Assembly (NCBI GenBank): GCA_035650735.1
Contig: DASRGZ010000119.1
Coordinates: 1-64,000 of the forward strand
Reading direction: 5' to 3'
Source: Chthonomonadaceae bacterium
GTDB lineage: Bacteria; Armatimonadota; Chthonomonadetes; Chthonomonadales; Chthonomonadaceae
Length of the DNA: 64,000 nt
Shown: positions 1 to 64,000 of the stretch, in pieces
Layout of the letters: every line of letters starts with the position of its first letter
Numbering within the stretch: position 1 is the first letter of the stretch
Notes under the pieces: model-generated
Told to the model about the DNA's origin: nothing
What the model saw: only the letters and a program-made list of their open reading frames with translations
The model's database searches: none
Position numbers and translations under genes: made by a program

Positions 1-1
1 C

Positions 2-1810
2 ATTCCTCTGGCTCTGGAACTGGCCGCTGCCCGCGTGCGCGCCCTGCCGGTGGAACAGATTGAGGCCCGCTTGCAGGATCGGTTCCGGCTGCTGACCGGA
101 GGCAGCCGCACGGCCTTGCCGCGCCAGCAGACTCTGCGGGCGCTGATAGATTGGAGCTACGATCTGCTGTCTGAGACGGAGCGCACTCTTCTGCGTCGCC
201 TGTCCGTCTTTATGGGAGGCTGGACGCTGGAAGCCGCGGAAGCCATCTGTGCCGGGGAGGGCATTGAGGAGTGGGAAGTGCTGGATTTGCTTACCAGCCT
301 GGTGGATAAGAGCCTGGTTGTGTATGAAGGGCCAGAGCCTTCGACCCGCTACCGGCTCCTGGAGACCATTCGGCAATACGCCCGTGACCGCCTCTACGAA
401 GCAGGCGATGGCGCCCTCTACCGCGACCGGCACCGTGACTGGTTCCTGAGCCTGGCAGAGCAGGCGGAACCGCAGCTGCAAGGCCCGGAGCAGGCGCTAT
501 GGCTGGAACGGCTGGAAACCGAACACGACAACCTGCGCGCCGCCCTCGAATGGTCTCTGGCAGCCGACGGGAGCGCCGAAGCGGGCTTGCGGCTGGTGGG
601 AGCGCTCTGGCGGTTCTGGGAGATGCGCGGCTACTTGACCGAAGGGCGCGCTCACCTGGCCGATGCGCTCTCCCATGCCCAGACCCAGGAACGCACGCAG
701 GAACGGGCGAGGGCGCTGACGGGAGCGGGGAACCTGGCCTGGCATCAGAGCGATTACGAGGCTGCGCGCACCCTGCACGAGCAGAGCCTGGCGATCTATC
801 AGGCGCTCGGAAATACAAAGGGCTAGGCGGCAGCCCTGGGCAATCTGGGACTGGTTGCTTTTGAACAGGGCGACTATTCGCAGGCCCGTGCCCGTTTTGA
901 GCAGAGCCTGGCGACCTTGACGGAGTTGGGGGATAGGCGCGGCATGGCCGCCATCCTGAGCAACCTGGGCATGATCGCCGACCACCAGGGCGATTACCCA
1001 GAGGCACGCCGACTCTATGAGGAGAGCCTGGCGATCAAACGGGCGCTAGGCGACAAGCATGGGGTCGCCGGGACGCTGGACAACCTGGGCCAGGTCATCG
1101 ATCAGCAGGGCGCTTATGAGGAAGCTCGTCGGCTGCTGGAAGAAGGTCTGGCGCTGCGCCAGGAGCTTGGGGACAGATGGGGCGTGGCCGCCTCCTTAAC
1201 CAATCTGGGCGTAAATGCCAAGCGACAGGGCGATTATGTGCGGGCGCACAGGCTCTATGCCGAGAGCCAGGCCCTCTTTGGCGAGTTGGGAGATACCCGC
1301 GGGGTCGCCGCCTCGCTGCTGAACCTGGGAGCCGTAGCAAGGAGCCAGGGAAACTTAGGGGAGGCGCAGACCTCCTTTGAGGAGAGCCTGGCACGCTTTC
1401 GGGCGATAGGAAACCCGTATGGGATCGCACTGGCGCTCCACAATCTGGGGCAGGTGTCTGCCGAGCAAGGGGATTATGCGCGGGCGCGGGAACGCCAGGT
1501 GGAGAGCCTGGAACTCTGGCAAGAAGCAGGAGATCGGTCGGGCCTTGCGGGGTGCTTGGAAGGCTTTGCCGGTCTTGCCGCCTTGCGGGGACAGGCGGAG
1601 CGGGCGGCTCGGCTGCTGGGCGTGTCGGCGGGACTGCGCCAGTCCATCGGCGTGCCCATCCCTCTGGATGAGCAGGCCCAATACGAGAGCCTGGTAGCTG
1701 GGGTGCGCGCGGCATTGGGCGAGGACACCTTTGCAGTCTCCTGGGAGGAGGGGCAGGCCATGATGCTGGAGCAGGCCGTCGCGTATGCTCTGGAGGGACA
1801 GGCCGAATAG
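2..1810 (+). pseudogene. NB-ARC/AfsR-type ATPase-TPR protein, 5' end outside window, with one in-frame TAG at 824-826
   Basis: Frame 2 reads IPLALELAAARVRAL...RQQTLRALIDWSYDLL...RYRLLETIRQYA, then TPR-like repeats. ORFs 35-826 and 917-1810 are in the same frame and the repeat pattern continues through the TAG (NTKG*AAALGNLG). Confidence 0.85.
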
Positions 1811-1827
1811 CTGCTTCTATTCTCCGT

Positions 1828-2094
1828 TTAAGCCGCCTTGCTCTCCGCTTTGTTGTATAGCTTCGCCACGGCAATGCGGTGCTTGCAGTCGCCGTGATGC
1901 TTGCTGGCCGCACAGGAACAGGTATCGGCAAGTATATCCACCTGGTAGGTTTCTCCTTTCGGACTGGTCACGATGCCTCTTTCGGTATCGTAGGTATAGC
2001 CGTCCTCCCAAAGACGTTCCGCACGGGCACTGATGTTGGCTTGCGTGAGCGCTTCACGGGCATTCTGGGGCTCAGGAAAACGATGGGCTTGCAC
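1828..2094 (-). CDS. small SWIM zinc-finger protein
   Basis: CSC-x8-CKH (CxC...CxH) motif; AAGGAG RBS before GTG start. Confidence 0.75.
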   Translation of the reverse strand: MQAHRFPEPQNAREALTQANISARAERLWEDGYTYDTERGIVTSPKGETYQVDILADTCSCAASKHHGDCKHRIAVAKLYNKAESKAA

Positions 2095-2254
2095 GGTATT
2101 CTCTCCTTCTTATCTCTATCAATCTTTATCTAATAATACTCAGAGAAGGAGCGCAAAATCGGCAAGAAGAGTAGAAATTATTCTGCTTATCTTATTCGTT
2201 CCCTGCGTCGGAGCCAGTCCTTGCCCGGGGAATGGTCACACCCAGCGGTTGCGT

Positions 2255-2923
2255 CTACTCTGGTTCGATTGCGCCGACAATTACCCTTCCCAGCGCCATC
2301 GCCTGCACGAGCGCGGCCCCTGCTTCATAGAGCATCTCCCGACAGGCCATCAGCGACGCCCCGCTCTTGGCAATGTCGTCCAGCAACAGCACACGCTTCC
2401 CCTCTACTAGATGCGGGTTCTCTACCCGGATGGTCTGCCGATGCAGGGCTTTGGTGCTGGGGCCGCCGAAGGTGATACGCCGGATGGTCGTATGCCGCAC
2501 CAGGCAGGAGGTCGCGTCTACGCGTCCATTGGCTGCCAGTTGCCTGGCGAGCGTGCGCATCGGCCAAAAGGCTTGATAGGCCATATGTGTTGGTACGACG
2601 GCAATGGCGATGTCCGGCTCCAGTATGGGATCGAGGAGCGCAAAGAGGCGCTTGAGCGGCCACTGACGTTCGGCGTTCAAGGCATTGATAAGCTGTGTCC
2701 AGCCCAGGTTTTGACGCACCGCTCTCTCCTCAGTAGGAGCCTCAGTACGATAGACGCCTCTGGGTTCGCGCACCAGATTGTTCGCCGCTCCTATCTGGCT
2801 CTGGGGATAGTAGTGGCCGAGAGTGACGATAGAGGTGGGCTTGTTGTACTGAGGCCAGGCCGGAAGGAAGAGAGTCTGGCGGCCTGACTCTGGTTGTGCG
2901 GGCGGGACTTCTGATTCTTGCAT
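2255..2923 (-). CDS. type I phosphoribosyltransferase (ComF-like C-terminal domain, no Zn finger)
   Basis: VLLLDDIAKSGASL PRPP-binding loop; AVVPTH motif. Confidence 0.8.
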   Translation of the reverse strand: MQESEVPPAQPESGRQTLFLPAWPQYNKPTSIVTLGHYYPQSQIGAANNLVREPRGVYRTEAPTEERAVRQNLGWTQLINALNAERQWPLKRLFALLDPILEPDIAIAVVPTHMAYQAFWPMRTLARQLAANGRVDATSCLVRHTTIRRITFGGPSTKALHRQTIRVENPHLVEGKRVLLLDDIAKSGASLMACREMLYEAGAALVQAMALGRVIVGAIEPE

Positions 2924-3059
2924 GGCTTTACATCAGTGTCATAAATGCCGGACACGTCTAATTTCGTCTTAGAACTCTGCGATTCATCCTGCGCCAAAAT
3001 AGGCTGGAAACTTGCCTGGGCAAGACGCTGGTGAGAGACGACTTTACGGGAGCAGACGG

Positions 3060-3752
3060 ATGTTCATAGGGCATTATGGGGTGGCGCTGGCGGGCAAATC
3101 GGCTGCCCCACGCGCCTCGTTGGGTACGTGGGTGCTGGCCGCCCAGTGGGTGGATTTGCTCTGGCCGATCTTCCTGCTGTTGGGCTGGGAGCACATGCGG
3201 GTCATTCCCGGCAGCACAGGGTTCGCCACCCTCGACTTCTACGACTACCCGATCTCTCACAGCCTCCTCGCCGACGTCGGCTGGGCCGTGGCATTCGGCG
3301 TAGTCTCTTTCCTGGTCTATCGCCACGTCAGGATGGCCCTGCTGCTCGGCGCAGGCGTGTTAAGCCACTGGATTCTCGATCTGATCGTCCACCGGCCTGA
3401 CCTGCCGATCACGCCAGGGCAGAGCGAACGCGTGGGGTTAGGGCTGTGGAACTCTCCGGCAGCCACGATGCTTGTAGAGATCCCCCTCTATGCGTTGGGC
3501 ATCGCGCTTTACGTACGCACGACCCGCGCCTGCGATGGCATCGGTCGTTATGGTCTGGGGGCAGGCTTAGCTCTGCTGTTGGCGCTCTACTTGACGAACC
3601 TGGGGCCGCCTCCGCCCAACGCGAAGGTCGTGGCCTACATGGGGCTGGCGGGCTGGCTGGTGGTGGCCTGGGCCTACTGGGTGGATCGGCACCGAGAACC
3701 TGTGGGAGAGGAGAAGCGCCACGGCGCTCCAACTACGCAAAATGGCGCTTAG
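3060..3752 (+). CDS. membrane-bound metal-dependent hydrolase-like protein (YdjM-like)
   Basis: MFIGH start, SHSL, SHWILDLIVHRPDL motifs, several hydrophobic helices. Confidence 0.75.
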   Translation: MFIGHYGVALAGKSAAPRASLGTWVLAAQWVDLLWPIFLLLGWEHMRVIPGSTGFATLDFYDYPISHSLLADVGWAVAFGVVSFLVYRHVRMALLLGAGVLSHWILDLIVHRPDLPITPGQSERVGLGLWNSPAATMLVEIPLYALGIALYVRTTRACDGIGRYGLGAGLALLLALYLTNLGPPPPNAKVVAYMGLAGWLVVAWAYWVDRHREPVGEEKRHGAPTTQNGA

Positions 3753-3801
3753 AGTGCAGCACTCTAAGCGCCGTTTGCTGATGGCAACTCACAACAACGG
3801 G
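3722..3801. repeat. 80-bp degenerate copy of tRNA-Asp 3' end plus terminator (partner 4591-4670)
   Basis: Ungapped alignment to 4591-4670; contains hairpin GGCGCTTAGAGTGC-A-GCACTCTAAGCGCC. Confidence 0.8.
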
Positions 3802-3824
3802 ACCGTGCCAACTCTGCTGCCGGG

Positions 3825-4454
3825 TCATTTACGGACACGGCGGCGCAGGAGCAGGCCGGTTCCAGTTAGGCCACTGGTCAACAGGAGGGCGAGCGCACCG
3901 GGCTCGGGGACGGCGGCATCGCTGATGAAATGGTAGGTCACGGCGAAGCCGGGCACGAACCCGGGCTGATTGGCAGTGGGGGTGTAGAACGCCCCGTTAT
4001 TGTCTTCCGGGCCAACCTCCGGAATGGAGACCTGATTGGAGTAGAAGGCGCCGGGTGGGGAGTCTGTGTCGGCCAGGCTGTCGAAGCCTTCTATATCGTC
4101 GGAGTAGAACAGCAAGGAGGCCGGGTAGTTCGGGTCGCCGCCTGTGCCTGCTGGGTTGAAGCGGATCACGTCCAGAACGTTCGCCGAGATGCCTTCATCG
4201 AACAACAACACATCTCCGGCCACCAGATCCGGCGGGCCAAGCAGGTCGTAGGTGAGCACTGAGTCCAGACCGCCAGGGCCGGGGTCGGGAGCCAGGAAGG
4301 CGGGAAAGAAGGTAAAGCCGAGTTGGGGGGATATGCCAGTCCCAGTCCCGTTCTCATCTACCGTGATCAACACGGTAGGGGGCGTTTGGGCAGAAGCGGT
4401 TCCGGCCCAGAGGAGCAGTCCGGCGGCAAGCGCCAACAGAGAAGGCCATTTCAT
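3825..4454 (-). CDS. PEP-CTERM sorting domain protein
   Basis: Signal peptide MKWPSLLALAAG...ASA; C-terminal VPEPG, TM helix, RRRVRK; AAGGAG RBS. Confidence 0.9.
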   Translation of the reverse strand: MKWPSLLALAAGLLLWAGTASAQTPPTVLITVDENGTGTGISPQLGFTFFPAFLAPDPGPGGLDSVLTYDLLGPPDLVAGDVLLFDEGISANVLDVIRFNPAGTGGDPNYPASLLFYSDDIEGFDSLADTDSPPGAFYSNQVSIPEVGPEDNNGAFYTPTANQPGFVPGFAVTYHFISDAAVPEPGALALLLTSGLTGTGLLLRRRVRK

Positions 4455-4611
4455 AGCACCAGTCTCCTTTCCAGGGGAGGAAGTCAGGCCGGAGACGGCA
4501 AGCCTGTGGCAGAGAAGCTTGCAAGAAACGTGCCAACGGAGCAGTTCAGGTGACGATGAGCTATTTTGTGGGGACGCGGGCGGCGACAGTCGGCGCTCCA
4601 ACCATGCAAAA

Positions 4612-4642
4612 TGGCGCTTAGGGAGCAGCACCCTAAGCGCCA
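4612..4642 (-). terminator. intrinsic terminator after tRNA-Asp
   Basis: 12-bp stem TGGCGCTTAGGG/CCCTAAGCGCCA followed by TTTT on the minus strand. Confidence 0.7.
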
Positions 4643-4666
4643 CTAACTGTTAATAACTTTCAATAA

Positions 4667-4739
<73 letters not shown>

Positions 4740-4763
4740 ATATTCCACTCTTTTTCGAGGCTC

Positions 4764-4792
4764 ATTATACCTCGCTTTGAGGGCGCTGTCAA
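4764..4792 (-). promoter_or_regulatory. sigma70 promoter of tRNA-Asp
   Basis: Perfect TTGACA-N17-TATAAT about 25 nt upstream of the tRNA. Confidence 0.9.
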
Positions 4793-4996
4793 GGGGAAGC
4801 GCTCTCAAAGCCAGGGCAAACGCATTGAAAACTGGAACAACTGCCAGGTCTGGCTTTGGGGTGTCGTATCCCGTCTGAGCGCAAACCTTGCGGTAAGAAC
4901 GGCCTGCGAAAGACGCCTGGCAACCCCGCCACCGTGCAGGCGGGTACTTGCCGGGCAAGGCAAAGCCTGGTTAGGTAAGAAACCAAAAAAAAGTTA

Positions 4997-5025
4997 TTGA
5001 CTCTTGCGGAAAAGCTTGTTATATT
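4997..5025 (+). promoter_or_regulatory. sigma70 promoter of the GntR/LacI regulator
   Basis: TTGACT-N17-TATATT with extended -10 TG and an A-tract upstream. Confidence 0.75.
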
Positions 5026-5064
5026 TGGATACTTTTGGAGAAGTATGGACTCCGAGGAACGAGC

Positions 5065-6198
5065 GTGCCTAAATATCATCCTGCGGTCCAACGTATTGCG
5101 GAAGAACTGGAAAGGCGGATCGAGCAAGGTGACTATGATACCGGCTCATGGTTGCCTACCCAGCGCGATCTCGCCCAGGAATTTGCCGTAGATCGCTCTA
5201 TCGTTCGCCTGGCTTTGAACCACCTTGCAGAGAGAGGATTGATCATCTGCACTCCCAAGCACCGGCCCTGGGTGAACAAACCAAAAACAACCAAACGTCT
5301 CTCCTCTGCGCACAAAGCCTCCGCTCTGACGCTGGCCGCCATTCTGCCGGAACATTCCATCTATTATTCTTCCCTATCCATTTTGCGCGGCATAAACCGG
5401 GCGCTACAGTTGACAGAACTGCCTTACCGTCTGATGATCTTTGACAACTACGGACGCACCGGCCCGGTAGACATCACCCACATTAATCAGGAGTTATGCG
5501 CGCTCCAGAGTGTAGAGCAACAGCATATCTCCGGGGTTATCCTCTGGCAAATGGGCGGACAGCAAACGCTGCCGGCTTGCTGGGATCTGCGCGAGCGTGG
5601 GGTTCCCATTGTCTTCGTGGATCGGTATCCGCCGGAGGGAGACTGTGATTTCGTCGGGGTGGATAATCGTCATGCGGCCCAGGAAGCGGTAGATTATCTT
5701 TTCAGCCTGGGGCACACGCGCATCGGTCACGTCACCAACCCGGATGACCTGTCCTCGGTGCAAGAACGGTTAACGGGATATCGCGAATCCCTCTTACTGC
5801 ATGGCATAGTGCCCGCGCCGGAGCTGGTTTATACCGTTCCCTTCGGCCATCTACCCATAACGGGGGCAGCGGAGCATTTCCTGTCTTTGCCCGATCCACC
5901 CACCGCCGTATTTGCCATGAACGACACCCTGGCGCATGGGCTTATTAACGATCTGGAGCGCACCGGTCGCCGCGTGCCCGAAGACATGAGCGTTATCGGT
6001 TTTGACGATGTAGACCGGTTCTCCCCGCGTCCGGCGATTCTGACGACGATGCAGCAGCCCTTCGAGATGATGGGGCTGCGGGCCGCCGAGCTGCTTCTGC
6101 GTCGCCTAGCCTCAGAGAAGGATACGGGGATGCCCTATCAACATATTCTCTTGCCAACCCCCTTAATCGTGCGATCCACATGCCAGGCACGAAAGTAA
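5065..6198 (+). CDS. GntR wHTH + LacI-type sugar-binding domain regulator (AraR-like architecture)
   Basis: LPTQRDLAQEFAVDRSIVRLAL HTH; VFVDR, PTAVFAMND, VPEDMSVIGFDD, TTMQQP; GTG start after GAGG. Confidence 0.9.
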   Translation: MPKYHPAVQRIAEELERRIEQGDYDTGSWLPTQRDLAQEFAVDRSIVRLALNHLAERGLIICTPKHRPWVNKPKTTKRLSSAHKASALTLAAILPEHSIYYSSLSILRGINRALQLTELPYRLMIFDNYGRTGPVDITHINQELCALQSVEQQHISGVILWQMGGQQTLPACWDLRERGVPIVFVDRYPPEGDCDFVGVDNRHAAQEAVDYLFSLGHTRIGHVTNPDDLSSVQERLTGYRESLLLHGIVPAPELVYTVPFGHLPITGAAEHFLSLPDPPTAVFAMNDTLAHGLINDLERTGRRVPEDMSVIGFDDVDRFSPRPAILTTMQQPFEMMGLRAAELLLRRLASEKDTGMPYQHILLPTPLIVRSTCQARK

Positions 6199-6206
6199 GG
6201 TTGAAA

Positions 6207-7418
6207 ATGAAACGTAAGCTTCTTGTAAAAGCGACGCCGCGGGCATGGTTTGGCGCTATCCTGCTGGTTCTGGGCGCTTTGGCTGCCGTCCTGAATCTGC
6301 GCTATTGGCAGAATAAGCCCGTCAACGATCACCTGCTTCAGGGCAGCACGTGGGCCAGGGCCGGTAAACTGGCCGATGCGGAGCAGGAATGGCGCACGGC
6401 ATTACGGCTTGATCCGACGCGGCAAGAGCCGTATCAACTGCTATCCAATTTATATCTGAATACCGATCACCCGGACCTTGCCATCCCGCTCTTAACGCAC
6501 CTGCGCCAGATCGCGCCACGATCCAGGCATACGCTCTGTAATCTTACCGAAGCCTATATTCGCATCGAGGATAAGCAGGCGGCCCTCCAGACCGCGCGCC
6601 AGGCCGTCACCCTGGAGCCGGATTGTCCTCGCGCGCATGCCCTGTTAGGTATCCTGCTGGGCGATCAAGAGGATACCCGCGGCGCGGTTGCGGAGTTAAC
6701 CAGGGCTACCGAGCTCGCGCCCGCGGACGATAAGATCGCTCTCTCTCTAGCGCAGGCGCTTCTGGATGGCAACGATCTGGTGGGGGCCGAGCGGATTGCG
6801 CGGCAGGTCATCGCGCGCAATCCCAGCTATCCGACTGCCTACTATACTCTCGGGCGGGCCTATTCCCGCCGCACGCCCACCCCGGAAAATCTACGGGAAG
6901 CCATCGCCGCGTTTCAAAAGGCCACCGAACTCAGGCCGACCTGGGGCGATGCCTATTCGGAACTGGGACGGCTGCGGCTGCAAGCCGGCGACAATGCCGG
7001 GGCAATTGCTGCCCTGGAGTATCTCTGGAAGCGCGGCGTGCGTACGGAAGAGGCCGCCTATAACCTGGCCAGCGCCTATCGCAAGGTTGGCAACCAGGCC
7101 CGCGCCGATCAGATGAACCAGGAATTCAAGCGCATTAGCGACTACAACCGCAAGTATGAGGTGCTGCGTAAGCATCTCTCTGTAGAGCCAAACAACGCGG
7201 AGGTCGCGCTGCAGCTGGCGCAGCTAGAGATCAAGGGAGGAAGCCTGGTGGAAGCCAGAGACTTGCTCGAAGGCGTGCTCAAGCTCCGCCCGCGCGATCC
7301 GCGCGCCCTGCAAGCGGCGATTCAGCTCTATGACAAGGGCGGTGATAAGAAGCTGGCCAGCGCCTATCGAGAGCGGCTGGCCAATGTGGAGCGCGAGACA
7401 AAAGAGGCCAAAAGATGA
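6207..7418 (+). CDS. membrane-anchored TPR protein
   Basis: N-terminal hydrophobic helix followed by multiple TPR-like repeats. Confidence 0.85.
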   Translation: MKRKLLVKATPRAWFGAILLVLGALAAVLNLRYWQNKPVNDHLLQGSTWARAGKLADAEQEWRTALRLDPTRQEPYQLLSNLYLNTDHPDLAIPLLTHLRQIAPRSRHTLCNLTEAYIRIEDKQAALQTARQAVTLEPDCPRAHALLGILLGDQEDTRGAVAELTRATELAPADDKIALSLAQALLDGNDLVGAERIARQVIARNPSYPTAYYTLGRAYSRRTPTPENLREAIAAFQKATELRPTWGDAYSELGRLRLQAGDNAGAIAALEYLWKRGVRTEEAAYNLASAYRKVGNQARADQMNQEFKRISDYNRKYEVLRKHLSVEPNNAEVALQLAQLEIKGGSLVEARDLLEGVLKLRPRDPRALQAAIQLYDKGGDKKLASAYRERLANVERETKEAKR

Positions 7419-7702
7419 ACAAACAGATCCATCCGGGCATCGCCGTTCTGGCCGTGCTGGGAGTTATCGGCCTGGCCGTGGCCGTCATGTTCCAGTTCGC
7501 CGATAGGAAGCCGCCGCGACTGCCGACCGGCCCGCCCTCCCAGATGGGGGCGGCAAAGGCGGCTCCCGCGAAAACGGGGGGGCAGATGCAAAATCCGCGC
7601 GCTATCGCGTGGCTGGCCAAGCATAGAAAGCAGGCAAAGCCTTCGCCGTCTCCCCAGCACCAGGCGGGCGCTGCCAACGCAAAGGATAAGAGTACGGAAT
7701 AG
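7415..7702 (+). CDS. small single-TM Pro-rich protein (PTGPP motif)
   Basis: ATGA overlap with the TPR stop; TM helix followed by KPPRLPTGPPSQM. Confidence 0.7.
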   Translation: MNKQIHPGIAVLAVLGVIGLAVAVMFQFADRKPPRLPTGPPSQMGAAKAAPAKTGGQMQNPRAIAWLAKHRKQAKPSPSPQHQAGAANAKDKSTE

Positions 7703-7787
7703 CCCGGAAACTAGAGTTCAGGCGGAAGGGCTTTCGCTCATCGCACCGGCAAAGGTTTTCCTTTCTACTTTTTAAGGAAAGGGGGTG

Positions 7788-8018
7788 ATGAAGGGAATGA
7801 AGAAAATACCGTTGCCCGTTATCGTCGCTGTCGTCATTGTTGCCGTGCTGCTTGCCTACTACAGCATCCATCGTAGCATGTCAGGCGGCCTGCCCTCGCC
7901 TCCGTCCATACCGACCGGGCCCCCGGCTGAGGCCATGAAACAGATGCAACAATCCGGCGCACAAACGCATGGTGGCCCGGCGGGCGGCGCTCCGCAAGCC
8001 GCTTCTCAGACGAAGTAG
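7788..8018 (+). CDS. small single-TM Pro-rich protein (PTGPP motif)
   Basis: KKIPLPVIVAVVIVAVLLAYY TM followed by PSPPSIPTGPPAEAMKQM; exact start (7785/7788/7797) uncertain. Confidence 0.7.
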   Translation: MKGMKKIPLPVIVAVVIVAVLLAYYSIHRSMSGGLPSPPSIPTGPPAEAMKQMQQSGAQTHGGPAGGAPQAASQTK

Positions 8019-8153
8019 GGCGGCAGATGCCCGCTAGGCTGGCATAGGGCAACCTGATCTCTTGGTAGTGATCCGGCTCTCTAATAGCAGATTGAGGGTA
8101 TGCAGGGCACAATCAGCATACCGTTGGCTTATTCCCATGGGAGGATCCAACCG

Positions 8154-8987
8154 ATGTCCAATAAACGGACCGCTGGCTTTACCCTGATTGAATTGCTCGT
8201 GGTTATCGCCATCATAGCGATCCTCGCGGCGATTCTGTTCCCCGTCTTTGCCCAAGCGCGTGAATCGGCGCGCATGACCTCCTGCCTCAGCAACATGAAG
8301 CAGGTGGGCCTCTCCTGGCTAATGTATGCCCAGGACTACGACGAGACGTTCCCGCTCAGCCGCGCTTTCTCGCTCAACGAGCCGCCCGAATTGGGCGGCG
8401 CCAATGGCGGTGGCTGCGACTGCGACTCCAACTGCACTACCAATATCACCTGGCGCGAAGAGACGCTGCCGTATGTGAAGAACTACGGTGTCTATCGCTG
8501 CCCTTCCAACCCCAACAACGATCAAGCGACGGAGGATCGCGATAAAGGCTTCAAGATTTCTTACGGCACCAACGGCGTGGTAATGTGGGGTTGGGACCCG
8601 CTCAAGGAAGCCTCGCTGAACCGTCCCGCCGAAACCGTCATGCTCCTGGAGTCGACCTGGGCCTGCGCGGACCTGGGCGACTGGGTGGCGCGCGGCAATA
8701 CCCCGACAGCCTGCGTGTGGGGCCAGGGCTTCAACATGCATCGCGGCAGAGGCGGCATGATGAACTGGGCCTTCTTCGACGGCCATTCCAAAACCTACAA
8801 CCTGGTGAAGGTCTTTTCGCGCAGCGGACCGCGCGGCGCTGTCGGAACGACCTATAACCTGATAGGCCGCGAGGAAGACGGTAATTTCAGTTGTTCGACA
8901 GAGAACTGCAGTGGCAGCGTTGCCCTAGACCAGGATCAATCGAGCAATATCTGCGACTTCTACGGCGGCGGCTTCAAGACCCAATAG
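8154..8987 (+). CDS. prepilin-type N-methyl-Phe / DUF1559-like protein with H-Xn-DG C-terminal motif
   Basis: G^[44 protein letters not shown]...[16 protein letters not shown]. Confidence 0.92.
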
Positions 8988-9024
8988 CACCTGGCTGCCG
9001 TGCTAGCACTTCGTAATCCCGCAG

Positions 9025-9073
9025 AGGCCACCGCGTTTTCGAGCCGCGTTGTTTCTCGAAAGCGCGGCGGCCT
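9025..9073 (+). terminator. stem-loop after the prepilin-like gene
   Basis: CCGCGTTTTCGAG...CTCGAAAGCGCGG inverted repeat; weak U tract. Confidence 0.5.
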
Positions 9074-9098
9074 TCTTACCGGCTTATTCCCAGTTCTG

Positions 9099-9445
9099 GC
9101 CCTCACCCCCAACCGACCTCGCCCCCGGCCCCTCTCCTTACTATAAGAAGAGGGGAGGCCCCCACCCCCTTACCCACTGCCAGGGTCGGGGCTGCAATGG
9201 ACTGCCAGGGTCGGCAGGGTTACGGCCCCTGCCTCCGCCTTGCCACAGCCCTCCGCCTAGCGATCCCCAAGAACCGGGGAGGGGAGAGCAGGAGCCGGGT
9301 CACCCCCTTCCCTCGTAGGGTCGCAAGGCAGAGCCGCGAACCGTTGAGCGGCGTCCCTTGCAGTGGGGGCCGGGGGGTTAGGTGATACACGAGGGAGAGG
9401 AGAAGCCGGGGCACCCCTTCCCTCGCAGGGAAGAGGGGTTAGGTG
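9099..9445. repeat. REP-like hairpin cluster containing nested ~47-nt elements
   Basis: CCCCT(C/T)CCC...GGGA(G/A)GGGG hairpins; elements at 9176-9265 (double) and 9319-9364. Confidence 0.8.
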
Positions 9446-9503
9446 AATCGGTGTAGAATAACCATAGAACCCTAGCACCTATGGAAGTGAGTGGAAGACC
9501 TCC

Positions 9504-10730
9504 ATGTGGCAACCGCGTAATTCGTTCCGCCTTAGCATCCTGGTTATCGTAGGGGGCGTGGGCCTGACAGCCCTCCTGCTTTTCTGGAAAACGCGCCCCT
9601 CTCCCGCTGCCGCCGCCTACAACCGTGGCAAGACCCTGGAGGCCGTGCATCTGATCGGGGATGCCCAGGCCACGTATCACCAGGCCATCCAACTAGACCC
9701 GCGTTTCGCGCCGCCGTACCGGGCGTTGGCGGAGCTGGCGGCGGCCAATTCCGATTTCGCCCCCTCCATAGGCTATTGGAAAGCCTACCTGGCGCGCGCG
9801 CCGAAGGCGCAACATGCCTGGTGCCAGCTCGCCTATGCGGAACTCATGGCCGGCCTGGAAGTCCCCGCCCTCCACGATGCGGAACGGGAATTGCAGCAGG
9901 ATCCCAACTGCGGACGGGCTCATCTCATCGCGGGCGTGCTCTATGCGCGCAAGTCGGAACCCCGGCAGGCGCTGGAGCACCTGGCGCCTGCCGCGCAAGC
10001 CTATCCCGATAACCCGCGCGTGCAGCTTGTCTATGGCCGTGTGCTGGCGCTCTCGGGAGAGTATGATCGGGCGGAGCCGGTCTTTCAAGGCATTATTTCC
10101 AAAGATAAGGCCCATGCAGAGCCTTATTACTGGCTCGGCTATATCTATGCGCGGCGCCCTTCCACGCCCCAGAATATCCAGCAGGCCCAGAAGCATTTCC
10201 TGGCCGCGCTTGAGCTGCTGCCCGAGTATCCAGAGGCTAACTTTGAGCTTGGGCATCTGTATTTTGGCCGGGGAAAAGTAAAAGAAGCGCTGCCCTTTGT
10301 CGAAAAGGCGGTTGCCAACCAGAAGCACTATCCGGCGGCCCTCTATCTGCTCGCGCAAACCTATGAGGCCCTGGGGCGAAAGTCGGAGGCCGCACGCACG
10401 CAGGAACGATTCCGCCGCGAAAGCCAGCTTGCCGCACGCGAGAAAGCGTTACTGCGGCTGTATGCCGTTGACCCGAATAATCTGGAAACGGCGCTGGCTC
10501 TGGGACAGCAGGAACTCGCGCTGGAGAAGCCGGAATCGGCCCTGCTGTTCCTGCGGGATGCGGCCCAACGCGCTCCTGCGGATGAACGGATACAGATGGC
10601 GCTCAAGCGCGCCCAGCAGCTCCTGGCTCCGGCGCAGCCTGCGATGCAAGCGGCTGATCCCTCGCAAGCCCCGTCCTCGGCCTCGCTCCCGCGCGAGCTC
10701 ACGACGGCTGGAGGCGCTTCCTCGCCTTAG
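9504..10730 (+). CDS. membrane-anchored TPR protein
   Basis: N-terminal TM and TPR repeats; paralog of 6207-7418. Confidence 0.85.
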   Translation: MWQPRNSFRLSILVIVGGVGLTALLLFWKTRPSPAAAAYNRGKTLEAVHLIGDAQATYHQAIQLDPRFAPPYRALAELAAANSDFAPSIGYWKAYLARAPKAQHAWCQLAYAELMAGLEVPALHDAERELQQDPNCGRAHLIAGVLYARKSEPRQALEHLAPAAQAYPDNPRVQLVYGRVLALSGEYDRAEPVFQGIISKDKAHAEPYYWLGYIYARRPSTPQNIQQAQKHFLAALELLPEYPEANFELGHLYFGRGKVKEALPFVEKAVANQKHYPAALYLLAQTYEALGRKSEAARTQERFRRESQLAAREKALLRLYAVDPNNLETALALGQQELALEKPESALLFLRDAAQRAPADERIQMALKRAQQLLAPAQPAMQAADPSQAPSSASLPRELTTAGGASSP

Positions 10731-10750
10731 AGTGTGTACGGTACTTCTGG

Positions 10751-10897
10751 CAGCCACCCCTCAAGGGGTGGACTGCGGACGGCAAGCCCCGTGAACGGGG
10801 CTCTCCCTTCTGGTAGCCCCGGAAGGGGACGAACCCACCCCTGGCAGCCCGCTTGAGCGGGCTTGTCGTCCACAGCCCGGTCCTTTAGGGCCGGGCA
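10751..10897. repeat. composite four-hairpin REP/REPIN- or IS200/605-end-like element
   Basis: Stems with TCAA, TGAA, TTGA and TTTA loops; outer arms GGACGGCAAGCCC / GGGCTTGTCGTCC. Confidence 0.65.
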
Positions 10898-10943
10898 CAG
10901 CTTCTCTGTTCGTATTTCAGGTGACAAGCTTCAGGATAACTCT

Positions 10944-12644
10944 GTGACAGGGCTAGCACATCCTCGGTATGGGTCGCTCCTATTAATGGGCCTGGCGGTC
11001 GCTCTGCTTTGCGGCTGCCGCAGCACGACGGCGCTTCCTATCGCCGGCCTCTCTCCCTCCGCGACGGCTCCGCCCGTGCTGCGCGATGTCGCCGGGGAAG
11101 TCGGCCTGCATTTTCGTTGGGGGCATGGGGGCAGGTCGCCGCTCACCATTCTGGAGACAGCAGGCGGAGGCGCCGGTTTCTTAGACTATGACGGAGATGG
11201 CCGGCTGGATATTCTGCTGGTAGGCGACCGGGTTGCGCTCTATCATAATGAGGGCAACGGCCATTTTCGCGATGTCAGCGCCCGCTCCGGCCTGACGGCG
11301 CAGGGGCCGCTGATGGGGTGCGCGGTCGGCGACTTCGATAACGATGGCCGCCCGGATATCTTTCTTACCGGTTACGGCATCGCCCGGCTCTACCGCAATC
11401 GGACGGGGCAGCCGTCTGCGTCCGGCATGCTCTTTGAGGACGTGACGGCGCGCGCCGGCGTTGGGGCGCGCGGGCCGCTGGATTGGGCGACGAGCGCCGG
11501 ATTTGCGGACCTCGATGGGGACGGGTTCCTTGACCTCGTCGTCTGCCATTATGTGCAGTTCAGGCCGCAGTCCCGCCCCTATTGCGATTATCCGGTGGCC
11601 CCAGGCGGCGGTAAGGTGCTGGCCGCCTGCCCTCCCTTCTACTATCCGCCCCAGAGGATGACCGTCTACCGTAACCGGGGCAACGGAACGTTCGAGGACG
11701 TTACGGCGCGGTTTCCCCGAGGGCACGGTAATAGCCTGGGATTAGCGTTTGCCGATTACGACGACGACGGGCGCATGGATTTCTATGTCGCCAATGACGG
11801 CCTGCCCGGCGATCTCTACCATAACCAGGGTGGCTGGCGGTTTGAGAATGTGGGGACCGCCAGCACAACGGCTTATAACGAGAACGGCAAGGAACAGGCT
11901 GGAATGGGCGTGGATTGGGCCGATTACGATGGCGATGGTCGCCTGGACCTGATCGTGGCGACCTTCCAGAATGAGCCGCGCAGCCTGTACCATAACGAGG
12001 GGCACGGCCTGTTTTCCTATGCCAGTTATACGGCGGGCGTTGGCGATGCGACCCGCGCGCGCCTGGCGTTTGGCGTCGGCTTCCTGGATTATGATAACGA
12101 CGGCTTCCCGGACCTGCTTCTCGCCAACGGCCACGTACAGGACACCATAGAGAAGATCCACCCGCCCGCGACGTATGCCCAGCCGATGCAGCTTTTTCAT
12201 AATCGCGGGGACGGCACCTTTGCCGAGGCGGCGCGGGAGGGCGGCCCGGCCTTTGCCCGGCCCATCGTCGGGCGCGCTCTCGCCCTGGGCGACTTGGATA
12301 ACGATGGGAAGGTGGATGCCCTGGTCGTGGATCTGGAGGGCGCGCCGCTGCTGTTGCATAACGAGAGCCGGGACGGCAATCACTGGCTTGGCCTCCGCCT
12401 GGTGGACCGGCACGGCAGGCGGGACGCGATTGGGGCGAAGGTGACGCTGGAGACGGCGGCAGGGAAGCGCCTGGCCGAGTCGCAGACCTGCCGCAGCTAC
12501 CTGGCGGCCTGCGACCCGCGTGTGCATTTTGGGCTGGGCGCCGAGCGGTCCGTTCTGCGGCTGATCGTGCGCTGGCCGGATGGCAAAACAACGGTGGTCC
12601 AGAATCCGCCCGTGGATAGATACCTTTCGGTTGAGGAGCGATAG
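10944..12644 (+). CDS. CRTAC1-family (FG-GAP/VCBS repeats + ASPIC/UnbV) probable lipoprotein
   Basis: Repeated DYDGDGxxD motifs, GMGVDWADYD, C-terminal AIGAKV...HFGLG...VRWPDG; LLCGC lipobox-like; start uncertain. Confidence 0.9.
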   Translation: MTGLAHPRYGSLLLMGLAVALLCGCRSTTALPIAGLSPSATAPPVLRDVAGEVGLHFRWGHGGRSPLTILETAGGGAGFLDYDGDGRLDILLVGDRVALYHNEGNGHFRDVSARSGLTAQGPLMGCAVGDFDNDGRPDIFLTGYGIARLYRNRTGQPSASGMLFEDVTARAGVGARGPLDWATSAGFADLDGDGFLDLVVCHYVQFRPQSRPYCDYPVAPGGGKVLAACPPFYYPPQRMTVYRNRGNGTFEDVTARFPRGHGNSLGLAFADYDDDGRMDFYVANDGLPGDLYHNQGGWRFENVGTASTTAYNENGKEQAGMGVDWADYDGDGRLDLIVATFQNEPRSLYHNEGHGLFSYASYTAGVGDATRARLAFGVGFLDYDNDGFPDLLLANGHVQDTIEKIHPPATYAQPMQLFHNRGDGTFAEAAREGGPAFARPIVGRALALGDLDNDGKVDALVVDLEGAPLLLHNESRDGNHWLGLRLVDRHGRRDAIGAKVTLETAAGKRLAESQTCRSYLAACDPRVHFGLGAERSVLRLIVRWPDGKTTVVQNPPVDRYLSVEER

Positions 12645-12728
12645 CCGCGCCTGAAACTGTGGTTTGAGATTGAGCCTTCGAGAGGCAGCCACGCTTTAGC
12701 GGGGCGCTGCCTGAGGAGTAGCCAGACC

Positions 12729-14597
12729 TTGAAATACGCCCTGTGGACAGAGAGAAAGACAGGCAAAGCAATCTGCCGCTTGCGCTGGCGCCGCTGCCTG
12801 CCGGCGCTATCCGCGCTTCCTGCGATCCTATCGCTTGCCGGCTGCACGCCAAAAGTGCGGCAGGAGCTTGGAGCGTCCACGCCCGCTGCCGCCGCTGTGC
12901 GCCCCTCCCGAAAGCCCGGCGCCTTTGTGGATGTAACCGAGAAAGCGGGCATTCGGTTCGCCTATTCCAACGGCGCTGCCGGTAAATATCTGATGGTGGA
13001 GACGACGCCGGGCGGCTGCGCTTTCCTGGACTACAATCAGGATGGGTTCCAGGATATCTTTCTCGTGCAGACCGGGCCGACCCCGGACAGCCCTGCCAAC
13101 ACGCCGCGCCCGCCCTGCCAGCTTTTCAAAAATAACGGGGACGGCACGTTCCGCGATGTCACGCACGAGGCCGGCCTGGATAAGCTAAACCAGGGCTACG
13201 CCCAATGTGTTGCCGTAGGCGACTACGATAACGATGGCTACCCGGATCTCTATATCACGGCCTATGGCGGCAACCATCTGCTGCATAACGAGCTAGGCAA
13301 GAGGGAACAAGAGACAGGGAAAGGGGAAGATGCCCTACACCCTACACCCTACACCCTACACCCTCTCTTCAAGGACGTTACCCGGCAGGCGGGCGTAGGC
13401 GATGCCGATCAGGGCGTCCGCTGGGCGACGAGCGCGGCCTGGGGCGACTATGATCGCGACGGCAAGCTCGACCTGCTCGTGCTGCACTATGCCCCCTGGA
13501 ACCTGGGCATGAACCGAAAGTGCATCAACGGCAAGGGGCACCTGACCTATTGCTCCCCCGAGGTCTATACCGATGACAGGCCCCGTCTGTATCATAACGA
13601 CGGCAACGGCCACTTCACCGATGTGAGCGCGCAGATGGGGCTCAATAAGGTGCATGGGCGCGGCCTCGGGGTCGTCTGGCTCGACTACGATCAGGACGGC
13701 TGGCCGGATCTGTACGTGGCCTGCGACATAACCCCCAACCTGTTGCTGCATAGCCGGCAGGGCAAGCGGTTCGAGGAGGTTGGCCTCTCGGCGGGCGTCG
13801 CTTATGGAACCAATGGCTCCCTGTTTTCGGGCATGGGCATTGCGGCAGGCGATTTCGATAACAAGGGTTGGGAAAGCCTGGTCGTTACCAACTACAGCGG
13901 CCAGCCCAACTCGGTTTACCGCGCGGTCGGCGGGGGACGGTTCGAGGACGCGACGTTCCCCTGCGGCATCGGAGAGGCCAGCCTCAACTTCCTGGCCTGG
14001 GGAGTCGAGGGCCTGGATTATGACAACGACGGCTGGCTGGATCTGGTGGTGGGCAACGGGCACGTAGACCCTTACATCGCCGACGTCGCGCAGAACGTCA
14101 CCTATCCGGAGCGCAAGCTGCTGTTCCGGAATCTCGGGAATGGGATGTTCCGCGATCAGGTAGAGGACCTGGGCGACCTAGCCGAAGAGCGCATCACGCG
14201 CGGCCTGGCCGTGGGCGATTTCGATAACGATGGGCGCGTGGATATTCTGGATAACAGCCATGAGATGCCCGCGCGCCTCTATCGTAACGTAACCAAAGGC
14301 GGCAATTTTGCCACGTTCCGGCTGGAGGGCGTCCAGAGCAACCGCGATGCCGCTGGCGCCCTGGTATGGGTCACGGCAGGAGGGCGGCGTCGGTTGGCGG
14401 AAGTGCGCGATGGCTCCAGCTACGGCTCCACAAGCGACCGCAGGCTGCACTACGGCCTGGGAAACGCCGCCCGCATAGATAAGGTGGAAGTGCGCTGGCC
14501 GAGCGGACGGCGGCAGACGTTTGCGAATCTGGCCCCGAATAAGTTCTACTATCTGCGTGAGGGCGGCTCTCTCCAGCCCGATCCCCAGGTCAAATGA
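12729..14597 (+). CDS. CRTAC1-family (FG-GAP + ASPIC/UnbV) probable lipoprotein
   Basis: DYDNDG repeats, SGMGIAAGDFD, HYGLG...VRWPSG; LAGC lipobox; start uncertain. Confidence 0.9.
   Translation: MKYALWTERKTGKAICRLRWRRCLPALSALPAILSLAGCTPKVRQELGASTPAAAAVRPSRKPGAFVDVTEKAGIRFAYSNGAAGKYLMVETTPGGCAFLDYNQDGFQDIFLVQTGPTPDSPANTPRPPCQLFKNNGDGTFRDVTHEAGLDKLNQGYAQCVAVGDYDNDGYPDLYITAYGGNHLLHNELGKREQETGKGEDALHPTPYTLHPLFKDVTRQAGVGDADQGVRWATSAAWGDYDRDGKLDLLVLHYAPWNLGMNRKCINGKGHLTYCSPEVYTDDRPRLYHNDGNGHFTDVSAQMGLNKVHGRGLGVVWLDYDQDGWPDLYVACDITPNLLLHSRQGKRFEEVGLSAGVAYGTNGSLFSGMGIAAGDFDNKGWESLVVTNYSGQPNSVYRAVGGGRFEDATFPCGIGEASLNFLAWGVEGLDYDNDGWLDLVVGNGHVDPYIADVAQNVTYPERKLLFRNLGNGMFRDQVEDLGDLAEERITRGLAVGDFDNDGRVDILDNSHEMPARLYRNVTKGGNFATFRLEGVQSNRDAAGALVWVTAGGRRRLAEVRDGSSYGSTSDRRLHYGLGNAARIDKVEVRWPSGRRQTFANLAPNKFYYLREGGSLQPDPQVK
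13333..13364 (+). repeat. (CCCTACA)x4 heptamer tandem inside a CDS
   Basis: Read directly; encodes LHPTPYTLHP. Confidence 0.9.
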
Positions 14598-15727
14598 GAG
14601 CGATGGCGCGTCCAGTTCTGGCTGTTGTCGGCCTGGCTGCGGTGGTTTTGCTGGTGTGGCTGTACGGCACGTCGCGCGGGCGGGAGTGGCGTCTGGAGCG
14701 TACCGGCACCGCCGACCTGCTGGCGGAAACGCTCTCGCACCCGGAGGATGCGCTGGCACAGCGCATTCTGGGGCGGCGGCTTCTGGCGGAGGGAAAGGCG
14801 GAGGAGGCGGCATCGGCCTTTGCCAGGGAAGCCGCAGCGCAGCCGGGAGCGATAGATCCGCTGGTGGCGCAGGGCCGCGCGCTCCTACAGGCGGGCCGAC
14901 CCGTGGAGGCCCTAACGCCTCTGGAGGCGGCGCTGCCACAGGCCCCGAAGTCGGCGGAAGCGCTGGCCGCGCTCGGAGAGGTCCACTATGCGCTGGGCAA
15001 CTCCGCGCAGGCGGAGCAGGCGTTCCGGACGGCGATCCAGGCAAGTCCCTCTTCTGCGGCAGCCTATGCAGGGCTTGCCTTTGTGCTTGCGGATAGGTAC
15101 AACTATGAGGCCGCGCGTCAGGCCGCGACAAAAGCCGTGCAGCTTGCGCCCGGTTCCGGCCAGGCGTATCTGGCCCGAGGCTATGTCGAAGATCAAGCCG
15201 GAAACAGCGCCGGGGCCGTGCAGGCTTATACGCGCGCCCTCCAGTTGGAACCGGACGATGGCCGCGCCTGGGAATTGATGGCCGGAGTGCGCACGCGCAT
15301 CGCTCGCCAGCCGCAGGAGTTTGCCCGGGCGGAAGAGGCGCTGGCGCGGGCAGAGCGGCTGCGTCCGCAATCGCCGCTCATCCCCTACTATCGCGGCTTG
15401 CTGCTGTCCAACCAGCATAAATACAGCCAGGCCATTCCCGAATTTCGCCGCGCTCTGGATCGCAGTCCGGAATTGACCGATGCCCTGTATCACCTGAGCG
15501 TCGCGCTCGCCTTTGCCGGGCAGCCCGCCGAGAGCGCCAGGGCACGGGCGCGCTTTGAGCGCCTGCGCAATTACCACCGCGAAATGGAGACTCTTCAGAT
15601 ACTTCTCGGTCGCGACCCGAATAGCGTCGCACTCTGGCGCAAAATGGAGCAGTTGGCTCTGGCTCAGGGGGACGAGGCCCATCTTCGCCTTGCCCGGCAG
15701 AAACTTCAGGCGTTGGCTACGAAATAA
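14594..15727 (+). CDS. membrane-anchored TPR protein
   Basis: ATGA overlap with the upstream CDS; TM plus Ala-rich TPR repeats. Confidence 0.85.
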   Translation: MRAMARPVLAVVGLAAVVLLVWLYGTSRGREWRLERTGTADLLAETLSHPEDALAQRILGRRLLAEGKAEEAASAFAREAAAQPGAIDPLVAQGRALLQAGRPVEALTPLEAALPQAPKSAEALAALGEVHYALGNSAQAEQAFRTAIQASPSSAAAYAGLAFVLADRYNYEAARQAATKAVQLAPGSGQAYLARGYVEDQAGNSAGAVQAYTRALQLEPDDGRAWELMAGVRTRIARQPQEFARAEEALARAERLRPQSPLIPYYRGLLLSNQHKYSQAIPEFRRALDRSPELTDALYHLSVALAFAGQPAESARARARFERLRNYHREMETLQILLGRDPNSVALWRKMEQLALAQGDEAHLRLARQKLQALATK

Positions 15728-15742
15728 CCGCTAATGAGGTCT

Positions 15743-15990
15743 GGCCCCACCCCTTTCTCCCCTCCCCTGTTCTTGGGGGAGGGGAGAATCTCTCACTCCT
15801 AGGTTCTTCGGTTCTCTTTTATCTCCCCTCCTCCCCGGCCCTTCTCCCTGCAAGGCAGAAGGGGAGCAGAAGCCAACTCTGTCTCTCCCCTCCCCTGTTC
15901 TTGGGGGAGGGGATGGGGGTGGGGGCCTCTCCCCTCTCCCGCAGCGTGGGAGAGGGGACAGGGGGTGCGGGCTATAGGGACGGGGATTAG
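15743..15990. repeat. REP-like hairpin cluster (uninterrupted host copies)
   Basis: CCCCTCCCCTGTTCTTGGGGGAGGGG twice; CCCCTCTCCCGCAGCGTGGGAGAGGGG. Confidence 0.8.
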
Positions 15991-16005
15991 GTGCGGCCTG
16001 CGGCT

Positions 16006-17184
16006 TTACGGTAGGAGGGCAGCGGCGCTCTCGCTGTTGCCCTCGCGATGCACGCGAATGAAGTGATCCGCGACCCGCCGTGGCGAGCCGGGGAAGACCG
16101 GCTCACTGCGCTTGGGCATGTGGCATCCTACACAGTGGCGGGTAGGGTTCACCGGGCAGACTTTGGCGTTCACCAGGCGTGCCGACTTGCCGCTCTCCGG
16201 CGCAGAGTGGCACCGCAAGCACGCCGCCGTATATTTGTTTTCGTCTGTAGCGACATCGGTATGCGGATCGTGGCAGGTCAGGCAGGTAAGCCGATCCTGG
16301 CTCTCCCGGAAACACCGGCTCTGCTCCAGGCCGTAAGCCTGGAAAAGATCCGTATGCTCCAGCGAGAGGTTCTTGTCCAGCACCTCCCGCTCGGTGCGAT
16401 GACAGCGTCCGCAGAGCTCGTTAATACGTTTACCGCCCCAGGCGCCGAGCCTCTCCATAGACACGTGGGCCGTATCCCCGGCGCGCATAGCCGCAATGTG
16501 CGCTCCCCCCGGCCCGTGGCAGGCCTCGCAACCCACCCCCATGAACTTTTGTTCCGGCATCAGGCCGTGTTCGGGCAGGGTCACGGTGTGACACCCCAGG
16601 CACTGCCGGGCGTGCTCTCCCTGGGTGATATTGCCCAGAGAGCGAGGGGGCAGATCCTGCTGGCCCGGCGTAATGAACCACTTCCTCTGGGGCGGGAAGT
16701 AGCTGATGCGCACCTCGGCCAGAACATCCTCCGTCAGGACGGCTGCAAACGCCATACCGCTCTTTCCAGAGCCGAAGGCAAGCTGGATGGGGTTGGCCTG
16801 CTCACCCACGCGCCCAAAGCGGAACCCGTCCCCCTGCGCTGTCATAACATAATCGGTATTCGGGATATGCCCTGTCGGAGGGGCCTGCCCGCCCAGGCTC
16901 CTGCGATCCATGGGGCGTAACGCGAGGGCGTGGTGGCTGTGAAGGTGGGCCTGGAACTCCGCAGGATGGCACTGCGCGCACGCGGCGTTTCCCACGAATT
17001 GGGCCGGGATAATGGCTTGTTGGGCAATGCGCTTCGGCTGCTGTTCAGGCCTCTGGCCGCAAGCGGCTAAGAACAGAATGACCGCTGGAGTGACCAGGAA
17101 GGCGAGGAGGATCCCCTGACGCTTAAGGGCGCCGAAGTTGCCTTTAGGGGTTCCTTGATCCGTGCCAGGATACTTGATTTCCAT
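16006..17184 (-). CDS. multiheme c-type cytochrome (7 CxxCH), probable lipoprotein
   Basis: CAQCH, CLGCH, CEACH, CGRCH, CLTCH, CLRCH, CVGCH; GVGCEACHGPG (c554-like); LAAC lipobox-like. Confidence 0.9.
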   Translation of the reverse strand: MEIKYPGTDQGTPKGNFGALKRQGILLAFLVTPAVILFLAACGQRPEQQPKRIAQQAIIPAQFVGNAACAQCHPAEFQAHLHSHHALALRPMDRRSLGGQAPPTGHIPNTDYVMTAQGDGFRFGRVGEQANPIQLAFGSGKSGMAFAAVLTEDVLAEVRISYFPPQRKWFITPGQQDLPPRSLGNITQGEHARQCLGCHTVTLPEHGLMPEQKFMGVGCEACHGPGGAHIAAMRAGDTAHVSMERLGAWGGKRINELCGRCHRTEREVLDKNLSLEHTDLFQAYGLEQSRCFRESQDRLTCLTCHDPHTDVATDENKYTAACLRCHSAPESGKSARLVNAKVCPVNPTRHCVGCHMPKRSEPVFPGSPRRVADHFIRVHREGNSESAAALLP

Positions 17185-17232
17185 ACAGAGGCTCGCTTCT
17201 CCGGTTAGATTGGGAAGAAGATGACGGCCCGT

Positions 17233-18093
17233 TCAGCACGAGACGCCGCGCCCTTCCCCTCCAAAGACGGCCAGGCGTTCTTCCTCGGTGGCAGCGACGA
17301 CGCTGGCCGGTCTATAATGGAACTGCAAGGCGCGTCGCCGCAATGCGGAGTGGTTATGCGGCGTGCCGTGGGGCAGCAGTCCATCGAAGAACAGACAGCC
17401 TCCCGGCTTGAGCGGCACGGCCACGCTGCGCTTGCCTAGCATCTCGGAGTCGCATATCTGCCAGTCGCGCCGTTGGAAGTGGGGGAGAGGGCCGTTGCGG
17501 TGTCCACCGGCCAGCACATGCATACAGCCGTTCTCCAGGGTGGCCTCATCCAGCGCGATCCAGACCCCAATAATTCTGGTGCCCAGCGGTAGGTCGAAGT
17601 AGGCATGATCCTGATGCCAGGGCTTCTCCCGGCCCAGCCTGGGCGGCTTGATCAGGGCCATATCCTGAAAGCGTTCCGGCTTCTCGCCTATCAGGCGCGC
17701 GATGACCGCCACCAACTGCGGATGCTCGGCAATCGCTTTGAGGCGATCATCAAAGCGGGTAAAATCCATCAGCTTGCGGATGGCATTCTGCCGATCCTCC
17801 CCGGTGAGAGCGGGCAGTTGTTCGCGGCCCAGAGGCTCGATATCGAAATTATCAAACGCCGGGTTTCGGCCTGCAATCAGATCCAGGAGACCCTGGCGCG
17901 CGGCCTCGACTTCTGCCTGGGTGAAGGCGCCATCCACGACGAGATACCCCTGTTCCTGATACCAGGCGATATGTTCCTCACCGACTGCCCCAAAGCCCTC
18001 TACGCCTTCGGCAATCGCCCCGTGGGTATAGAGCTCCGGTGCGTGCATCGCAAAGCCCTCTTCAGGAAGAGGGGACGTCTCTCGCTTCGCCAT
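17233..18093 (-). CDS. phytanoyl-CoA dioxygenase (PhyH) family Fe(II)/2-OG oxygenase
   Basis: PWHQD, WIALD...NGCM, LPHG...N...RRA; AGGAGG RBS at 18093 (the longer ORF runs into repeats). Confidence 0.9.
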   Translation of the reverse strand: MAKRETSPLPEEGFAMHAPELYTHGAIAEGVEGFGAVGEEHIAWYQEQGYLVVDGAFTQAEVEAARQGLLDLIAGRNPAFDNFDIEPLGREQLPALTGEDRQNAIRKLMDFTRFDDRLKAIAEHPQLVAVIARLIGEKPERFQDMALIKPPRLGREKPWHQDHAYFDLPLGTRIIGVWIALDEATLENGCMHVLAGGHRNGPLPHFQRRDWQICDSEMLGKRSVAVPLKPGGCLFFDGLLPHGTPHNHSALRRRALQFHYRPASVVAATEEERLAVFGGEGRGVSC

Positions 18094-18109
18094 AAATAGC
18101 CTCCTTTCT

Positions 18110-18342
18110 AGCCCCCACCCCTTCCTCCCCTCCCCCAAGAACAGGGGAGGGGAGACTTGGCTTCCCAGTTCCCCCTCTCCCGCAGCGTGGATCGCAAGGC
18201 GGAGGGCTGTCGCAAGGCAGAGCCGTGTCGCGAGGCGGAGGCAGGGGCCGTAACCCTGCCGACCCTTGCAGTCCGTTGAGCGGCGTCCCTTGCAGTCCGT
18301 TGAGCCCCGACCCTTGCAGTAGGGGGACAGGGGGTGAGGGCC
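18110..18342. repeat. REP-like cluster with a triply nested ~47-nt element (18190-18321)
   Basis: Minus strand shows three ACTGCAAGGG left arms followed by three GCCTYGCGA right arms. Confidence 0.8.
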
Positions 18343-18420
18343 GCATAACCTTCTTGTTACCCTTGGGAACGGCGGCACAGGGGCCACTACTGCCAGGGTG
18401 AGGGCCGCATAACCTTCTTG

Positions 18421-20679
18421 TTACCCTCCAAACGCGATCACTTCGGTATTCCAGGAGAGGCGCCGCGCCTGCGCCGAAGCGATAAGCCGATCACTCTCTA
18501 TCTGCCCGAACGACCAGCGATCTCCTCCGGGAAGGTCTGCCGCCGTCTGCGGGGGCTTCCAGCCCCACCAGGTCAGCACGGGCGCGCCAGGGCGCTCTGC
18601 CTTTCCCACGGTCCACTGCACGGTCACATCCAGCACGGGTTCGTCTTCCGGGCGGTCGCGCTCGATGCCTCTAGCCCATTGCGTTGCGGCCTCCGACGCC
18701 GGGAAAAGAGCGGCATAGCGTACCGGGCGGCTGACGCGCAGAAACGCCATGCAGTAGGCGGCCACGCCGCTATTGGAGTGGACGGGCGCCTCCACAGGCG
18801 TGATCTGGGCCAGCCGGTCGGGGGCCTCATTGCGCAGGAGGGAGCGCAGGCGCACCATCGAGGGCAGAATGTGCGGGTCGTCCTTCGTGCCCTCACGCTG
18901 CGTGGTGAAGCGTCCGGAGGCGAGCAGGCCATCCAGTTCCGCCCTGTCCAGGTCTTGCAGGTGGTCGCGATGGAAGCGGGCCACGTCCGGGTCGCCGAAG
19001 CGCACCCAGCGGTTTGTGTACTGGCGCTCGCCGGTCTGCCTGGGATAGGTCGGACCATCTATCTGCCAGCCGGCAATGTCGCCCCAGAGATTGGTCAGGT
19101 AGACATTGGGCGGCATCTTCTCCGCGCTGTGGATCGGCTGGCGCGCCACAAAGTAGCCGGCCCCGGTGTGCTTGACGACGTGATGTGCCAGCTCGCGGGC
19201 AAAGAGATAGGCGGCGTAGCCGAAGGTCTCCTTATCGCCGACAAACCAGGCCAGCCGCGCCATCGCCAGGGCCGGCGCGGCCTCGTCGCCCATCTCGGCG
19301 ATGGCGTCACGCCCGAACCCGCGCCAGGTACACTCGCGCGGCGTGATGAAAAGCTGCTTGATAAGCGGCCAGCGTGCCTTGATCAGCGCCCAATCGCCGG
19401 TATAGCGGGCGTAGGTCCAGAGCGTCAGGATCGTGTTGGAGCTGAACTTGCCCGCATCGTCGTAGCCGCCCCAGGTGCCGATACCCGGCCCGACCAACAG
19501 CAGTTTGCCCCGGAACGGTTTGTAGCGCGCTGGCTGCAAAACCCAATCGGCGAAGTAGCGATGCAGGCGCGGTCTGGCCTTTGCGACCAGATCGGCGGGC
19601 AGATAGGGTAGGGCGCGGCAGTAGTACTGCGCGCTCATCAAGGCCCAGCAGGTGTTACCGCCGTCCGATTTCTGGGGCGGCGGGTCGGCAAAGCCGGGCG
19701 GGTCGCCGAAGTCCTGATGAAACAGGCCGTCGGGACTGCTGAACGTCTCCGTCATCGCCTTCTGCAGCCGCGCCAGCGCCGCCGCGACCGTCGGGTTGGA
19801 GGTATCCGGCGCTGGCTCCTGCTCCGTCTGCGTGATGTAGTGCAGGATGGGGAAGCGCACCTCGTAGGCGTCCGCGTTCTCTACGCCCATATAAGGCCCG
19901 TAGGCGGTGAACAGGCCGGGGTCTACGAGGGGAGCGGCCTGAGACGCAGAGAGCGCCATCGGCATACGCTTCCCTTGATAGGCCAGCGCCAGCGTAGGGG
20001 AAAGGGGAGCCAGCTTCAGCGGCGGCGTGTTCCAATCGTCGCGCGTAGTCAGCCAGCGGAATCGAGCGCGCAGTACGACGGAATCGGTTTTTGGATCAAT
20101 GCGGAACGCCTCGTCGCAGGCGAGAGGATAGTTCCGCAGGGCGCGCGCCCAGAACCGGCAGCGGTGAATAACCTCCGCCGGCAGTGTCTTGCCCTCCCAG
20201 GCGCGCGTATCAGGCTTGTACAGGCCGTAGAGCGGCAGGAGCGCGACGTAGCCGAGGGCCGAGGAGGCGGAAGCGTGCAGGCCGCTCGCGTCCAGCGTGA
20301 CCGTATCCGGGCGGCGCTGCCACACCACCAGCCAGGGCGAGTCCCAGTGAGTCCAGCCCTTTGCGCCCTGAAACCAGACGAGCATCCAGGGCGCGGCCAG
20401 GCTGCGCCCGGAGAAGGTCAGGCTGCCGCCCGGAGCGACGTGGATAGTCTCCGCGCCCTTCGGCGTCATGCGTGCCAGGTGGCTGGGCGCTCCCAGGCCC
20501 CAGCGCTCCAGGCTGCCGAACAGGGTCAGCCGGTTGCGCGTGGTATGCGCCATAACGGCGGGCGATAGCTCGCTGGTGATAACGGCCAGCGCTTGCGTCT
20601 GCCAGGCGGGCGTCTGCGCGCTCGCTGCCACTCCCGCCAGCACTATCCCCAGAAAGAGCGCCCGGAAGAGAGAACGCAT
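18421..20679 (-). CDS. secreted protein of unknown function (752 aa)
   Basis: Sec signal ending ASA-Q; GGAGG RBS; Trp/Tyr-rich; no family recognised. Confidence 0.75.
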   Translation of the reverse strand: MRSLFRALFLGIVLAGVAASAQTPAWQTQALAVITSELSPAVMAHTTRNRLTLFGSLERWGLGAPSHLARMTPKGAETIHVAPGGSLTFSGRSLAAPWMLVWFQGAKGWTHWDSPWLVVWQRRPDTVTLDASGLHASASSALGYVALLPLYGLYKPDTRAWEGKTLPAEVIHRCRFWARALRNYPLACDEAFRIDPKTDSVVLRARFRWLTTRDDWNTPPLKLAPLSPTLALAYQGKRMPMALSASQAAPLVDPGLFTAYGPYMGVENADAYEVRFPILHYITQTEQEPAPDTSNPTVAAALARLQKAMTETFSSPDGLFHQDFGDPPGFADPPPQKSDGGNTCWALMSAQYYCRALPYLPADLVAKARPRLHRYFADWVLQPARYKPFRGKLLLVGPGIGTWGGYDDAGKFSSNTILTLWTYARYTGDWALIKARWPLIKQLFITPRECTWRGFGRDAIAEMGDEAAPALAMARLAWFVGDKETFGYAAYLFARELAHHVVKHTGAGYFVARQPIHSAEKMPPNVYLTNLWGDIAGWQIDGPTYPRQTGERQYTNRWVRFGDPDVARFHRDHLQDLDRAELDGLLASGRFTTQREGTKDDPHILPSMVRLRSLLRNEAPDRLAQITPVEAPVHSNSGVAAYCMAFLRVSRPVRYAALFPASEAATQWARGIERDRPEDEPVLDVTVQWTVGKAERPGAPVLTWWGWKPPQTAADLPGGDRWSFGQIESDRLIASAQARRLSWNTEVIAFGG

Positions 20680-20760
20680 CGTATCGGCTCAACCCTCCTT
20701 TAGAGCCTATTCCGACAGGGAGGTATTCCCATCCCGGCAAAGCGCTAAGGGAAGAAGCTC

Positions 20761-21657
20761 TTAGCTGCGATTGGGGACGCGCCAGTTGGCGTGCCAGCGG
20801 GATTCGGGAGGCGGCCCCTCGCGTCCCTGCCAGTCGTTCTGCATGGTGAGGAAAGTTGGCAGAGCGGGTCGGACGAGGGTGTCCCACAGCCGCTCTACAT
20901 CCTCAAAAGTACGCAGCGTGTGGCGCGGCTGTTCACGGTCGTAGGCCGCCAGCAGTTCCCGCGCCTTCTCGCCAAGAGAGCGCACTTCGTCAGCAACCAT
21001 GCGCTCTCCCACCTTCCGATTGGACTCGCGGGCGTTAGGTCCCATCGCAAAATGCGGGCCGGGCGCATCGGGCGGCGGGATGCGCGAGACATCCACGCAC
21101 TCCGGACGCACGGCCCAGAGCAGGGAGGTCTCTACCTTGCCCGCATGGTCGCCGCCGCTCTTGTTGTCGTTATCGAAGCCGGGCTGGTTGGCCTCAAAGT
21201 CGGGCAGGCCGTAGAGGCGCGTGCCGACATGGGGCTGAATCATCTCCAGCAACGTCTTGAGGTCCTGCCAGTTGGGGCCGTAGTGCCCGGTGAGGAAGAT
21301 CGCGGCATGAAAGCCAAGCACGTCGGCCATACGGACATGGTAGCAGACGTTCTTGAAGTGCTGCCAGGGCGGCATACAGGTCAGCCACGTCCGCTCTACC
21401 TGCCCCACCGTCTGCTCGGCCCAGATGGCGTAACCGCCTAATTCGTGGATGTGCCAGTAGTCGGGGGGCGCTACAATGCCGCCGTGCGCCTGTGCGGCCT
21501 GGCAGGCGATGGCATGGGCTTTGAGCGCATCCAGCCCCACGGCGTTCTGCGGGCCGTGCGGTTCGCACAGGCCATAGGGAAAGTAGACCAGCGGGCATTC
21601 GGCAAACGCCTGCTCCAATTCGTCCGGGAACATCTGCTCCCAGCAGACTTTGCGCAT
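20761..21657 (-). CDS. creatininase/creatinine amidohydrolase family protein
   Basis: EPHG...GLD, GHYGPN, DHAGKVETS metal-binding motifs. Confidence 0.85.
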   Translation of the reverse strand: MRKVCWEQMFPDELEQAFAECPLVYFPYGLCEPHGPQNAVGLDALKAHAIACQAAQAHGGIVAPPDYWHIHELGGYAIWAEQTVGQVERTWLTCMPPWQHFKNVCYHVRMADVLGFHAAIFLTGHYGPNWQDLKTLLEMIQPHVGTRLYGLPDFEANQPGFDNDNKSGGDHAGKVETSLLWAVRPECVDVSRIPPPDAPGPHFAMGPNARESNRKVGERMVADEVRSLGEKARELLAAYDREQPRHTLRTFEDVERLWDTLVRPALPTFLTMQNDWQGREGPPPESRWHANWRVPNRS

Positions 21658-21841
21658 CGGCTTACTCCTTACCTACGCCGTATCGAGATGGTGACAACGC
21701 AAGACGTTCGGAGTTGTTACGTCTTCTGGTCACGGGCCACTAGCAGCTCATCGTATCAAGATGGTGGACAACGCGAGGCGCTCGGTGTCGTTTCGGTAGA
21801 GATGTGGTCAGGTTCGCGCTTGTCGGGGTGTTTTCCTCCTG

Positions 21842-22672
21842 TCAATGCGTGTTGGTATGCAGGCGGGAATAGAGACGACGGAAGGCGAGGGGGGTGACGC
21901 CTTCCTGACGCTTGAACAGCCGCCGAAAATAGCCTGCTTCGCTGAATCCGCACACGCGCGCGATCTCATCCACGTTGCGGTCGTCGTCCAGTAGGAGTTG
22001 GCGCGCGAAATGAAGGCGGCGGCGCTGGATAGCTTCCGTCAGCGTCTGTCCATAGACCTCTCGGAAAATCCGGCTGAGGTAATTTGCATTGCACCCCAGG
22101 CTCTCTGCCACGCCCGAGGGGGTGATCGGCTCGTGAAAATGGGTGCGGATATAGGCGTCTGCGCGCCCGGCGAGACGGGTCGAAGCGCTCTCCCTGACGT
22201 CGCCGGCAGAGCGGGAACGCGCTACCTCGCACAGCATCAGCATCACAAGCAGACTGGCGGAGTTCGCATCCAATGCGCCGGACTCTTGATCGTCCAGGAA
22301 CCGGCGGAAAAGCTCGGTCATGTGATCCGGACGGCTGAGGGCCACATGCTGAGAGACCGTCAGGTCCGGCGGGCTGGCATGGGAGGGTACGCCCTGAAGC
22401 GTGAAATGGACCCAATAGAAGGCCAGATCAGGAGGAAACGGAGCGGTTCCCCAGTGACGGCGCTTCGGCCACAGCAGCAACGACTGGCCGGCGCTGACCT
22501 CAAAGCGACGCTCTTCTTCCTGGATGGCTAGTATTCCCTTTCGCACGAAGATCAACTCGTGCGAAGCGATCCGCCGATCCGGATGGCGGCCCTGGCCTCG
22601 CGACACAAAGAGGCCGCCATTCTGCGCCTTGAGCGCCAATCCCATCCTGACCATCAACACATCGCGTTCCAC
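21842..22672 (-). CDS. AraC family transcriptional regulator
   Basis: Cupin-like N-terminus; YLSRIFR...IARVCGFSEAGYFRRLFKRQEGVTP. Confidence 0.92.
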   Translation of the reverse strand: MERDVLMVRMGLALKAQNGGLFVSRGQGRHPDRRIASHELIFVRKGILAIQEEERRFEVSAGQSLLLWPKRRHWGTAPFPPDLAFYWVHFTLQGVPSHASPPDLTVSQHVALSRPDHMTELFRRFLDDQESGALDANSASLLVMLMLCEVARSRSAGDVRESASTRLAGRADAYIRTHFHEPITPSGVAESLGCNANYLSRIFREVYGQTLTEAIQRRRLHFARQLLLDDDRNVDEIARVCGFSEAGYFRRLFKRQEGVTPLAFRRLYSRLHTNTH

Positions 22673-22982
22673 CGGAGGCTCCTAATCTCTTGTGCGACTT
22701 CTGTGCCCACGTAAAAGTGTAAATTGTCCCGTTTTTCTATGGGTTTCTCATCTTGCGACGACGATAGAGCCGTGTTAATATGTATCACACACGCGACCGG
22801 AGAGGAGGGAGATTTGGCAGGCCAAGGTCGCGCTTTACCCCGGTTTGAGCCAGCGTTGACTCACTCTCGTCATCTGGGGGTAGCTTTACCCGACGTATCT
22901 GTTATTCATGACGTACTGGCTTTTTCCTCTCCCAAAACTTCCGGAGTGACGTCCGGAGTTGATGCGAAAGGGGGTATCTGCT

Positions 22983-23858
22983 ATGTACCGGTGGAAGACC
23001 GAACGGGCCGGTTTCACGCTGATCGAATTGCTTGTCGTGATCGCCATAATCGCGATCCTTGCCGCCATTCTCTTCCCTGTCTTTGCCCAGGCGCGCGAGA
23101 AAGCGCGCCAGACAACCTGCCTGTCCAATCTCAAGCAGATCGGCATGGGCAGTATGATGTACGTACAGGACTACGACGAAACCTACTTTTGCGGGTGGAA
23201 TTGGGGAGCGCCCATCGAGGCGACCGGAACCCAGATCTGGCGCGTGACGATTCTGCCCTATGTGAAGATGGGCGGGAAGGTACCGATGACGACGGACGAC
23301 GTCTACGATGCCAAAATCCCGACCGTGCCGCTCTTCTCCTGCCCGGACACGAGCAACCTGGCAAAGACGAGCTACGGCTACAACCTCAACGAGTTCACGA
23401 CCGGATGGAATTCTCCTCCCTTCTTCGCAGGCAAGTCCATGGCCTCCATCAATTCCCCGGCCCAACTGGTGCTGTTTGCCGATGCCGCCTCCGTATCGGA
23501 TTCGATGTCTCGCGATCCCTACTTCCACGACGGCGATGGACAATGCGATCTGAACAATCCGAACCAGGTTGCCTGCGGCCCCTACCGGTATAACCCGGTC
23601 ATCTGGAAGCCCAACACCGGCCCAGACTCAGGCACCTGGGGTAGCTGCGACTCCAATCTGTCTGTGCCGGGCGATGAGCTGCCGGGAGGCGGCGGCAGCG
23701 ACTGGGAGATAAACGGCGCGCGTCGCCCGATCTTCATCCACAACGAGCATACCGACGCCGCCTTTGCAGACGGACACGTCAAATCGCTCTCGGTGGGTAC
23801 GTTTAAAGTGCCGTACGGCGCTCCGGACGATCTGTGGCACAACGCACGCCGGCAGTAA
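22983..23858 (+). CDS. prepilin-type N-methyl-Phe / DUF1559-like protein with H-X9-DG motif
   Basis: G^[39 protein letters not shown], exact [13 protein letters not shown]. Confidence 0.92.
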
Positions 23859-23885
23859 GCCTTCTCGGCGGTTAGATGTTAGATA

Positions 23886-26096
23886 ATGAAACGCTTCTCC
23901 TGGCGAGGAAGAACGTCGAGGCGGCGACCGATGGTCGCTGCCGCCGTGCTGCTCACGACCGCCGCCGTGCTGCTGGCGGCGCGGTCGCTGACGTATGCCG
24001 GGTGGTACCAGAACTGGCTATATGCCCGGATGCCTCTCGAACGACTGGCGGCGGAGGCGCGAAAGCAGCCGGGCAACCCCGTCCTGCTCTACCATTACGG
24101 GAAGGCGCTCAACGCAAAGGGGCGGTTTGCGGAGGCCCTTGTCCCGCTGGAACAGGCCGCAGGGCTGGACCCCGACGACCCGCGCATACGGGGCGAATGG
24201 TCCCTGGCACAGCTGGCCGGAGGCTACATCACAGGGGCGTTCGGGCAGTTGACCCAATTTGTCCATACGCATCCCGACTCCGCCCTGGGACATATGCTGC
24301 TGGGGCGATTCTACGTAGCGCAAAAGTCCTACATCCGCGCTATCGAGGAGCTGGAACGGGCGGTGCGCCTCGATCCCCATCGGGGCGAGGCATGGTCGCT
24401 GCTGGCGGGCGCGCGCTTGCAGATGGGCGGCTTCGTGTCGGCGCGGGATGCGGCCCGCCAGGCCGTGGCGCTTCGCCCGGACAGCGCCGTAGACCACATG
24501 CTGCTGGCCTCCTTGCTCCAGGCGACCAACGATTGGACGGGGGCGCGGCAGGAGTATGCCAGAGCCGCCGCGCTCTCCCCGAACGATCCGGGCTATCTGC
24601 GCGAGTACGCCCATTTCTTGCTGAAAGGCAGCGCTCCGAAAGATATGGCGCTGGCCGAGCAGTTGACGCGCCGCGCGGTCGCCCTGGACCCGTACACGCC
24701 TGCCGCGTACTACGATCTGGGGCGGGCGCTGGTGCGGGCAGGCAAAATCGCTGAGGCCATCGGCCCGCTGGAGACCGCCGCCTCCCTGCTGCCGCTCGGA
24801 ACGCCGCGCTCCACCCTCGCCGCCAACGCGCCGGAGCTGTTTCTGGACCCGGTGCCGGCCCGGGAGCTGGCGCGCGCATACCGGCGGCTGGGCCGGATAA
24901 AAGAGGCCGAATCCTGGCAGCGTATGTATCTCCGACGTCAACAGTTGGTGGACGAGGAGCGGCGCCTGAATGACGCCATTGTGATCCATCCGGAAGAGCG
25001 GGAACTGCGGCGTCGGATGGCCCTTCTCCTGGCCCGCCGGGGAGACGTCGAGGGGACCGCAAAGAACTTCGCCGAGACGCTGAAGAGCGCGCCGGACTCG
25101 CCGAAGGTGCTGGTCGCGACCGCAGACGCGCTCTCTACGGCGGGATACGGCTCACTGGCCGTGCCGCTCGCCCGGCGTGCCGTCACCTTCAGCCCGTCCA
25201 GCCCGGCGGCCTACGAAGCCTGGGGCAACGGACTTTTGGCGATGGGCCGGGCGCACGAAGCCGCGCTCAAGTACGCCAAAGCGGCGGGCTGGTCGTCGCA
25301 GAAGATTCCGCTTTACCGGCGCAAGATCGCCGCGTATTACCGGCAGCGTCGGCAGCACCCGACCGAGGCGGAGAGGCTCTATCAGCAAGCGCTCGATCTG
25401 GATCGCGTCCGGATGGGGCTGCCCTACAACATTGATGAGGTCAAGGCGCGGCTGCTGCGCGCCGTGGCCCTGGAGCCGGAAAATACCGACTATCGCCGTC
25501 ATCTGCTGCGGGTGCTCGTGCGCCGGCACGAGCTTCCGGAGGCCGAGCAGGCCGCTCGCGCGCTGCTGGCTCTCTCGCCGGAGGACGGGCTGGGCCATGC
25601 CATGCTGGCGGTGATCCGGCTGGAGAAGGCCAATTCGGAAGCGGACCTGCGGGAAATCCAGGCGCATCTCAAGGCGGCGGCGGAGGACGCTTCCGTGCTG
25701 CCGACCGTCCACTACGCGCAGGGTGTCCTGGCGCTGCGTCGGCAGCAAGCGCAGGAGGCGGTGCGCCTGCTGTGCCGCTCCGCGGCGGAAGAACCGGCGG
25801 ACCGGACCTATTATCTGTTGGCGCAGGCGGAGCGCATGGCCGGGCACACGGCGGAGGCCGCGCGGATCATGACGCAGCTCTCCGCCCGTCTGGAGCGCGA
25901 CAAGCAGGCCATCGAGCTCATGAAGCGCATTGCGGCGCGGCCTGAGGACCGACGGCGCTATGCGGAGGCGATTCGGTTTTATGCTCAACACGGTATGAAG
26001 GCACAGGCCGCCGCCGTCGAGACGGCGATGCGCGAACGCACCGTCCAGGCGGAAGAGGAGAAAGGGCGCAGAGAGAAGAAAAGGAGCAGACAATGA
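23886..26096 (+). CDS. membrane-anchored TPR protein (736 aa, apparently duplicated module)
   Basis: N-terminal TM and many TPR-like repeats. Confidence 0.85.
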   Translation: MKRFSWRGRTSRRRPMVAAAVLLTTAAVLLAARSLTYAGWYQNWLYARMPLERLAAEARKQPGNPVLLYHYGKALNAKGRFAEALVPLEQAAGLDPDDPRIRGEWSLAQLAGGYITGAFGQLTQFVHTHPDSALGHMLLGRFYVAQKSYIRAIEELERAVRLDPHRGEAWSLLAGARLQMGGFVSARDAARQAVALRPDSAVDHMLLASLLQATNDWTGARQEYARAAALSPNDPGYLREYAHFLLKGSAPKDMALAEQLTRRAVALDPYTPAAYYDLGRALVRAGKIAEAIGPLETAASLLPLGTPRSTLAANAPELFLDPVPARELARAYRRLGRIKEAESWQRMYLRRQQLVDEERRLNDAIVIHPEERELRRRMALLLARRGDVEGTAKNFAETLKSAPDSPKVLVATADALSTAGYGSLAVPLARRAVTFSPSSPAAYEAWGNGLLAMGRAHEAALKYAKAAGWSSQKIPLYRRKIAAYYRQRRQHPTEAERLYQQALDLDRVRMGLPYNIDEVKARLLRAVALEPENTDYRRHLLRVLVRRHELPEAEQAARALLALSPEDGLGHAMLAVIRLEKANSEADLREIQAHLKAAAEDASVLPTVHYAQGVLALRRQQAQEAVRLLCRSAAEEPADRTYYLLAQAERMAGHTAEAARIMTQLSARLERDKQAIELMKRIAARPEDRRRYAEAIRFYAQHGMKAQAAAVETAMRERTVQAEEEKGRREKKRSRQ

Positions 26097-26338
26097 AGCG
26101 GAATGCCAGTCCGGTCTTCATCGTGGTGGCCGCGGTAGTGCTGGTCGGGTTTCTGGTCGTTTTGTATCGGCATTTCTTCCCGCCGCTGCCGCCAGCCGAC
26201 ACCGAGAACCCCCAGAAGATGCCGGGCTATGCCAAGCAAGCCATGGAGTTTATCAAGAACCACAAGCCGGGCGAGCCGCTTCCCCCCGGGATGCCGGGGC
26301 AGGCTGCGCCATCCCCGCAGGGAGCGCCAGGGCGGTAG
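26093..26338 (+). CDS. small single-TM Pro-rich protein
   Basis: ATGA overlap with the TPR stop; AGGAG RBS; PVFIVVAAVVLVGFLVVLY followed by a Pro-rich tail. Confidence 0.75.
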   Translation: MKRNASPVFIVVAAVVLVGFLVVLYRHFFPPLPPADTENPQKMPGYAKQAMEFIKNHKPGEPLPPGMPGQAAPSPQGAPGR

Positions 26339-26494
26339 GCCCCATAGCAGCAGGGTTGAGCCTGATGCCAAAATAAAGAGAGCTTCTCGAGGAAAGGGGT
26401 AGACACTCCCAGCCGTGTGGATCAATCTTATGCAGCCTGCTGCTGAGGAGATACGTCAACACCGTTGGGAGGGATTACCAGGAAAGGAGCGTTC

Positions 26495-29092
<2,598 letters not shown>

Positions 29093-29129
29093 CCCTCGGT
29101 CTCCGCCCAGGAGGAAAGCAGCAATCCCT

Positions 29130-31493
29130 ATGAAGGTAAGTGTACTCATGGCATGGATATTTTGTGCCGCGACGGTCGCAGCGGGCCAGGCGGCCTGTTC
29201 TGACATGGTGGAGAAAGTCAAGCCCGTGATACCCATCAAGGCGCAGCCCTTCAGCCTGCGCGACGTTCGGCTCCTGGACGGGCCGTTCAAGCACGCCCAG
29301 GAGCTAGATCGCCGCTATCTTTTGAGCCTCGACCCGGAGCGGCTTCTGCACAACTTCCGCGTCAACGCCGGGCTGCCCTCCTCCGCCCGACCCCTGGGCG
29401 GCTGGGAAGCGCCAGACTGCGAGCTGCGCGGCCACTTCGTGGGCCACTACCTCTCCGCCTGCGCCCGCATGTATGCCAGCACGGGCGATGCGAAGCTCAA
29501 GAAGAACGCCGAGTACGTGGTCGCGGAATTGGCGAAGTGCCAGCAGGCGCTCGGCAGCGGATATCTGAGCGCCTTTCCGGAGACGTTTCTCGACCGCGTG
29601 GAGGCCCGCCAGCGCGTCTGGGCGCCCTGGTACACCCTGCACAAGATCCTGGCCGGGCTGCTGGACGTGTATCTCTACTGCGGCGACAAACAGGCGCTGG
29701 AGGTCGCCGAGCGGTTTGCGCAGTGGGCGAAGCGGCGCACGGATCGGCTGAGCGACGAGCAGATGCAGGCCATGCTGGGCACGGAGCATGGCGGCATGAA
29801 CGAGGCGCTGGCCAACCTCTACGCCCTCACCGGAAAGCAGGACTACCTGGCGCTGGCGCAGCGGTTCAACCACCATGCCGTCCTCGATCCGCTCGCTCGC
29901 GGCGAGGATCATCTGACGGGCCTGCACGCCAATACCCAGATTCCCAAGGTGATCGGCGCGGCGCGCGAGTACGAACTGACCGGCGATCCCGCAATGCACG
30001 CCATCGCCGACTTTTTCTGGAACGTCGTCACGAAAGAGCGCTCGTATGTCATCGGCGGGCACAGCGACGGCGAGAGTTTTTCCCCGAAGGAGCATCTTTC
30101 TCAGTATCTCAGCGCGCACACCACCGAGACCTGCAACACCTACAACATGCTCAAGCTGACCCGCCATCTCTTTCTGTGGGACCCGAAGGCGGAGTACGCC
30201 GACTATTACGAGCGTGCGCTCTACAACCACATCCTGGCCTCGCAGAATCCCAAGGACGGGATGATGTGCTACTACGTGCCGCTGCGCTCCGGCTCCCACA
30301 AGGTCTTCAGCACGCCCGACGACTCCTTCTGGTGCTGCACGGGCACGGGCGTGGAGAACCACGCCCAGTACGGCGACAGCCTCTACTTCCATGATGATAC
30401 GAGCCTCTACGTCAATCTCTTTATCGCTTCGGAACTGACCTGGAAGGAGAAGGGAGTCCTCCTGCGGCAGGAGACGCGCTTCCCGGAGGAGGAGACGACC
30501 CGCCTCGTCTTCACCTGCGAGAAGCCGGTGGAGATGGCGCTGCGCATCCGGCATCCGTTCTGGGCCGGCTCCGGCTTCCGCGTGCGGGTGAACGGCACGC
30601 CGGAGGCGGTCGAGAGCGCGCCCGGCAGCTACGCGGTCATCGCCCGGCATTGGAGGAGCGGCGATACGGTCGAAGTCTCCCTGCCGATGTCCCTGCGCAC
30701 CGAGGCGTTCCGCGACAATCCCCATCGGTTGGCCTTTCTCTACGGGCCGATCGTGCTTTGCGGCGAGGTAGACGCGAAACGGCCGGCCCCGGCCATCGTC
30801 AGCGACAACGGCCGAATACTGGCCGACCTGAAACCGGAGGCCGGCACGCCGCTCCGTTTCACCGGTTCGCCGCGCCTCTTCCATGTTCCCGGCGCGTCAG
30901 AAGGCCAACCGATGCTTCTGGGGCCGTTCTATCGAATGGCGGACAAGAGCTACGCCGTCTACTTCGACGTGTTGACCCCGGAGCAGTGGCAGGAGAAACG
31001 GAAGGAATACGAGGCCGAGCAGGCGCGGCTGCGGGAGATCGCGGCCCGCCGGGTGGATTCGGTCGAGCCGGGAGAGCCAGAAAGCGAGCGGGAACACAAG
31101 TTTGCGGGGGAAACGACCTATGCGGGCGACTTCGGGGATCGGCATTGGCGGGACGCCCGACTCGGCGGCTGGTTCGCCTACGAGCTGAAGGTGCTGCCCG
31201 ATACGCCGCAGGAACTGGTCTGCACCTACTGGGGCAGCGACGCCGGGCGAGAGTTCGACGTGCTGGTGGATGGCATGAAGATCGCGATGGTGCGGCTGAC
31301 CAACGCGCATCCGGGCCACTTCTACGACGAAATCTACCCACTCCCGCCGGACCTGCTGCGCGGCAAGGAGACGATCACCGTCCGCTTCCAGGGCCATCCG
31401 GGCCGCTCGGCGGGCGGCGTGTTCGGATGTATGATCCTACGGCAGCGCTCCACCGCGGCGCCACCGCCTGCAATCTCTGGAACCGCCCGATGA
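29130..31493 (+). CDS. GH127/GH146-type beta-L-arabinofuranosidase-like glycosidase
   Basis: LRGHFVGHYLSA, HANTQIPK, ETCNTYNMLKL, WCCTGTGVENH; signal peptide. Confidence 0.88.
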   Translation: MKVSVLMAWIFCAATVAAGQAACSDMVEKVKPVIPIKAQPFSLRDVRLLDGPFKHAQELDRRYLLSLDPERLLHNFRVNAGLPSSARPLGGWEAPDCELRGHFVGHYLSACARMYASTGDAKLKKNAEYVVAELAKCQQALGSGYLSAFPETFLDRVEARQRVWAPWYTLHKILAGLLDVYLYCGDKQALEVAERFAQWAKRRTDRLSDEQMQAMLGTEHGGMNEALANLYALTGKQDYLALAQRFNHHAVLDPLARGEDHLTGLHANTQIPKVIGAAREYELTGDPAMHAIADFFWNVVTKERSYVIGGHSDGESFSPKEHLSQYLSAHTTETCNTYNMLKLTRHLFLWDPKAEYADYYERALYNHILASQNPKDGMMCYYVPLRSGSHKVFSTPDDSFWCCTGTGVENHAQYGDSLYFHDDTSLYVNLFIASELTWKEKGVLLRQETRFPEEETTRLVFTCEKPVEMALRIRHPFWAGSGFRVRVNGTPEAVESAPGSYAVIARHWRSGDTVEVSLPMSLRTEAFRDNPHRLAFLYGPIVLCGEVDAKRPAPAIVSDNGRILADLKPEAGTPLRFTGSPRLFHVPGASEGQPMLLGPFYRMADKSYAVYFDVLTPEQWQEKRKEYEAEQARLREIAARRVDSVEPGEPESEREHKFAGETTYAGDFGDRHWRDARLGGWFAYELKVLPDTPQELVCTYWGSDAGREFDVLVDGMKIAMVRLTNAHPGHFYDEIYPLPPDLLRGKETITVRFQGHPGRSAGGVFGCMILRQRSTAAPPPAISGTAR

Positions 31494-31594
31494 CCGCCTA
31501 CAACCACTAGTTAGGCGACGCGGGCAAGATCAGGAACAACGGTAAGGAGGGCAGCTTTCTTGCCACAGCGGTCGGTTGGGGTGCAAAGCGGAGC

Positions 31595-32320
31595 ATGTCC
31601 GTGAAACCCGTTCAGGCTCTGTTCTTTGACTTGGACGAAACACTGCTCGATGGCAGCGGCCTCCAGGATTCGATCCTACGTACTTGCGGGAAGATTGCTA
31701 CGAGTCAGCCCGGGCTGGATGCGACTCGGCTGGTAGAGGCAAACAGTGAGGTCTGGCGAGGCTACTGGCCGGAGGTAGAGGACAATTGGACGCTTGGGAC
31801 GCTGGACGGCGCATCCGTGAGCCTCGAAGCATGGCGTCGCACGCTTCGAGCCTGCGGTTGCCATGACGAGTCCCTGGCGTGGTTCGCGTCGCAGACTCAT
31901 GGGCTGTTTGGGCGCGAGGCATATCGTCTGTTCGACGACGTACGAGAGCTATTCACCTCAGTGAAGGAGGCTCGCATTCCACTTGCACTCATCACGAATG
32001 GGGCTTCCGATACGCAGCGCGACAAGCTACGCGCTCTAGACTTAGAGCACTGGTTTGATGTCGTCGTTATCTCCGGCGAAGCTGGCCTCGCGAAACCCGA
32101 TCCAATCGCCTTTGGCTTAGCCCTCGATAAGCTCGCTGTTGAGCCGAAGAACGTGTGGCACGTTGGCGACAGCCTCACAACCGACGTTGCCGGGGCGAAA
32201 ATGGCCGGCCTTACTGCAATCTGGCTGAATCGACGTCGACTACCTCGTAGGGAAGGCGACCCAGAGCCAGACGTCGAGATTTACTCGTTATTAGATCTCA
32301 CAGCCTTGCTGCTAGAGTGA
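31595..32320 (+). CDS. HAD family hydrolase
   Basis: FDLDETL, ITNG, KPDP, HVGDSLTTDVAGA. Confidence 0.92.
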   Translation: MSVKPVQALFFDLDETLLDGSGLQDSILRTCGKIATSQPGLDATRLVEANSEVWRGYWPEVEDNWTLGTLDGASVSLEAWRRTLRACGCHDESLAWFASQTHGLFGREAYRLFDDVRELFTSVKEARIPLALITNGASDTQRDKLRALDLEHWFDVVVISGEAGLAKPDPIAFGLALDKLAVEPKNVWHVGDSLTTDVAGAKMAGLTAIWLNRRRLPRREGDPEPDVEIYSLLDLTALLLE

Positions 32321-32438
32321 GCCAGCGTGCCCCTGGAGCCACAATTGAGATGTCTGCGTAATGAGCGTTTGCAGCGCGCAGATCCAGGCACTCCATGCCA
32401 GCCCCTACGACCAGCACAAGGCGATCGGATTTGGTGGG

Positions 32439-35264
32439 ATGATGAGGAAAGCGGCCGGGAAGCTCAAAGCCGTCCTGTTAAGCAGCCTGACGTGCACTAT
32501 CCTGGTGTTGCTGCCGTCGGTGAGTGGCGCGGGGGGCGCGCGAACGAACATGGAATCTGCGGTGGTGCAGCGTCGGCAGAACCGCGCGGGACCGCCGACG
32601 CTCGGATTGGAGCAGGGAACCATTGCTCTGGAAACGCCGGATTTCACGCTCAAGCTGGTCCGCGCGTCGCAGACGGTGGCAGCCTTGCAGCCCAAAGGCG
32701 CCGGGGGCTTCGACTTCACTCCCGCCGACCAGCTCCCGAACCGCGCGAGCAACGGCTACCACCATCTCGGCGATCTAGTGTTTCGTGTCCGCCGCGGCAG
32801 TTCTGGCGCGTGGCAGGACTTTGATACGGCGCGCGCACGCCGGCCCGTGCGGACGCTGCCGGTTTCCGGCAGCACGCTCGCCGCCGCCGATCTCGCGCCC
32901 ACGCTTCCCTCCGACTGTCCGCTCCGCGTAAGGCGAAGCTGGAGAGTCGAATCGGACCGGCTCGTGCTTCGGTTCACTCTCGTGAACAAAACGGAGGGTG
33001 CGATCCAGATCGGGGCGCTTGGTATCCCTGTAATCTTCAACAACATCCTGACCGGCCGCTCGCTAAAGCAGGCGCACGAGACCTGTTCGTTCTTTGATCC
33101 CTACATCGGCCAGGATGCGGGCTACTTGCAGGTGACGCGGCTCAACGGTCACGGGCCGGCCCTCGTCATCGTGCCCGAGGGCGCCACCTCGTTCGAAGCC
33201 TATCAGCCTCTCACCGAGCCGACGCGGCCCAGTCAGACCTTCGAGGGCGCCTTCGCCTGGATGGTCCATAGCCGGGCTTACGCGGAGAACGAGTGGCGCG
33301 GCGCCGACCCGTGGAACCCGCCGACCCTGACCACGCTCGCGCCAGGAGCCTCGATTACCTATGGGCTCCGGTTCCTCCTCTCCGATTCGATTCGCGATAT
33401 CGAGAAGACCCTGGCCGCCAACCACCGGCCTGTCGCGGTCGGGATTCCCGGCTACGTCCTGCCGATGGACCTCGACGGCAAGTTGTTCCTCCACTATCCG
33501 AGCCGGGTCGCCGACCTGGAAGTCACTCCGAAGGACGCCATCGCCGTCCACGGGGAGAAGCCCACGCGCGGCGGCTGGCGGGCCTACACGCTGCGAGGCA
33601 GGACGTGGGGCCGGGCACGCCTCACCGTCCTGTACGCGGATGGGACCCGGCAGTCGCTCCACTACTATGTCATCAAGCCCGCGGCGCAGGCCGTCGCTGA
33701 CCTCGGCCGCTTCCTGGCGACCCGGCAGTGGTTCGCGGACCCGCAGGACCCCTTTCACCGCAGTCCCTCTGTCATGAGCTATGACCGCGAAGCGGATCGG
33801 ATCGTTACCCAGGACAGCCGCGTCTGGATCGCGGGACTGGGCGATGAGGCCGGCTCTGGCTCCTGGCTCGCCGCCGCCATGAAGGAGTTCGCGCAGCCCA
33901 ACGCGCAGGAACTGGCCCGCTATGAGCAGTTTGTGGATCGGGTGCTCTGGGGCGGCATCCAGTACAAGGACGGCCCGAATCGCTACGGCGTCCGCAAGAG
34001 CCTGTTCTATTACGATCCCGCCGCGATGCCCGGCTATCCCTACGATCCCTCCCTCAACTGGCGCACCTGGACAAGCTGGAACAAAGCGGCCTCCGAGGAC
34101 ATCGGGCGCGGCTACAACTACCCGCACGTTGTCGCTGCCTACTGGGCACTGTACCGTATCGCCCGCAACGCCCCGGGTCTGGTCAAGAAGCACCCGTGGG
34201 ACTGGTATCTCAACCAGGCGTACGAGACGACCCGGTTCGCGTTCAGCCGGGATGCGCAGGGGAATCGCCGCATCGGCTATGTGGAGCTTGGGCTGATGGA
34301 GGGCGACATCTTTCTGGCGCTGCTCGAAGACCTGAAGCGCGAGGGCTGGTCGGCGAAGGCCGCCGCTATCGAAGCGCTGATGAAGGAGCGTGCCGAGCGC
34401 TGGAACCGGGAAGAGTATCCGTTCGGCAGCGAGATGGCGTGGGACTCGACCGGCCAGGAAGAGGTCTATGCGTGGTGCAGGTATTTCGGCTACGAAGAGA
34501 AAGCGCAGGTCACGCTCGATGCGATCCTCGGCTACATGCCGACCGTGCCGCACTGGGGCTATAACGGGAACGCCCGCCGTTACTGGGATTTCCTCTACGG
34601 CGGCAAGCTGACCCGCATCGAGCGGCAGCTTCACCACTACGGCTCGGGCCTGAACGCGATACCCGTCCTCGCCGAATACCGTCGGCACCCGGATGACTTC
34701 TATCTCCTGCGCGTCGGCTACGGTGGCCTTATGGGCGCGCTGACCAACATAGACCGGGAAGGCTTCGCCTCCGCCGCCTTCCACTCCTTTCCCTCGACGC
34801 TCAAGTGGGACGCCTACTCCGGCGATTATGGGCCCAACTTCTTCGGGCACGTCTACAATACGGCCACCTACATCCTCGACCATCCGGAGTTCGGCTGGCA
34901 GGCGTTCGGCGGCAACGTGGCAACGGAGGGCGAGTGGGTGAAGGTGCGAACGCTCGACTCGCTGCGCAGGCGTGTCTATGTGGCCCCGCTCGGTCTGTGG
35001 CTAACGCTCGATTCCGGCCGTTTCGAGGGGATCGAGATCAACAAGCGGACGGCAGCCGTGCGCCTCGGCCTTGCCGGCGCGACGCCCTTTGAATCGCGGG
35101 CGCTCCTGCGTGTCGAGCAGCCAGCGAAAGGGAACCAGTTCACATCCTACGTTCCAGAGGGAAGGCTGGCGTCGGAGCGGGGCGCCTACGTGGTGCCGCT
35201 CGGAGCCGAAACGACCTGGGTCACGCTCACCCGCGTGCGGCCCGCCATGCAAGACTCACGTTAA
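32439..35264 (+). CDS. DUF5695-like putative glycoside hydrolase
   Basis: FGSEMAWDSTGQE, HWGYNGNARRYWDF, ERQLHHYGSGLN, SGDYGPNFFGH; start uncertain. Confidence 0.75.
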   Translation: MMRKAAGKLKAVLLSSLTCTILVLLPSVSGAGGARTNMESAVVQRRQNRAGPPTLGLEQGTIALETPDFTLKLVRASQTVAALQPKGAGGFDFTPADQLPNRASNGYHHLGDLVFRVRRGSSGAWQDFDTARARRPVRTLPVSGSTLAAADLAPTLPSDCPLRVRRSWRVESDRLVLRFTLVNKTEGAIQIGALGIPVIFNNILTGRSLKQAHETCSFFDPYIGQDAGYLQVTRLNGHGPALVIVPEGATSFEAYQPLTEPTRPSQTFEGAFAWMVHSRAYAENEWRGADPWNPPTLTTLAPGASITYGLRFLLSDSIRDIEKTLAANHRPVAVGIPGYVLPMDLDGKLFLHYPSRVADLEVTPKDAIAVHGEKPTRGGWRAYTLRGRTWGRARLTVLYADGTRQSLHYYVIKPAAQAVADLGRFLATRQWFADPQDPFHRSPSVMSYDREADRIVTQDSRVWIAGLGDEAGSGSWLAAAMKEFAQPNAQELARYEQFVDRVLWGGIQYKDGPNRYGVRKSLFYYDPAAMPGYPYDPSLNWRTWTSWNKAASEDIGRGYNYPHVVAAYWALYRIARNAPGLVKKHPWDWYLNQAYETTRFAFSRDAQGNRRIGYVELGLMEGDIFLALLEDLKREGWSAKAAAIEALMKERAERWNREEYPFGSEMAWDSTGQEEVYAWCRYFGYEEKAQVTLDAILGYMPTVPHWGYNGNARRYWDFLYGGKLTRIERQLHHYGSGLNAIPVLAEYRRHPDDFYLLRVGYGGLMGALTNIDREGFASAAFHSFPSTLKWDAYSGDYGPNFFGHVYNTATYILDHPEFGWQAFGGNVATEGEWVKVRTLDSLRRRVYVAPLGLWLTLDSGRFEGIEINKRTAAVRLGLAGATPFESRALLRVEQPAKGNQFTSYVPEGRLASERGAYVVPLGAETTWVTLTRVRPAMQDSR

Positions 35265-35351
35265 GCCCGTGACCGGTGTGCAGGGTGCCTTTGGCCTGCC
35301 ATTCACCCGTTCTGATTGGCTCATAGTTGTAGCATAATATATAGCTATAGC

Positions 35352-35468
35352 ATCGGACGCTTGAAGGTGTTCAATATTTTCTCCGAACGCTTCCGACGAT
35401 TTCGGTAGCGTTTCGGCTTACATTTCAACCTCATCGCCGTCATCTGCAACCTAGAACGCGGCGAGTAG
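35352..35468 (+). pseudogene. IS5-family (DDE_Tnp_4/ISL2-like) transposase C-terminal remnant
   Basis: IGRLKVFNIFSERFRRFR*RFGLHFNLIAVICNLE with an internal stop. Confidence 0.65.
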
Positions 35469-35495
35469 ACTTATGTAGGATATTAATAGAATTCC

Positions 35496-35717
35496 ATGGC
35501 AGGCAATTTCACAATCATATACGAGCCGGGGGAGAATGGGTGGTGGATCGCCACTATCCCGGAGGTGCCTGGCGCTTTTTCGCAGGGCCGGACGAAGGAG
35601 GAGGCTCGGACAATGGCGCTGGACGCTCTTCAGGAGCTAATGGCGGCGAGACGTGATCTGGCGTTGCGCAACCGTAGCTCGGAATCAGAAGTTGAGCCAC
35701 TGCTACTCTCTGGCTGA
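35496..35717 (+). CDS. hicB: HicB-family antitoxin (short form)
   Basis: WIATIPEVPGAFSQGRTKEEARTMALDAL. Confidence 0.88.
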   Translation: MAGNFTIIYEPGENGWWIATIPEVPGAFSQGRTKEEARTMALDALQELMAARRDLALRNRSSESEVEPLLLSG

Positions 35718-35727
35718 CGTCCTGCCC

Positions 35728-35982
35728 TTAGAACGGCGAGGGAATCCCGAGGTCCTTGCAGATCTTGAGGACGAGGAATCGGTCGATTTGCGTGTGGCGG
35801 GGCACCGCTACTGTCGTGTTGTTGGCGGGCCTGTGTCATTATCAAGGTGATTCGCGACAGCATGGGGGTACCGGTACTGTCGTGTTGTTGGCGGGATTGA
35901 TGTAGATCGAGTGATTGCCGCCCTGACGTAATAAGACGCAGCCGTTGGCGTGCAGGTGTGCGATCAACTTCCGGCGCTTCAT
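35728..35982 (-). pseudogene. hicA: HicA-family toxin interrupted by a 66-bp duplication/insertion
   Basis: MKRRKLIAHLHANGCVLLRQGGNHSIY...VPRHTQID...ICKDLGIP; in-frame TGA-TAA-TGA at 35836-35844. Confidence 0.85.
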
Positions 35983-36245
35983 TCCGCCTCCTCCTCATGG
36001 TCTAATAGGTCTATTTCCAGGTGTCGGAAAGGCCGCTTGAGCTCACGCGATGAGATATCCTTTGGAATGCGTAGCTCGGCCAAACGACCCCGTTCCAAGA
36101 AGTAACGGAGCACGAGCAGGTTCCCGCTAGGATCGGAGGCCGGCTGCGAAGAATCCGATCCACCCTCCTGCTGTTTACGTGTTTGCGTTCCTGAGTCGTC
36201 CTTTGGTGAAGCAGGTCGCGTCCGCCTGCTATTGGATCGAGGTAC
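35979..36245 (-). pseudogene. 5'-truncated gene fragment upstream of hicA
   Basis: Open frame ...LRYFLERGRLAELRIPKDISSRELKRPFRHLEIDLLDHEEEAE* with ATGA overlap to hicA; cut off at the IS end. Confidence 0.5.
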
Positions 36246-36247
36246 TA

Positions 36248-36701
36248 AAGCCTATCTGACAAATCGAGTGTGAAAACCGTATTATCCTGACGGAGGTACG
36301 TTTTTCATGGCTCGTGGTGATTTGACTGACGCTCAATGGGAGCGTCTTCGGCCCTTGTTGCCTCCTGAACCTTCGGGGAAGCGGGGCCATCCCTATGCAG
36401 ACACGGGCTACAGCACCTCTGGCTGTCGAACGCTTCTGGGCCAGAGGGGGATCAAACATCTGAATCCCGGAACGTGACGACCAGATTAAGAACCGTCGCA
36501 AGAGAGGACGCGCAGGCGGACGCCCGGTGGTCTTTGTCAAAGAGCGATATGCCACGCGCAACGTGGTAGAACGCTGCATCTTACGGCTCAACCAGTGGCG
36601 CAGAGTGGCGACCCGCTACGACAAACGAGCCGACAACTACTTGGCCTTTGACCTTGGCGGCGATAATCCTCTGGTTACGATGAGATTTGTCAGATAGGCT
36701 T
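36248..36701 (+). mobile_element. internally deleted IS5-family (IS427-like) element, 454 bp
   Basis: Perfect terminal IR AAGCCTATCTGACAAATC flanked by TA; MARGDLTDAQWERLRPLLP N-terminus fused to YATRNVVERC...VATRYDKRA C-terminus. Confidence 0.9.
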
Positions 36702-36703
36702 TA

Positions 36704-37508
36704 GTTCCCTCCGCCGGGACGGACAACGCGCTCTATCGGCTCGGCGAGGACATGGTCGTGCGATTGCCCCGCATCCACTGGGCCACCGAGCAGGCCGAGA
36801 AGGAGCACCTGTGGCTGCCGAGACTTGCCCCGCACCTGCCGCTTTCCATCCCGATCCCCCTCGCGAAGGGGACACCTGCCGAGGGCTACCCCTGGTATTG
36901 GTCCATCTATCGGTGGCTCGAAGGCGAGAACGCGACCCTTGAGCGCCTCGCCGATCCAGGCCAAGCAGCGACGGACCTGGCACGATTCGTCGCCGCCCTG
37001 CACCGGATCGATCCGACGGGCGGGCCTCCTCCCGGAGCGCAACTCCTTTCGCGGGGTGCCGCTGGCAAGCCGAGACGCGCCTACCCGCGCCGCAATCGCA
37101 AGCCTGGACGGCATGCTCGATACCGCCGCCGTGACTGCCGCGTGGGAAGCCGCCCTCCAGGCGCCGGCGTGGGATGGCCCGCCCGTCTGGATCCACGGAG
37201 ACCTGTCCTCTGGGAACCTGCTGGTCGTACAGGGCAGGCTCAGCGCCGTCATAGACTTCGGCTGTCTCGGGGTGGGCGATCCCGCCTGCGACTTGATGAT
37301 CGCCTGGACGCTTTTCTCCGGCGAAAGCCGGGATGTGTTCCGCGCCGCGCTGTCGGTGGAGGAAGCGACCTGGGCGCGCGGTCGTGGCTGGGCCTTGTCC
37401 TGGGCGCTGATCTTCATCCCGTACTACCTGGACACCAACCCTGTAGGCATCGGCGAGGCGCGACGCACTATCGCTGAAGTCCTCGCCGATCATAAGCGTG
37501 CCGCATGA
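36704..37508 (+). pseudogene. APH-family phosphotransferase, 5'-truncated and frameshifted
   Basis: SAGTDNALYRLGEDMVVRLPR in one frame; HGDLSSGN...IDFGCLGVGDPACD in another; shift near 37040. Confidence 0.85.
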
Positions 37509-37583
37509 CACAGCCGGTCGCCCGTTGGCTGCCGGGTCGCGCCCGGATGCGAGCGAGTGGGGCCGGAATGAGGAGCAGACAAG

Positions 37584-38729
37584 ATGGATGAAGGGGTTAC
37601 CCGCCGCGATTTCCTGCGCGCGACCGGCGGCATCGCGATGTTCGCGCGGATGCAGCCCCGCGGCGCAGCGGCCCAACGTCACGAGATAGACACTCTGCTG
37701 GAGCCAATTCGCCGCAAGCACGATCTGCCTGCCCTGGCCGGAGCCGTCGTCTATGAGGGCAGGACCGCCGCCGTCGGAGCGGTCGGATTCCGTAAGGACG
37801 GCGACCCGACGCGCGTCACCGAAAGCGATCAGTTCCACCTCGGCTCGAACACCAAATCCATGACCGCCACGGTTGCCGCGATGCTCGTGGAGCAGGGAAA
37901 ACTCCGCTGGGAGACCACCATCGCCCAGGTCTTTCCGGAGCTTAAGGAGGCGATGCGGCCTGAATATCGCGCCGTCACCCTGGAGATGCTGCTCTCGCAT
38001 TACAGCGGGTTCCCCAATAACAGCGCGCCGCCCGGCAAAACGCTGCTCGATGTCCACCGTCTACCCGGCACGCCCCGCGAGCAGCGCCGCGCCTATGTCG
38101 AAATGTATCTGAAGGAGCCGCCCGAAGCCGAGCCTGGCACGAAATACATCTACTCCAACGCCGGCTACGCGATGGCCGGCGCGATGATGGAGAAGGTCAC
38201 CGATGCGCCCTGGGAGCAGTTGATGCAGCGCCGCCTGTTCCGGCCCCTGGGCATGACGACGGCCGGTTACGGCGCGATGGGCACGCCCGGCAAAGTAGAT
38301 CAGCCCTGGCAGCATCGGGTGGAGGGCAAGAGGCGCATTCCTATCGGCCCCGGCCCCCTGAGCGACAACCCGGTCGCTATCGCCCCGGCGGGCTTAGTTC
38401 ACTGCTCAATGGGCGACTGGGCGAAGTACATCACGGCCCATGTGCGCGGCGAGAAGGAGGGCGGGTTGGTGACGCCAGAGACCTTCCGGCGGCTGCACAC
38501 GCCTCCGTTCGGCGGCGACTATGCGCTGGGCTGGCTTGTCACGGAGCGCGACTGGGGAGGCGGCAGGGTGCTGACCCATGCGGGCAGCAATACACAGAAC
38601 TTCGCCGTCGTCTGGCTGGCCCCGCTGCGTAACTTCGCAGTCCTCGCCGCCACGAACCAGGGCGGCCAGGAGGCCGAGCAGGCGTGCGATGAGGTCTGCG
38701 CCGCGCTGATCGGCCAGTTTCTAAGGTGA
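37584..38729 (+). CDS. serine hydrolase (beta-lactamase class C-like fold) with Tat signal
   Basis: TRRDFLR; SNTK (SxxK), YSN, HAGS. Confidence 0.9.
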   Translation: MDEGVTRRDFLRATGGIAMFARMQPRGAAAQRHEIDTLLEPIRRKHDLPALAGAVVYEGRTAAVGAVGFRKDGDPTRVTESDQFHLGSNTKSMTATVAAMLVEQGKLRWETTIAQVFPELKEAMRPEYRAVTLEMLLSHYSGFPNNSAPPGKTLLDVHRLPGTPREQRRAYVEMYLKEPPEAEPGTKYIYSNAGYAMAGAMMEKVTDAPWEQLMQRRLFRPLGMTTAGYGAMGTPGKVDQPWQHRVEGKRRIPIGPGPLSDNPVAIAPAGLVHCSMGDWAKYITAHVRGEKEGGLVTPETFRRLHTPPFGGDYALGWLVTERDWGGGRVLTHAGSNTQNFAVVWLAPLRNFAVLAATNQGGQEAEQACDEVCAALIGQFLR

Positions 38730-38765
38730 GGTCGTCTGCATCCTGGCGCGACAGAAGAGGATAGC

Positions 38766-39422
38766 ATGAACTCAGAACCGTACGTTGCGGCGCCCTCGGA
38801 GGGCCGGACCGCGCCCGGCGTCCTCGTCCTCCATGCGTGGTGGGGTCTCAACGACACGTTCCGCGGCGTCTGCGACCGACTCGCCGCGGAAGGGTTCGTC
38901 GCGCTCGCGCCGGATATCTACGGCGATGGCGTCATCGCTACGACGGTCGAGGATGCCGAGGCGCACATGAGGGCCGCTTCGGATAGCGCAATGCGCGAAC
39001 GGGTCGAATGGGCGCTCGATGCATTGCTCGCGCATCCGGCTGTCGTGGGGCGTTCGGTCGGCGTCATTGGCTTCTCGTTGGGCGCCGCGTTCGCCCTCTG
39101 GCTGAGCCGGCGCCGCCCGGAGGTCGGCGCCGTCGTCACATTCTATGGCACAGACGGCGGTTCCGGCGACTATGCGCCCTCGCACGCGGCCTATCTCGGG
39201 CACTACGCGCCCGGCGACGAATGGGAGCCGGATGAGGCGGTCACCGCGACCGAGGAGGTGATCCGGGCCGGCGGCCGCTCCGTGGCGATCCACCGTTACG
39301 CGGGAACCCGGCACTGGTTCTTTGAGCTGGACCGCCCGGAGTTCGATCCGGACGTGGCCGATCTGGCGTGGAAGCGGACGATTGCGTTCCTGCGCGAGAA
39401 CCTCGGCCCGCGCGGGGCCTGA
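38766..39422 (+). CDS. dienelactone hydrolase family protein
   Basis: LHAWWGLN, GFSLG, D and HWF catalytic positions. Confidence 0.9.
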   Translation: MNSEPYVAAPSEGRTAPGVLVLHAWWGLNDTFRGVCDRLAAEGFVALAPDIYGDGVIATTVEDAEAHMRAASDSAMRERVEWALDALLAHPAVVGRSVGVIGFSLGAAFALWLSRRRPEVGAVVTFYGTDGGSGDYAPSHAAYLGHYAPGDEWEPDEAVTATEEVIRAGGRSVAIHRYAGTRHWFFELDRPEFDPDVADLAWKRTIAFLRENLGPRGA

Positions 39423-39566
39423 CAACCGCGGGGGTGGGCGGCTGGGATGGTTCCAGTCGTCACGAATCAGGCGAGCAGGAAGAGAATCGTGTCTATTCCC
39501 CGCACCCGCTTCCACCTTTACGCCAACGGCCAATAGCAGTTCCCAAGAAAGGTGCAACCAGAAAAA

Positions 39567-40493
39567 ATGCAGAACGAGCTGGATCCCTCCGTGGAAGCGC
39601 TCCTACTATCCCACTTTCCGGTGGGTACGCGGGTTATCGCGGCTCAATCCTATCGCCCGGATTACCTGCCTTATCCCATGCGCGTGCATCTGCAAACGCC
39701 CTCCGATGGCCTCCACCGCTGCGCCATCAAGATCGGTCGGCGCGACCTCATCGAGCGAGAAATCCAGGCATTACGTATCCTGGCACGCCTAAATCTACCC
39801 GTACCGGAGGCGCTTTCCGAACCCATTGCCTTGCCCTCCGAAGAGCGCGCTATGGTGGTTTTGAGTGAGTTGCCGGGACATTCTCTGCCCTGGTGCGGCA
39901 CGACGTCATTGGCGGAGGCCGATTTGACTTGTCGCTTGGTGCTGGAAGGAATTGCGCGTTTGCATCAACTCACCGACAGCATTTTGGAGTGGGGTGCAGC
40001 CACGGCCTTTCCCCAACACACGCTGCTTGAAGAACACGCGGCCCTCATCGCAGAAGCAGGCGAATGGATGGGCGTGAGCCTGTTCCGGCGCGCTGTAGAG
40101 AGGGTGGGGGAAGCGCTTTCCGAGGTAGACGCTCCGTTGGTTTTCTCCAATGGAGACTATAACCCTCTTAACTTCCTCTACGATGGACACGCCCTCTGCG
40201 GCTTTGTGGACTTTGAAGGCGCCTGCTTTGAGAACCCGCATATTGGCTTTGCCAAGTTCCTGATCTGGAGCACGGATGAGTATGGATGGGGAACCGGGAA
40301 AAAGGTGGGTCTGGTGGAACGCTATCTGTATACGCGGAATGTGTCGCGTCGTGAGTTCGCTCCCATTCTGGTGTTACGTTGTCTGTCCCATCTGATCCGA
40401 GAAGTCTCTCTGGAAGACGACAAAGACGCACGGGATCGAGAGCATAGGCTGCAACTTATTGAAGAGGGCTTGCAGACCCTCCAGAGCAGGTGA
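39567..40493 (+). CDS. APH/choline-kinase-like phosphotransferase
   Basis: AIK...E, NGDYNPLN, VDFE; start uncertain. Confidence 0.8.
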   Translation: MQNELDPSVEALLLSHFPVGTRVIAAQSYRPDYLPYPMRVHLQTPSDGLHRCAIKIGRRDLIEREIQALRILARLNLPVPEALSEPIALPSEERAMVVLSELPGHSLPWCGTTSLAEADLTCRLVLEGIARLHQLTDSILEWGAATAFPQHTLLEEHAALIAEAGEWMGVSLFRRAVERVGEALSEVDAPLVFSNGDYNPLNFLYDGHALCGFVDFEGACFENPHIGFAKFLIWSTDEYGWGTGKKVGLVERYLYTRNVSRREFAPILVLRCLSHLIREVSLEDDKDARDREHRLQLIEEGLQTLQSR

Positions 40494-40593
40494 GCAGGGA
40501 CATTCTGCTCAGTCGGAACAACGTGATTTCGCCAACGGTTTCCCGAGCGAAGCGTAAGCGTCTGTTACATTAACATAAATGGGTGAGATTACT

Positions 40594-42273
40594 ATGGCCT
40601 TCAGCTTCGACCTTTGGGAGGACGCTGCGTCGTCTACAGACCGGATGCCCGCGGTGCTGGCCCGCTACCAGGCCGACCGGGAGAGCCTGGATCGCCTCTA
40701 CGCGGCTCCCTACTCGCCGCGCCGCCGCGAACGATATCGCACCTTCTTTGCCGCTTGGCAGGAGATACTAAACGCGCTCCCCTTCGACGAGCTCTCCCGC
40801 AGTGACCGCGCGGACTGGCTCCTCTTCCGTAATCTGCTGGAACGGGAGCGGCGGCGCCTGGATCGGCAGGCACGGCAGTTTGCCGAGATAGAGCCGCTGT
40901 TGCCCTTCGCCCTGGACCTCATCGCGCTGGAAGAGGAGCGGCGGCGGATGGAGGACGCGCAGGCCGACGCCATCGCCGAGCGGCTGCACCGCGCCCAGGA
41001 GAAGGTTCGGGCGATGCGCGCGGCTTTGGAAGCCCAACGTAACAAGGACGAGCCGGACACGTCGCAACGGCCGACGGTCGCCAACCGCGCGGCGGAGACT
41101 CTTGACCGCCTTCGCAAGATGCTGGAGGAGTGGTTCGGCTTCTACAATGGGTACGATCCCTTGTTTACCTGGTGGGTGGAAAAGCCCTATCAGGCGCTAA
41201 TGCAGTCCTTACAGGAGTACGCCGGTTTTCTGCGCAAAGAGCTGGCCGGAGCCGAGGACGAAGACGCCATTATCGGCGACCCAATAGGCCGGGAGGCGCT
41301 GCTGGAAGAGCTGGAACACGCGCTCATTCCCTACACGCCGGAGGAGCTGATTGCCCTGGCCGGGCGGGAGCAGGATTGGTGCCTGGCGGAGTTGCGCCGG
41401 GCGGCGGAGGAGATGGGGCATGGCGAGGACTGGCGCGCGGCGCTGGAGCAGGTCAAGGCCGATCACGTCGCGCCGGGCGCGCAGCCTGCGCTCGTGCGGG
41501 ACCTGGCCCGCGAAGCCATCGCCTTTGTCACCGCGCAGGACCTGGTGACGGTCCCGCCGCTGGCCGAGGAATGCTGGCGTATGGAGATGATGGCCCCGGA
41601 GAAGCAGAAGGTGAACCCCTTCTTCCTGGGCGGCGAGACGATCACCGTCTCCTTCCCAACGAACGTGATGGAGCACCCGCAGAAGCGCATGAGCCTGCGC
41701 GGCAACAACCGGCACTTCGCGCGAGCGACCGTCCAGCACGAGCTGATCCCCGGCCACTACATGCAGCAGTTCTCTCAGGAGCGCTGGCGTCCCTACCGCC
41801 GCATCTTCTTTACGCCGTTCTGGACCGAGGGCTGGACGCTGCACTGGGAGATGCTGCTCTGGGACCTGGGCTTTCCCCGCACGCCGCAGGAGCGGATCGG
41901 GATGCTGTTCTGGCGGCTGCACCGCTGCGCGCGGGTTGTGTTCTCGCTGGGCTTCCACCTGGGCCAGGTGTCGCCGCAAGAGTGCGTGGAGATGCTGGTC
42001 AATGAGGTAGGGCACGAGCGCGAGAATGCCGTTGCGGAGGTGCGCCGCTCCTTCGGCGGCGACTACGACCCGCTCTATCAGTGCGCCTACCTGATCGGGG
42101 GCTTGCAGGTGCGCGCGCTCTATCGCGAACTGGTCGGTTCGGGGCAGAGGACGCCGCGGGCGTTCCACGATGCCTTCCTGCGGGAGAACTGTATGCCCAT
42201 CGCCGTGCTGCGCGCGCTGCTGGCCGATCTCCCGCTGGAGCGCGATTTCCGGGGCGATTGGCGCTTCGCTTGA
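40594..42273 (+). CDS. DUF885 family protein
   Basis: HELIPGHY, TEGW, LHRCARVV, AYLIGG. Confidence 0.85.
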   Translation: MAFSFDLWEDAASSTDRMPAVLARYQADRESLDRLYAAPYSPRRRERYRTFFAAWQEILNALPFDELSRSDRADWLLFRNLLERERRRLDRQARQFAEIEPLLPFALDLIALEEERRRMEDAQADAIAERLHRAQEKVRAMRAALEAQRNKDEPDTSQRPTVANRAAETLDRLRKMLEEWFGFYNGYDPLFTWWVEKPYQALMQSLQEYAGFLRKELAGAEDEDAIIGDPIGREALLEELEHALIPYTPEELIALAGREQDWCLAELRRAAEEMGHGEDWRAALEQVKADHVAPGAQPALVRDLAREAIAFVTAQDLVTVPPLAEECWRMEMMAPEKQKVNPFFLGGETITVSFPTNVMEHPQKRMSLRGNNRHFARATVQHELIPGHYMQQFSQERWRPYRRIFFTPFWTEGWTLHWEMLLWDLGFPRTPQERIGMLFWRLHRCARVVFSLGFHLGQVSPQECVEMLVNEVGHERENAVAEVRRSFGGDYDPLYQCAYLIGGLQVRALYRELVGSGQRTPRAFHDAFLRENCMPIAVLRALLADLPLERDFRGDWRFA

Positions 42274-42432
42274 GGTTCGCCTTTGACGACCAACGGGACG
42301 GAATTTAGAGCACCTAACACAAGCGCTCTCCCTCTGCCTTGCAGGGAGAGGGCTGGGGTGAGGGGAGAGCTTCACAGCCAGGGGTTGTTAGGAACTCTAA
42401 GCCTGGAAGCCAAGCCAGACGGTGAAATGCAA

Positions 42433-42465
42433 CAGGCCGGAACGCATCCTGTGCGTTCCGGCCTG
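42433..42465. terminator. stem-loop between convergent genes, likely terminator of the RRM gene
   Basis: 14-bp stem CAGGCCGGAACGCA/TGCGTTCCGGCCTG. Confidence 0.7.
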
Positions 42466-42492
42466 GTTGGAGGTTACAACGAGAGCGAAAGC

Positions 42493-42846
42493 TTACCAGC
42501 GACCGCCGCTGTTGTTGCCGCCGAAGCTGAAGCCGCCGCGTTCGTCACGCTCACGGCGTCCGCCGCTATAGCCGCCGTTGTTGCGCTGCGGACGCGCCTC
42601 GCGCGGCTTGGCCTCGTTGACCGTCAGCGTACGCCCGCCGTACTTGGTGCCGTTGAGGGCGCTGATGGCCGCATCGGCCTCCTCATCGTTCTCCATCTCC
42701 ACAAAGCCAAAGCCTTTGGCCTGGCCGGTGAAGCGGTCGGTGATGATCACCGCGTCCTTGACGGCGCCCTGCGCGGAGAACAGGTTCTCTAGGTCCTCCT
42801 CGGTGGCCGAGTAGGGCAGTCCTCCCACGTAGATCCGTTTTGCCAT
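42493..42846 (-). CDS. RRM (RNP-1) RNA-binding protein with Gly/Arg-rich tail
   Basis: IYVGGL (RNP2), KGFGFVEM (RNP1), VNEAKPR; AAGGAG RBS. Confidence 0.95.
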   Translation of the reverse strand: MAKRIYVGGLPYSATEEDLENLFSAQGAVKDAVIITDRFTGQAKGFGFVEMENDEEADAAISALNGTKYGGRTLTVNEAKPREARPQRNNGGYSGGRRERDERGGFSFGGNNSGGRW

Positions 42847-43037
42847 TGTTTCCGTACTCCTTGACAGATGCAATCCAAAACGCGAGGCCCACTTGCCTCG
42901 CCGATTCGATTCACGTCTTTATCGAAGCGGAGCGGAAACACGCCAAACACGGGGGAGGGGTCCGACCAAACCGGCACAACCATCGACTCGCGCGCGCACC
43001 ATTTCGCCCGTTCTTCAATCCGTGAAACCGATGCCTC

Positions 43038-43066
43038 AGTATACAGGTACTCGGTATAGCTGTCAA
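43038..43066 (-). promoter_or_regulatory. sigma70 promoter of the RRM gene
   Basis: TTGACA-N17-TATACT. Confidence 0.8.
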
Positions 43067-43277
43067 GGAGCAAATCTCGTTTTTGGAACAAAAATTTGGG
43101 TTTTTGTTGCCACAAGCCTTTTGCTTGCGCCTGGCAGGACTATCGGCGCTTGTTTCAGCCTGCGAAACCGTATGATATACTATGATCAAGCCCTCCCGCA
43201 GGCTGGGAGTCAAGTTGTTATAAAAGTGAATGCCGCGCCTGCGGTTCAGCGGTTCAGTAGTATGAAGGAGCCTTCGG

Positions 43278-46250
43278 ATGCCATCTTACCCGGACGAACC
43301 GGTTATCATTATCTCGGACGAGAACGTCGAGCCGCCGCGCCCGCCGCGCCTGGGCCGCTGGACGGTTGCCGCCGCGCTGCTCTTTCTCGCCTTTCTCCTG
43401 ATCCATAACGGCGTGCCGCTCTATACGGACTGGCTCTGGTTCGGCGAGGTCGGGTACCGCAACGTCTTCACCACGACCGTTCTGGCCAAAACCCTGCTCT
43501 TTTGCGTCTTCGGCGCGCTGTTCTTCGCTCTGTTCTATCTCAACATCCGCTACGCCCGCCGCCTGGCGCCCGCCGAGGCCGACCGCTTCCTGATGCAGAG
43601 CTTCGGGCCGCAGTGGGGGCCGTCCATCGGGCGGGGCATCGGCTGGATCCTGGCCGCCGTTGGCGTTTTCTTCAGCCTCTGGGCCGGGCGGATGGCCGCC
43701 GAGTACTGGATGCACTGGCTCCAGTTCCTTCACTGGACGCCCTTCCACGTCGCCGACCCCGTCTTCGGCAAGGACGTCGGCTTCTACGTCTTCCGGCTGC
43801 CGTTTATCAACTTCGTCTGGCAGTTCGTCTTCTATACGCTGCTCCTCACCACCCTCGCCGTCGTCGTCATTCACTGGGCCGACCGCGCCATCGACTCGTT
43901 TGCGGGCCTGCCCAACGTCGCGCCGGGCGTGCGCGCGCAGCTGCTCTTGCTGGGCGCGGCACTGACGGCGGTCGGGGCGGTCGGCTGCCGCCTGAGCGCC
44001 TACGACCTGCTGACCGCAAGCAACGGCATCTTCACCGGCGCCGGCTATACCGACCTGCACTACCGCCTCTTCGCCCTCAACGCGCAGGCCCTCCTGCTCG
44101 GCCTGACGGCGGTGGCCTGCCTGGTCGCCATCCGAAAGGGGAGCAGCTTGCGCTGGCCGCTACTCGGAGTGGGGGCCTGGTTTGCAGCGCTCGTGATCCT
44201 GGGCGGCATCGTGCCGGCCATCGTCGAAAAGGTCTACGTCGAGCCCAACCAGTTCACGGCGGAGCAGCCCTATATCGCGCGCAACATCCAGTACACGCGC
44301 CAGGGCTTCGGTCTCGACAGCGTGCGCGTGGCTACCTTCCCCGCCGACGAGAGCCTCAACGGGGCCGGCCTCAGCGCCAACCGCGACACCCTGGAGAACG
44401 TGCGCCTCTGGGACTATCCCTTCCTGAGCACCATCTACTCCCAGCTCCAGACCGTTCAGAACTACTACAAGTTCCAGCAGGACACCCTCGACGGCGGCAC
44501 GGCCCACAACATAGATATTGACCGCTACGCCCTCGGAGGACGGCCCCGGCAGGTGATGCTGGCCGCGCGCGAGCTCGACCCGCACGGCCTCTCGCCTGCC
44601 GCGCAGACCTGGCAGAACCTCCGCCTGGCCTACACGCACGGCTACGGCCTGGTGATGAGTCCCGTCAACAAGGTCGTGGAGGGCGGCCCGGACTACTTTA
44701 TCCAGGGCATTCCGCCGGTCATCGCTCCAGAAGCGAGCGGCCTGAAACTCGCCCAGCCCGACATCTACTACGGCCAGCTTGCCAACGAATACGCCTTTGT
44801 GGATACGGAGGTCAAGGAGTTCGACTATCCCTCCACGAGCGGCAACGGTCAGGGCGACGGGCAGGGCCGCTATACCCATTACCAGGGGCGCGGCGGCATT
44901 CGCATCGGCGATGCTCCGCTGGCCAAGCTGGCCTTCAGCCTGCGCCTGGGCGATACCAACGTGCTGCTGGCGCGCGGGTTCAAGCCGAGCACGCGCGTGC
45001 TGTTCCGCCGCGACATCCGTGAGCGCGTCCAGACCGTCGCGCCCTTCCTGCAGCAGGACGGCGATCCCTATCTGGTGGTCAATCCCGACGATGGGCGATT
45101 GGTCTGGATCATAGACGGCTACACGCTCTCCGACCGCTATCCCTACTCTACGCCGGTTACGATGGAGATCAACCCGGTCGTCTCCGAGTCGCCCAACTAT
45201 ATCCGCAACAGCATCAAGGCGACGGTGGACGCCTACGATGGTACCGTCAACCTCTATCTCGCCGATCCGCGCGATCCCCTGGCGCAGACCTACGCCAAGA
45301 TCTTCCCCGGTCTGATCAAGCCGCTCTCCGCGATGCCCTCAGGATTGCACGCCCACCTCCGCTACCCGGAAGACCTATTCCGCATCCAGCGCTCGATTTA
45401 TGCGACCTACCACGTGGACGACCCGCGCGTGTTCTATCTGCGGGAAGATGCCTGGGCCATTCCGGTAGAACCGAACACAGAGCGGGAGGCGGCTGCCCCT
45501 GGCGGCGCATCACGCGGCGCGCAGATGGAGCCTTACTACGTCATTATGCGGCTGCCGGAAGGCACGGACGGGCCGGGAACCGGCGACCTGAAGGAAGAGT
45601 TTCTGCTCATGAGTCCGCTTGCCCCGATCAACCGGGAGAGCCAGAACATCCTCGGCTGGATGGCCGCCCGCTGTGACGGCGACCACTACGGCCAGTTAGT
45701 GCTCTATCGCTTCCCGCAGACGGCCTCGGTCAACGGGCCGTCCCAGGTCGTCGCCCTCATCAACAGCGATCCGGTTATCTCCTCGCAGCTCTCGCTGCTG
45801 CGCTCCGGAGGCTCGGCGGCCACCTTCGGCAATCTGCTGGTCATTCCCATAGATCGCTCTCTGCTCTACGTGGCGCCCCTCTACGTCGAAGCCACCAACG
45901 CCGCCAGCAAATTGCCCCAACTCCAAAAGGTCGTGGTCGCCTTCGGACAGCGGGTGGCGATGGCTAACTCGCTGGACGAGGCCCTGGCCGCCCTCTTCCC
46001 CGACTACAAGGTCGCCAACGCCCCGACCGCCCCGCCACAGCCGCAGCCGGGCACGCCGCCCAAACCCGCGCCGTCTGGTCCGCCGTCCGCCATGCCGCCT
46101 GCCGTCCGCGCCCTCATCGAACGGGCTGCCGCGCAGTACGACGCCGCCCAACAAAAACTAAAGGCGGGCGACTTTGCCGGCTATGGGGCCGCAACGCAGC
46201 AGCTTAAGGCCACGCTTGACCAACTGCGCCGCGAAGCGGGAGGCAGGTAG
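43278..46250 (+). CDS. UPF0182 family membrane protein
   Basis: YTDWLWFGEVGY, DPVFGKDVGFYVF, NVRLWD, YTHGYG, YIRNSIKATVDAYDG, GNLLVIP. Confidence 0.92.
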   Translation: MPSYPDEPVIIISDENVEPPRPPRLGRWTVAAALLFLAFLLIHNGVPLYTDWLWFGEVGYRNVFTTTVLAKTLLFCVFGALFFALFYLNIRYARRLAPAEADRFLMQSFGPQWGPSIGRGIGWILAAVGVFFSLWAGRMAAEYWMHWLQFLHWTPFHVADPVFGKDVGFYVFRLPFINFVWQFVFYTLLLTTLAVVVIHWADRAIDSFAGLPNVAPGVRAQLLLLGAALTAVGAVGCRLSAYDLLTASNGIFTGAGYTDLHYRLFALNAQALLLGLTAVACLVAIRKGSSLRWPLLGVGAWFAALVILGGIVPAIVEKVYVEPNQFTAEQPYIARNIQYTRQGFGLDSVRVATFPADESLNGAGLSANRDTLENVRLWDYPFLSTIYSQLQTVQNYYKFQQDTLDGGTAHNIDIDRYALGGRPRQVMLAARELDPHGLSPAAQTWQNLRLAYTHGYGLVMSPVNKVVEGGPDYFIQGIPPVIAPEASGLKLAQPDIYYGQLANEYAFVDTEVKEFDYPSTSGNGQGDGQGRYTHYQGRGGIRIGDAPLAKLAFSLRLGDTNVLLARGFKPSTRVLFRRDIRERVQTVAPFLQQDGDPYLVVNPDDGRLVWIIDGYTLSDRYPYSTPVTMEINPVVSESPNYIRNSIKATVDAYDGTVNLYLADPRDPLAQTYAKIFPGLIKPLSAMPSGLHAHLRYPEDLFRIQRSIYATYHVDDPRVFYLREDAWAIPVEPNTEREAAAPGGASRGAQMEPYYVIMRLPEGTDGPGTGDLKEEFLLMSPLAPINRESQNILGWMAARCDGDHYGQLVLYRFPQTASVNGPSQVVALINSDPVISSQLSLLRSGGSAATFGNLLVIPIDRSLLYVAPLYVEATNAASKLPQLQKVVVAFGQRVAMANSLDEALAALFPDYKVANAPTAPPQPQPGTPPKPAPSGPPSAMPPAVRALIERAAAQYDAAQQKLKAGDFAGYGAATQQLKATLDQLRREAGGR

Positions 46251-46271
46251 CCGGAGATGTTCTAAAATACC

Positions 46272-46300
46272 CTGAGCCACCTCCGTATTCTTGCCGATAA
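46272..46300 (+). promoter_or_regulatory. possible sigma28 (FliA/SigD) promoter of flhF
   Basis: Exact GCCGATAA -10; weak CTGAG -35 at 16-nt spacing. Confidence 0.5.
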
Positions 46301-46507
46301 TCACCAGAGAAGCTCTATTTCTGGCAGTAAAGCACCCATGCGCTGTAAGTTCGTAGTTCTCCCAGAGGGGGAATCTACGCAGCGGCTCTGAGCGCTTGCT
46401 TAACTACACTGCCCTGTATCCAGTCGCGCTCTTCCGGTTAGTTCCACCCCTTGCGATAAAAGACGGCGCGCAGCACACCATTTCCATTTGGCGGAGGCTC
46501 AGGCACG

Positions 46508-47965
46508 ATGCAAATCAAAGAGTACGAGGCGTTCACCCTGAAGGACTGCTTGCAGCAGGTACGCAGCGACCTGGGACCGGAAGCGGTTATCCTGGAGACG
46601 CGCAAGTTCCGCAAGGGCGGCTTGCTGGGGTGGGGAGCCCGCGACGCCGTTTGCATCGTGGCGGCTACCGGAATCACCGTCCAGAACGATCTGCCCAGCG
46701 GGCGCTCCGGGCAGGCAGCGCAGCCGACGGCGGACACGCCCGCGCGGGCTTCGGATGCTAAGCGGCCAGCCAGCGCGCCGAAAACGGCAGCGACCGCCTC
46801 GCAGGCCGCTGCGGTGGCGGCGGCGCGCGCGGCCTTCTCGCGTTCTGCGGCTGGCAACACTTCTCACCGGATTGAGCGGCCTGCCGCCGCTGCACCTGCT
46901 GCTAGGAGCGCGGCGAAGGAAGATAGCCAGGCGAGCGCCGTTCCCGGTCCTGCCCCCAAAAATGCCGTTGTCGCGCCGGGGCGCACAGAGAGCGGAGGAG
47001 AGGCCGAGCGCTTCGCGCATCTGGAGCGCTATATGCGCGAGATCAAGGAGAGCTTGACCGCGCTTCAACGGGAGCAGCGGGAGGGGCAGGAGCGCACCGT
47101 CACGGCGGTCGTCTCCGCCGTCGCCCCGGCAGTTTCGGCGGCCACCAGCCGCACAAGCCTCCTGGATGCAGAAGAGATTGCCGAGGCTCGTTTCCCTGAG
47201 CTGTACCAACGGCTGGTAGAGGCCGGCGTCTCCGAGGCGCTGGCAAGCGACCTGCTGGATTCGCTGCCCGACTTCTCCGCCTGGAGCCCGCAGGCCCAGC
47301 AGCCGATGGCCGAGTCGGCCCTGCGCGACCTCATCGCCCATCGCGTCGCCAGCGCCGGCCCCATCGCCCTGACGCCGGGGCAGCTCAAGGCGGTCGCGCT
47401 CATCGGGCCGACGGGCGTGGGCAAGACAACCACCATCGCCAAGCTCGCCGCCCACTTTTCGCTGGTGGAGCGCAAGCGCGTCGCCCTGCTGACGGTGGAT
47501 ACCTACCGCATCGCCGCCGTCGAGCAGCTTAAGACCTACAGCCAGATCATTGATATTCCTATCTCCGTCGCCTACAGCCAGGCGGAGGTGCTGCCGGCGG
47601 TGGCCCAGTACGCCGACCACGACCTGCTGCTGATTGATACGGCGGGCCGCAGCCAGCGCAATATGATGCAGGTAGGCGAATTGAAGACGCTGCTGGAGGC
47701 GGTCAACTGCGAGACGCATCTGGTGCTCTCGGCCCCGGTCAAGGAGCGGGACATGCTGGACGCCGCCCAGCGGTTCTCGGCGGCGCGCGTGGATCGGCTG
47801 CTGTTCAGCAAATTGGACGAGACCAGCACCTACGGCACGCTGCTGAATGTCGCCGACCGCACGGGTATCCCGCTCTCCTACCTGACGACCGGCCAGAAGG
47901 TGCCGGAGGATATCGAGATCGCCGACGGCAGCAAGCTGGCGAGCCTGCTGCTCAACGGAGCATAA
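46508..47965 (+). CDS. flhF: flagellar biosynthesis SRP-type GTPase FlhF
   Basis: LGPEAVIL N-terminus; GPTGVGKTTTIAKLAA, DTYRIAA, DTAGRS, SKLDET, GQKVPEDI. Confidence 0.95.
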   Translation: MQIKEYEAFTLKDCLQQVRSDLGPEAVILETRKFRKGGLLGWGARDAVCIVAATGITVQNDLPSGRSGQAAQPTADTPARASDAKRPASAPKTAATASQAAAVAAARAAFSRSAAGNTSHRIERPAAAAPAARSAAKEDSQASAVPGPAPKNAVVAPGRTESGGEAERFAHLERYMREIKESLTALQREQREGQERTVTAVVSAVAPAVSAATSRTSLLDAEEIAEARFPELYQRLVEAGVSEALASDLLDSLPDFSAWSPQAQQPMAESALRDLIAHRVASAGPIALTPGQLKAVALIGPTGVGKTTTIAKLAAHFSLVERKRVALLTVDTYRIAAVEQLKTYSQIIDIPISVAYSQAEVLPAVAQYADHDLLLIDTAGRSQRNMMQVGELKTLLEAVNCETHLVLSAPVKERDMLDAAQRFSAARVDRLLFSKLDETSTYGTLLNVADRTGIPLSYLTTGQKVPEDIEIADGSKLASLLLNGA

Positions 47966-48125
47966 ACGAGGGCGGGCGCTGCCTGGAATGGGATAATTCC
48001 TCCTGAGGTGTAGATTCGTCTCCAATCGGCCTTGCAGAAGAGAGGCATCCACACCCCTTGAGCAGGACGACAGCCCGTTTTGGCCCCCGTGCGAAAATCC
48101 AGGCATTTTTGCGCCCCGTAACCCC

Positions 48126-48154
48126 TTGACAGATCGATCCAAGCGGATTATACT
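48126..48154 (+). promoter_or_regulatory. sigma70 promoter of ispH
   Basis: TTGACA-N17-TATACT. Confidence 0.8.
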
Positions 48155-48259
48155 CTAGACACAAAGAACTTTGTTATACAAAGCGCTTTGTGTCTTGCGT
48201 TTTTATTCGGTACACAACATCTTGACTTGCCCTGGGAAAGTTTATCAGGAGAGAAAGCC

Positions 48260-49267
48260 GTGAAAGACGCTCCAACTACGCCGCCAACCGGCGGGAGCAC
48301 GCCGCCAGAAGAGCCGCGCGCATCCGAAGAGTCAGAAGAGATAGCACTAGAAGACGCTGCAACGGCGGGAACGCCGCGCTCCAAACGCCGTATCGTCTTG
48401 GCCGAGGTGGCCGGGTTCTGCTTCGGGGTAAAGCGGGCTGTGGAGTTGACGGAGACGGCACGGCGGGAGCGCTCCGGCAAATTAACGACGCTGGGCCCTC
48501 TCGTCCACAACGAGCAGGTTATCGCCAAAATGCAGGCCGAAGGGATTGAGACCGTTCCCTCGCTGGATCGGATCGCCGAGGGCACGGTGGTGCTATCGGC
48601 GCACGGCGTGGCCCCGACTGTCACGGCACAGGCGAAGGCGCAAGGGCTGTATGTGGTGGATGTCACCTGCCCGTTCGTAACCAAAGTGCATCGCATGGCC
48701 AGACAACTCCACGAGCAGGGCTATCAGGTATTGATCGTCGGCGATGAGGGCCATACGGAGGTCAAGGGAACGCTCGGCGTCGTGGAGGCGCTTGGCGGGA
48801 CAGCGACCGTCGTATCGTCGCCGGAGACGGTGGGCGAGCTGAAGCTGAGCAAGAAGGTGGGCGTCGTTTCGCAGACGACGCAGCGCGCTGCCAACTTCGT
48901 CGCCGTCGTGGCCGAGGTCTGCAAGGTCGCGACGGATGTGCGGGCCATCAATACCATCTGTTACGCCACCGATGAGCTACAGGAGGCTGCCGTGCGGCTG
49001 GCCCATCAGGTGCAGGTGGTGATCGTCATCGGCGGCAAGAAGAGTGCCAATACCCGCCGCCTGCGCCAACTCTGCGAGGAGCAGGGCGTTCCGGCCTACC
49101 ATATCGAGACGGCGGCCGAGATCGAGGAGGCATGGCTGGAGGGCAAGGAGGTCATCGGCCTCACCGCCGGAGCCTCCACGCCGGACTGGATCATTGAGGA
49201 GGTAGCCTGTCATCTTAACGGCGGCCATCTCCCGGAGGACTGGCGGCTGCATCACCCAGAGGTATAA
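48260..49267 (+). CDS. ispH: 4-hydroxy-3-methylbut-2-enyl diphosphate reductase
   Basis: GFCFGVKRA, LVHN, SAHG, TCPFV, TICYAT, SANT, TAGASTP. Confidence 0.95.
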   Translation: MKDAPTTPPTGGSTPPEEPRASEESEEIALEDAATAGTPRSKRRIVLAEVAGFCFGVKRAVELTETARRERSGKLTTLGPLVHNEQVIAKMQAEGIETVPSLDRIAEGTVVLSAHGVAPTVTAQAKAQGLYVVDVTCPFVTKVHRMARQLHEQGYQVLIVGDEGHTEVKGTLGVVEALGGTATVVSSPETVGELKLSKKVGVVSQTTQRAANFVAVVAEVCKVATDVRAINTICYATDELQEAAVRLAHQVQVVIVIGGKKSANTRRLRQLCEEQGVPAYHIETAAEIEEAWLEGKEVIGLTAGASTPDWIIEEVACHLNGGHLPEDWRLHHPEV

Positions 49268-49487
49268 GGTGCCTGCCTCACCCCTCAGATCTGAATCTGT
49301 CCCTTTCAGACGCAAGGCCGCATGCCCACACGGGCGGATGTCGGCAGGCATCCGCCATTCTCCCTCCACAAAAATAGCTTCGAGAATAGAACAGCGGGAA
49401 CCATACGCAACTTCCTTCGTAGCAACACTGGATTGCACCTGCGGTGGGCAGATAGCAGTCGCGTATCTGAAATCTACGGAGGGACAG

Positions 49488-50456
49488 ATGCAATACGTCA
49501 ATCTGGGGCGTACGGCCCTCAAAGTCAGCCGACTCTGCCTGGGCACAATGAATTTTGGCCCGCAGACGAGCGAGCAAGATAGCTATACCATCATGGATCG
49601 CGCCCTGGAACTGGGCATCAACTTCTTCGACACGGCCAACGTCTACGGCTGGAAGAAGGGCGAGGGCGTCACCGAGCAGATCGTTGGGCGCTGGTTTGCT
49701 CAGGGCGGCGGACGCCGCGAGAAGGTCGTCATTGCCACGAAAGTCTACGGCGATATGGGCGACTGGCCCAACACCGCGCGCTTGTCGAAGCTGCACATGC
49801 GCCGCGCCCTGGACGATAGCCTCCGCCGCCTGAAGACCGACTTCATTGACCTGTACCAATTTCACCATGTCTGGCGGGAGGCGACCTGGGACGAAATCTG
49901 GGAGTTCTGCGAGTGGGCGGAGCAGCAGGGCAAAGTGCTCTACTTCGGTTCATCCAACTTCGCCGCCTGGCATATCGTTCAGGCCAACGAAGCGGCCCGT
50001 CGTCGTAACTTCCTGGGCCTGATCTCCGAGCAATCCATCTATCACCTGCTCAACCGCAACATCGAGCTGGAGGTGATTCCGGCCTGCCAGGCGTATGGCG
50101 TGGGCATCCTCCCCTGGAGCCCGCTGGCGGGCGGGCTGCTTGGCGGCGTGCTGCAAAAGATCAGTGCAGGGCGGCGCGCTTCCGAGGGCGTCCAGAAGCA
50201 GCTGGAGCAGCACCGCGCCAAGATCGAAGCCTGGGAAAACCTCTGCCGTGAGCTAGGCGAACAGCCCGCCGACGTGGCGCTGGCCTGGATGCTGCAAAAC
50301 CCGGCCATCACCGCGCCCATCATCGGCCCGCGCACGATAGAGCAGTTGGAAGGCGCGCTGCGCGCTCTGGAGATCAAGCTGTCGGACGAGACCAACCAGA
50401 GGCTCAACGAAATCTTCCCAGGCCGCAAGACGGCCCCGGAAGACTACGCCTGGTAA
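49488..50456 (+). CDS. aldo/keto reductase
   Basis: LCLGTMNFG, FFDTANVYG, IATK, DLYQFH, WSPLAGG, PIIGPR. Confidence 0.95.
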   Translation: MQYVNLGRTALKVSRLCLGTMNFGPQTSEQDSYTIMDRALELGINFFDTANVYGWKKGEGVTEQIVGRWFAQGGGRREKVVIATKVYGDMGDWPNTARLSKLHMRRALDDSLRRLKTDFIDLYQFHHVWREATWDEIWEFCEWAEQQGKVLYFGSSNFAAWHIVQANEAARRRNFLGLISEQSIYHLLNRNIELEVIPACQAYGVGILPWSPLAGGLLGGVLQKISAGRRASEGVQKQLEQHRAKIEAWENLCRELGEQPADVALAWMLQNPAITAPIIGPRTIEQLEGALRALEIKLSDETNQRLNEIFPGRKTAPEDYAW

Positions 50457-50463
50457 ATCATTT

Positions 50464-50728
50464 AAACCACCCGCTGCGCTAGAGGCACGGAGACACGGAG
50501 GACACACGGAGAAAAACAGGAGAGAAAGACCAGGAGACAAAGACAAAAGCCTTTGGACAGGATGAACGGGATGAACCGGATTTCCACCACACAGACAAGC
50601 CTGGCTTCTCTGCCTTTGTCTAATCCTGTAAATCTTGTTCATCCTGTCTAAAATCTTGTCTTATTTCTGTCTTTGTCTTTCTCCGTGCCTCCTCCGTGTC
50701 TCCGTGCCTCTAGCGCAGCGGGTGGTTT
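50464..50728. repeat. 265-bp palindromic element with perfect 39-bp arms
   Basis: AAACCACCCGCTGCGCTAGAGGCACGGAGACACGGAGGA and its exact reverse complement; inner ACAGGAT/ATCCTGT repeats. Confidence 0.9.
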
Positions 50729-50736
50729 CATCGGTT

Positions 50737-52035
50737 TTATTCGAGGGTGAAGGAGAGGGCGAACAGCGCCGAGACGACCACCAGCAGGGGATTGATCTCC
50801 CGCCAGCGGCCCCGCGCCAGCAGCAACAGCAGGTAGGCAATGAAGCCGTAGCCGATGCCCCGCGCAATAGAGTAGGTGAGAGGAATAGAGATCAGGGTGA
50901 TGAAGGCGGGCAGACTCTCTTCGAGGCGCTCAAAGGGGATCTCGCGGACATGGGCGAGCATCAGGAAACCGACCACGATGAGCGCGGGCGCGGTGGCCTG
51001 GGCCGGAACGACGCTCACTAGCGGCGCGAAGAAGAGCGCGACCAAAAATAGCACGCCGACCACCGCTGAAGTCAGCCCGGTGCGCCCGCCTTCCCCGACG
51101 CCGCTGGCGCTCTCGATATAGGTGGTCGTGCTGGACGCGCCGCAGATCCCGCCCCACATCGCCGCCAGGCCGTCCACAAAGAGGATGTCGCGTAGGCGCG
51201 GCAGCCGCCCCTCTTTATCCACCAGCCCGGCCTGCCGCCCCACCCCGATAATCGTTCCCATCGCGTCGAAAAAGTCGCTCATGATGAACGCGAGGATGGT
51301 AGCCCAGAGCGCCGGGTTCAGCGCGGCCAGCACATTAGCCTTGCCGAAAGTTGAGAAGTCCGGCTGAGTGAGGAGCGTTTTGGGAGGCACGGCCACGCGC
51401 GCCGCCAGGGCGATCAGCGTGGTCAGGATAATTCCAAGTAGCAGCGCCGACCGCCAGCGCAGGGTGAATAGAATCAGCGTGATCGCCAGCCCTGCCGTCG
51501 CCACCAGCACCGCCTTGTCGTGGAAGGAGCCATAGGTGAGCGGCGCCGCCGGGCTGTTCATCTTAACGAGGCCCGCGTTGACCATGCCCAGCAGCGTGAT
51601 AAACAGCCCGATGCCCACCGAGATCGCCTGCTTCAACGAGAGCGGAATGGCGTTCATGATGGCCTCGCGCGTGCGCGTGAGCACCAGCAAGGCGATGATA
51701 AGGCCCTCGACGACCACGATTCCCATCGCCGTCGGCCAGGGCACCCCGTTTTTCAGACAGACGCCGAAAGCCAGCACCCCGTTAAGGCCCATGCCCGGCG
51801 CCAGCGCATAGGGCGTGTTCGTCCAGAGGCCCATCAGAAGCGTCGGAACGGCGGCGGCCAGGCAGGTCCCGGCGGCCAGCGCAGGAACGCTGTGCTTTAA
51901 GCCGGGGATATTGCTCAGGATTAGCGGGTTGACAAAGATGATGTAGGCCATCGTCATGAAGGTCGTCAACCCGGCGGTCAACTCTGTGCGCACGTCGGTG
52001 CCGCGCTGTCTGAGCCTGAAGTATCTCTCCAGCAT
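50737..52035 (-). CDS. NCS2 family (AzgA/PbuG-like) nucleobase permease
   Basis: AGLTTFMTMAYIIFVNP, APGMGLN, YIESASG...GRTGL. Confidence 0.92.
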   Translation of the reverse strand: MLERYFRLRQRGTDVRTELTAGLTTFMTMAYIIFVNPLILSNIPGLKHSVPALAAGTCLAAAVPTLLMGLWTNTPYALAPGMGLNGVLAFGVCLKNGVPWPTAMGIVVVEGLIIALLVLTRTREAIMNAIPLSLKQAISVGIGLFITLLGMVNAGLVKMNSPAAPLTYGSFHDKAVLVATAGLAITLILFTLRWRSALLLGIILTTLIALAARVAVPPKTLLTQPDFSTFGKANVLAALNPALWATILAFIMSDFFDAMGTIIGVGRQAGLVDKEGRLPRLRDILFVDGLAAMWGGICGASSTTTYIESASGVGEGGRTGLTSAVVGVLFLVALFFAPLVSVVPAQATAPALIVVGFLMLAHVREIPFERLEESLPAFITLISIPLTYSIARGIGYGFIAYLLLLLARGRWREINPLLVVVSALFALSFTLE

Positions 52036-52053
52036 GGGACGCGACCATCCTCC

Positions 52054-53100
52054 TTAACGCAGCCACTCGTCTCGATGCACCGCCACAAAGGCGTCGTCGC
52101 TCAGTTCCGGGTAGGCGCGCAGCACGCGGTCTATCTGTTCCTGCTGCCCTGGCGACAGTCCTTCGTGCGGGTCGAGGCACCAGATACCCCGCATCAATCC
52201 CTGGCGGCGCAGCACCTCATGGATGCCCGCGATGCAGCCCGCAAAGCCGTTGGCCGCGTCGAAAAAGGCCGCATTGGCATCCGTGACCGCTATCGCCTGC
52301 GTCAGCCACTCCGATTCCATCTGCGGGCGGTTGCGGGCGCGCTTGATGTCCTCCAGCATCTCCACCGCCTTCTGCGTCCAGACGGCCCAATGCCCGAGTA
52401 GCCCGCCCGCGATCTGGCGCTCCACCCGCCTTCCTGCGACCGGGAGGACGTACCGGGTCAGCAGGTCTACCACAATGTTATCGTCATTGCCGGTATAAAG
52501 GGCGATGTCGTCCCGGCCCGACTCGGCGACGGCGCGCACCACGTCGAGCGTCTGGTAGCGGTTAAAGGGGGCGATTTTGATGGCGGCCACGTTCTCGATC
52601 TCGGTGAAGCGCCGCCAGAAGGCATAGGAAAACACCCGTCCCCCGACCGCCGGCTGCAAATAGAAGCCGAAAATCGGCAGGACTTCGGCCACCGTGCGGC
52701 AGTGGCGTAGCACCGCGTCGTCGTCGGCTTCTTTCCAGGCGCTCAGGCTCAGCAGCCCCACGTGGTAGCCGAGCGCGCGCGCCAGCTCCGCCTCCGCCAC
52801 CGCCTGCGCCGTCTGCCCGCAGATTCCCGCCACCTTCACAAAGGCGCGCGCCCGCCCGGCCAACGCCGCGTCCACCGTTTCCGAGGCCAGTTCCAGCACC
52901 GGCTTGAGCAGGCCATACTGCGGCTCGCGAATGGCAAACTGCGTGGTGTGTACCCCAACGGCCATGCCGCCCGCGCCCGCCGCCACGTAGTAGCGCGTTA
53001 GCGCCCGCTGATAGCGCTCGTCCAGCTTGCGCTCCGGCGTCAGCGCCAGCGGGTGCGCCGGAATCACCTTCCCCGCCAGCAAATGGTCCCGCAGTTCCAC
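52054..53100 (-). CDS. DapA/NAL-family aldolase-like protein
   Basis: IPAHPLAL, VGVHTTQF, FYLQP, AIKIAPFNRY. Confidence 0.82.
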   Translation of the reverse strand: MELRDHLLAGKVIPAHPLALTPERKLDERYQRALTRYYVAAGAGGMAVGVHTTQFAIREPQYGLLKPVLELASETVDAALAGRARAFVKVAGICGQTAQAVAEAELARALGYHVGLLSLSAWKEADDDAVLRHCRTVAEVLPIFGFYLQPAVGGRVFSYAFWRRFTEIENVAAIKIAPFNRYQTLDVVRAVAESGRDDIALYTGNDDNIVVDLLTRYVLPVAGRRVERQIAGGLLGHWAVWTQKAVEMLEDIKRARNRPQMESEWLTQAIAVTDANAAFFDAANGFAGCIAGIHEVLRRQGLMRGIWCLDPHEGLSPGQQEQIDRVLRAYPELSDDAFVAVHRDEWLR

Positions 53101-53117
53101 GCTCGATCCTTTCTTCA

Positions 53118-53315
53118 AACCACCTGCTGCTAAAGATTCCAACAGGATTAAACAGGATTTCTCAGGATTTACAGGATTAAGGCAAGAGAGAAAAGTCTTC
53201 CAGTCAACTTGTAATCCAGAGGAACAGAAATTCGGTTGGTTGGGTGGGTTTTAGAAATCCTGTTTAATCCTGCCTAATCCTGTTAATCCTGTTGAAAGGT
53301 TTGTTGCGGGTGGTT
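53118..53315. repeat. palindromic element of ACAGGATT/AATCCTGT tandem repeats, same termini as 50464-50728
   Basis: AACCACCTGCTGC ... four CAGGATT units ... four AATCCTG units ... GCGGGTGGTT. Confidence 0.8.
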
Positions 53316-54372
53316 AAAATTTGCCGTCCCGCGCCTCGAAGTGAGTCGGCTTATTGAGGGTGGGGCCACCCTGCTGCACCCATTGCGCGACCCACTCGGT
53401 CATCTGCTCCAGCGTCACCGTCGGGTAGCCGAAGAGGCGGTGCGCCTGGCCGGCGTTGCTCAGGAGGGCCGTCTCCGCCTCCTCGCCCACAAAGGCCGGC
53501 GCACGCCCCAGCAGTTCGCCAAAGCGCGCCGCCAGCGTCCGAATAGAGACCGTTTCCGGGCCGGTGATGTTGAGGGCGACGGGCGGGCAAGCCGCGTGCT
53601 CCAGGCATTGAATGGCCCAGGCGCTCGCGTCGCCCTGCCAGATCACGTTAACGTGTCCCATCGTCAGGTCTACCGGCTCGCCCTGCGCGACCTTCTGCGC
53701 CACGTCCAGCAGGACGCCGTAGCGCAGGTCAATCGCATAGTTCAGGCGGAAAAGCAGCGTCGGCGTGCCGTGCAGCCTGGAGAAGTATTCAAACACGCGC
53801 TCGCGCCCGATACAGGAGTTGGCGTACTCGCCCAGCGGCTCCAGCGGGTCGCCCTCGCGGGAGCCGCCTCGCGCGATGGGCGAATTGGGATAGACGCAGC
53901 CGGTGGAGAAGACGACCGTGCGCGCGCCAGCGTACCGCTCCGCCACCAGCGCCGGAACGAGCGTGTTCAGCACCCAGGTGCGCTCCGGCGCCTCCGTCGT
54001 GCCGAACTTCTGTCCCGCCATGAAAATGACGTTGGGCGCGTCGGGCAGGCCTTGCACGTCCGCGCGGTTAAGTAGGTCGCAGCGCAGCGGCTCCACGCCA
54101 TGCGCTTTCAGTTCTTCGGCCACCGCCGGATTAGAAAAGCGGGCCACTCCATAGACGCGCTGCGTCCTGCCTAGCGTATCCCAAGCGCGTCGGATCATGC
54201 GCGCCAGCGTCGGCCCCATCTTGCCGCCGACGCCCAGCACGGCGATATCGCCCTCCAGTTCCTCTAATGCCTCCAGCACCTCCGCCGTCGGGCGCGAGAG
54301 CAGTTCCTCCAACTCTGCCTCATCCTTGGGCGCAGGCTGGTCCGGCGGTATCACTCGACTTACTGCATGCAT
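53314..54372 (-). CDS. NAD-dependent epimerase/dehydratase (extended SDR)
   Basis: LGVGGKMG, FSTGCVY, YANSC. Confidence 0.85.
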   Translation of the reverse strand: MHAVSRVIPPDQPAPKDEAELEELLSRPTAEVLEALEELEGDIAVLGVGGKMGPTLARMIRRAWDTLGRTQRVYGVARFSNPAVAEELKAHGVEPLRCDLLNRADVQGLPDAPNVIFMAGQKFGTTEAPERTWVLNTLVPALVAERYAGARTVVFSTGCVYPNSPIARGGSREGDPLEPLGEYANSCIGRERVFEYFSRLHGTPTLLFRLNYAIDLRYGVLLDVAQKVAQGEPVDLTMGHVNVIWQGDASAWAIQCLEHAACPPVALNITGPETVSIRTLAARFGELLGRAPAFVGEEAETALLSNAGQAHRLFGYPTVTLEQMTEWVAQWVQQGGPTLNKPTHFEARDGKF

Positions 54373-54387
54373 GGGTTTTTCCTTCTA

Positions 54388-54545
54388 CCTAACCCCCCGG
54401 CCCCCACTGCTAGGGTCGGCCCTGCAACGGTTCGGGCCTCCGCCTAGCGATCCTACGAGGGAAGGGAGGGACCCGGCTTCTCGGTTCCCCCTCTCCCGCA
54501 GCGTGGGAGAGGGGGTTAGGGGGTGGGGGCCATTAGGGCCGGGAG
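54388..54545. repeat. REP-like cluster with one ~47-nt element (54406-54452)
   Basis: ACTGCTAGGG...GCCTAGCGATC within a CCTAACCCCCCGGCCCCC...CTACGAGGGAAGGG host. Confidence 0.8.
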
Positions 54546-55517
54546 TTAGGTTTGTATCGGATAGCCGCCCCGGATGGTATCCACCAACTCCATTGTCTGC
54601 ACGGCATCAGCGAAGTGGCTGGAGGGCTGGCGGCCATCCAAAATGCAATCCACGAAATGCCGGGCCTGCTGGTAGAAGCCGTTGAGCTTGCGCGCATCCG
54701 AAGCGTCCGCGCCGAGCACCTCCGCCGCCGTGCGGTGACGCCGCTGGCTGCCCTCAAGAATCAACTCGTCCATAGCGGTAAGCTGCTCCACGTAGGCCGA
54801 GTAGCCCGGACTGTGTACCTCAAAGCAATGCATGCGCCCTCCGACGTTCCAGTTGCTTTGCAGGACGCCGGTAACGCCGTTGTCGAAGGCGACCAGGGCG
54901 TTCCAGGCGTTGGGGACCGGCGAGTCGTACTGCCCGACGACCGAGGCAACATGGACAACATTGCCGCCGGCCAGATATCTTAGCGTGTCTACCGCGTGAA
55001 TGGCGTCACAGCCGATCACATCCACCGCACCATCGTAGTAGATGGCGGAGGCGCCCTTGAAGAACGTGGCCTGCGCCTGAAGGATATTTCCGCGCTGCTT
55101 CGCCTCATCCAGCGCCAGGTTGAGCAGCGGGTCGTGCCGGCGATTGAAGCCGACCTGCGTGAGGCAGCCGTTTTCCGCCGCCAGGCGGGCCATCGCCTGC
55201 GTCTGGAACGTCGTGACGGCGGGCGGCTTCTCGATAAAGACATGCAGGCCGCGCTTGAGGCAGGTAACGACGATGTCAAAGAGTTGGTGGGGCGGCATGA
55301 AGACGCAGACGGCCTGCGGCTCTATCGCATCCAGCATCTCCCGGTAGTCGGCAAAGTGGCGTGGGATGTCCAGCTTTTCCGCCAGCGCCGCGCGCTTCTC
55401 TGCGACCAGATCGCACAGGCCCGCCAGTTCCACTTCCCGAAACTCGGCCAGGGAAGGATAGTGGAATGTGCTCGCCATCCCGCCAGCGCCGATCAGGCCA
55501 AACTTGATTTTGGACAT
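54546..55517 (-). CDS. Gfo/Idh/MocA family oxidoreductase
   Basis: IGAGGMA, HVFIEKP, VGFNRRH, DAIHAVD. Confidence 0.92.
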   Translation of the reverse strand: MSKIKFGLIGAGGMASTFHYPSLAEFREVELAGLCDLVAEKRAALAEKLDIPRHFADYREMLDAIEPQAVCVFMPPHQLFDIVVTCLKRGLHVFIEKPPAVTTFQTQAMARLAAENGCLTQVGFNRRHDPLLNLALDEAKQRGNILQAQATFFKGASAIYYDGAVDVIGCDAIHAVDTLRYLAGGNVVHVASVVGQYDSPVPNAWNALVAFDNGVTGVLQSNWNVGGRMHCFEVHSPGYSAYVEQLTAMDELILEGSQRRHRTAAEVLGADASDARKLNGFYQQARHFVDCILDGRQPSSHFADAVQTMELVDTIRGGYPIQT

Positions 55518-55639
55518 AGCTTCCGCTCCCTTGAGTGCCCGGTAGAACTGCGCCGAGGGCTAGGGCTATTGTAGGCATTGGAACCGAATTCGTCAAGAGG
55601 TCAAGCACCTTCGACGCCAATGAACTCCCTGCGGCGACT

Positions 55640-55882
55640 GCCCTCACCCCCTGCCCCCTACTGCCAGGGTCGGCCCTGCAATGGTTCGGGCCTCCGCCTG
55701 GCGATCCCCAAGAACAGGGGAGGGGAGAGGGGAAGCCTTGTTCTACCCTCATCCCCGGCCCTTCTCCCTAGCAGGGAGAAGGGAGAAGAGAAGCCGGGTC
55801 CCCCCCTTCCCTGTGAGCGGAGCAAAGGTTCCTTAGTCCCTTAGAACCTTAGAACCCTAGCACCCTCAGAACCCTAGCACCT
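55640..55882. repeat. REP-like cluster with one ~47-nt element (55660-55706) plus CCYTAG(A/C)A 8-mer tandem (55831-55881)
   Basis: Read directly from the sequence. Confidence 0.8.
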
Positions 55883-56021
55883 TGTGAGCGTAGCGAACGT
55901 ATTAGGGAAGGGGGACGGGGGTAGGTCAAGAAGGGCCGAAGGAGGACGCAGGAATCTCCCCTTCAGACCGCGAATGGGAATGCCATCGTAGCCAGGCAGG
56001 GAACCCAGGAGGCAGGTAGAG

Positions 56022-57365
56022 GTGGGCTTGACAGGACAAAGGCTAAAGCCGGTAATCCGGGAGCGGAGAACGCAGGGCTTCTCCGCTCCCGCCGCACTAC
56101 TGCTCGTCCTCCTGCTGCTGGCGTGGGCGGCGCTGCCGGGCTGCGGCAGGCTGCGGGCGGCGGAGAAGAACACGATTACCATCCGATCCTCCTTCTGGGG
56201 AGCGGCGCAGGACGCCAAAGTCTGGCAGGAGCTGGCGCGGGAATTTGAACGACAGCATCCGAACATCCGGATCCAACTCGAACATATCGCCGGGCAGGAC
56301 TATCACGCCAAGCTGTTTGCCATGGCGGTCGGGCGCTGCCTGCCCGATGTGATGGCTACCGACGATGAGCCGTTTCGCTTCCTCTCCGACAACGGCGTCT
56401 ACGAAGACCTCACGCCCTACCTGGCCCATGAGCCGCAGCTGGCCCGCAACCAGTTTTATACCGCCGCCTACGATACATTCCACGTAGGCAAGAGGCAATA
56501 CGCCCTGCCCTACATCGCCCATTGCCTGCTCATCTACTACAACCGCGACCACCGCCGCGCCGCCGGATTGCCCCCCGATCCCAAGCCCAACTGGACCTGG
56601 GAGGACTTCAACCACGATGCCATTGCCCTGACCCGCGACCTGGACGGCGACGGGCGCATAGACCAGTTCGGCGCCAACCGCCTCTCCTGGTTCTATTGCC
56701 TGCAATGGATATGGGGCGCGGGCGGCACGGACATGGACCCGCAGATGACCCGCTACGTCTTCGATACGCCGCAGGCCAAGCGCGGCTTCCAGTTCCACTA
56801 CGACCAGATGCACAAGTACCACATCTGCCCGATGGAAAGCGACCTGCCCAACATGACCTGGGAATCCATGTTCCTGACGGGCAAGGTCTCGATGTTCATG
56901 ACCGGCTCCTGGTGGCTGGAGCAGTGCCGCCAGGCTAAGAACATAGACTGGGACGTGGCTCCCATGCCGCGCGGCCCGGTCTGCCAGGCCACGCGCGCCA
57001 CCACCGAGGGCCTGGCGATCTCGCCGCAATCCCCGCATAAACAAGAGGCATGGGAGTGGATCAAGTTCGTCCTGAGCGATGCGGGGCAAGCCGTCTTTGC
57101 GCGCTACGGGCGCGGCATTCCCAGCATTCGGCGCGTGGCGCAGCAGGTCTTTCCCGACCCGAAGACGCCACAGCATGAGGAGCGCTTCCTCTATGCCCTC
57201 GACCGCTACGCCCACATCACCAGCATTCACGCCCACTGGCTACAGACGGCCCGCGTCTTCGACCGGGAGTGGGACCGCGTCATGATGGGCAAAATTAATA
57301 TTGACCAGTTCGTGCGGATCTCCCTGCCGGAAGTCAACGCCATTGTGCGAGGAGAGGACGAGTGA
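56022..57365 (+). CDS. sugar ABC transporter substrate-binding lipoprotein
   Basis: LPGC lipobox; FERQHPNIRI, PDVM, YALP, IYYN, WTWEDF, WDVAPMP; start uncertain. Confidence 0.9.
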   Translation: MGLTGQRLKPVIRERRTQGFSAPAALLLVLLLLAWAALPGCGRLRAAEKNTITIRSSFWGAAQDAKVWQELAREFERQHPNIRIQLEHIAGQDYHAKLFAMAVGRCLPDVMATDDEPFRFLSDNGVYEDLTPYLAHEPQLARNQFYTAAYDTFHVGKRQYALPYIAHCLLIYYNRDHRRAAGLPPDPKPNWTWEDFNHDAIALTRDLDGDGRIDQFGANRLSWFYCLQWIWGAGGTDMDPQMTRYVFDTPQAKRGFQFHYDQMHKYHICPMESDLPNMTWESMFLTGKVSMFMTGSWWLEQCRQAKNIDWDVAPMPRGPVCQATRATTEGLAISPQSPHKQEAWEWIKFVLSDAGQAVFARYGRGIPSIRRVAQQVFPDPKTPQHEERFLYALDRYAHITSIHAHWLQTARVFDREWDRVMMGKINIDQFVRISLPEVNAIVRGEDE

Positions 57366-58384
57366 ACGTGCAGCCTCCACCCGAGATACCCGTTTCCCTC
57401 TCGCGCCGGGATACAGGCGACGCGGCGGGATATGGCCCCTCCCACGCCGGGCGAGACGGCCGCAGGCCGGTGCGGGCCGGCAGCGCGACGCGGCGCCGGA
57501 GATATTGGGGGCAAACGCTGGAGGGCTACCTCTTCGTCGCTCCCTGGATCGTGGGGTTCGTCACCTTCACCGTGGGGGCCATGCTCTACGCGGTCTGGAT
57601 GTCGTTCCAGCGCTGGAACCTGCTTGCGCCGCCGCAGTTCGTTGGGCTGGCAAACTATCAGAAAGCCTTCTGCCGTGACCCGCTGTTCTGGCAAGCGCTC
57701 GCCAACACGGCCTACTACGCCTTTGTCAGCGTGCCGCTGCGCATCCTGGCCGCCCTGCTGCTGGCCGTGCTGCTCAATCAATCGGTGCGCGGGCTGCCCA
57801 TTTTCCGCACGATCTTCTACCTGCCCTCCGTGGTGACGGGCGTGGCGACCTCCATGCTCTGGATGCTGCTGCTCAACCCGGACGTGGGCGGCATCAACTT
57901 CGTGCTGCGCCGCCTGGGCGTGGCGCACCCGCCCGGCTGGCTGACGGATGAGCACTGGGCCATGCCCGCCCTCATCCTGATGAGCCTCTGGAGCGTCGGC
58001 GGGATGATGTTGATCTTTCTGGCCGGACTGCAGAGCGTCCCCGACGAGCTACTGGACGCGGCGCACGTAGACGGCGCGGGCGCCTGGCACCGCTTCCGCC
58101 ACATCACCGTGCCCATGCTCACGCCTGCCATCCTGTTCAATCTGGTCATCTCGGTTATCGCGGGCTTTCAGGTCTTCACGCAGACCTACATCATGACCGG
58201 CGGCGGCCCCGCCAACGCCACGCTGACCTACGTGCTCTATCTCTATCGCAACGCCTTCGAGTACTTCCGCATCGGCTATGCCTCCGCGCTGGCCTGGATT
58301 CTCTTTTTTATCATCCTGGGGCTGACTCTGCTGATCTTGCGCTCCTCTGCCTTCTGGGTTCACTACGAGGGCGAGCGGCATTAA
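57362..58384 (+). CDS. carbohydrate ABC transporter permease
   Basis: FVGLANY, FRTIFYLP, LLDAAHVDGAG EAA loop. Confidence 0.92.
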   Translation: MNVQPPPEIPVSLSRRDTGDAAGYGPSHAGRDGRRPVRAGSATRRRRYWGQTLEGYLFVAPWIVGFVTFTVGAMLYAVWMSFQRWNLLAPPQFVGLANYQKAFCRDPLFWQALANTAYYAFVSVPLRILAALLLAVLLNQSVRGLPIFRTIFYLPSVVTGVATSMLWMLLLNPDVGGINFVLRRLGVAHPPGWLTDEHWAMPALILMSLWSVGGMMLIFLAGLQSVPDELLDAAHVDGAGAWHRFRHITVPMLTPAILFNLVISVIAGFQVFTQTYIMTGGGPANATLTYVLYLYRNAFEYFRIGYASALAWILFFIILGLTLLILRSSAFWVHYEGERH

Positions 58385-58460
58385 AGGCCGGCCATGAAAC
58401 CCGTTGACTCTTCGAGGGCTTCGACGGCTCACTCGATTCGTTCCAGATTAAAAGCAGACC

Positions 58461-59564
58461 ATGAAACTCGTTGACTTCAGACCGGAACCCATGAGCCCCT
58501 CTGTCCGTGGACGGATGAAGCAGCACCTCTGCCGCTACAGCGTACAGAACGGCCTTCGGCGTGCCCTGACGTATGCCGCCCTCCTGCTCGGCGCGGCGGT
58601 CTACCTGCTGCCTTTCCTCTGGATGGTCTCCAGCTCGTTTAAGGATCTGGAGACCGTTTTCGAGTACCCGCCCACGCTGCTGCCGATGGAGACGCTGACC
58701 GCGGAGCGGGGGGGCAAGCGCTACAAGCTGGCCGACTACACGCCGCCGGGCGGCCAGCCCGTTCGGTCGGTCCTGATCGCCGATCAGCGTCCCGGGCAGT
58801 ACCGGGTCGAGCCGGTCGGCGCCGGGGGGCCGCAGGCGCGGGAGTGGGTGGCCGCGAGTGCGGTCGAGGTGCGGCGGCGCATCCATTTCCGCGTCGAAAA
58901 CTATCGCGCCGCCTGGACTGCCGCGCCGTTTACCCAGTTCCTGATGAACACCTTGATCATCACCGGCCTGGGCATCCTCGGGCAGGTGCTCTCGGCGAGC
59001 TTAGTGGCCTTTGGCTTTGCGCGCCTGCGCTGGCCGGGCCGTAATCTGCTGTTCCTGGTCGTGCTGGCTACCATGATGCTGCCGGGCGAGGTGACGATGA
59101 TCCCCACCTACCTCATCTTCCGGCGTCTGGGCTGGATAGATACCTTCCTGCCGCTGATCGTGCCCTCGTTTCTGGGCGGCGGCGCCTTCTCCATCTTCCT
59201 CTTCCGCCAGTTCTTCATGACGCTGCCGCGCGAGCTGGACGAGGCCGCGCGCGTAGACGGCTGCTCCTCCTTTGCCATCTACTGGCACATACTGATGCCC
59301 CTCTGCAAGCCGATCCTGGCCACCCTGGCCGTCTTCTCCTTCGTGGCCAACTGGAACGACTTCCTGACCCCCCTGATCTACCTCAACAGCGCCGACAAAT
59401 TCACCCTGGCCGTGGGCCTACGCTTCTTCCAGGGCGTCTACAATACCGAGATGCAGCTTCTGATGGCTGCCTCAACCCTCGTGCTGCTGCCGGTCCTGCT
59501 CGTCTTCTTCCTCGGACAAAGATACTTCGTCAAAAGCATCGTCCTGACGGGCATCAAGGGCTGA
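58461..59564 (+). CDS. carbohydrate ABC transporter permease with an enlarged first loop
   Basis: RQFFMTLPRELDEAARVDG, WNDF, QRYFV; start uncertain. Confidence 0.92.
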   Translation: MKLVDFRPEPMSPSVRGRMKQHLCRYSVQNGLRRALTYAALLLGAAVYLLPFLWMVSSSFKDLETVFEYPPTLLPMETLTAERGGKRYKLADYTPPGGQPVRSVLIADQRPGQYRVEPVGAGGPQAREWVAASAVEVRRRIHFRVENYRAAWTAAPFTQFLMNTLIITGLGILGQVLSASLVAFGFARLRWPGRNLLFLVVLATMMLPGEVTMIPTYLIFRRLGWIDTFLPLIVPSFLGGGAFSIFLFRQFFMTLPRELDEAARVDGCSSFAIYWHILMPLCKPILATLAVFSFVANWNDFLTPLIYLNSADKFTLAVGLRFFQGVYNTEMQLLMAASTLVLLPVLLVFFLGQRYFVKSIVLTGIKG

Positions 59565-59633
59565 TGTCTCCATCCCTTCTGGCATGCGGCCTCCCTGCAC
59601 TGGGCTCAGGGCAAGCGCTCAGGGAAGCATCGC

Positions 59634-60380
59634 CTAACCGCCGCGCGCCAGAGCTACTACGCAAACTCTGGCTGCTCCCGCCTCTTTGAGGACTCGCGCC
59701 GCTTCTCTGACCGTCGCCATCGTCGTCAGCACGTCGTCCACGAGCAGCACGGACTGGTTAGCGAAGTGGAACGGCGTCCTGGCTACGAACGCTCCCTGCA
59801 CGTTGGCGGCGCGGTCGGCAGGGGCAAGCGAGGTCTGCGAGCGGGTAGGGCGAATGCGGCGCAGGCCCCCGGAATCCAACGTCCAGTTGCGCTCCTGGGC
59901 CAGGACGTAGGCAATGCGTTCGGCCTGGTTAAAGCCTCGCTGACACAGGCGCGTGGGATGCAGCGGCACCGGCACGACCACATCGAAGGCGGGATGGTCG
60001 GCAGGATGAGAAGGAGGCAGCAGGAGCGTGGGCGGGTTGTCCAATGAGGCGGCAAGCAACCGGCCCAGCGGCAGCGCGAGCGCGGTCTTGCCGTCGTATT
60101 TGAGGCGGTGGATGGCGCGGCGCAGCGGGCCGTGATAAGCGCCCAGCGCCTGCGACCAGGCAAAAGGCGGCTCCGGACCGACCGCGCACGCCGCGCACAC
60201 TATCTCCCCGGCGGGAACGGGCACGCCGCAGCGGTCACAAAACGGCGGCGGGATCGGCGCGATGGCCCCCCGGCAGAGGGCGCACAGCGCCTCCTCCTGC
60301 CGGACGCCGCACACCAGGCAGCGCGGTGGGTAGATCACATCCAGCAGCCCGTTCCAGATCAGCGCGCACTGTTCCCGCAT
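59634..60380 (-). CDS. comF: ComF family protein (double Zn ribbon + PRTase)
   Basis: CLVC, CALC, CDRC, CAAC; VPVPLH, RGFNQA, VLLVDDVLTT. Confidence 0.92.
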   Translation of the reverse strand: MREQCALIWNGLLDVIYPPRCLVCGVRQEEALCALCRGAIAPIPPPFCDRCGVPVPAGEIVCAACAVGPEPPFAWSQALGAYHGPLRRAIHRLKYDGKTALALPLGRLLAASLDNPPTLLLPPSHPADHPAFDVVVPVPLHPTRLCQRGFNQAERIAYVLAQERNWTLDSGGLRRIRPTRSQTSLAPADRAANVQGAFVARTPFHFANQSVLLVDDVLTTMATVREAARVLKEAGAARVCVVALARGG

Positions 60381-60438
60381 GCGTTCGTTCTCGTGATATA
60401 CCTGATTTATCCTGATTGGCGCCCGTGAAGGACGGGTA

Positions 60439-60660
60439 TCAGGAGGGCGGCACGACGGCCCCGGAACGGGCTCCCTCCCAGATGGCCTTCGGCGCATAGG
60501 CATGGCACCACGCGCAGTCCGGGGCGTGCTGCGCGCAGATGCCCCTCCAGGCATCTATATCCGTTAGCGGCGGCAGGTTGTCCGGCTCGTGTACCTTACG
60601 CTTGCAGGAGGGGCACTCCCACTGCCCCTCATTCGTCTCACGATGCGTTTTGCGGTGCAT
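60439..60660 (-). CDS. small Cys/His-rich protein (73 aa), probable Zn-binding
   Basis: AAGGAG RBS; WECPSC...CAQHAPDCAWCH. Confidence 0.6.
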   Translation of the reverse strand: MHRKTHRETNEGQWECPSCKRKVHEPDNLPPLTDIDAWRGICAQHAPDCAWCHAYAPKAIWEGARSGAVVPPS

Positions 60661-60731
60661 AGTAGGGCTCCTTTCGGAATGGCGTTTCCGCATACCGGTC
60701 AAGACGGTAGCTTCCAAAACCATAGCCGAGA

Positions 60732-60843
60732 CGGCGCCCTTCCATCCTCGGTTCCCTCGATTGAAACGTTCCCTTAGCACCTTCAGAAACTTCAGAACCC
60801 TCAGAACCGGCGCCCTTCCATCCTCGGTTCTCCCTATTGAAAC
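60732..60843 (+). repeat. two 36-bp direct repeats ending ATTGAAAC, separated by 40 bp
   Basis: CGGCGCCCTTCCATCCTCGGTTC-N5-ATTGAAAC at 60732-60767 and 60808-60843. Confidence 0.85.
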
Positions 60844-60915
60844 AGCGTAACCAGGACCAAAGCGGCATGAGAGATGTTGTCTCGCCGTGCTTCCACTGTC
60901 ACTTATTGAAAAAGC

Positions 60916-63000
60916 TTAACCCGGCGCCTGCGGCAGGACGGCTTCGGGCATCCGGTGCAGGGCGTAATGGTTGCGGTCGCGCTCCAGTTTGCGGCACTCC
61001 TTCGTATAGAGCGGCTGCCCGCAGGTCGGGCACGGGCTCAGCGACGAGAGCTTGTCCAGGTACTTGATGACGCAGGTGACGAAGCTGGCGTGGCTCCAGG
61101 TCAACGGCGAGACGGAGAGCGGATCGTCGTTATACGGGTTGACCTGCTCGGCCAGCACGCCGGAGGGCAGCGCATGTTGCACACACCACTCCAGGAACGG
61201 CAGCGCCTCCTCCAACTCCGTCACCGAGCGCGCCTGCGCGATCTCGTATTGGGCCAGCCAGAGGGTGCTCAGAAACCAGGGATTGCCGGGAACGTTGGCC
61301 AGGTCGTGGCTGACCTGGTGGTAATAGTCGTTCTCGTAGCGGGCCAGGCCGCCCACGTCCGTTTTGATCCAGAGGCGCTGGCGCATCGCCTCGACGGTCG
61401 CCACGATCTTAGGGGCATCGGCCTCGTACATCCCGAAGAGAAACAGGCCGACCACGCTGGCGTCCATCGTCGGGTCGGGCAGGCAGTTGCCATCGGCGTC
61501 AAACTGGATCATGCGCACGAAGCGGTTCCACTGCGCCTGCCACAAATAGGTATCGGTGCCCTCCTTCATGTGCGCGGCCGCGTCGCGGAACTCCACCGCC
61601 AGGTCTTCCTCGCCGAAGCTATGGGCGAAGTTGGCGGCGGCGATCAGCCCGCCGTAGGTGGCTCCCACCGTCCAGGCCAGGATGCCGCGCCGCTCCTCCC
61701 AAAGGTCGTAGGAGGGTAGGGGCAGCCCGGTATGGGGCGTGCGGTACTCGGTCATCCACTGCCCGGCCCGGATGATCAGGTCGCGATAGAGCGGGCGCAC
61801 CATCTCAATATCTCGATACTTGTCAAAGTGCTTCCACAGCGCCCAGACTACCAGCGCCGTCTCGTCCTCCTGGATGGGCAACTGCGGCTCGCCGTGGACG
61901 ATCCAGGGGTGCCAACTGCTGCCCGCGCTGCCATCGGGGTTGTATTTGTGGAGAAAGTAGCCGTACCGGGTGATGACCTTATAGCACCAGAGGAAGAAGT
62001 CGGTGGAGATTTGGTTGTAACCTGCCAGATCGAGCGCGTACGCCACTAAGGCTCCATCGCGGGGCCAGACGTAGGAATAGGTATCGCGGGCGAACTGGGT
62101 GATGTCGCTATCGTTGGCGGCGAGGATGGCCCCGTTGGCGTCAATCTGGGTGCGCAGGATGAGCAGGCTGCGCTTATAGAGGCGGAGGATGTCGGCGGAA
62201 AGCGGGCCGAAGTCGTACTCATCCTTGTTGACCCACAGCTTCCAGAAGGCGGCGGTGCGATGGAGGAGCGTGCGCGGGTGCTTCTCCAGGACGAGCTTGT
62301 TGAGGGTCTTGACGCCTTCATAGCGGTCGTCTACACAGATCCAGTAGTAGCACTCGACCGTCTCCTGGGGGCCGACGTGCAGGTGCGCGGCGAGGGTGCT
62401 ATCGACGCTGCCCTGGGCGATGGGGTTGCGTCCGAGCACGCCGTCGCCCTCCGCATCGCGCCAGGTGCCTTCCGCGCCGCCGATGCCTTTGACGCCAATG
62501 GCGAAGTCGCTCATGCCGGTATGGTCGGGCTTGAGGCAATTGATGAGGAAGTAGCGGTTCTCCTTGTAATGAAGGATAGCGTTGAGATCGGGATTAAAGT
62601 AGGCGGTATCGCCGAGTTCAAATCCGTTAATGTAGAAGTCGTGGTGAAAGAAGAGGCGAACCTCGCGCGGATGGTCGGCCTGGTTGGTCAGGTAGATGCG
62701 CCGCAGGTAGATGGTCTCGTAGAAATCCACGGCATCCTGGCAGCGCAGGGAGAGCTGCAACCCCTTGTGCTCCAGATGGACATCCGTGACCAGGGTTTCG
62801 TCCAGATAGTCCAGGCTGCGCGTCCAGTCGTCGCCGCTGGCCCAGGAGGTCTGGCCGTCGCACCAGACGCCGAAGTGGAACGGGTGGCCGGCCGAGTGGT
62901 TCTCGTCGCCGACGTGGGGATAGTAGAAATCGCGTATCTGGTAGCGGCTGTCGAAATTGATCAGCAGCCGCCCGTTGCCGATAGGAATATCGCGGGGCAT
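60916..63000 (-). CDS. GH15 glucoamylase/trehalase-like glycosidase
   Basis: YSYVWPRDGA, QEDETA, YDLWEE, LAEQV, PLTWSHA; C-terminal CPTCG. Confidence 0.92.
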   Translation of the reverse strand: MPRDIPIGNGRLLINFDSRYQIRDFYYPHVGDENHSAGHPFHFGVWCDGQTSWASGDDWTRSLDYLDETLVTDVHLEHKGLQLSLRCQDAVDFYETIYLRRIYLTNQADHPREVRLFFHHDFYINGFELGDTAYFNPDLNAILHYKENRYFLINCLKPDHTGMSDFAIGVKGIGGAEGTWRDAEGDGVLGRNPIAQGSVDSTLAAHLHVGPQETVECYYWICVDDRYEGVKTLNKLVLEKHPRTLLHRTAAFWKLWVNKDEYDFGPLSADILRLYKRSLLILRTQIDANGAILAANDSDITQFARDTYSYVWPRDGALVAYALDLAGYNQISTDFFLWCYKVITRYGYFLHKYNPDGSAGSSWHPWIVHGEPQLPIQEDETALVVWALWKHFDKYRDIEMVRPLYRDLIIRAGQWMTEYRTPHTGLPLPSYDLWEERRGILAWTVGATYGGLIAAANFAHSFGEEDLAVEFRDAAAHMKEGTDTYLWQAQWNRFVRMIQFDADGNCLPDPTMDASVVGLFLFGMYEADAPKIVATVEAMRQRLWIKTDVGGLARYENDYYHQVSHDLANVPGNPWFLSTLWLAQYEIAQARSVTELEEALPFLEWCVQHALPSGVLAEQVNPYNDDPLSVSPLTWSHASFVTCVIKYLDKLSSLSPCPTCGQPLYTKECRKLERDRNHYALHRMPEAVLPQAPG

Positions 63001-63249
63001 AGGCGCTCCTTGTATGGGGTGTAGGGGATAGGGAGTAGGAGGTAGGGAAAAGCCTGCCGGCCCGTTACCCTACTCCCTACCCCCTAGTCCCTGTTGTGTC
63101 GGATGGGGTGGGCTGTGCGTTCTGCTCTGGCGCTTACTTCGGGGCCTGCCAGGCCATTTCCTGCCAAGCCTGGCAGGTCTGCTAAGTGGTGCATCCGGCA
63201 AATCTGCCGTCCTTCTTTGCGCCGGAAACGAGGCATCGCAGCGCTGCCC

Positions 63250-63278
63250 TTGACGCTCCTGCAGGCCAGAGGTATAAT
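63250..63278 (+). promoter_or_regulatory. sigma70 promoter
   Basis: TTGACG-N17-TATAAT. Confidence 0.8.
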
Positions 63279-63310
63279 CCCCGCAAGAACGCCTTCGTCC
63301 CGGAGGAAGC

Positions 63311-64000
63311 ATGCCCATGAACCAGACCCTACAGGACTGGCTGCGCGACCAGATACAGGCCCTCAAAGACCAGAACCTCTATAAGCCGCTCGTGGTGATG
63401 GATTCGCCGTCCGGGCCGCGCATCACCGTCAACGGCAAACCCAACATCATTAACCTCTCCAGCAACAACTACCTGGGCCTGGCCGACCACCCCAAACTCA
63501 AAGAGGCCGCGATCCGGGCGGTGCAGAAGTGGGGGGCGGGCGCGGGCGCGGTCCGTCCCATCATCGGCACCATGCGCCCGCATGTCGAGCTGGAGCAGCG
63601 CCTGGCCGCCTTTAAGCACGTCGAGGCTACCCTGGTCTTCCAGAGCGGGTTCACGGCCAACGCAGGCACTATCCCTGCCCTGGCCGAAGCCGAGGATGTC
63701 ATCCTCACCGATGAACTTAACCACGCCAGCATTATTGATGGCGTGCGCCTCTCCAAAGCGGCCCGTAAAATCTACAAGCACCGCGACATGAATTCTCTGG
63801 AAGAGGCGCTCAAGGAATCCGCAGGGGCCAAAAAGCGGTTGATCATCACAGATGGCGTCTTCAGCATGGACGGGGACATCGCGCCCCTGCCCGACATCGT
63901 GGCCCTGGCCCGGCAATACGATGCTGCCGTGATGGTGGATGATGCGCACGGCTCCGGGGTGCTGGGCGGTGGGCGCGGCACCGCCTATCATTTTGGCGTC
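63311..64000 (+). CDS. PLP-dependent glycine C-acetyltransferase / 8-amino-7-oxononanoate synthase family (runs off window)
   Basis: [45 protein letters not shown]. Confidence 0.92.

Follow-up and report, generated by a model that had tools for sequence, protein, structure and literature searches.

The 64,000-nt stretch of DNA analysed here (the window) harbours a 46–47-nt non-autonomous DNA micro-element, a two-stem unit folding as an imperfect hairpin, which takes the place of four target bases, Y-Y-C-N, without target duplication, as seen in three genomes and in more than ten target contexts. That the unit is a real mobile element obeying this junction rule is considered highly probable, with odds of about nine in ten. 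We propose more tentatively, with about two chances in five, that it is moved in trans by single-strand DNA transfer through a Y1 HUH enzyme of the IS200/REP (RAYT) kind. The sequence-only reading of the window had described a non-autonomous, structure-constrained unit that enters palindromic repeats and itself by a four-nucleotide swap, and this description holds; the single-stranded DNA or RNA intermediate that it added was its own inference.

Units in the window

All eight units listed by that reading are present, with one boundary displaced by one base. A double nest at 9176..9265 (+ strand) replaces CTCC in a host hairpin; its outer unit has tail TC, and its loop TTCG is replaced by a second unit (9201..9247, +) with tail CA and a mismatch at the outer-stem position. 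A 46-nt monomer at 9319..9364 (- strand) replaces TTCC in a host hairpin and has tail CC. The triple nest, previously placed at 18190–18321, ends one base earlier; it comprises 131 nt (18190..18320, -), has tail TC and is found as an identical copy in another assembly (L126). Its middle unit (18208..18296, -) was said to equal the 9319 monomer with TTCG swapped for another unit, which is correct over 44 nt but not for the 2-nt tail, CA versus CC. The innermost unit (18226..18272, -) also has tail CA. Two 47-nt monomers, one replacing TTCC (54406..54452, +) and one replacing CTCC (55660..55706, +), both have tail TC and are identical in another assembly (L059).

In the empty host hairpins noted near 15890–15957, CTCC lies at 15906..15909 (-) in the class filled at 9176 and 55660, and at 15949..15952 (-) in the class filled at 18190. 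The empty TTCC, so far inferred, is the actual state of 26 of the 28 empty sites of its class genome-wide. A loose pattern gave four matches in the window, against a chance expectation of 0.01. The covariance model suggested as a check was built and run on the window, where it recovered five intact units at E<2e-11 (four of which belonged to its training set), the next best match being not below E 0.18. An Rfam search of the window at gathering score left the unit unmatched and returned a tRNA as the sole match.

Architecture of the unit

The unit consists of ACT, a 6-bp outer stem, a 3x4 internal loop, an inner stem-loop that is free in sequence and has 5 bp or more, and GA followed by a 2-nt tail. 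It is best described as a fixed body of 44–45 nt with a partly target-derived tail. The left junction is constant and its ACT is element-derived. The outer stem forms a sub-terminal inverted repeat, 3 and 4 nt inside the unit ends, and C|T or C|A dinucleotides are present at both ends.

The claim of covarying stems fares differently for the two stems. For the inner stem covariation is strong; four of the five inner pairs vary on both sides across organisms, and unrelated inner stems in other organisms leave the unit length unchanged. The three-way covariation of the outer stem was drawn from three monomers. In this stem five pairs are invariant and a single position varies, being paired in 201 of 419 monomers genome-wide (118 expected by chance) and mismatched in 218, with C.T mismatch as the most frequent state. 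The outer stem is kept by sequence conservation, and its covariation is weak. G.T exceeds A.C by 43 to 1 at one loop-side position, where pairing is assumed, but the ratio is 15 to 17 within the stem proper, so that strand asymmetry is thin.

With two stems set apart by an unpaired spacer and with a terminal loop that is free, the unit resembles integron attC sites in architecture. The folded single strand might be recombined by a tyrosine recombinase or by a different host enzyme that is specific for structure. The fixed length of the unit and nine tyrosine recombinase matches in the source genome agree with such a route, but the junctions are found beyond the outer stem and not at the spacer, cassette genes are absent, base loss is unexpected, and the genes near the unit in 30 foreign loci share no recombinase; we regard this explanation as unlikely.

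Target and replacement rule

The tabulation of filled and empty sites proposed earlier was carried out and gave a consistent 4-nt replacement. Of 393 flank groups in the source genome (G000), 104 had an empty allele, in which the flanks were nearly always 4 nt apart, and filled and empty sites also agree in the relative G001. In the relative G010 all seven filled sites have tail CA, and each of the 31 empty sites holds 4 nt, which read TTCG in 20 of them. Replacement without target duplication is therefore confirmed by filled/empty comparison in three genomes, but the target, given as YTCS, is broader: TCCG, TCCT, CCCG and CTCT were also observed, which leads to Y-Y-C-N. When the commonest empty allele of each class is compared, C occupies the third target position in 11 of the 12 classes with a usable count, a figure that takes CCCA/CCCG for class d and counts class c (CTTG 9, CTCG 7) as C through its minor allele only. 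Class l is a clear exception, and sites of classes l and m, with tail GG, break the rule; the concordance count does not include 56 clusters of class m. The tail consists of C (or T) plus the fourth target base if this is C or T, and mostly of C (or T) plus A if it is G. One rare inner type ends in CA at one of its targets and in CT at a second (L025, L034). The net gain per insertion is 43 (42) nt.

Target loss together with a target-derived 3' tail can result from target-primed reverse transcription. In that case, a short structured RNA would be copied at staggered nicks that delete target bases, with the primer supplying the tail. Retention of structure with free sequence and the absence of excision footprints would also fit. 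Opposed to this are the lack of any reverse transcriptase (RVT_1) candidate in the source genome, the lack of 5' truncation (399 of 440 monomers begin with ACT) and the lack of orientation bias relative to transcription (112 sense, 130 antisense), and we consider the reaction quite improbable. The same absent strand preference fits action at the DNA level, as the Y1 HUH proposal has it.

Copies, nesting and reshuffling

The source genome contains about 850 copies, or about half a percent of the genome, grouped in 487 clusters, in which about 860 left ends and about 940 right ends were counted. The unit is dispersed and non-coding and resides in palindromic intergenic repeats; 23 of 445 clusters fall inside crudely called ORFs. 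Orientation relative to the replication strand (113 versus 86, p 0.065) revealed no bias, although this test is weak and genes are unbiased too. Searches of this genome gave no circle junctions, no head-to-tail dimers and no excision footprints.

Nesting reaches a depth of four, and nested units occupy three or four fixed points within their own copies. One could suspect that the nests arose when a simple repeat was wrongly assembled into chimeras, as contigs from short-read sequencing runs break at nests with none bridging them, and chimeric arms are common. Of 35 nests in other assemblies, however, 33 are identical to those of the source genome including 40-nt flanks (as for the remaining pair, one extends across a contig break in the source genome and one is absent from it), and nests bear private point changes. 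Even though these assemblies may share reads with the source genome, we judge an assembly artefact very improbable.

Much of the nest diversity stems from later recombination rather than from fresh insertion. Copies exchange parts after insertion, and flanks are not swapped. A 36-nt insert serves as a tag of one composite, now found at about nine loci in several host repeats. The tagged composite, of 165 nt, occurs in at least four target classes.

Such observations can be taken further, in that a few founding insertions would have been spread by host-repeat amplification, gene conversion and slippage, with the junction rule merely reflecting accidents of the founders. The arms flanking a loop insert are complementary in 27 of 50 nests, compared with 296 of 346 monomers; the frequent mismatch at the variable outer position, the many clusters with unbalanced left and right ends, the recurrence of identical composites within one host class, and an outer right position of the tagged composite that varies between hosts all point the same way. 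As a full explanation this is rather unlikely, as the 4-nt rule recurs in unrelated hosts, in both relatives and in other organisms with different inner stems, and the rare inner type with two different tails argues against it. It accounts for copy number and not for first insertions, and is as much a complement as a rival. Within the Y1 HUH proposal, founding insertions would likewise have multiplied along with host repeats and then been reshuffled by gene conversion or slippage.

Distribution

Kin units of 46–47 nt, with new and fully paired inner stems, were found in two relatives and in about a dozen other metagenome contigs. The host is an uncultured bacterium, probably of the Chthonomonadaceae. 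Within the family the unit is present in three of 42 genomes. A strict pattern matched none of 400 genomes of the phylum; the covariance model, which may miss divergent kin, found the unit in at least three of 67 other genomes of the order. Viral contigs contained neither unit nor tag, and plasmids and phages gave partial matches at chance level only. One further assembly (G019) was not accepted as a separate carrier, because its contig has rpoB (absent from the source genome) and the tag of the source genome. A 49-nt match inside a gene of another phylum (L012) was treated as a chance match.

Search for a partner enzyme

No partner enzyme was identified in searches of the source genome and of genes flanking units. 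Among 68 unit-adjacent ORFs in 28 foreign loci and nine ORFs of the window, Pfam revealed no mobile gene in common; one locus (L034) has an IS630-like pair. A motif scan of the source genome gave an IS3 fragment, a Vsr and serine recombinases, none adjoining a unit, and no stand-alone DUF559 was found there. Long versions carrying an HUH nuclease, recombinase or reverse transcriptase, which the sequence-only reading had suggested looking for, did not appear: among the unpaired ends listed, none paired beyond 250 nt or enclosed a gene. Missing genes in the source genome prove little, because it lacks even rpoB. Cas1 was rejected as the mover, since Cas1-type scars here duplicate 30–38 nt and the unit duplicates nothing. 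The idea that an internal GTC acts as a guide by pairing with the terminal GAC was also rejected, as GAC and AAC variants have unchanged ends.

IS1111 ends, with a short sub-terminal inverted repeat and no duplication, are similar to those of the unit. An RNA-guided recombinase of IS110/IS1111 type could act in trans and move the unit as a small circle, and the use of repeats as targets would be in line with this. Yet searches gave no IS110 domain in the source genome and G001 (G010 has one; the assemblies are incomplete), a conservative crossover loses no target bases, and more than ten unrelated targets would require many guides; this makes the explanation improbable.

In the Y1 HUH proposal, the unit would move as a folded single strand recognised through its shape and ends. 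Insertion would be catalysed in trans by a strand-transfer enzyme, with a Y1 HUH transposase of the IS200/REP (RAYT) type as the likeliest candidate; this enzyme would join the 3' end (GAC) at the target C|N and the 5' end three bases further left, with loss of the intervening Y-Y-C. The agreement of filled and empty sites and the prevalent C at the third target position count in its favour. The dinucleotides at the unit ends do so too, being those that TnpA-REP cuts in vitro, C|T or C|A (PMC3333891, PMC8266576). So do the host repeats, several of which are flanks of Y1 transposase genes, the uniform length despite unrelated inner stems, and the failure to find a reverse transcriptase, IS110 or IS91 gene in the source genome, although the control of the IS91-type search also matched nowhere, which makes that negative uninformative.

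Several observations count against it. Of 17 Y1 matches in the source genome and the two relatives, 11 loci were inspected, and none has an adjoining unit; the 5' GTAG tag is lacking as well. Y1 genes occur in 32 of the 42 family genomes and thus do not separate carriers from non-carriers. Both REP-type Y1 genes of the source genome are broken, and a third Y1 match contains a stop. Plain C|T transfer predicts a gain of 44 nt with the target kept, instead of 43 with loss. The absence of circle junctions, dimers and footprints, the missing replication-strand bias (the test being weak), the thin strand asymmetry and the off-rule classes l and m also weigh on this side.

Less probable, but worth bearing in mind, is a new class of micro-transposon, whose enzyme would read the shape of the folded 46–47-nt single strand and exchange it for a small number of bases in whichever hairpin is exposed, carrying whatever lies within the outer stem. 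Its replacement-type, duplication-free chemistry would be unlike that of HUH, DDE, serine, tyrosine or IS110 enzymes, and it might supply the machinery still missing for SDR-like repeats across many phyla. On this reading, the 165-nt composite in its various target classes would show that cargo inside the outer stem is carried.

The spread of bacterial repeats shorter than 50 nt has posed a question ever since SDRs were described. The present family offers exact ends, a junction rule drawn from three genomes, a structure that is supported by covariation and has both free and fixed positions, filled and empty sites in the hundreds and a natural tag by which copying can be followed, and the two relatives supply a short list of intact candidate enzymes. 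Its copies reshape the intergenic hairpins of the source genome. With no moving enzyme found, the unit points to an unexplained mode of DNA insertion, and if the swap of target bases is true, its chemistry is unlike any textbook insertion reaction.

Comparison with known systems

The statement that no described element behaves in this way was too strong, since self-nesting SDRs of Nostocaceae have been described; the 4-nt replacement rule itself was not found in print. These cyanobacterial elements, of which SDR1-8 were reportedly described by Elhai et al. in 2008, are the closest known system. SDRs are 21–27 nt long, SDR1 and SDR4 nest in their own copies, and SDR4-6 have compensatory structure changes. 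The unit shares these latter properties, and like SDRs it is very short, non-coding, located inside other repeats and without a known enzyme. It is set apart from SDRs by about twice the length, by an internal loop between its two stems and by the phylum of its host, and it may also differ in replacing four target bases. One of these small dispersed repeats of Nostocaceae, SDR5 (21 nt), inserts precisely inside a repeat motif (PMC4390886, PMC5861425, PMC13756078).

With REP/REPIN-RAYT systems (TnpA-REP, Y1 HUH; PMC3333891, PMC8266576, PMC6006769, PMC3733652, PMC3116915), the unit has in common that it is a high-copy intergenic imperfect hairpin with C|T and C|A at its ends, residing among REP-like flanks of Y1 genes. 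REPs are defined by a GTAG-type tetranucleotide 5' of the hairpin foot (PMC6006769), which the alignment of units lacks. Moreover, the unit itself flanks no Y1 gene at the inspected loci, forms no inverted doublets, and nests within its own copies as well as parasitising REP-like repeats.

Non-autonomous IS200/IS605 elements retain a constant target motif beside the left end and lose no bases. The unit resembles them in lacking target duplication and in its sub-terminal hairpin, and a single-strand route, as outlined for this type in PMC3333891, is plausible; it differs in having only one hairpin, flanks that vary on both strands, no constant motif kept and 4 nt lost. Bacterial MITEs, given as 70–300 bp with 15–30-bp terminal inverted repeats in PMC3733652, are also non-autonomous and dispersed with a stem-loop fold, but the unit is shorter, has only the 6-bp sub-terminal repeat and makes no target-site duplication.

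Units in the window and their fold

All eight units that a sequence-only reading had described in the window are present: monomers at 9319-9364 (minus strand), 54406-54452 (plus) and 55660-55706 (plus), a double nest at 9176-9265 (plus) with its inner unit at 9201-9247, and a triple nest (minus) with its middle unit at 18208-18296 and inner unit at 18226-18272, which spans 18190-18320 and not, as had been read, up to 18321. The observation is thus confirmed, and its interpretation, a structure-dependent mobile unit that enters repeats and itself by replacement, is partly supported. A loose pattern for the unit gives 4 matches in the window against 0.01 expected, and no Rfam family corresponds to it, as comparison of the window returned tRNA only (a gene at 4667-4739, minus strand). 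The genes beside the units are ordinary, metabolic or TPR genes.

The consensus consists of ACT, GC-N-AGG and three unpaired bases (GTC, GAC, GGC or AAC), an inner hairpin of 20-21 nt with first base G and last base C, and then four unpaired bases (mostly TCCG or TCTG), CCT-N-GC, GA and a 2-nt tail. Covariation had been claimed for both stems. For the inner stem it holds, with pairs 2-5 Watson-Crick in 399, 402, 390 and 402 of 419 monomers of the genome of the window organism (G000, in which the window is contig C119), where independent columns would predict 268, 253, 145 and 202. The outer stem hardly covaries: five of its six pairs are invariant and the sixth, most commonly C.T, is paired in only 201 of the 419 (118 by chance). 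Among 22 sequences from several organisms, selected with patterns in which the outer stem is fixed and including kin that are not independent, 97% of cells pair (slid controls 29-55%) and four of five inner pairs change on both sides. Unit length is constant at 46-47 nt despite inner stems unrelated in sequence. Both strands fold about equally well; G.T exceeds A.C by 43 to 1 at one loop-side position of the 419 monomers, but the two stand at 15 and 17 in the stem.

Some units depart from this form. Contigs C42, C115 and C223 hold units whose inner segment has the reverse orientation between the outer inverted repeats, or which fold back as perfect palindromes. C191:1581 and C35:33268 (both plus) each have a lone divergent unit with an inner stem of its own, the former beside a hairpin that we take to resemble an IS200/IS605 right end.

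Target replacement

The unit had been read as replacing a YTCS target. Replacement of 4 nt stands, but the target is Y-Y-C plus a fourth base, TCCT, CTCT and TCCG also being empty alleles. In G000, 104 of 393 flank groups also have an empty allele, in which the flanks are almost always 4 nt apart; filled sites number 11-69 per host class versus 44-154 empty ones. The commonest empty allele and the tails at filled sites were compared per class; copies within one class are not independent, and the contexts number at least 10 in G000 and about ten more outside. Where the unit enters its own loop, the empty allele is TTCG (155/174) and the tail CA (205/215); where the loop has CTTG/CTCG, tails are CA in 15 and TA in 8 of 25. 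Its own internal loop most often has TCCG (tail CA, 146/151) and its own stem TTCC (tail TC, 42/44). Among host repeats, TCCT (63/73) goes with tail CT (45/46), TTCC (26/28) with CC (41) or TC (4), and CTCT (36/40) with CC (13/14). Two CTCC classes (75/83 and 24/26) have tail TC in 37/42 and 50/66 (CC in 11), and the classes CCCA/CCTG/CCCG and TCCG/CCCA have CA in 31/37 and 11/13. The left end is ACT in 399 of 440 monomers.

The same relation holds in two other genomes of the family. In G010 all seven units are flanked by GGGCC and GCCAACC and carry tail CA; the 31 empty sites with those flanks each contain 4 nt, TTCG in 20. In G001 the three filled copies that correspond to an empty TTCG site end in CG; at other targets with a final G the tail is CA. 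Empty alleles and tails in the three genomes therefore indicate that a body ending in GAC replaces Y-Y-C. The fourth base is retained if C or T, whereas G usually, though not always, becomes A. One class (l/m) is an exception, with tail GG in 52/58; it looks like a simple insertion of 43 nt, and another two bases are often missing on the left.

Hosts, copy number and distribution

The targets are palindromic repeats, several of which flank genes for Y1 (REP-type) transposases in G000, G001 and G010; DUF559 genes of G001, G002 and G010 have C-rich host hairpins on their flanks (four of five loci). This makes the unit a parasite of repeats that are themselves selfish. An empty inverted pair at 10750-10897 of the window belongs to a host repeat class that also flanks the Y1 gene at C166:12640. 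G000 also carries a MITE-like repeat of about 80 nt in roughly 105 copies with imperfect inverted ends (e.g. C191 near 900, C96 near 41600).

Recursive parsing of G000 found 677 units in four rounds (477, 157, 40 and 3), and counting of ends showed 861 left and 941 right ends in 487 clusters. Crudely called ORFs contain 23 of 445 clusters, and those between co-directional genes are sense in 112 and antisense in 130 cases. The covariance model scan suggested for relatives found units in G001 (same genus, at least 9), G010 (at least 7) and G019 (at least 1) among 41 other family genomes, but none, among the matches listed, in 26 further genomes of the order. The G019 contig (L001, G019:C128) is probably a stray, mis-binned piece of the G000 organism, because it has a tagged nest of the G000 type and also rpoB, a gene that G000 lacks. 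A strict pattern matched 0 of 400 phylum genomes, a draw without G001, whose units partly escape such patterns. Metagenomes yielded at least 127 loci, most identical to G000, with foreign flanks at 14 loci on 13 contigs among the matches listed; the viral, plasmid and phage sequences searched held no copies. A triple nest of another organism (L034:1230-1350) immediately follows an IS630-like transposase pair.

Nests, part exchange and a natural tag

Contigs from four sequencing runs of three studies are identical to the flanks as far as the nests; among the matches listed, none bridges a nest. The triple nest and both 54-55-kb monomers recur letter for letter in other assemblies, as do 33 of 35 nests with 40-nt flanks, though these assemblies may share reads with G000 and do not extend to the double nest at 9176. 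That the units or nests are artefacts we consider very improbable. No filled/empty polymorphism was seen in those comparisons and point decay is visible in the copies; the burst of insertion may therefore be over.

Where a nest has an insert in the loop, the arms of the parent unit are complementary in 27 of 50 cases (17 if shuffled), compared with 296 of 346 monomers. Unbalanced clusters are common in G000, but the host flanks on the two sides match in 209 of the 273 clusters for which both were classified. Parts would therefore have been exchanged without crossover, by conversion or slippage. Recombination from few founders as the origin of the units, to which such mixing might point, seems quite unlikely.

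One composite holds a unique 35-36-nt insert within a 37-38-nt duplication. This tag has 15 matches in G000, at about 9 loci by distinct flanks (C40, C62/C195, C63, C105/C131, C126, C138, C147, C155, C171, C187, C194 and C206; also L001). The tagged composite sits in at least four host classes and within other units, with tail CA, CC or TC by host. For the 165-nt composite the choice lies between movement by its ends and copying by conversion; its outer right position is not the same in all hosts, and this somewhat favours conversion or collapse. The segment duplicated by the tagging insertion is exactly a 37-nt core (unit positions 10-46) that starts with GTCG, ends with CGAC and holds a hairpin, resembling some CRISPR repeats in size and shape.

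The tag looks like an off-target CRISPR spacer. Of 99 two-copy short duplications in G000, 74 show a period of 64-78 nt, 47 with a duplicated segment of 29-31 nt; these sizes match the C93 array beside cas1, whose repeat is 30 nt and whose spacers are 35-37 nt long. In about 74 scars, one at 18332-18427 of the window, an insert of 32-49 nt (mode 36-38) is enclosed by a direct duplication of 26-40 nt (mode 30). Their sizes match the C93 array and 7 inserts match elsewhere in G000; they have the look of off-target spacer integration across the whole genome. Duplications of 35-40 nt form a second size class. Short arrays at C109:6231-6380 and C135:1248, with 29-nt repeat and 32-nt spacers, may represent a second CRISPR type or a remnant of one.

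Candidate mechanism

No long version of the unit or linked mobility gene, as had been envisaged, was found among the matches listed. We tentatively propose, with a probability of about 0.4, that a Y1 HUH enzyme acting in trans would transfer the unit as a single strand with loss of three target bases. TnpA-REP is described as cutting single-stranded DNA at C|T with strand transfer (PMC3333891), and one homologue as cutting C|A as well (PMC8266576); the unit reads C|T at left and C|A, C|T or C|C at right, and in the target a C precedes the kept base. Against it, the unit lacks the GTAG tag given as a REP feature in PMC6006769, none adjoins any of 11 Y1 genes, Y1 occurs in 32 of 42 family genomes, simple transfer would give +44 without loss, G000 shows no circle junction or excision footprint, and a weak test found no replichore bias.

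G000 has 3 Y1 and 9 tyrosine-recombinase matches. Its REP-type Y1 genes (C166:80092-80433, minus; C166:12640-12873, plus) are broken: in one the second HUH histidine is replaced by proline, and the other is frameshifted. Their flanking repeats are nonetheless abundant, and G001 and G010 have intact REP-type genes. A structure-reading enzyme, unnamed or of the tyrosine type, is rather unlikely. IS110 and RVT_1 have no match in G000, and we regard an IS110-type enzyme as improbable and reverse transcription as still less probable. IS91-type genes also gave no match there, the control for that search being equally silent.

Relation to known elements

By analogy, the unit appears to work like the SDR elements of Nostocaceae (Elhai et al. 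2008), which reportedly nest in themselves and share structure. Three papers describe SDR5 as 21 nt long, of unknown function and inserted precisely into HIP1 (PMC4390886, PMC5861425, PMC13756078). The unit fails the tested features of REP/REPIN, MITE and IS200/IS605 derivatives; passages of PMC3733652 describe REPs within other palindromes but no nesting, and passages of PMC3116915, PMC2884548 and bioRxiv 2021.07.10.451892 describe no target replacement. No published element with this junction rule was found in a search that covered few subscription journals, which bears on the SDR comparison. We conclude that the unit is a new family within a known but unexplained kind, set apart from SDR-type elements, as described, by its larger size, far greater abundance, asymmetric replacement junction and built-in tag.
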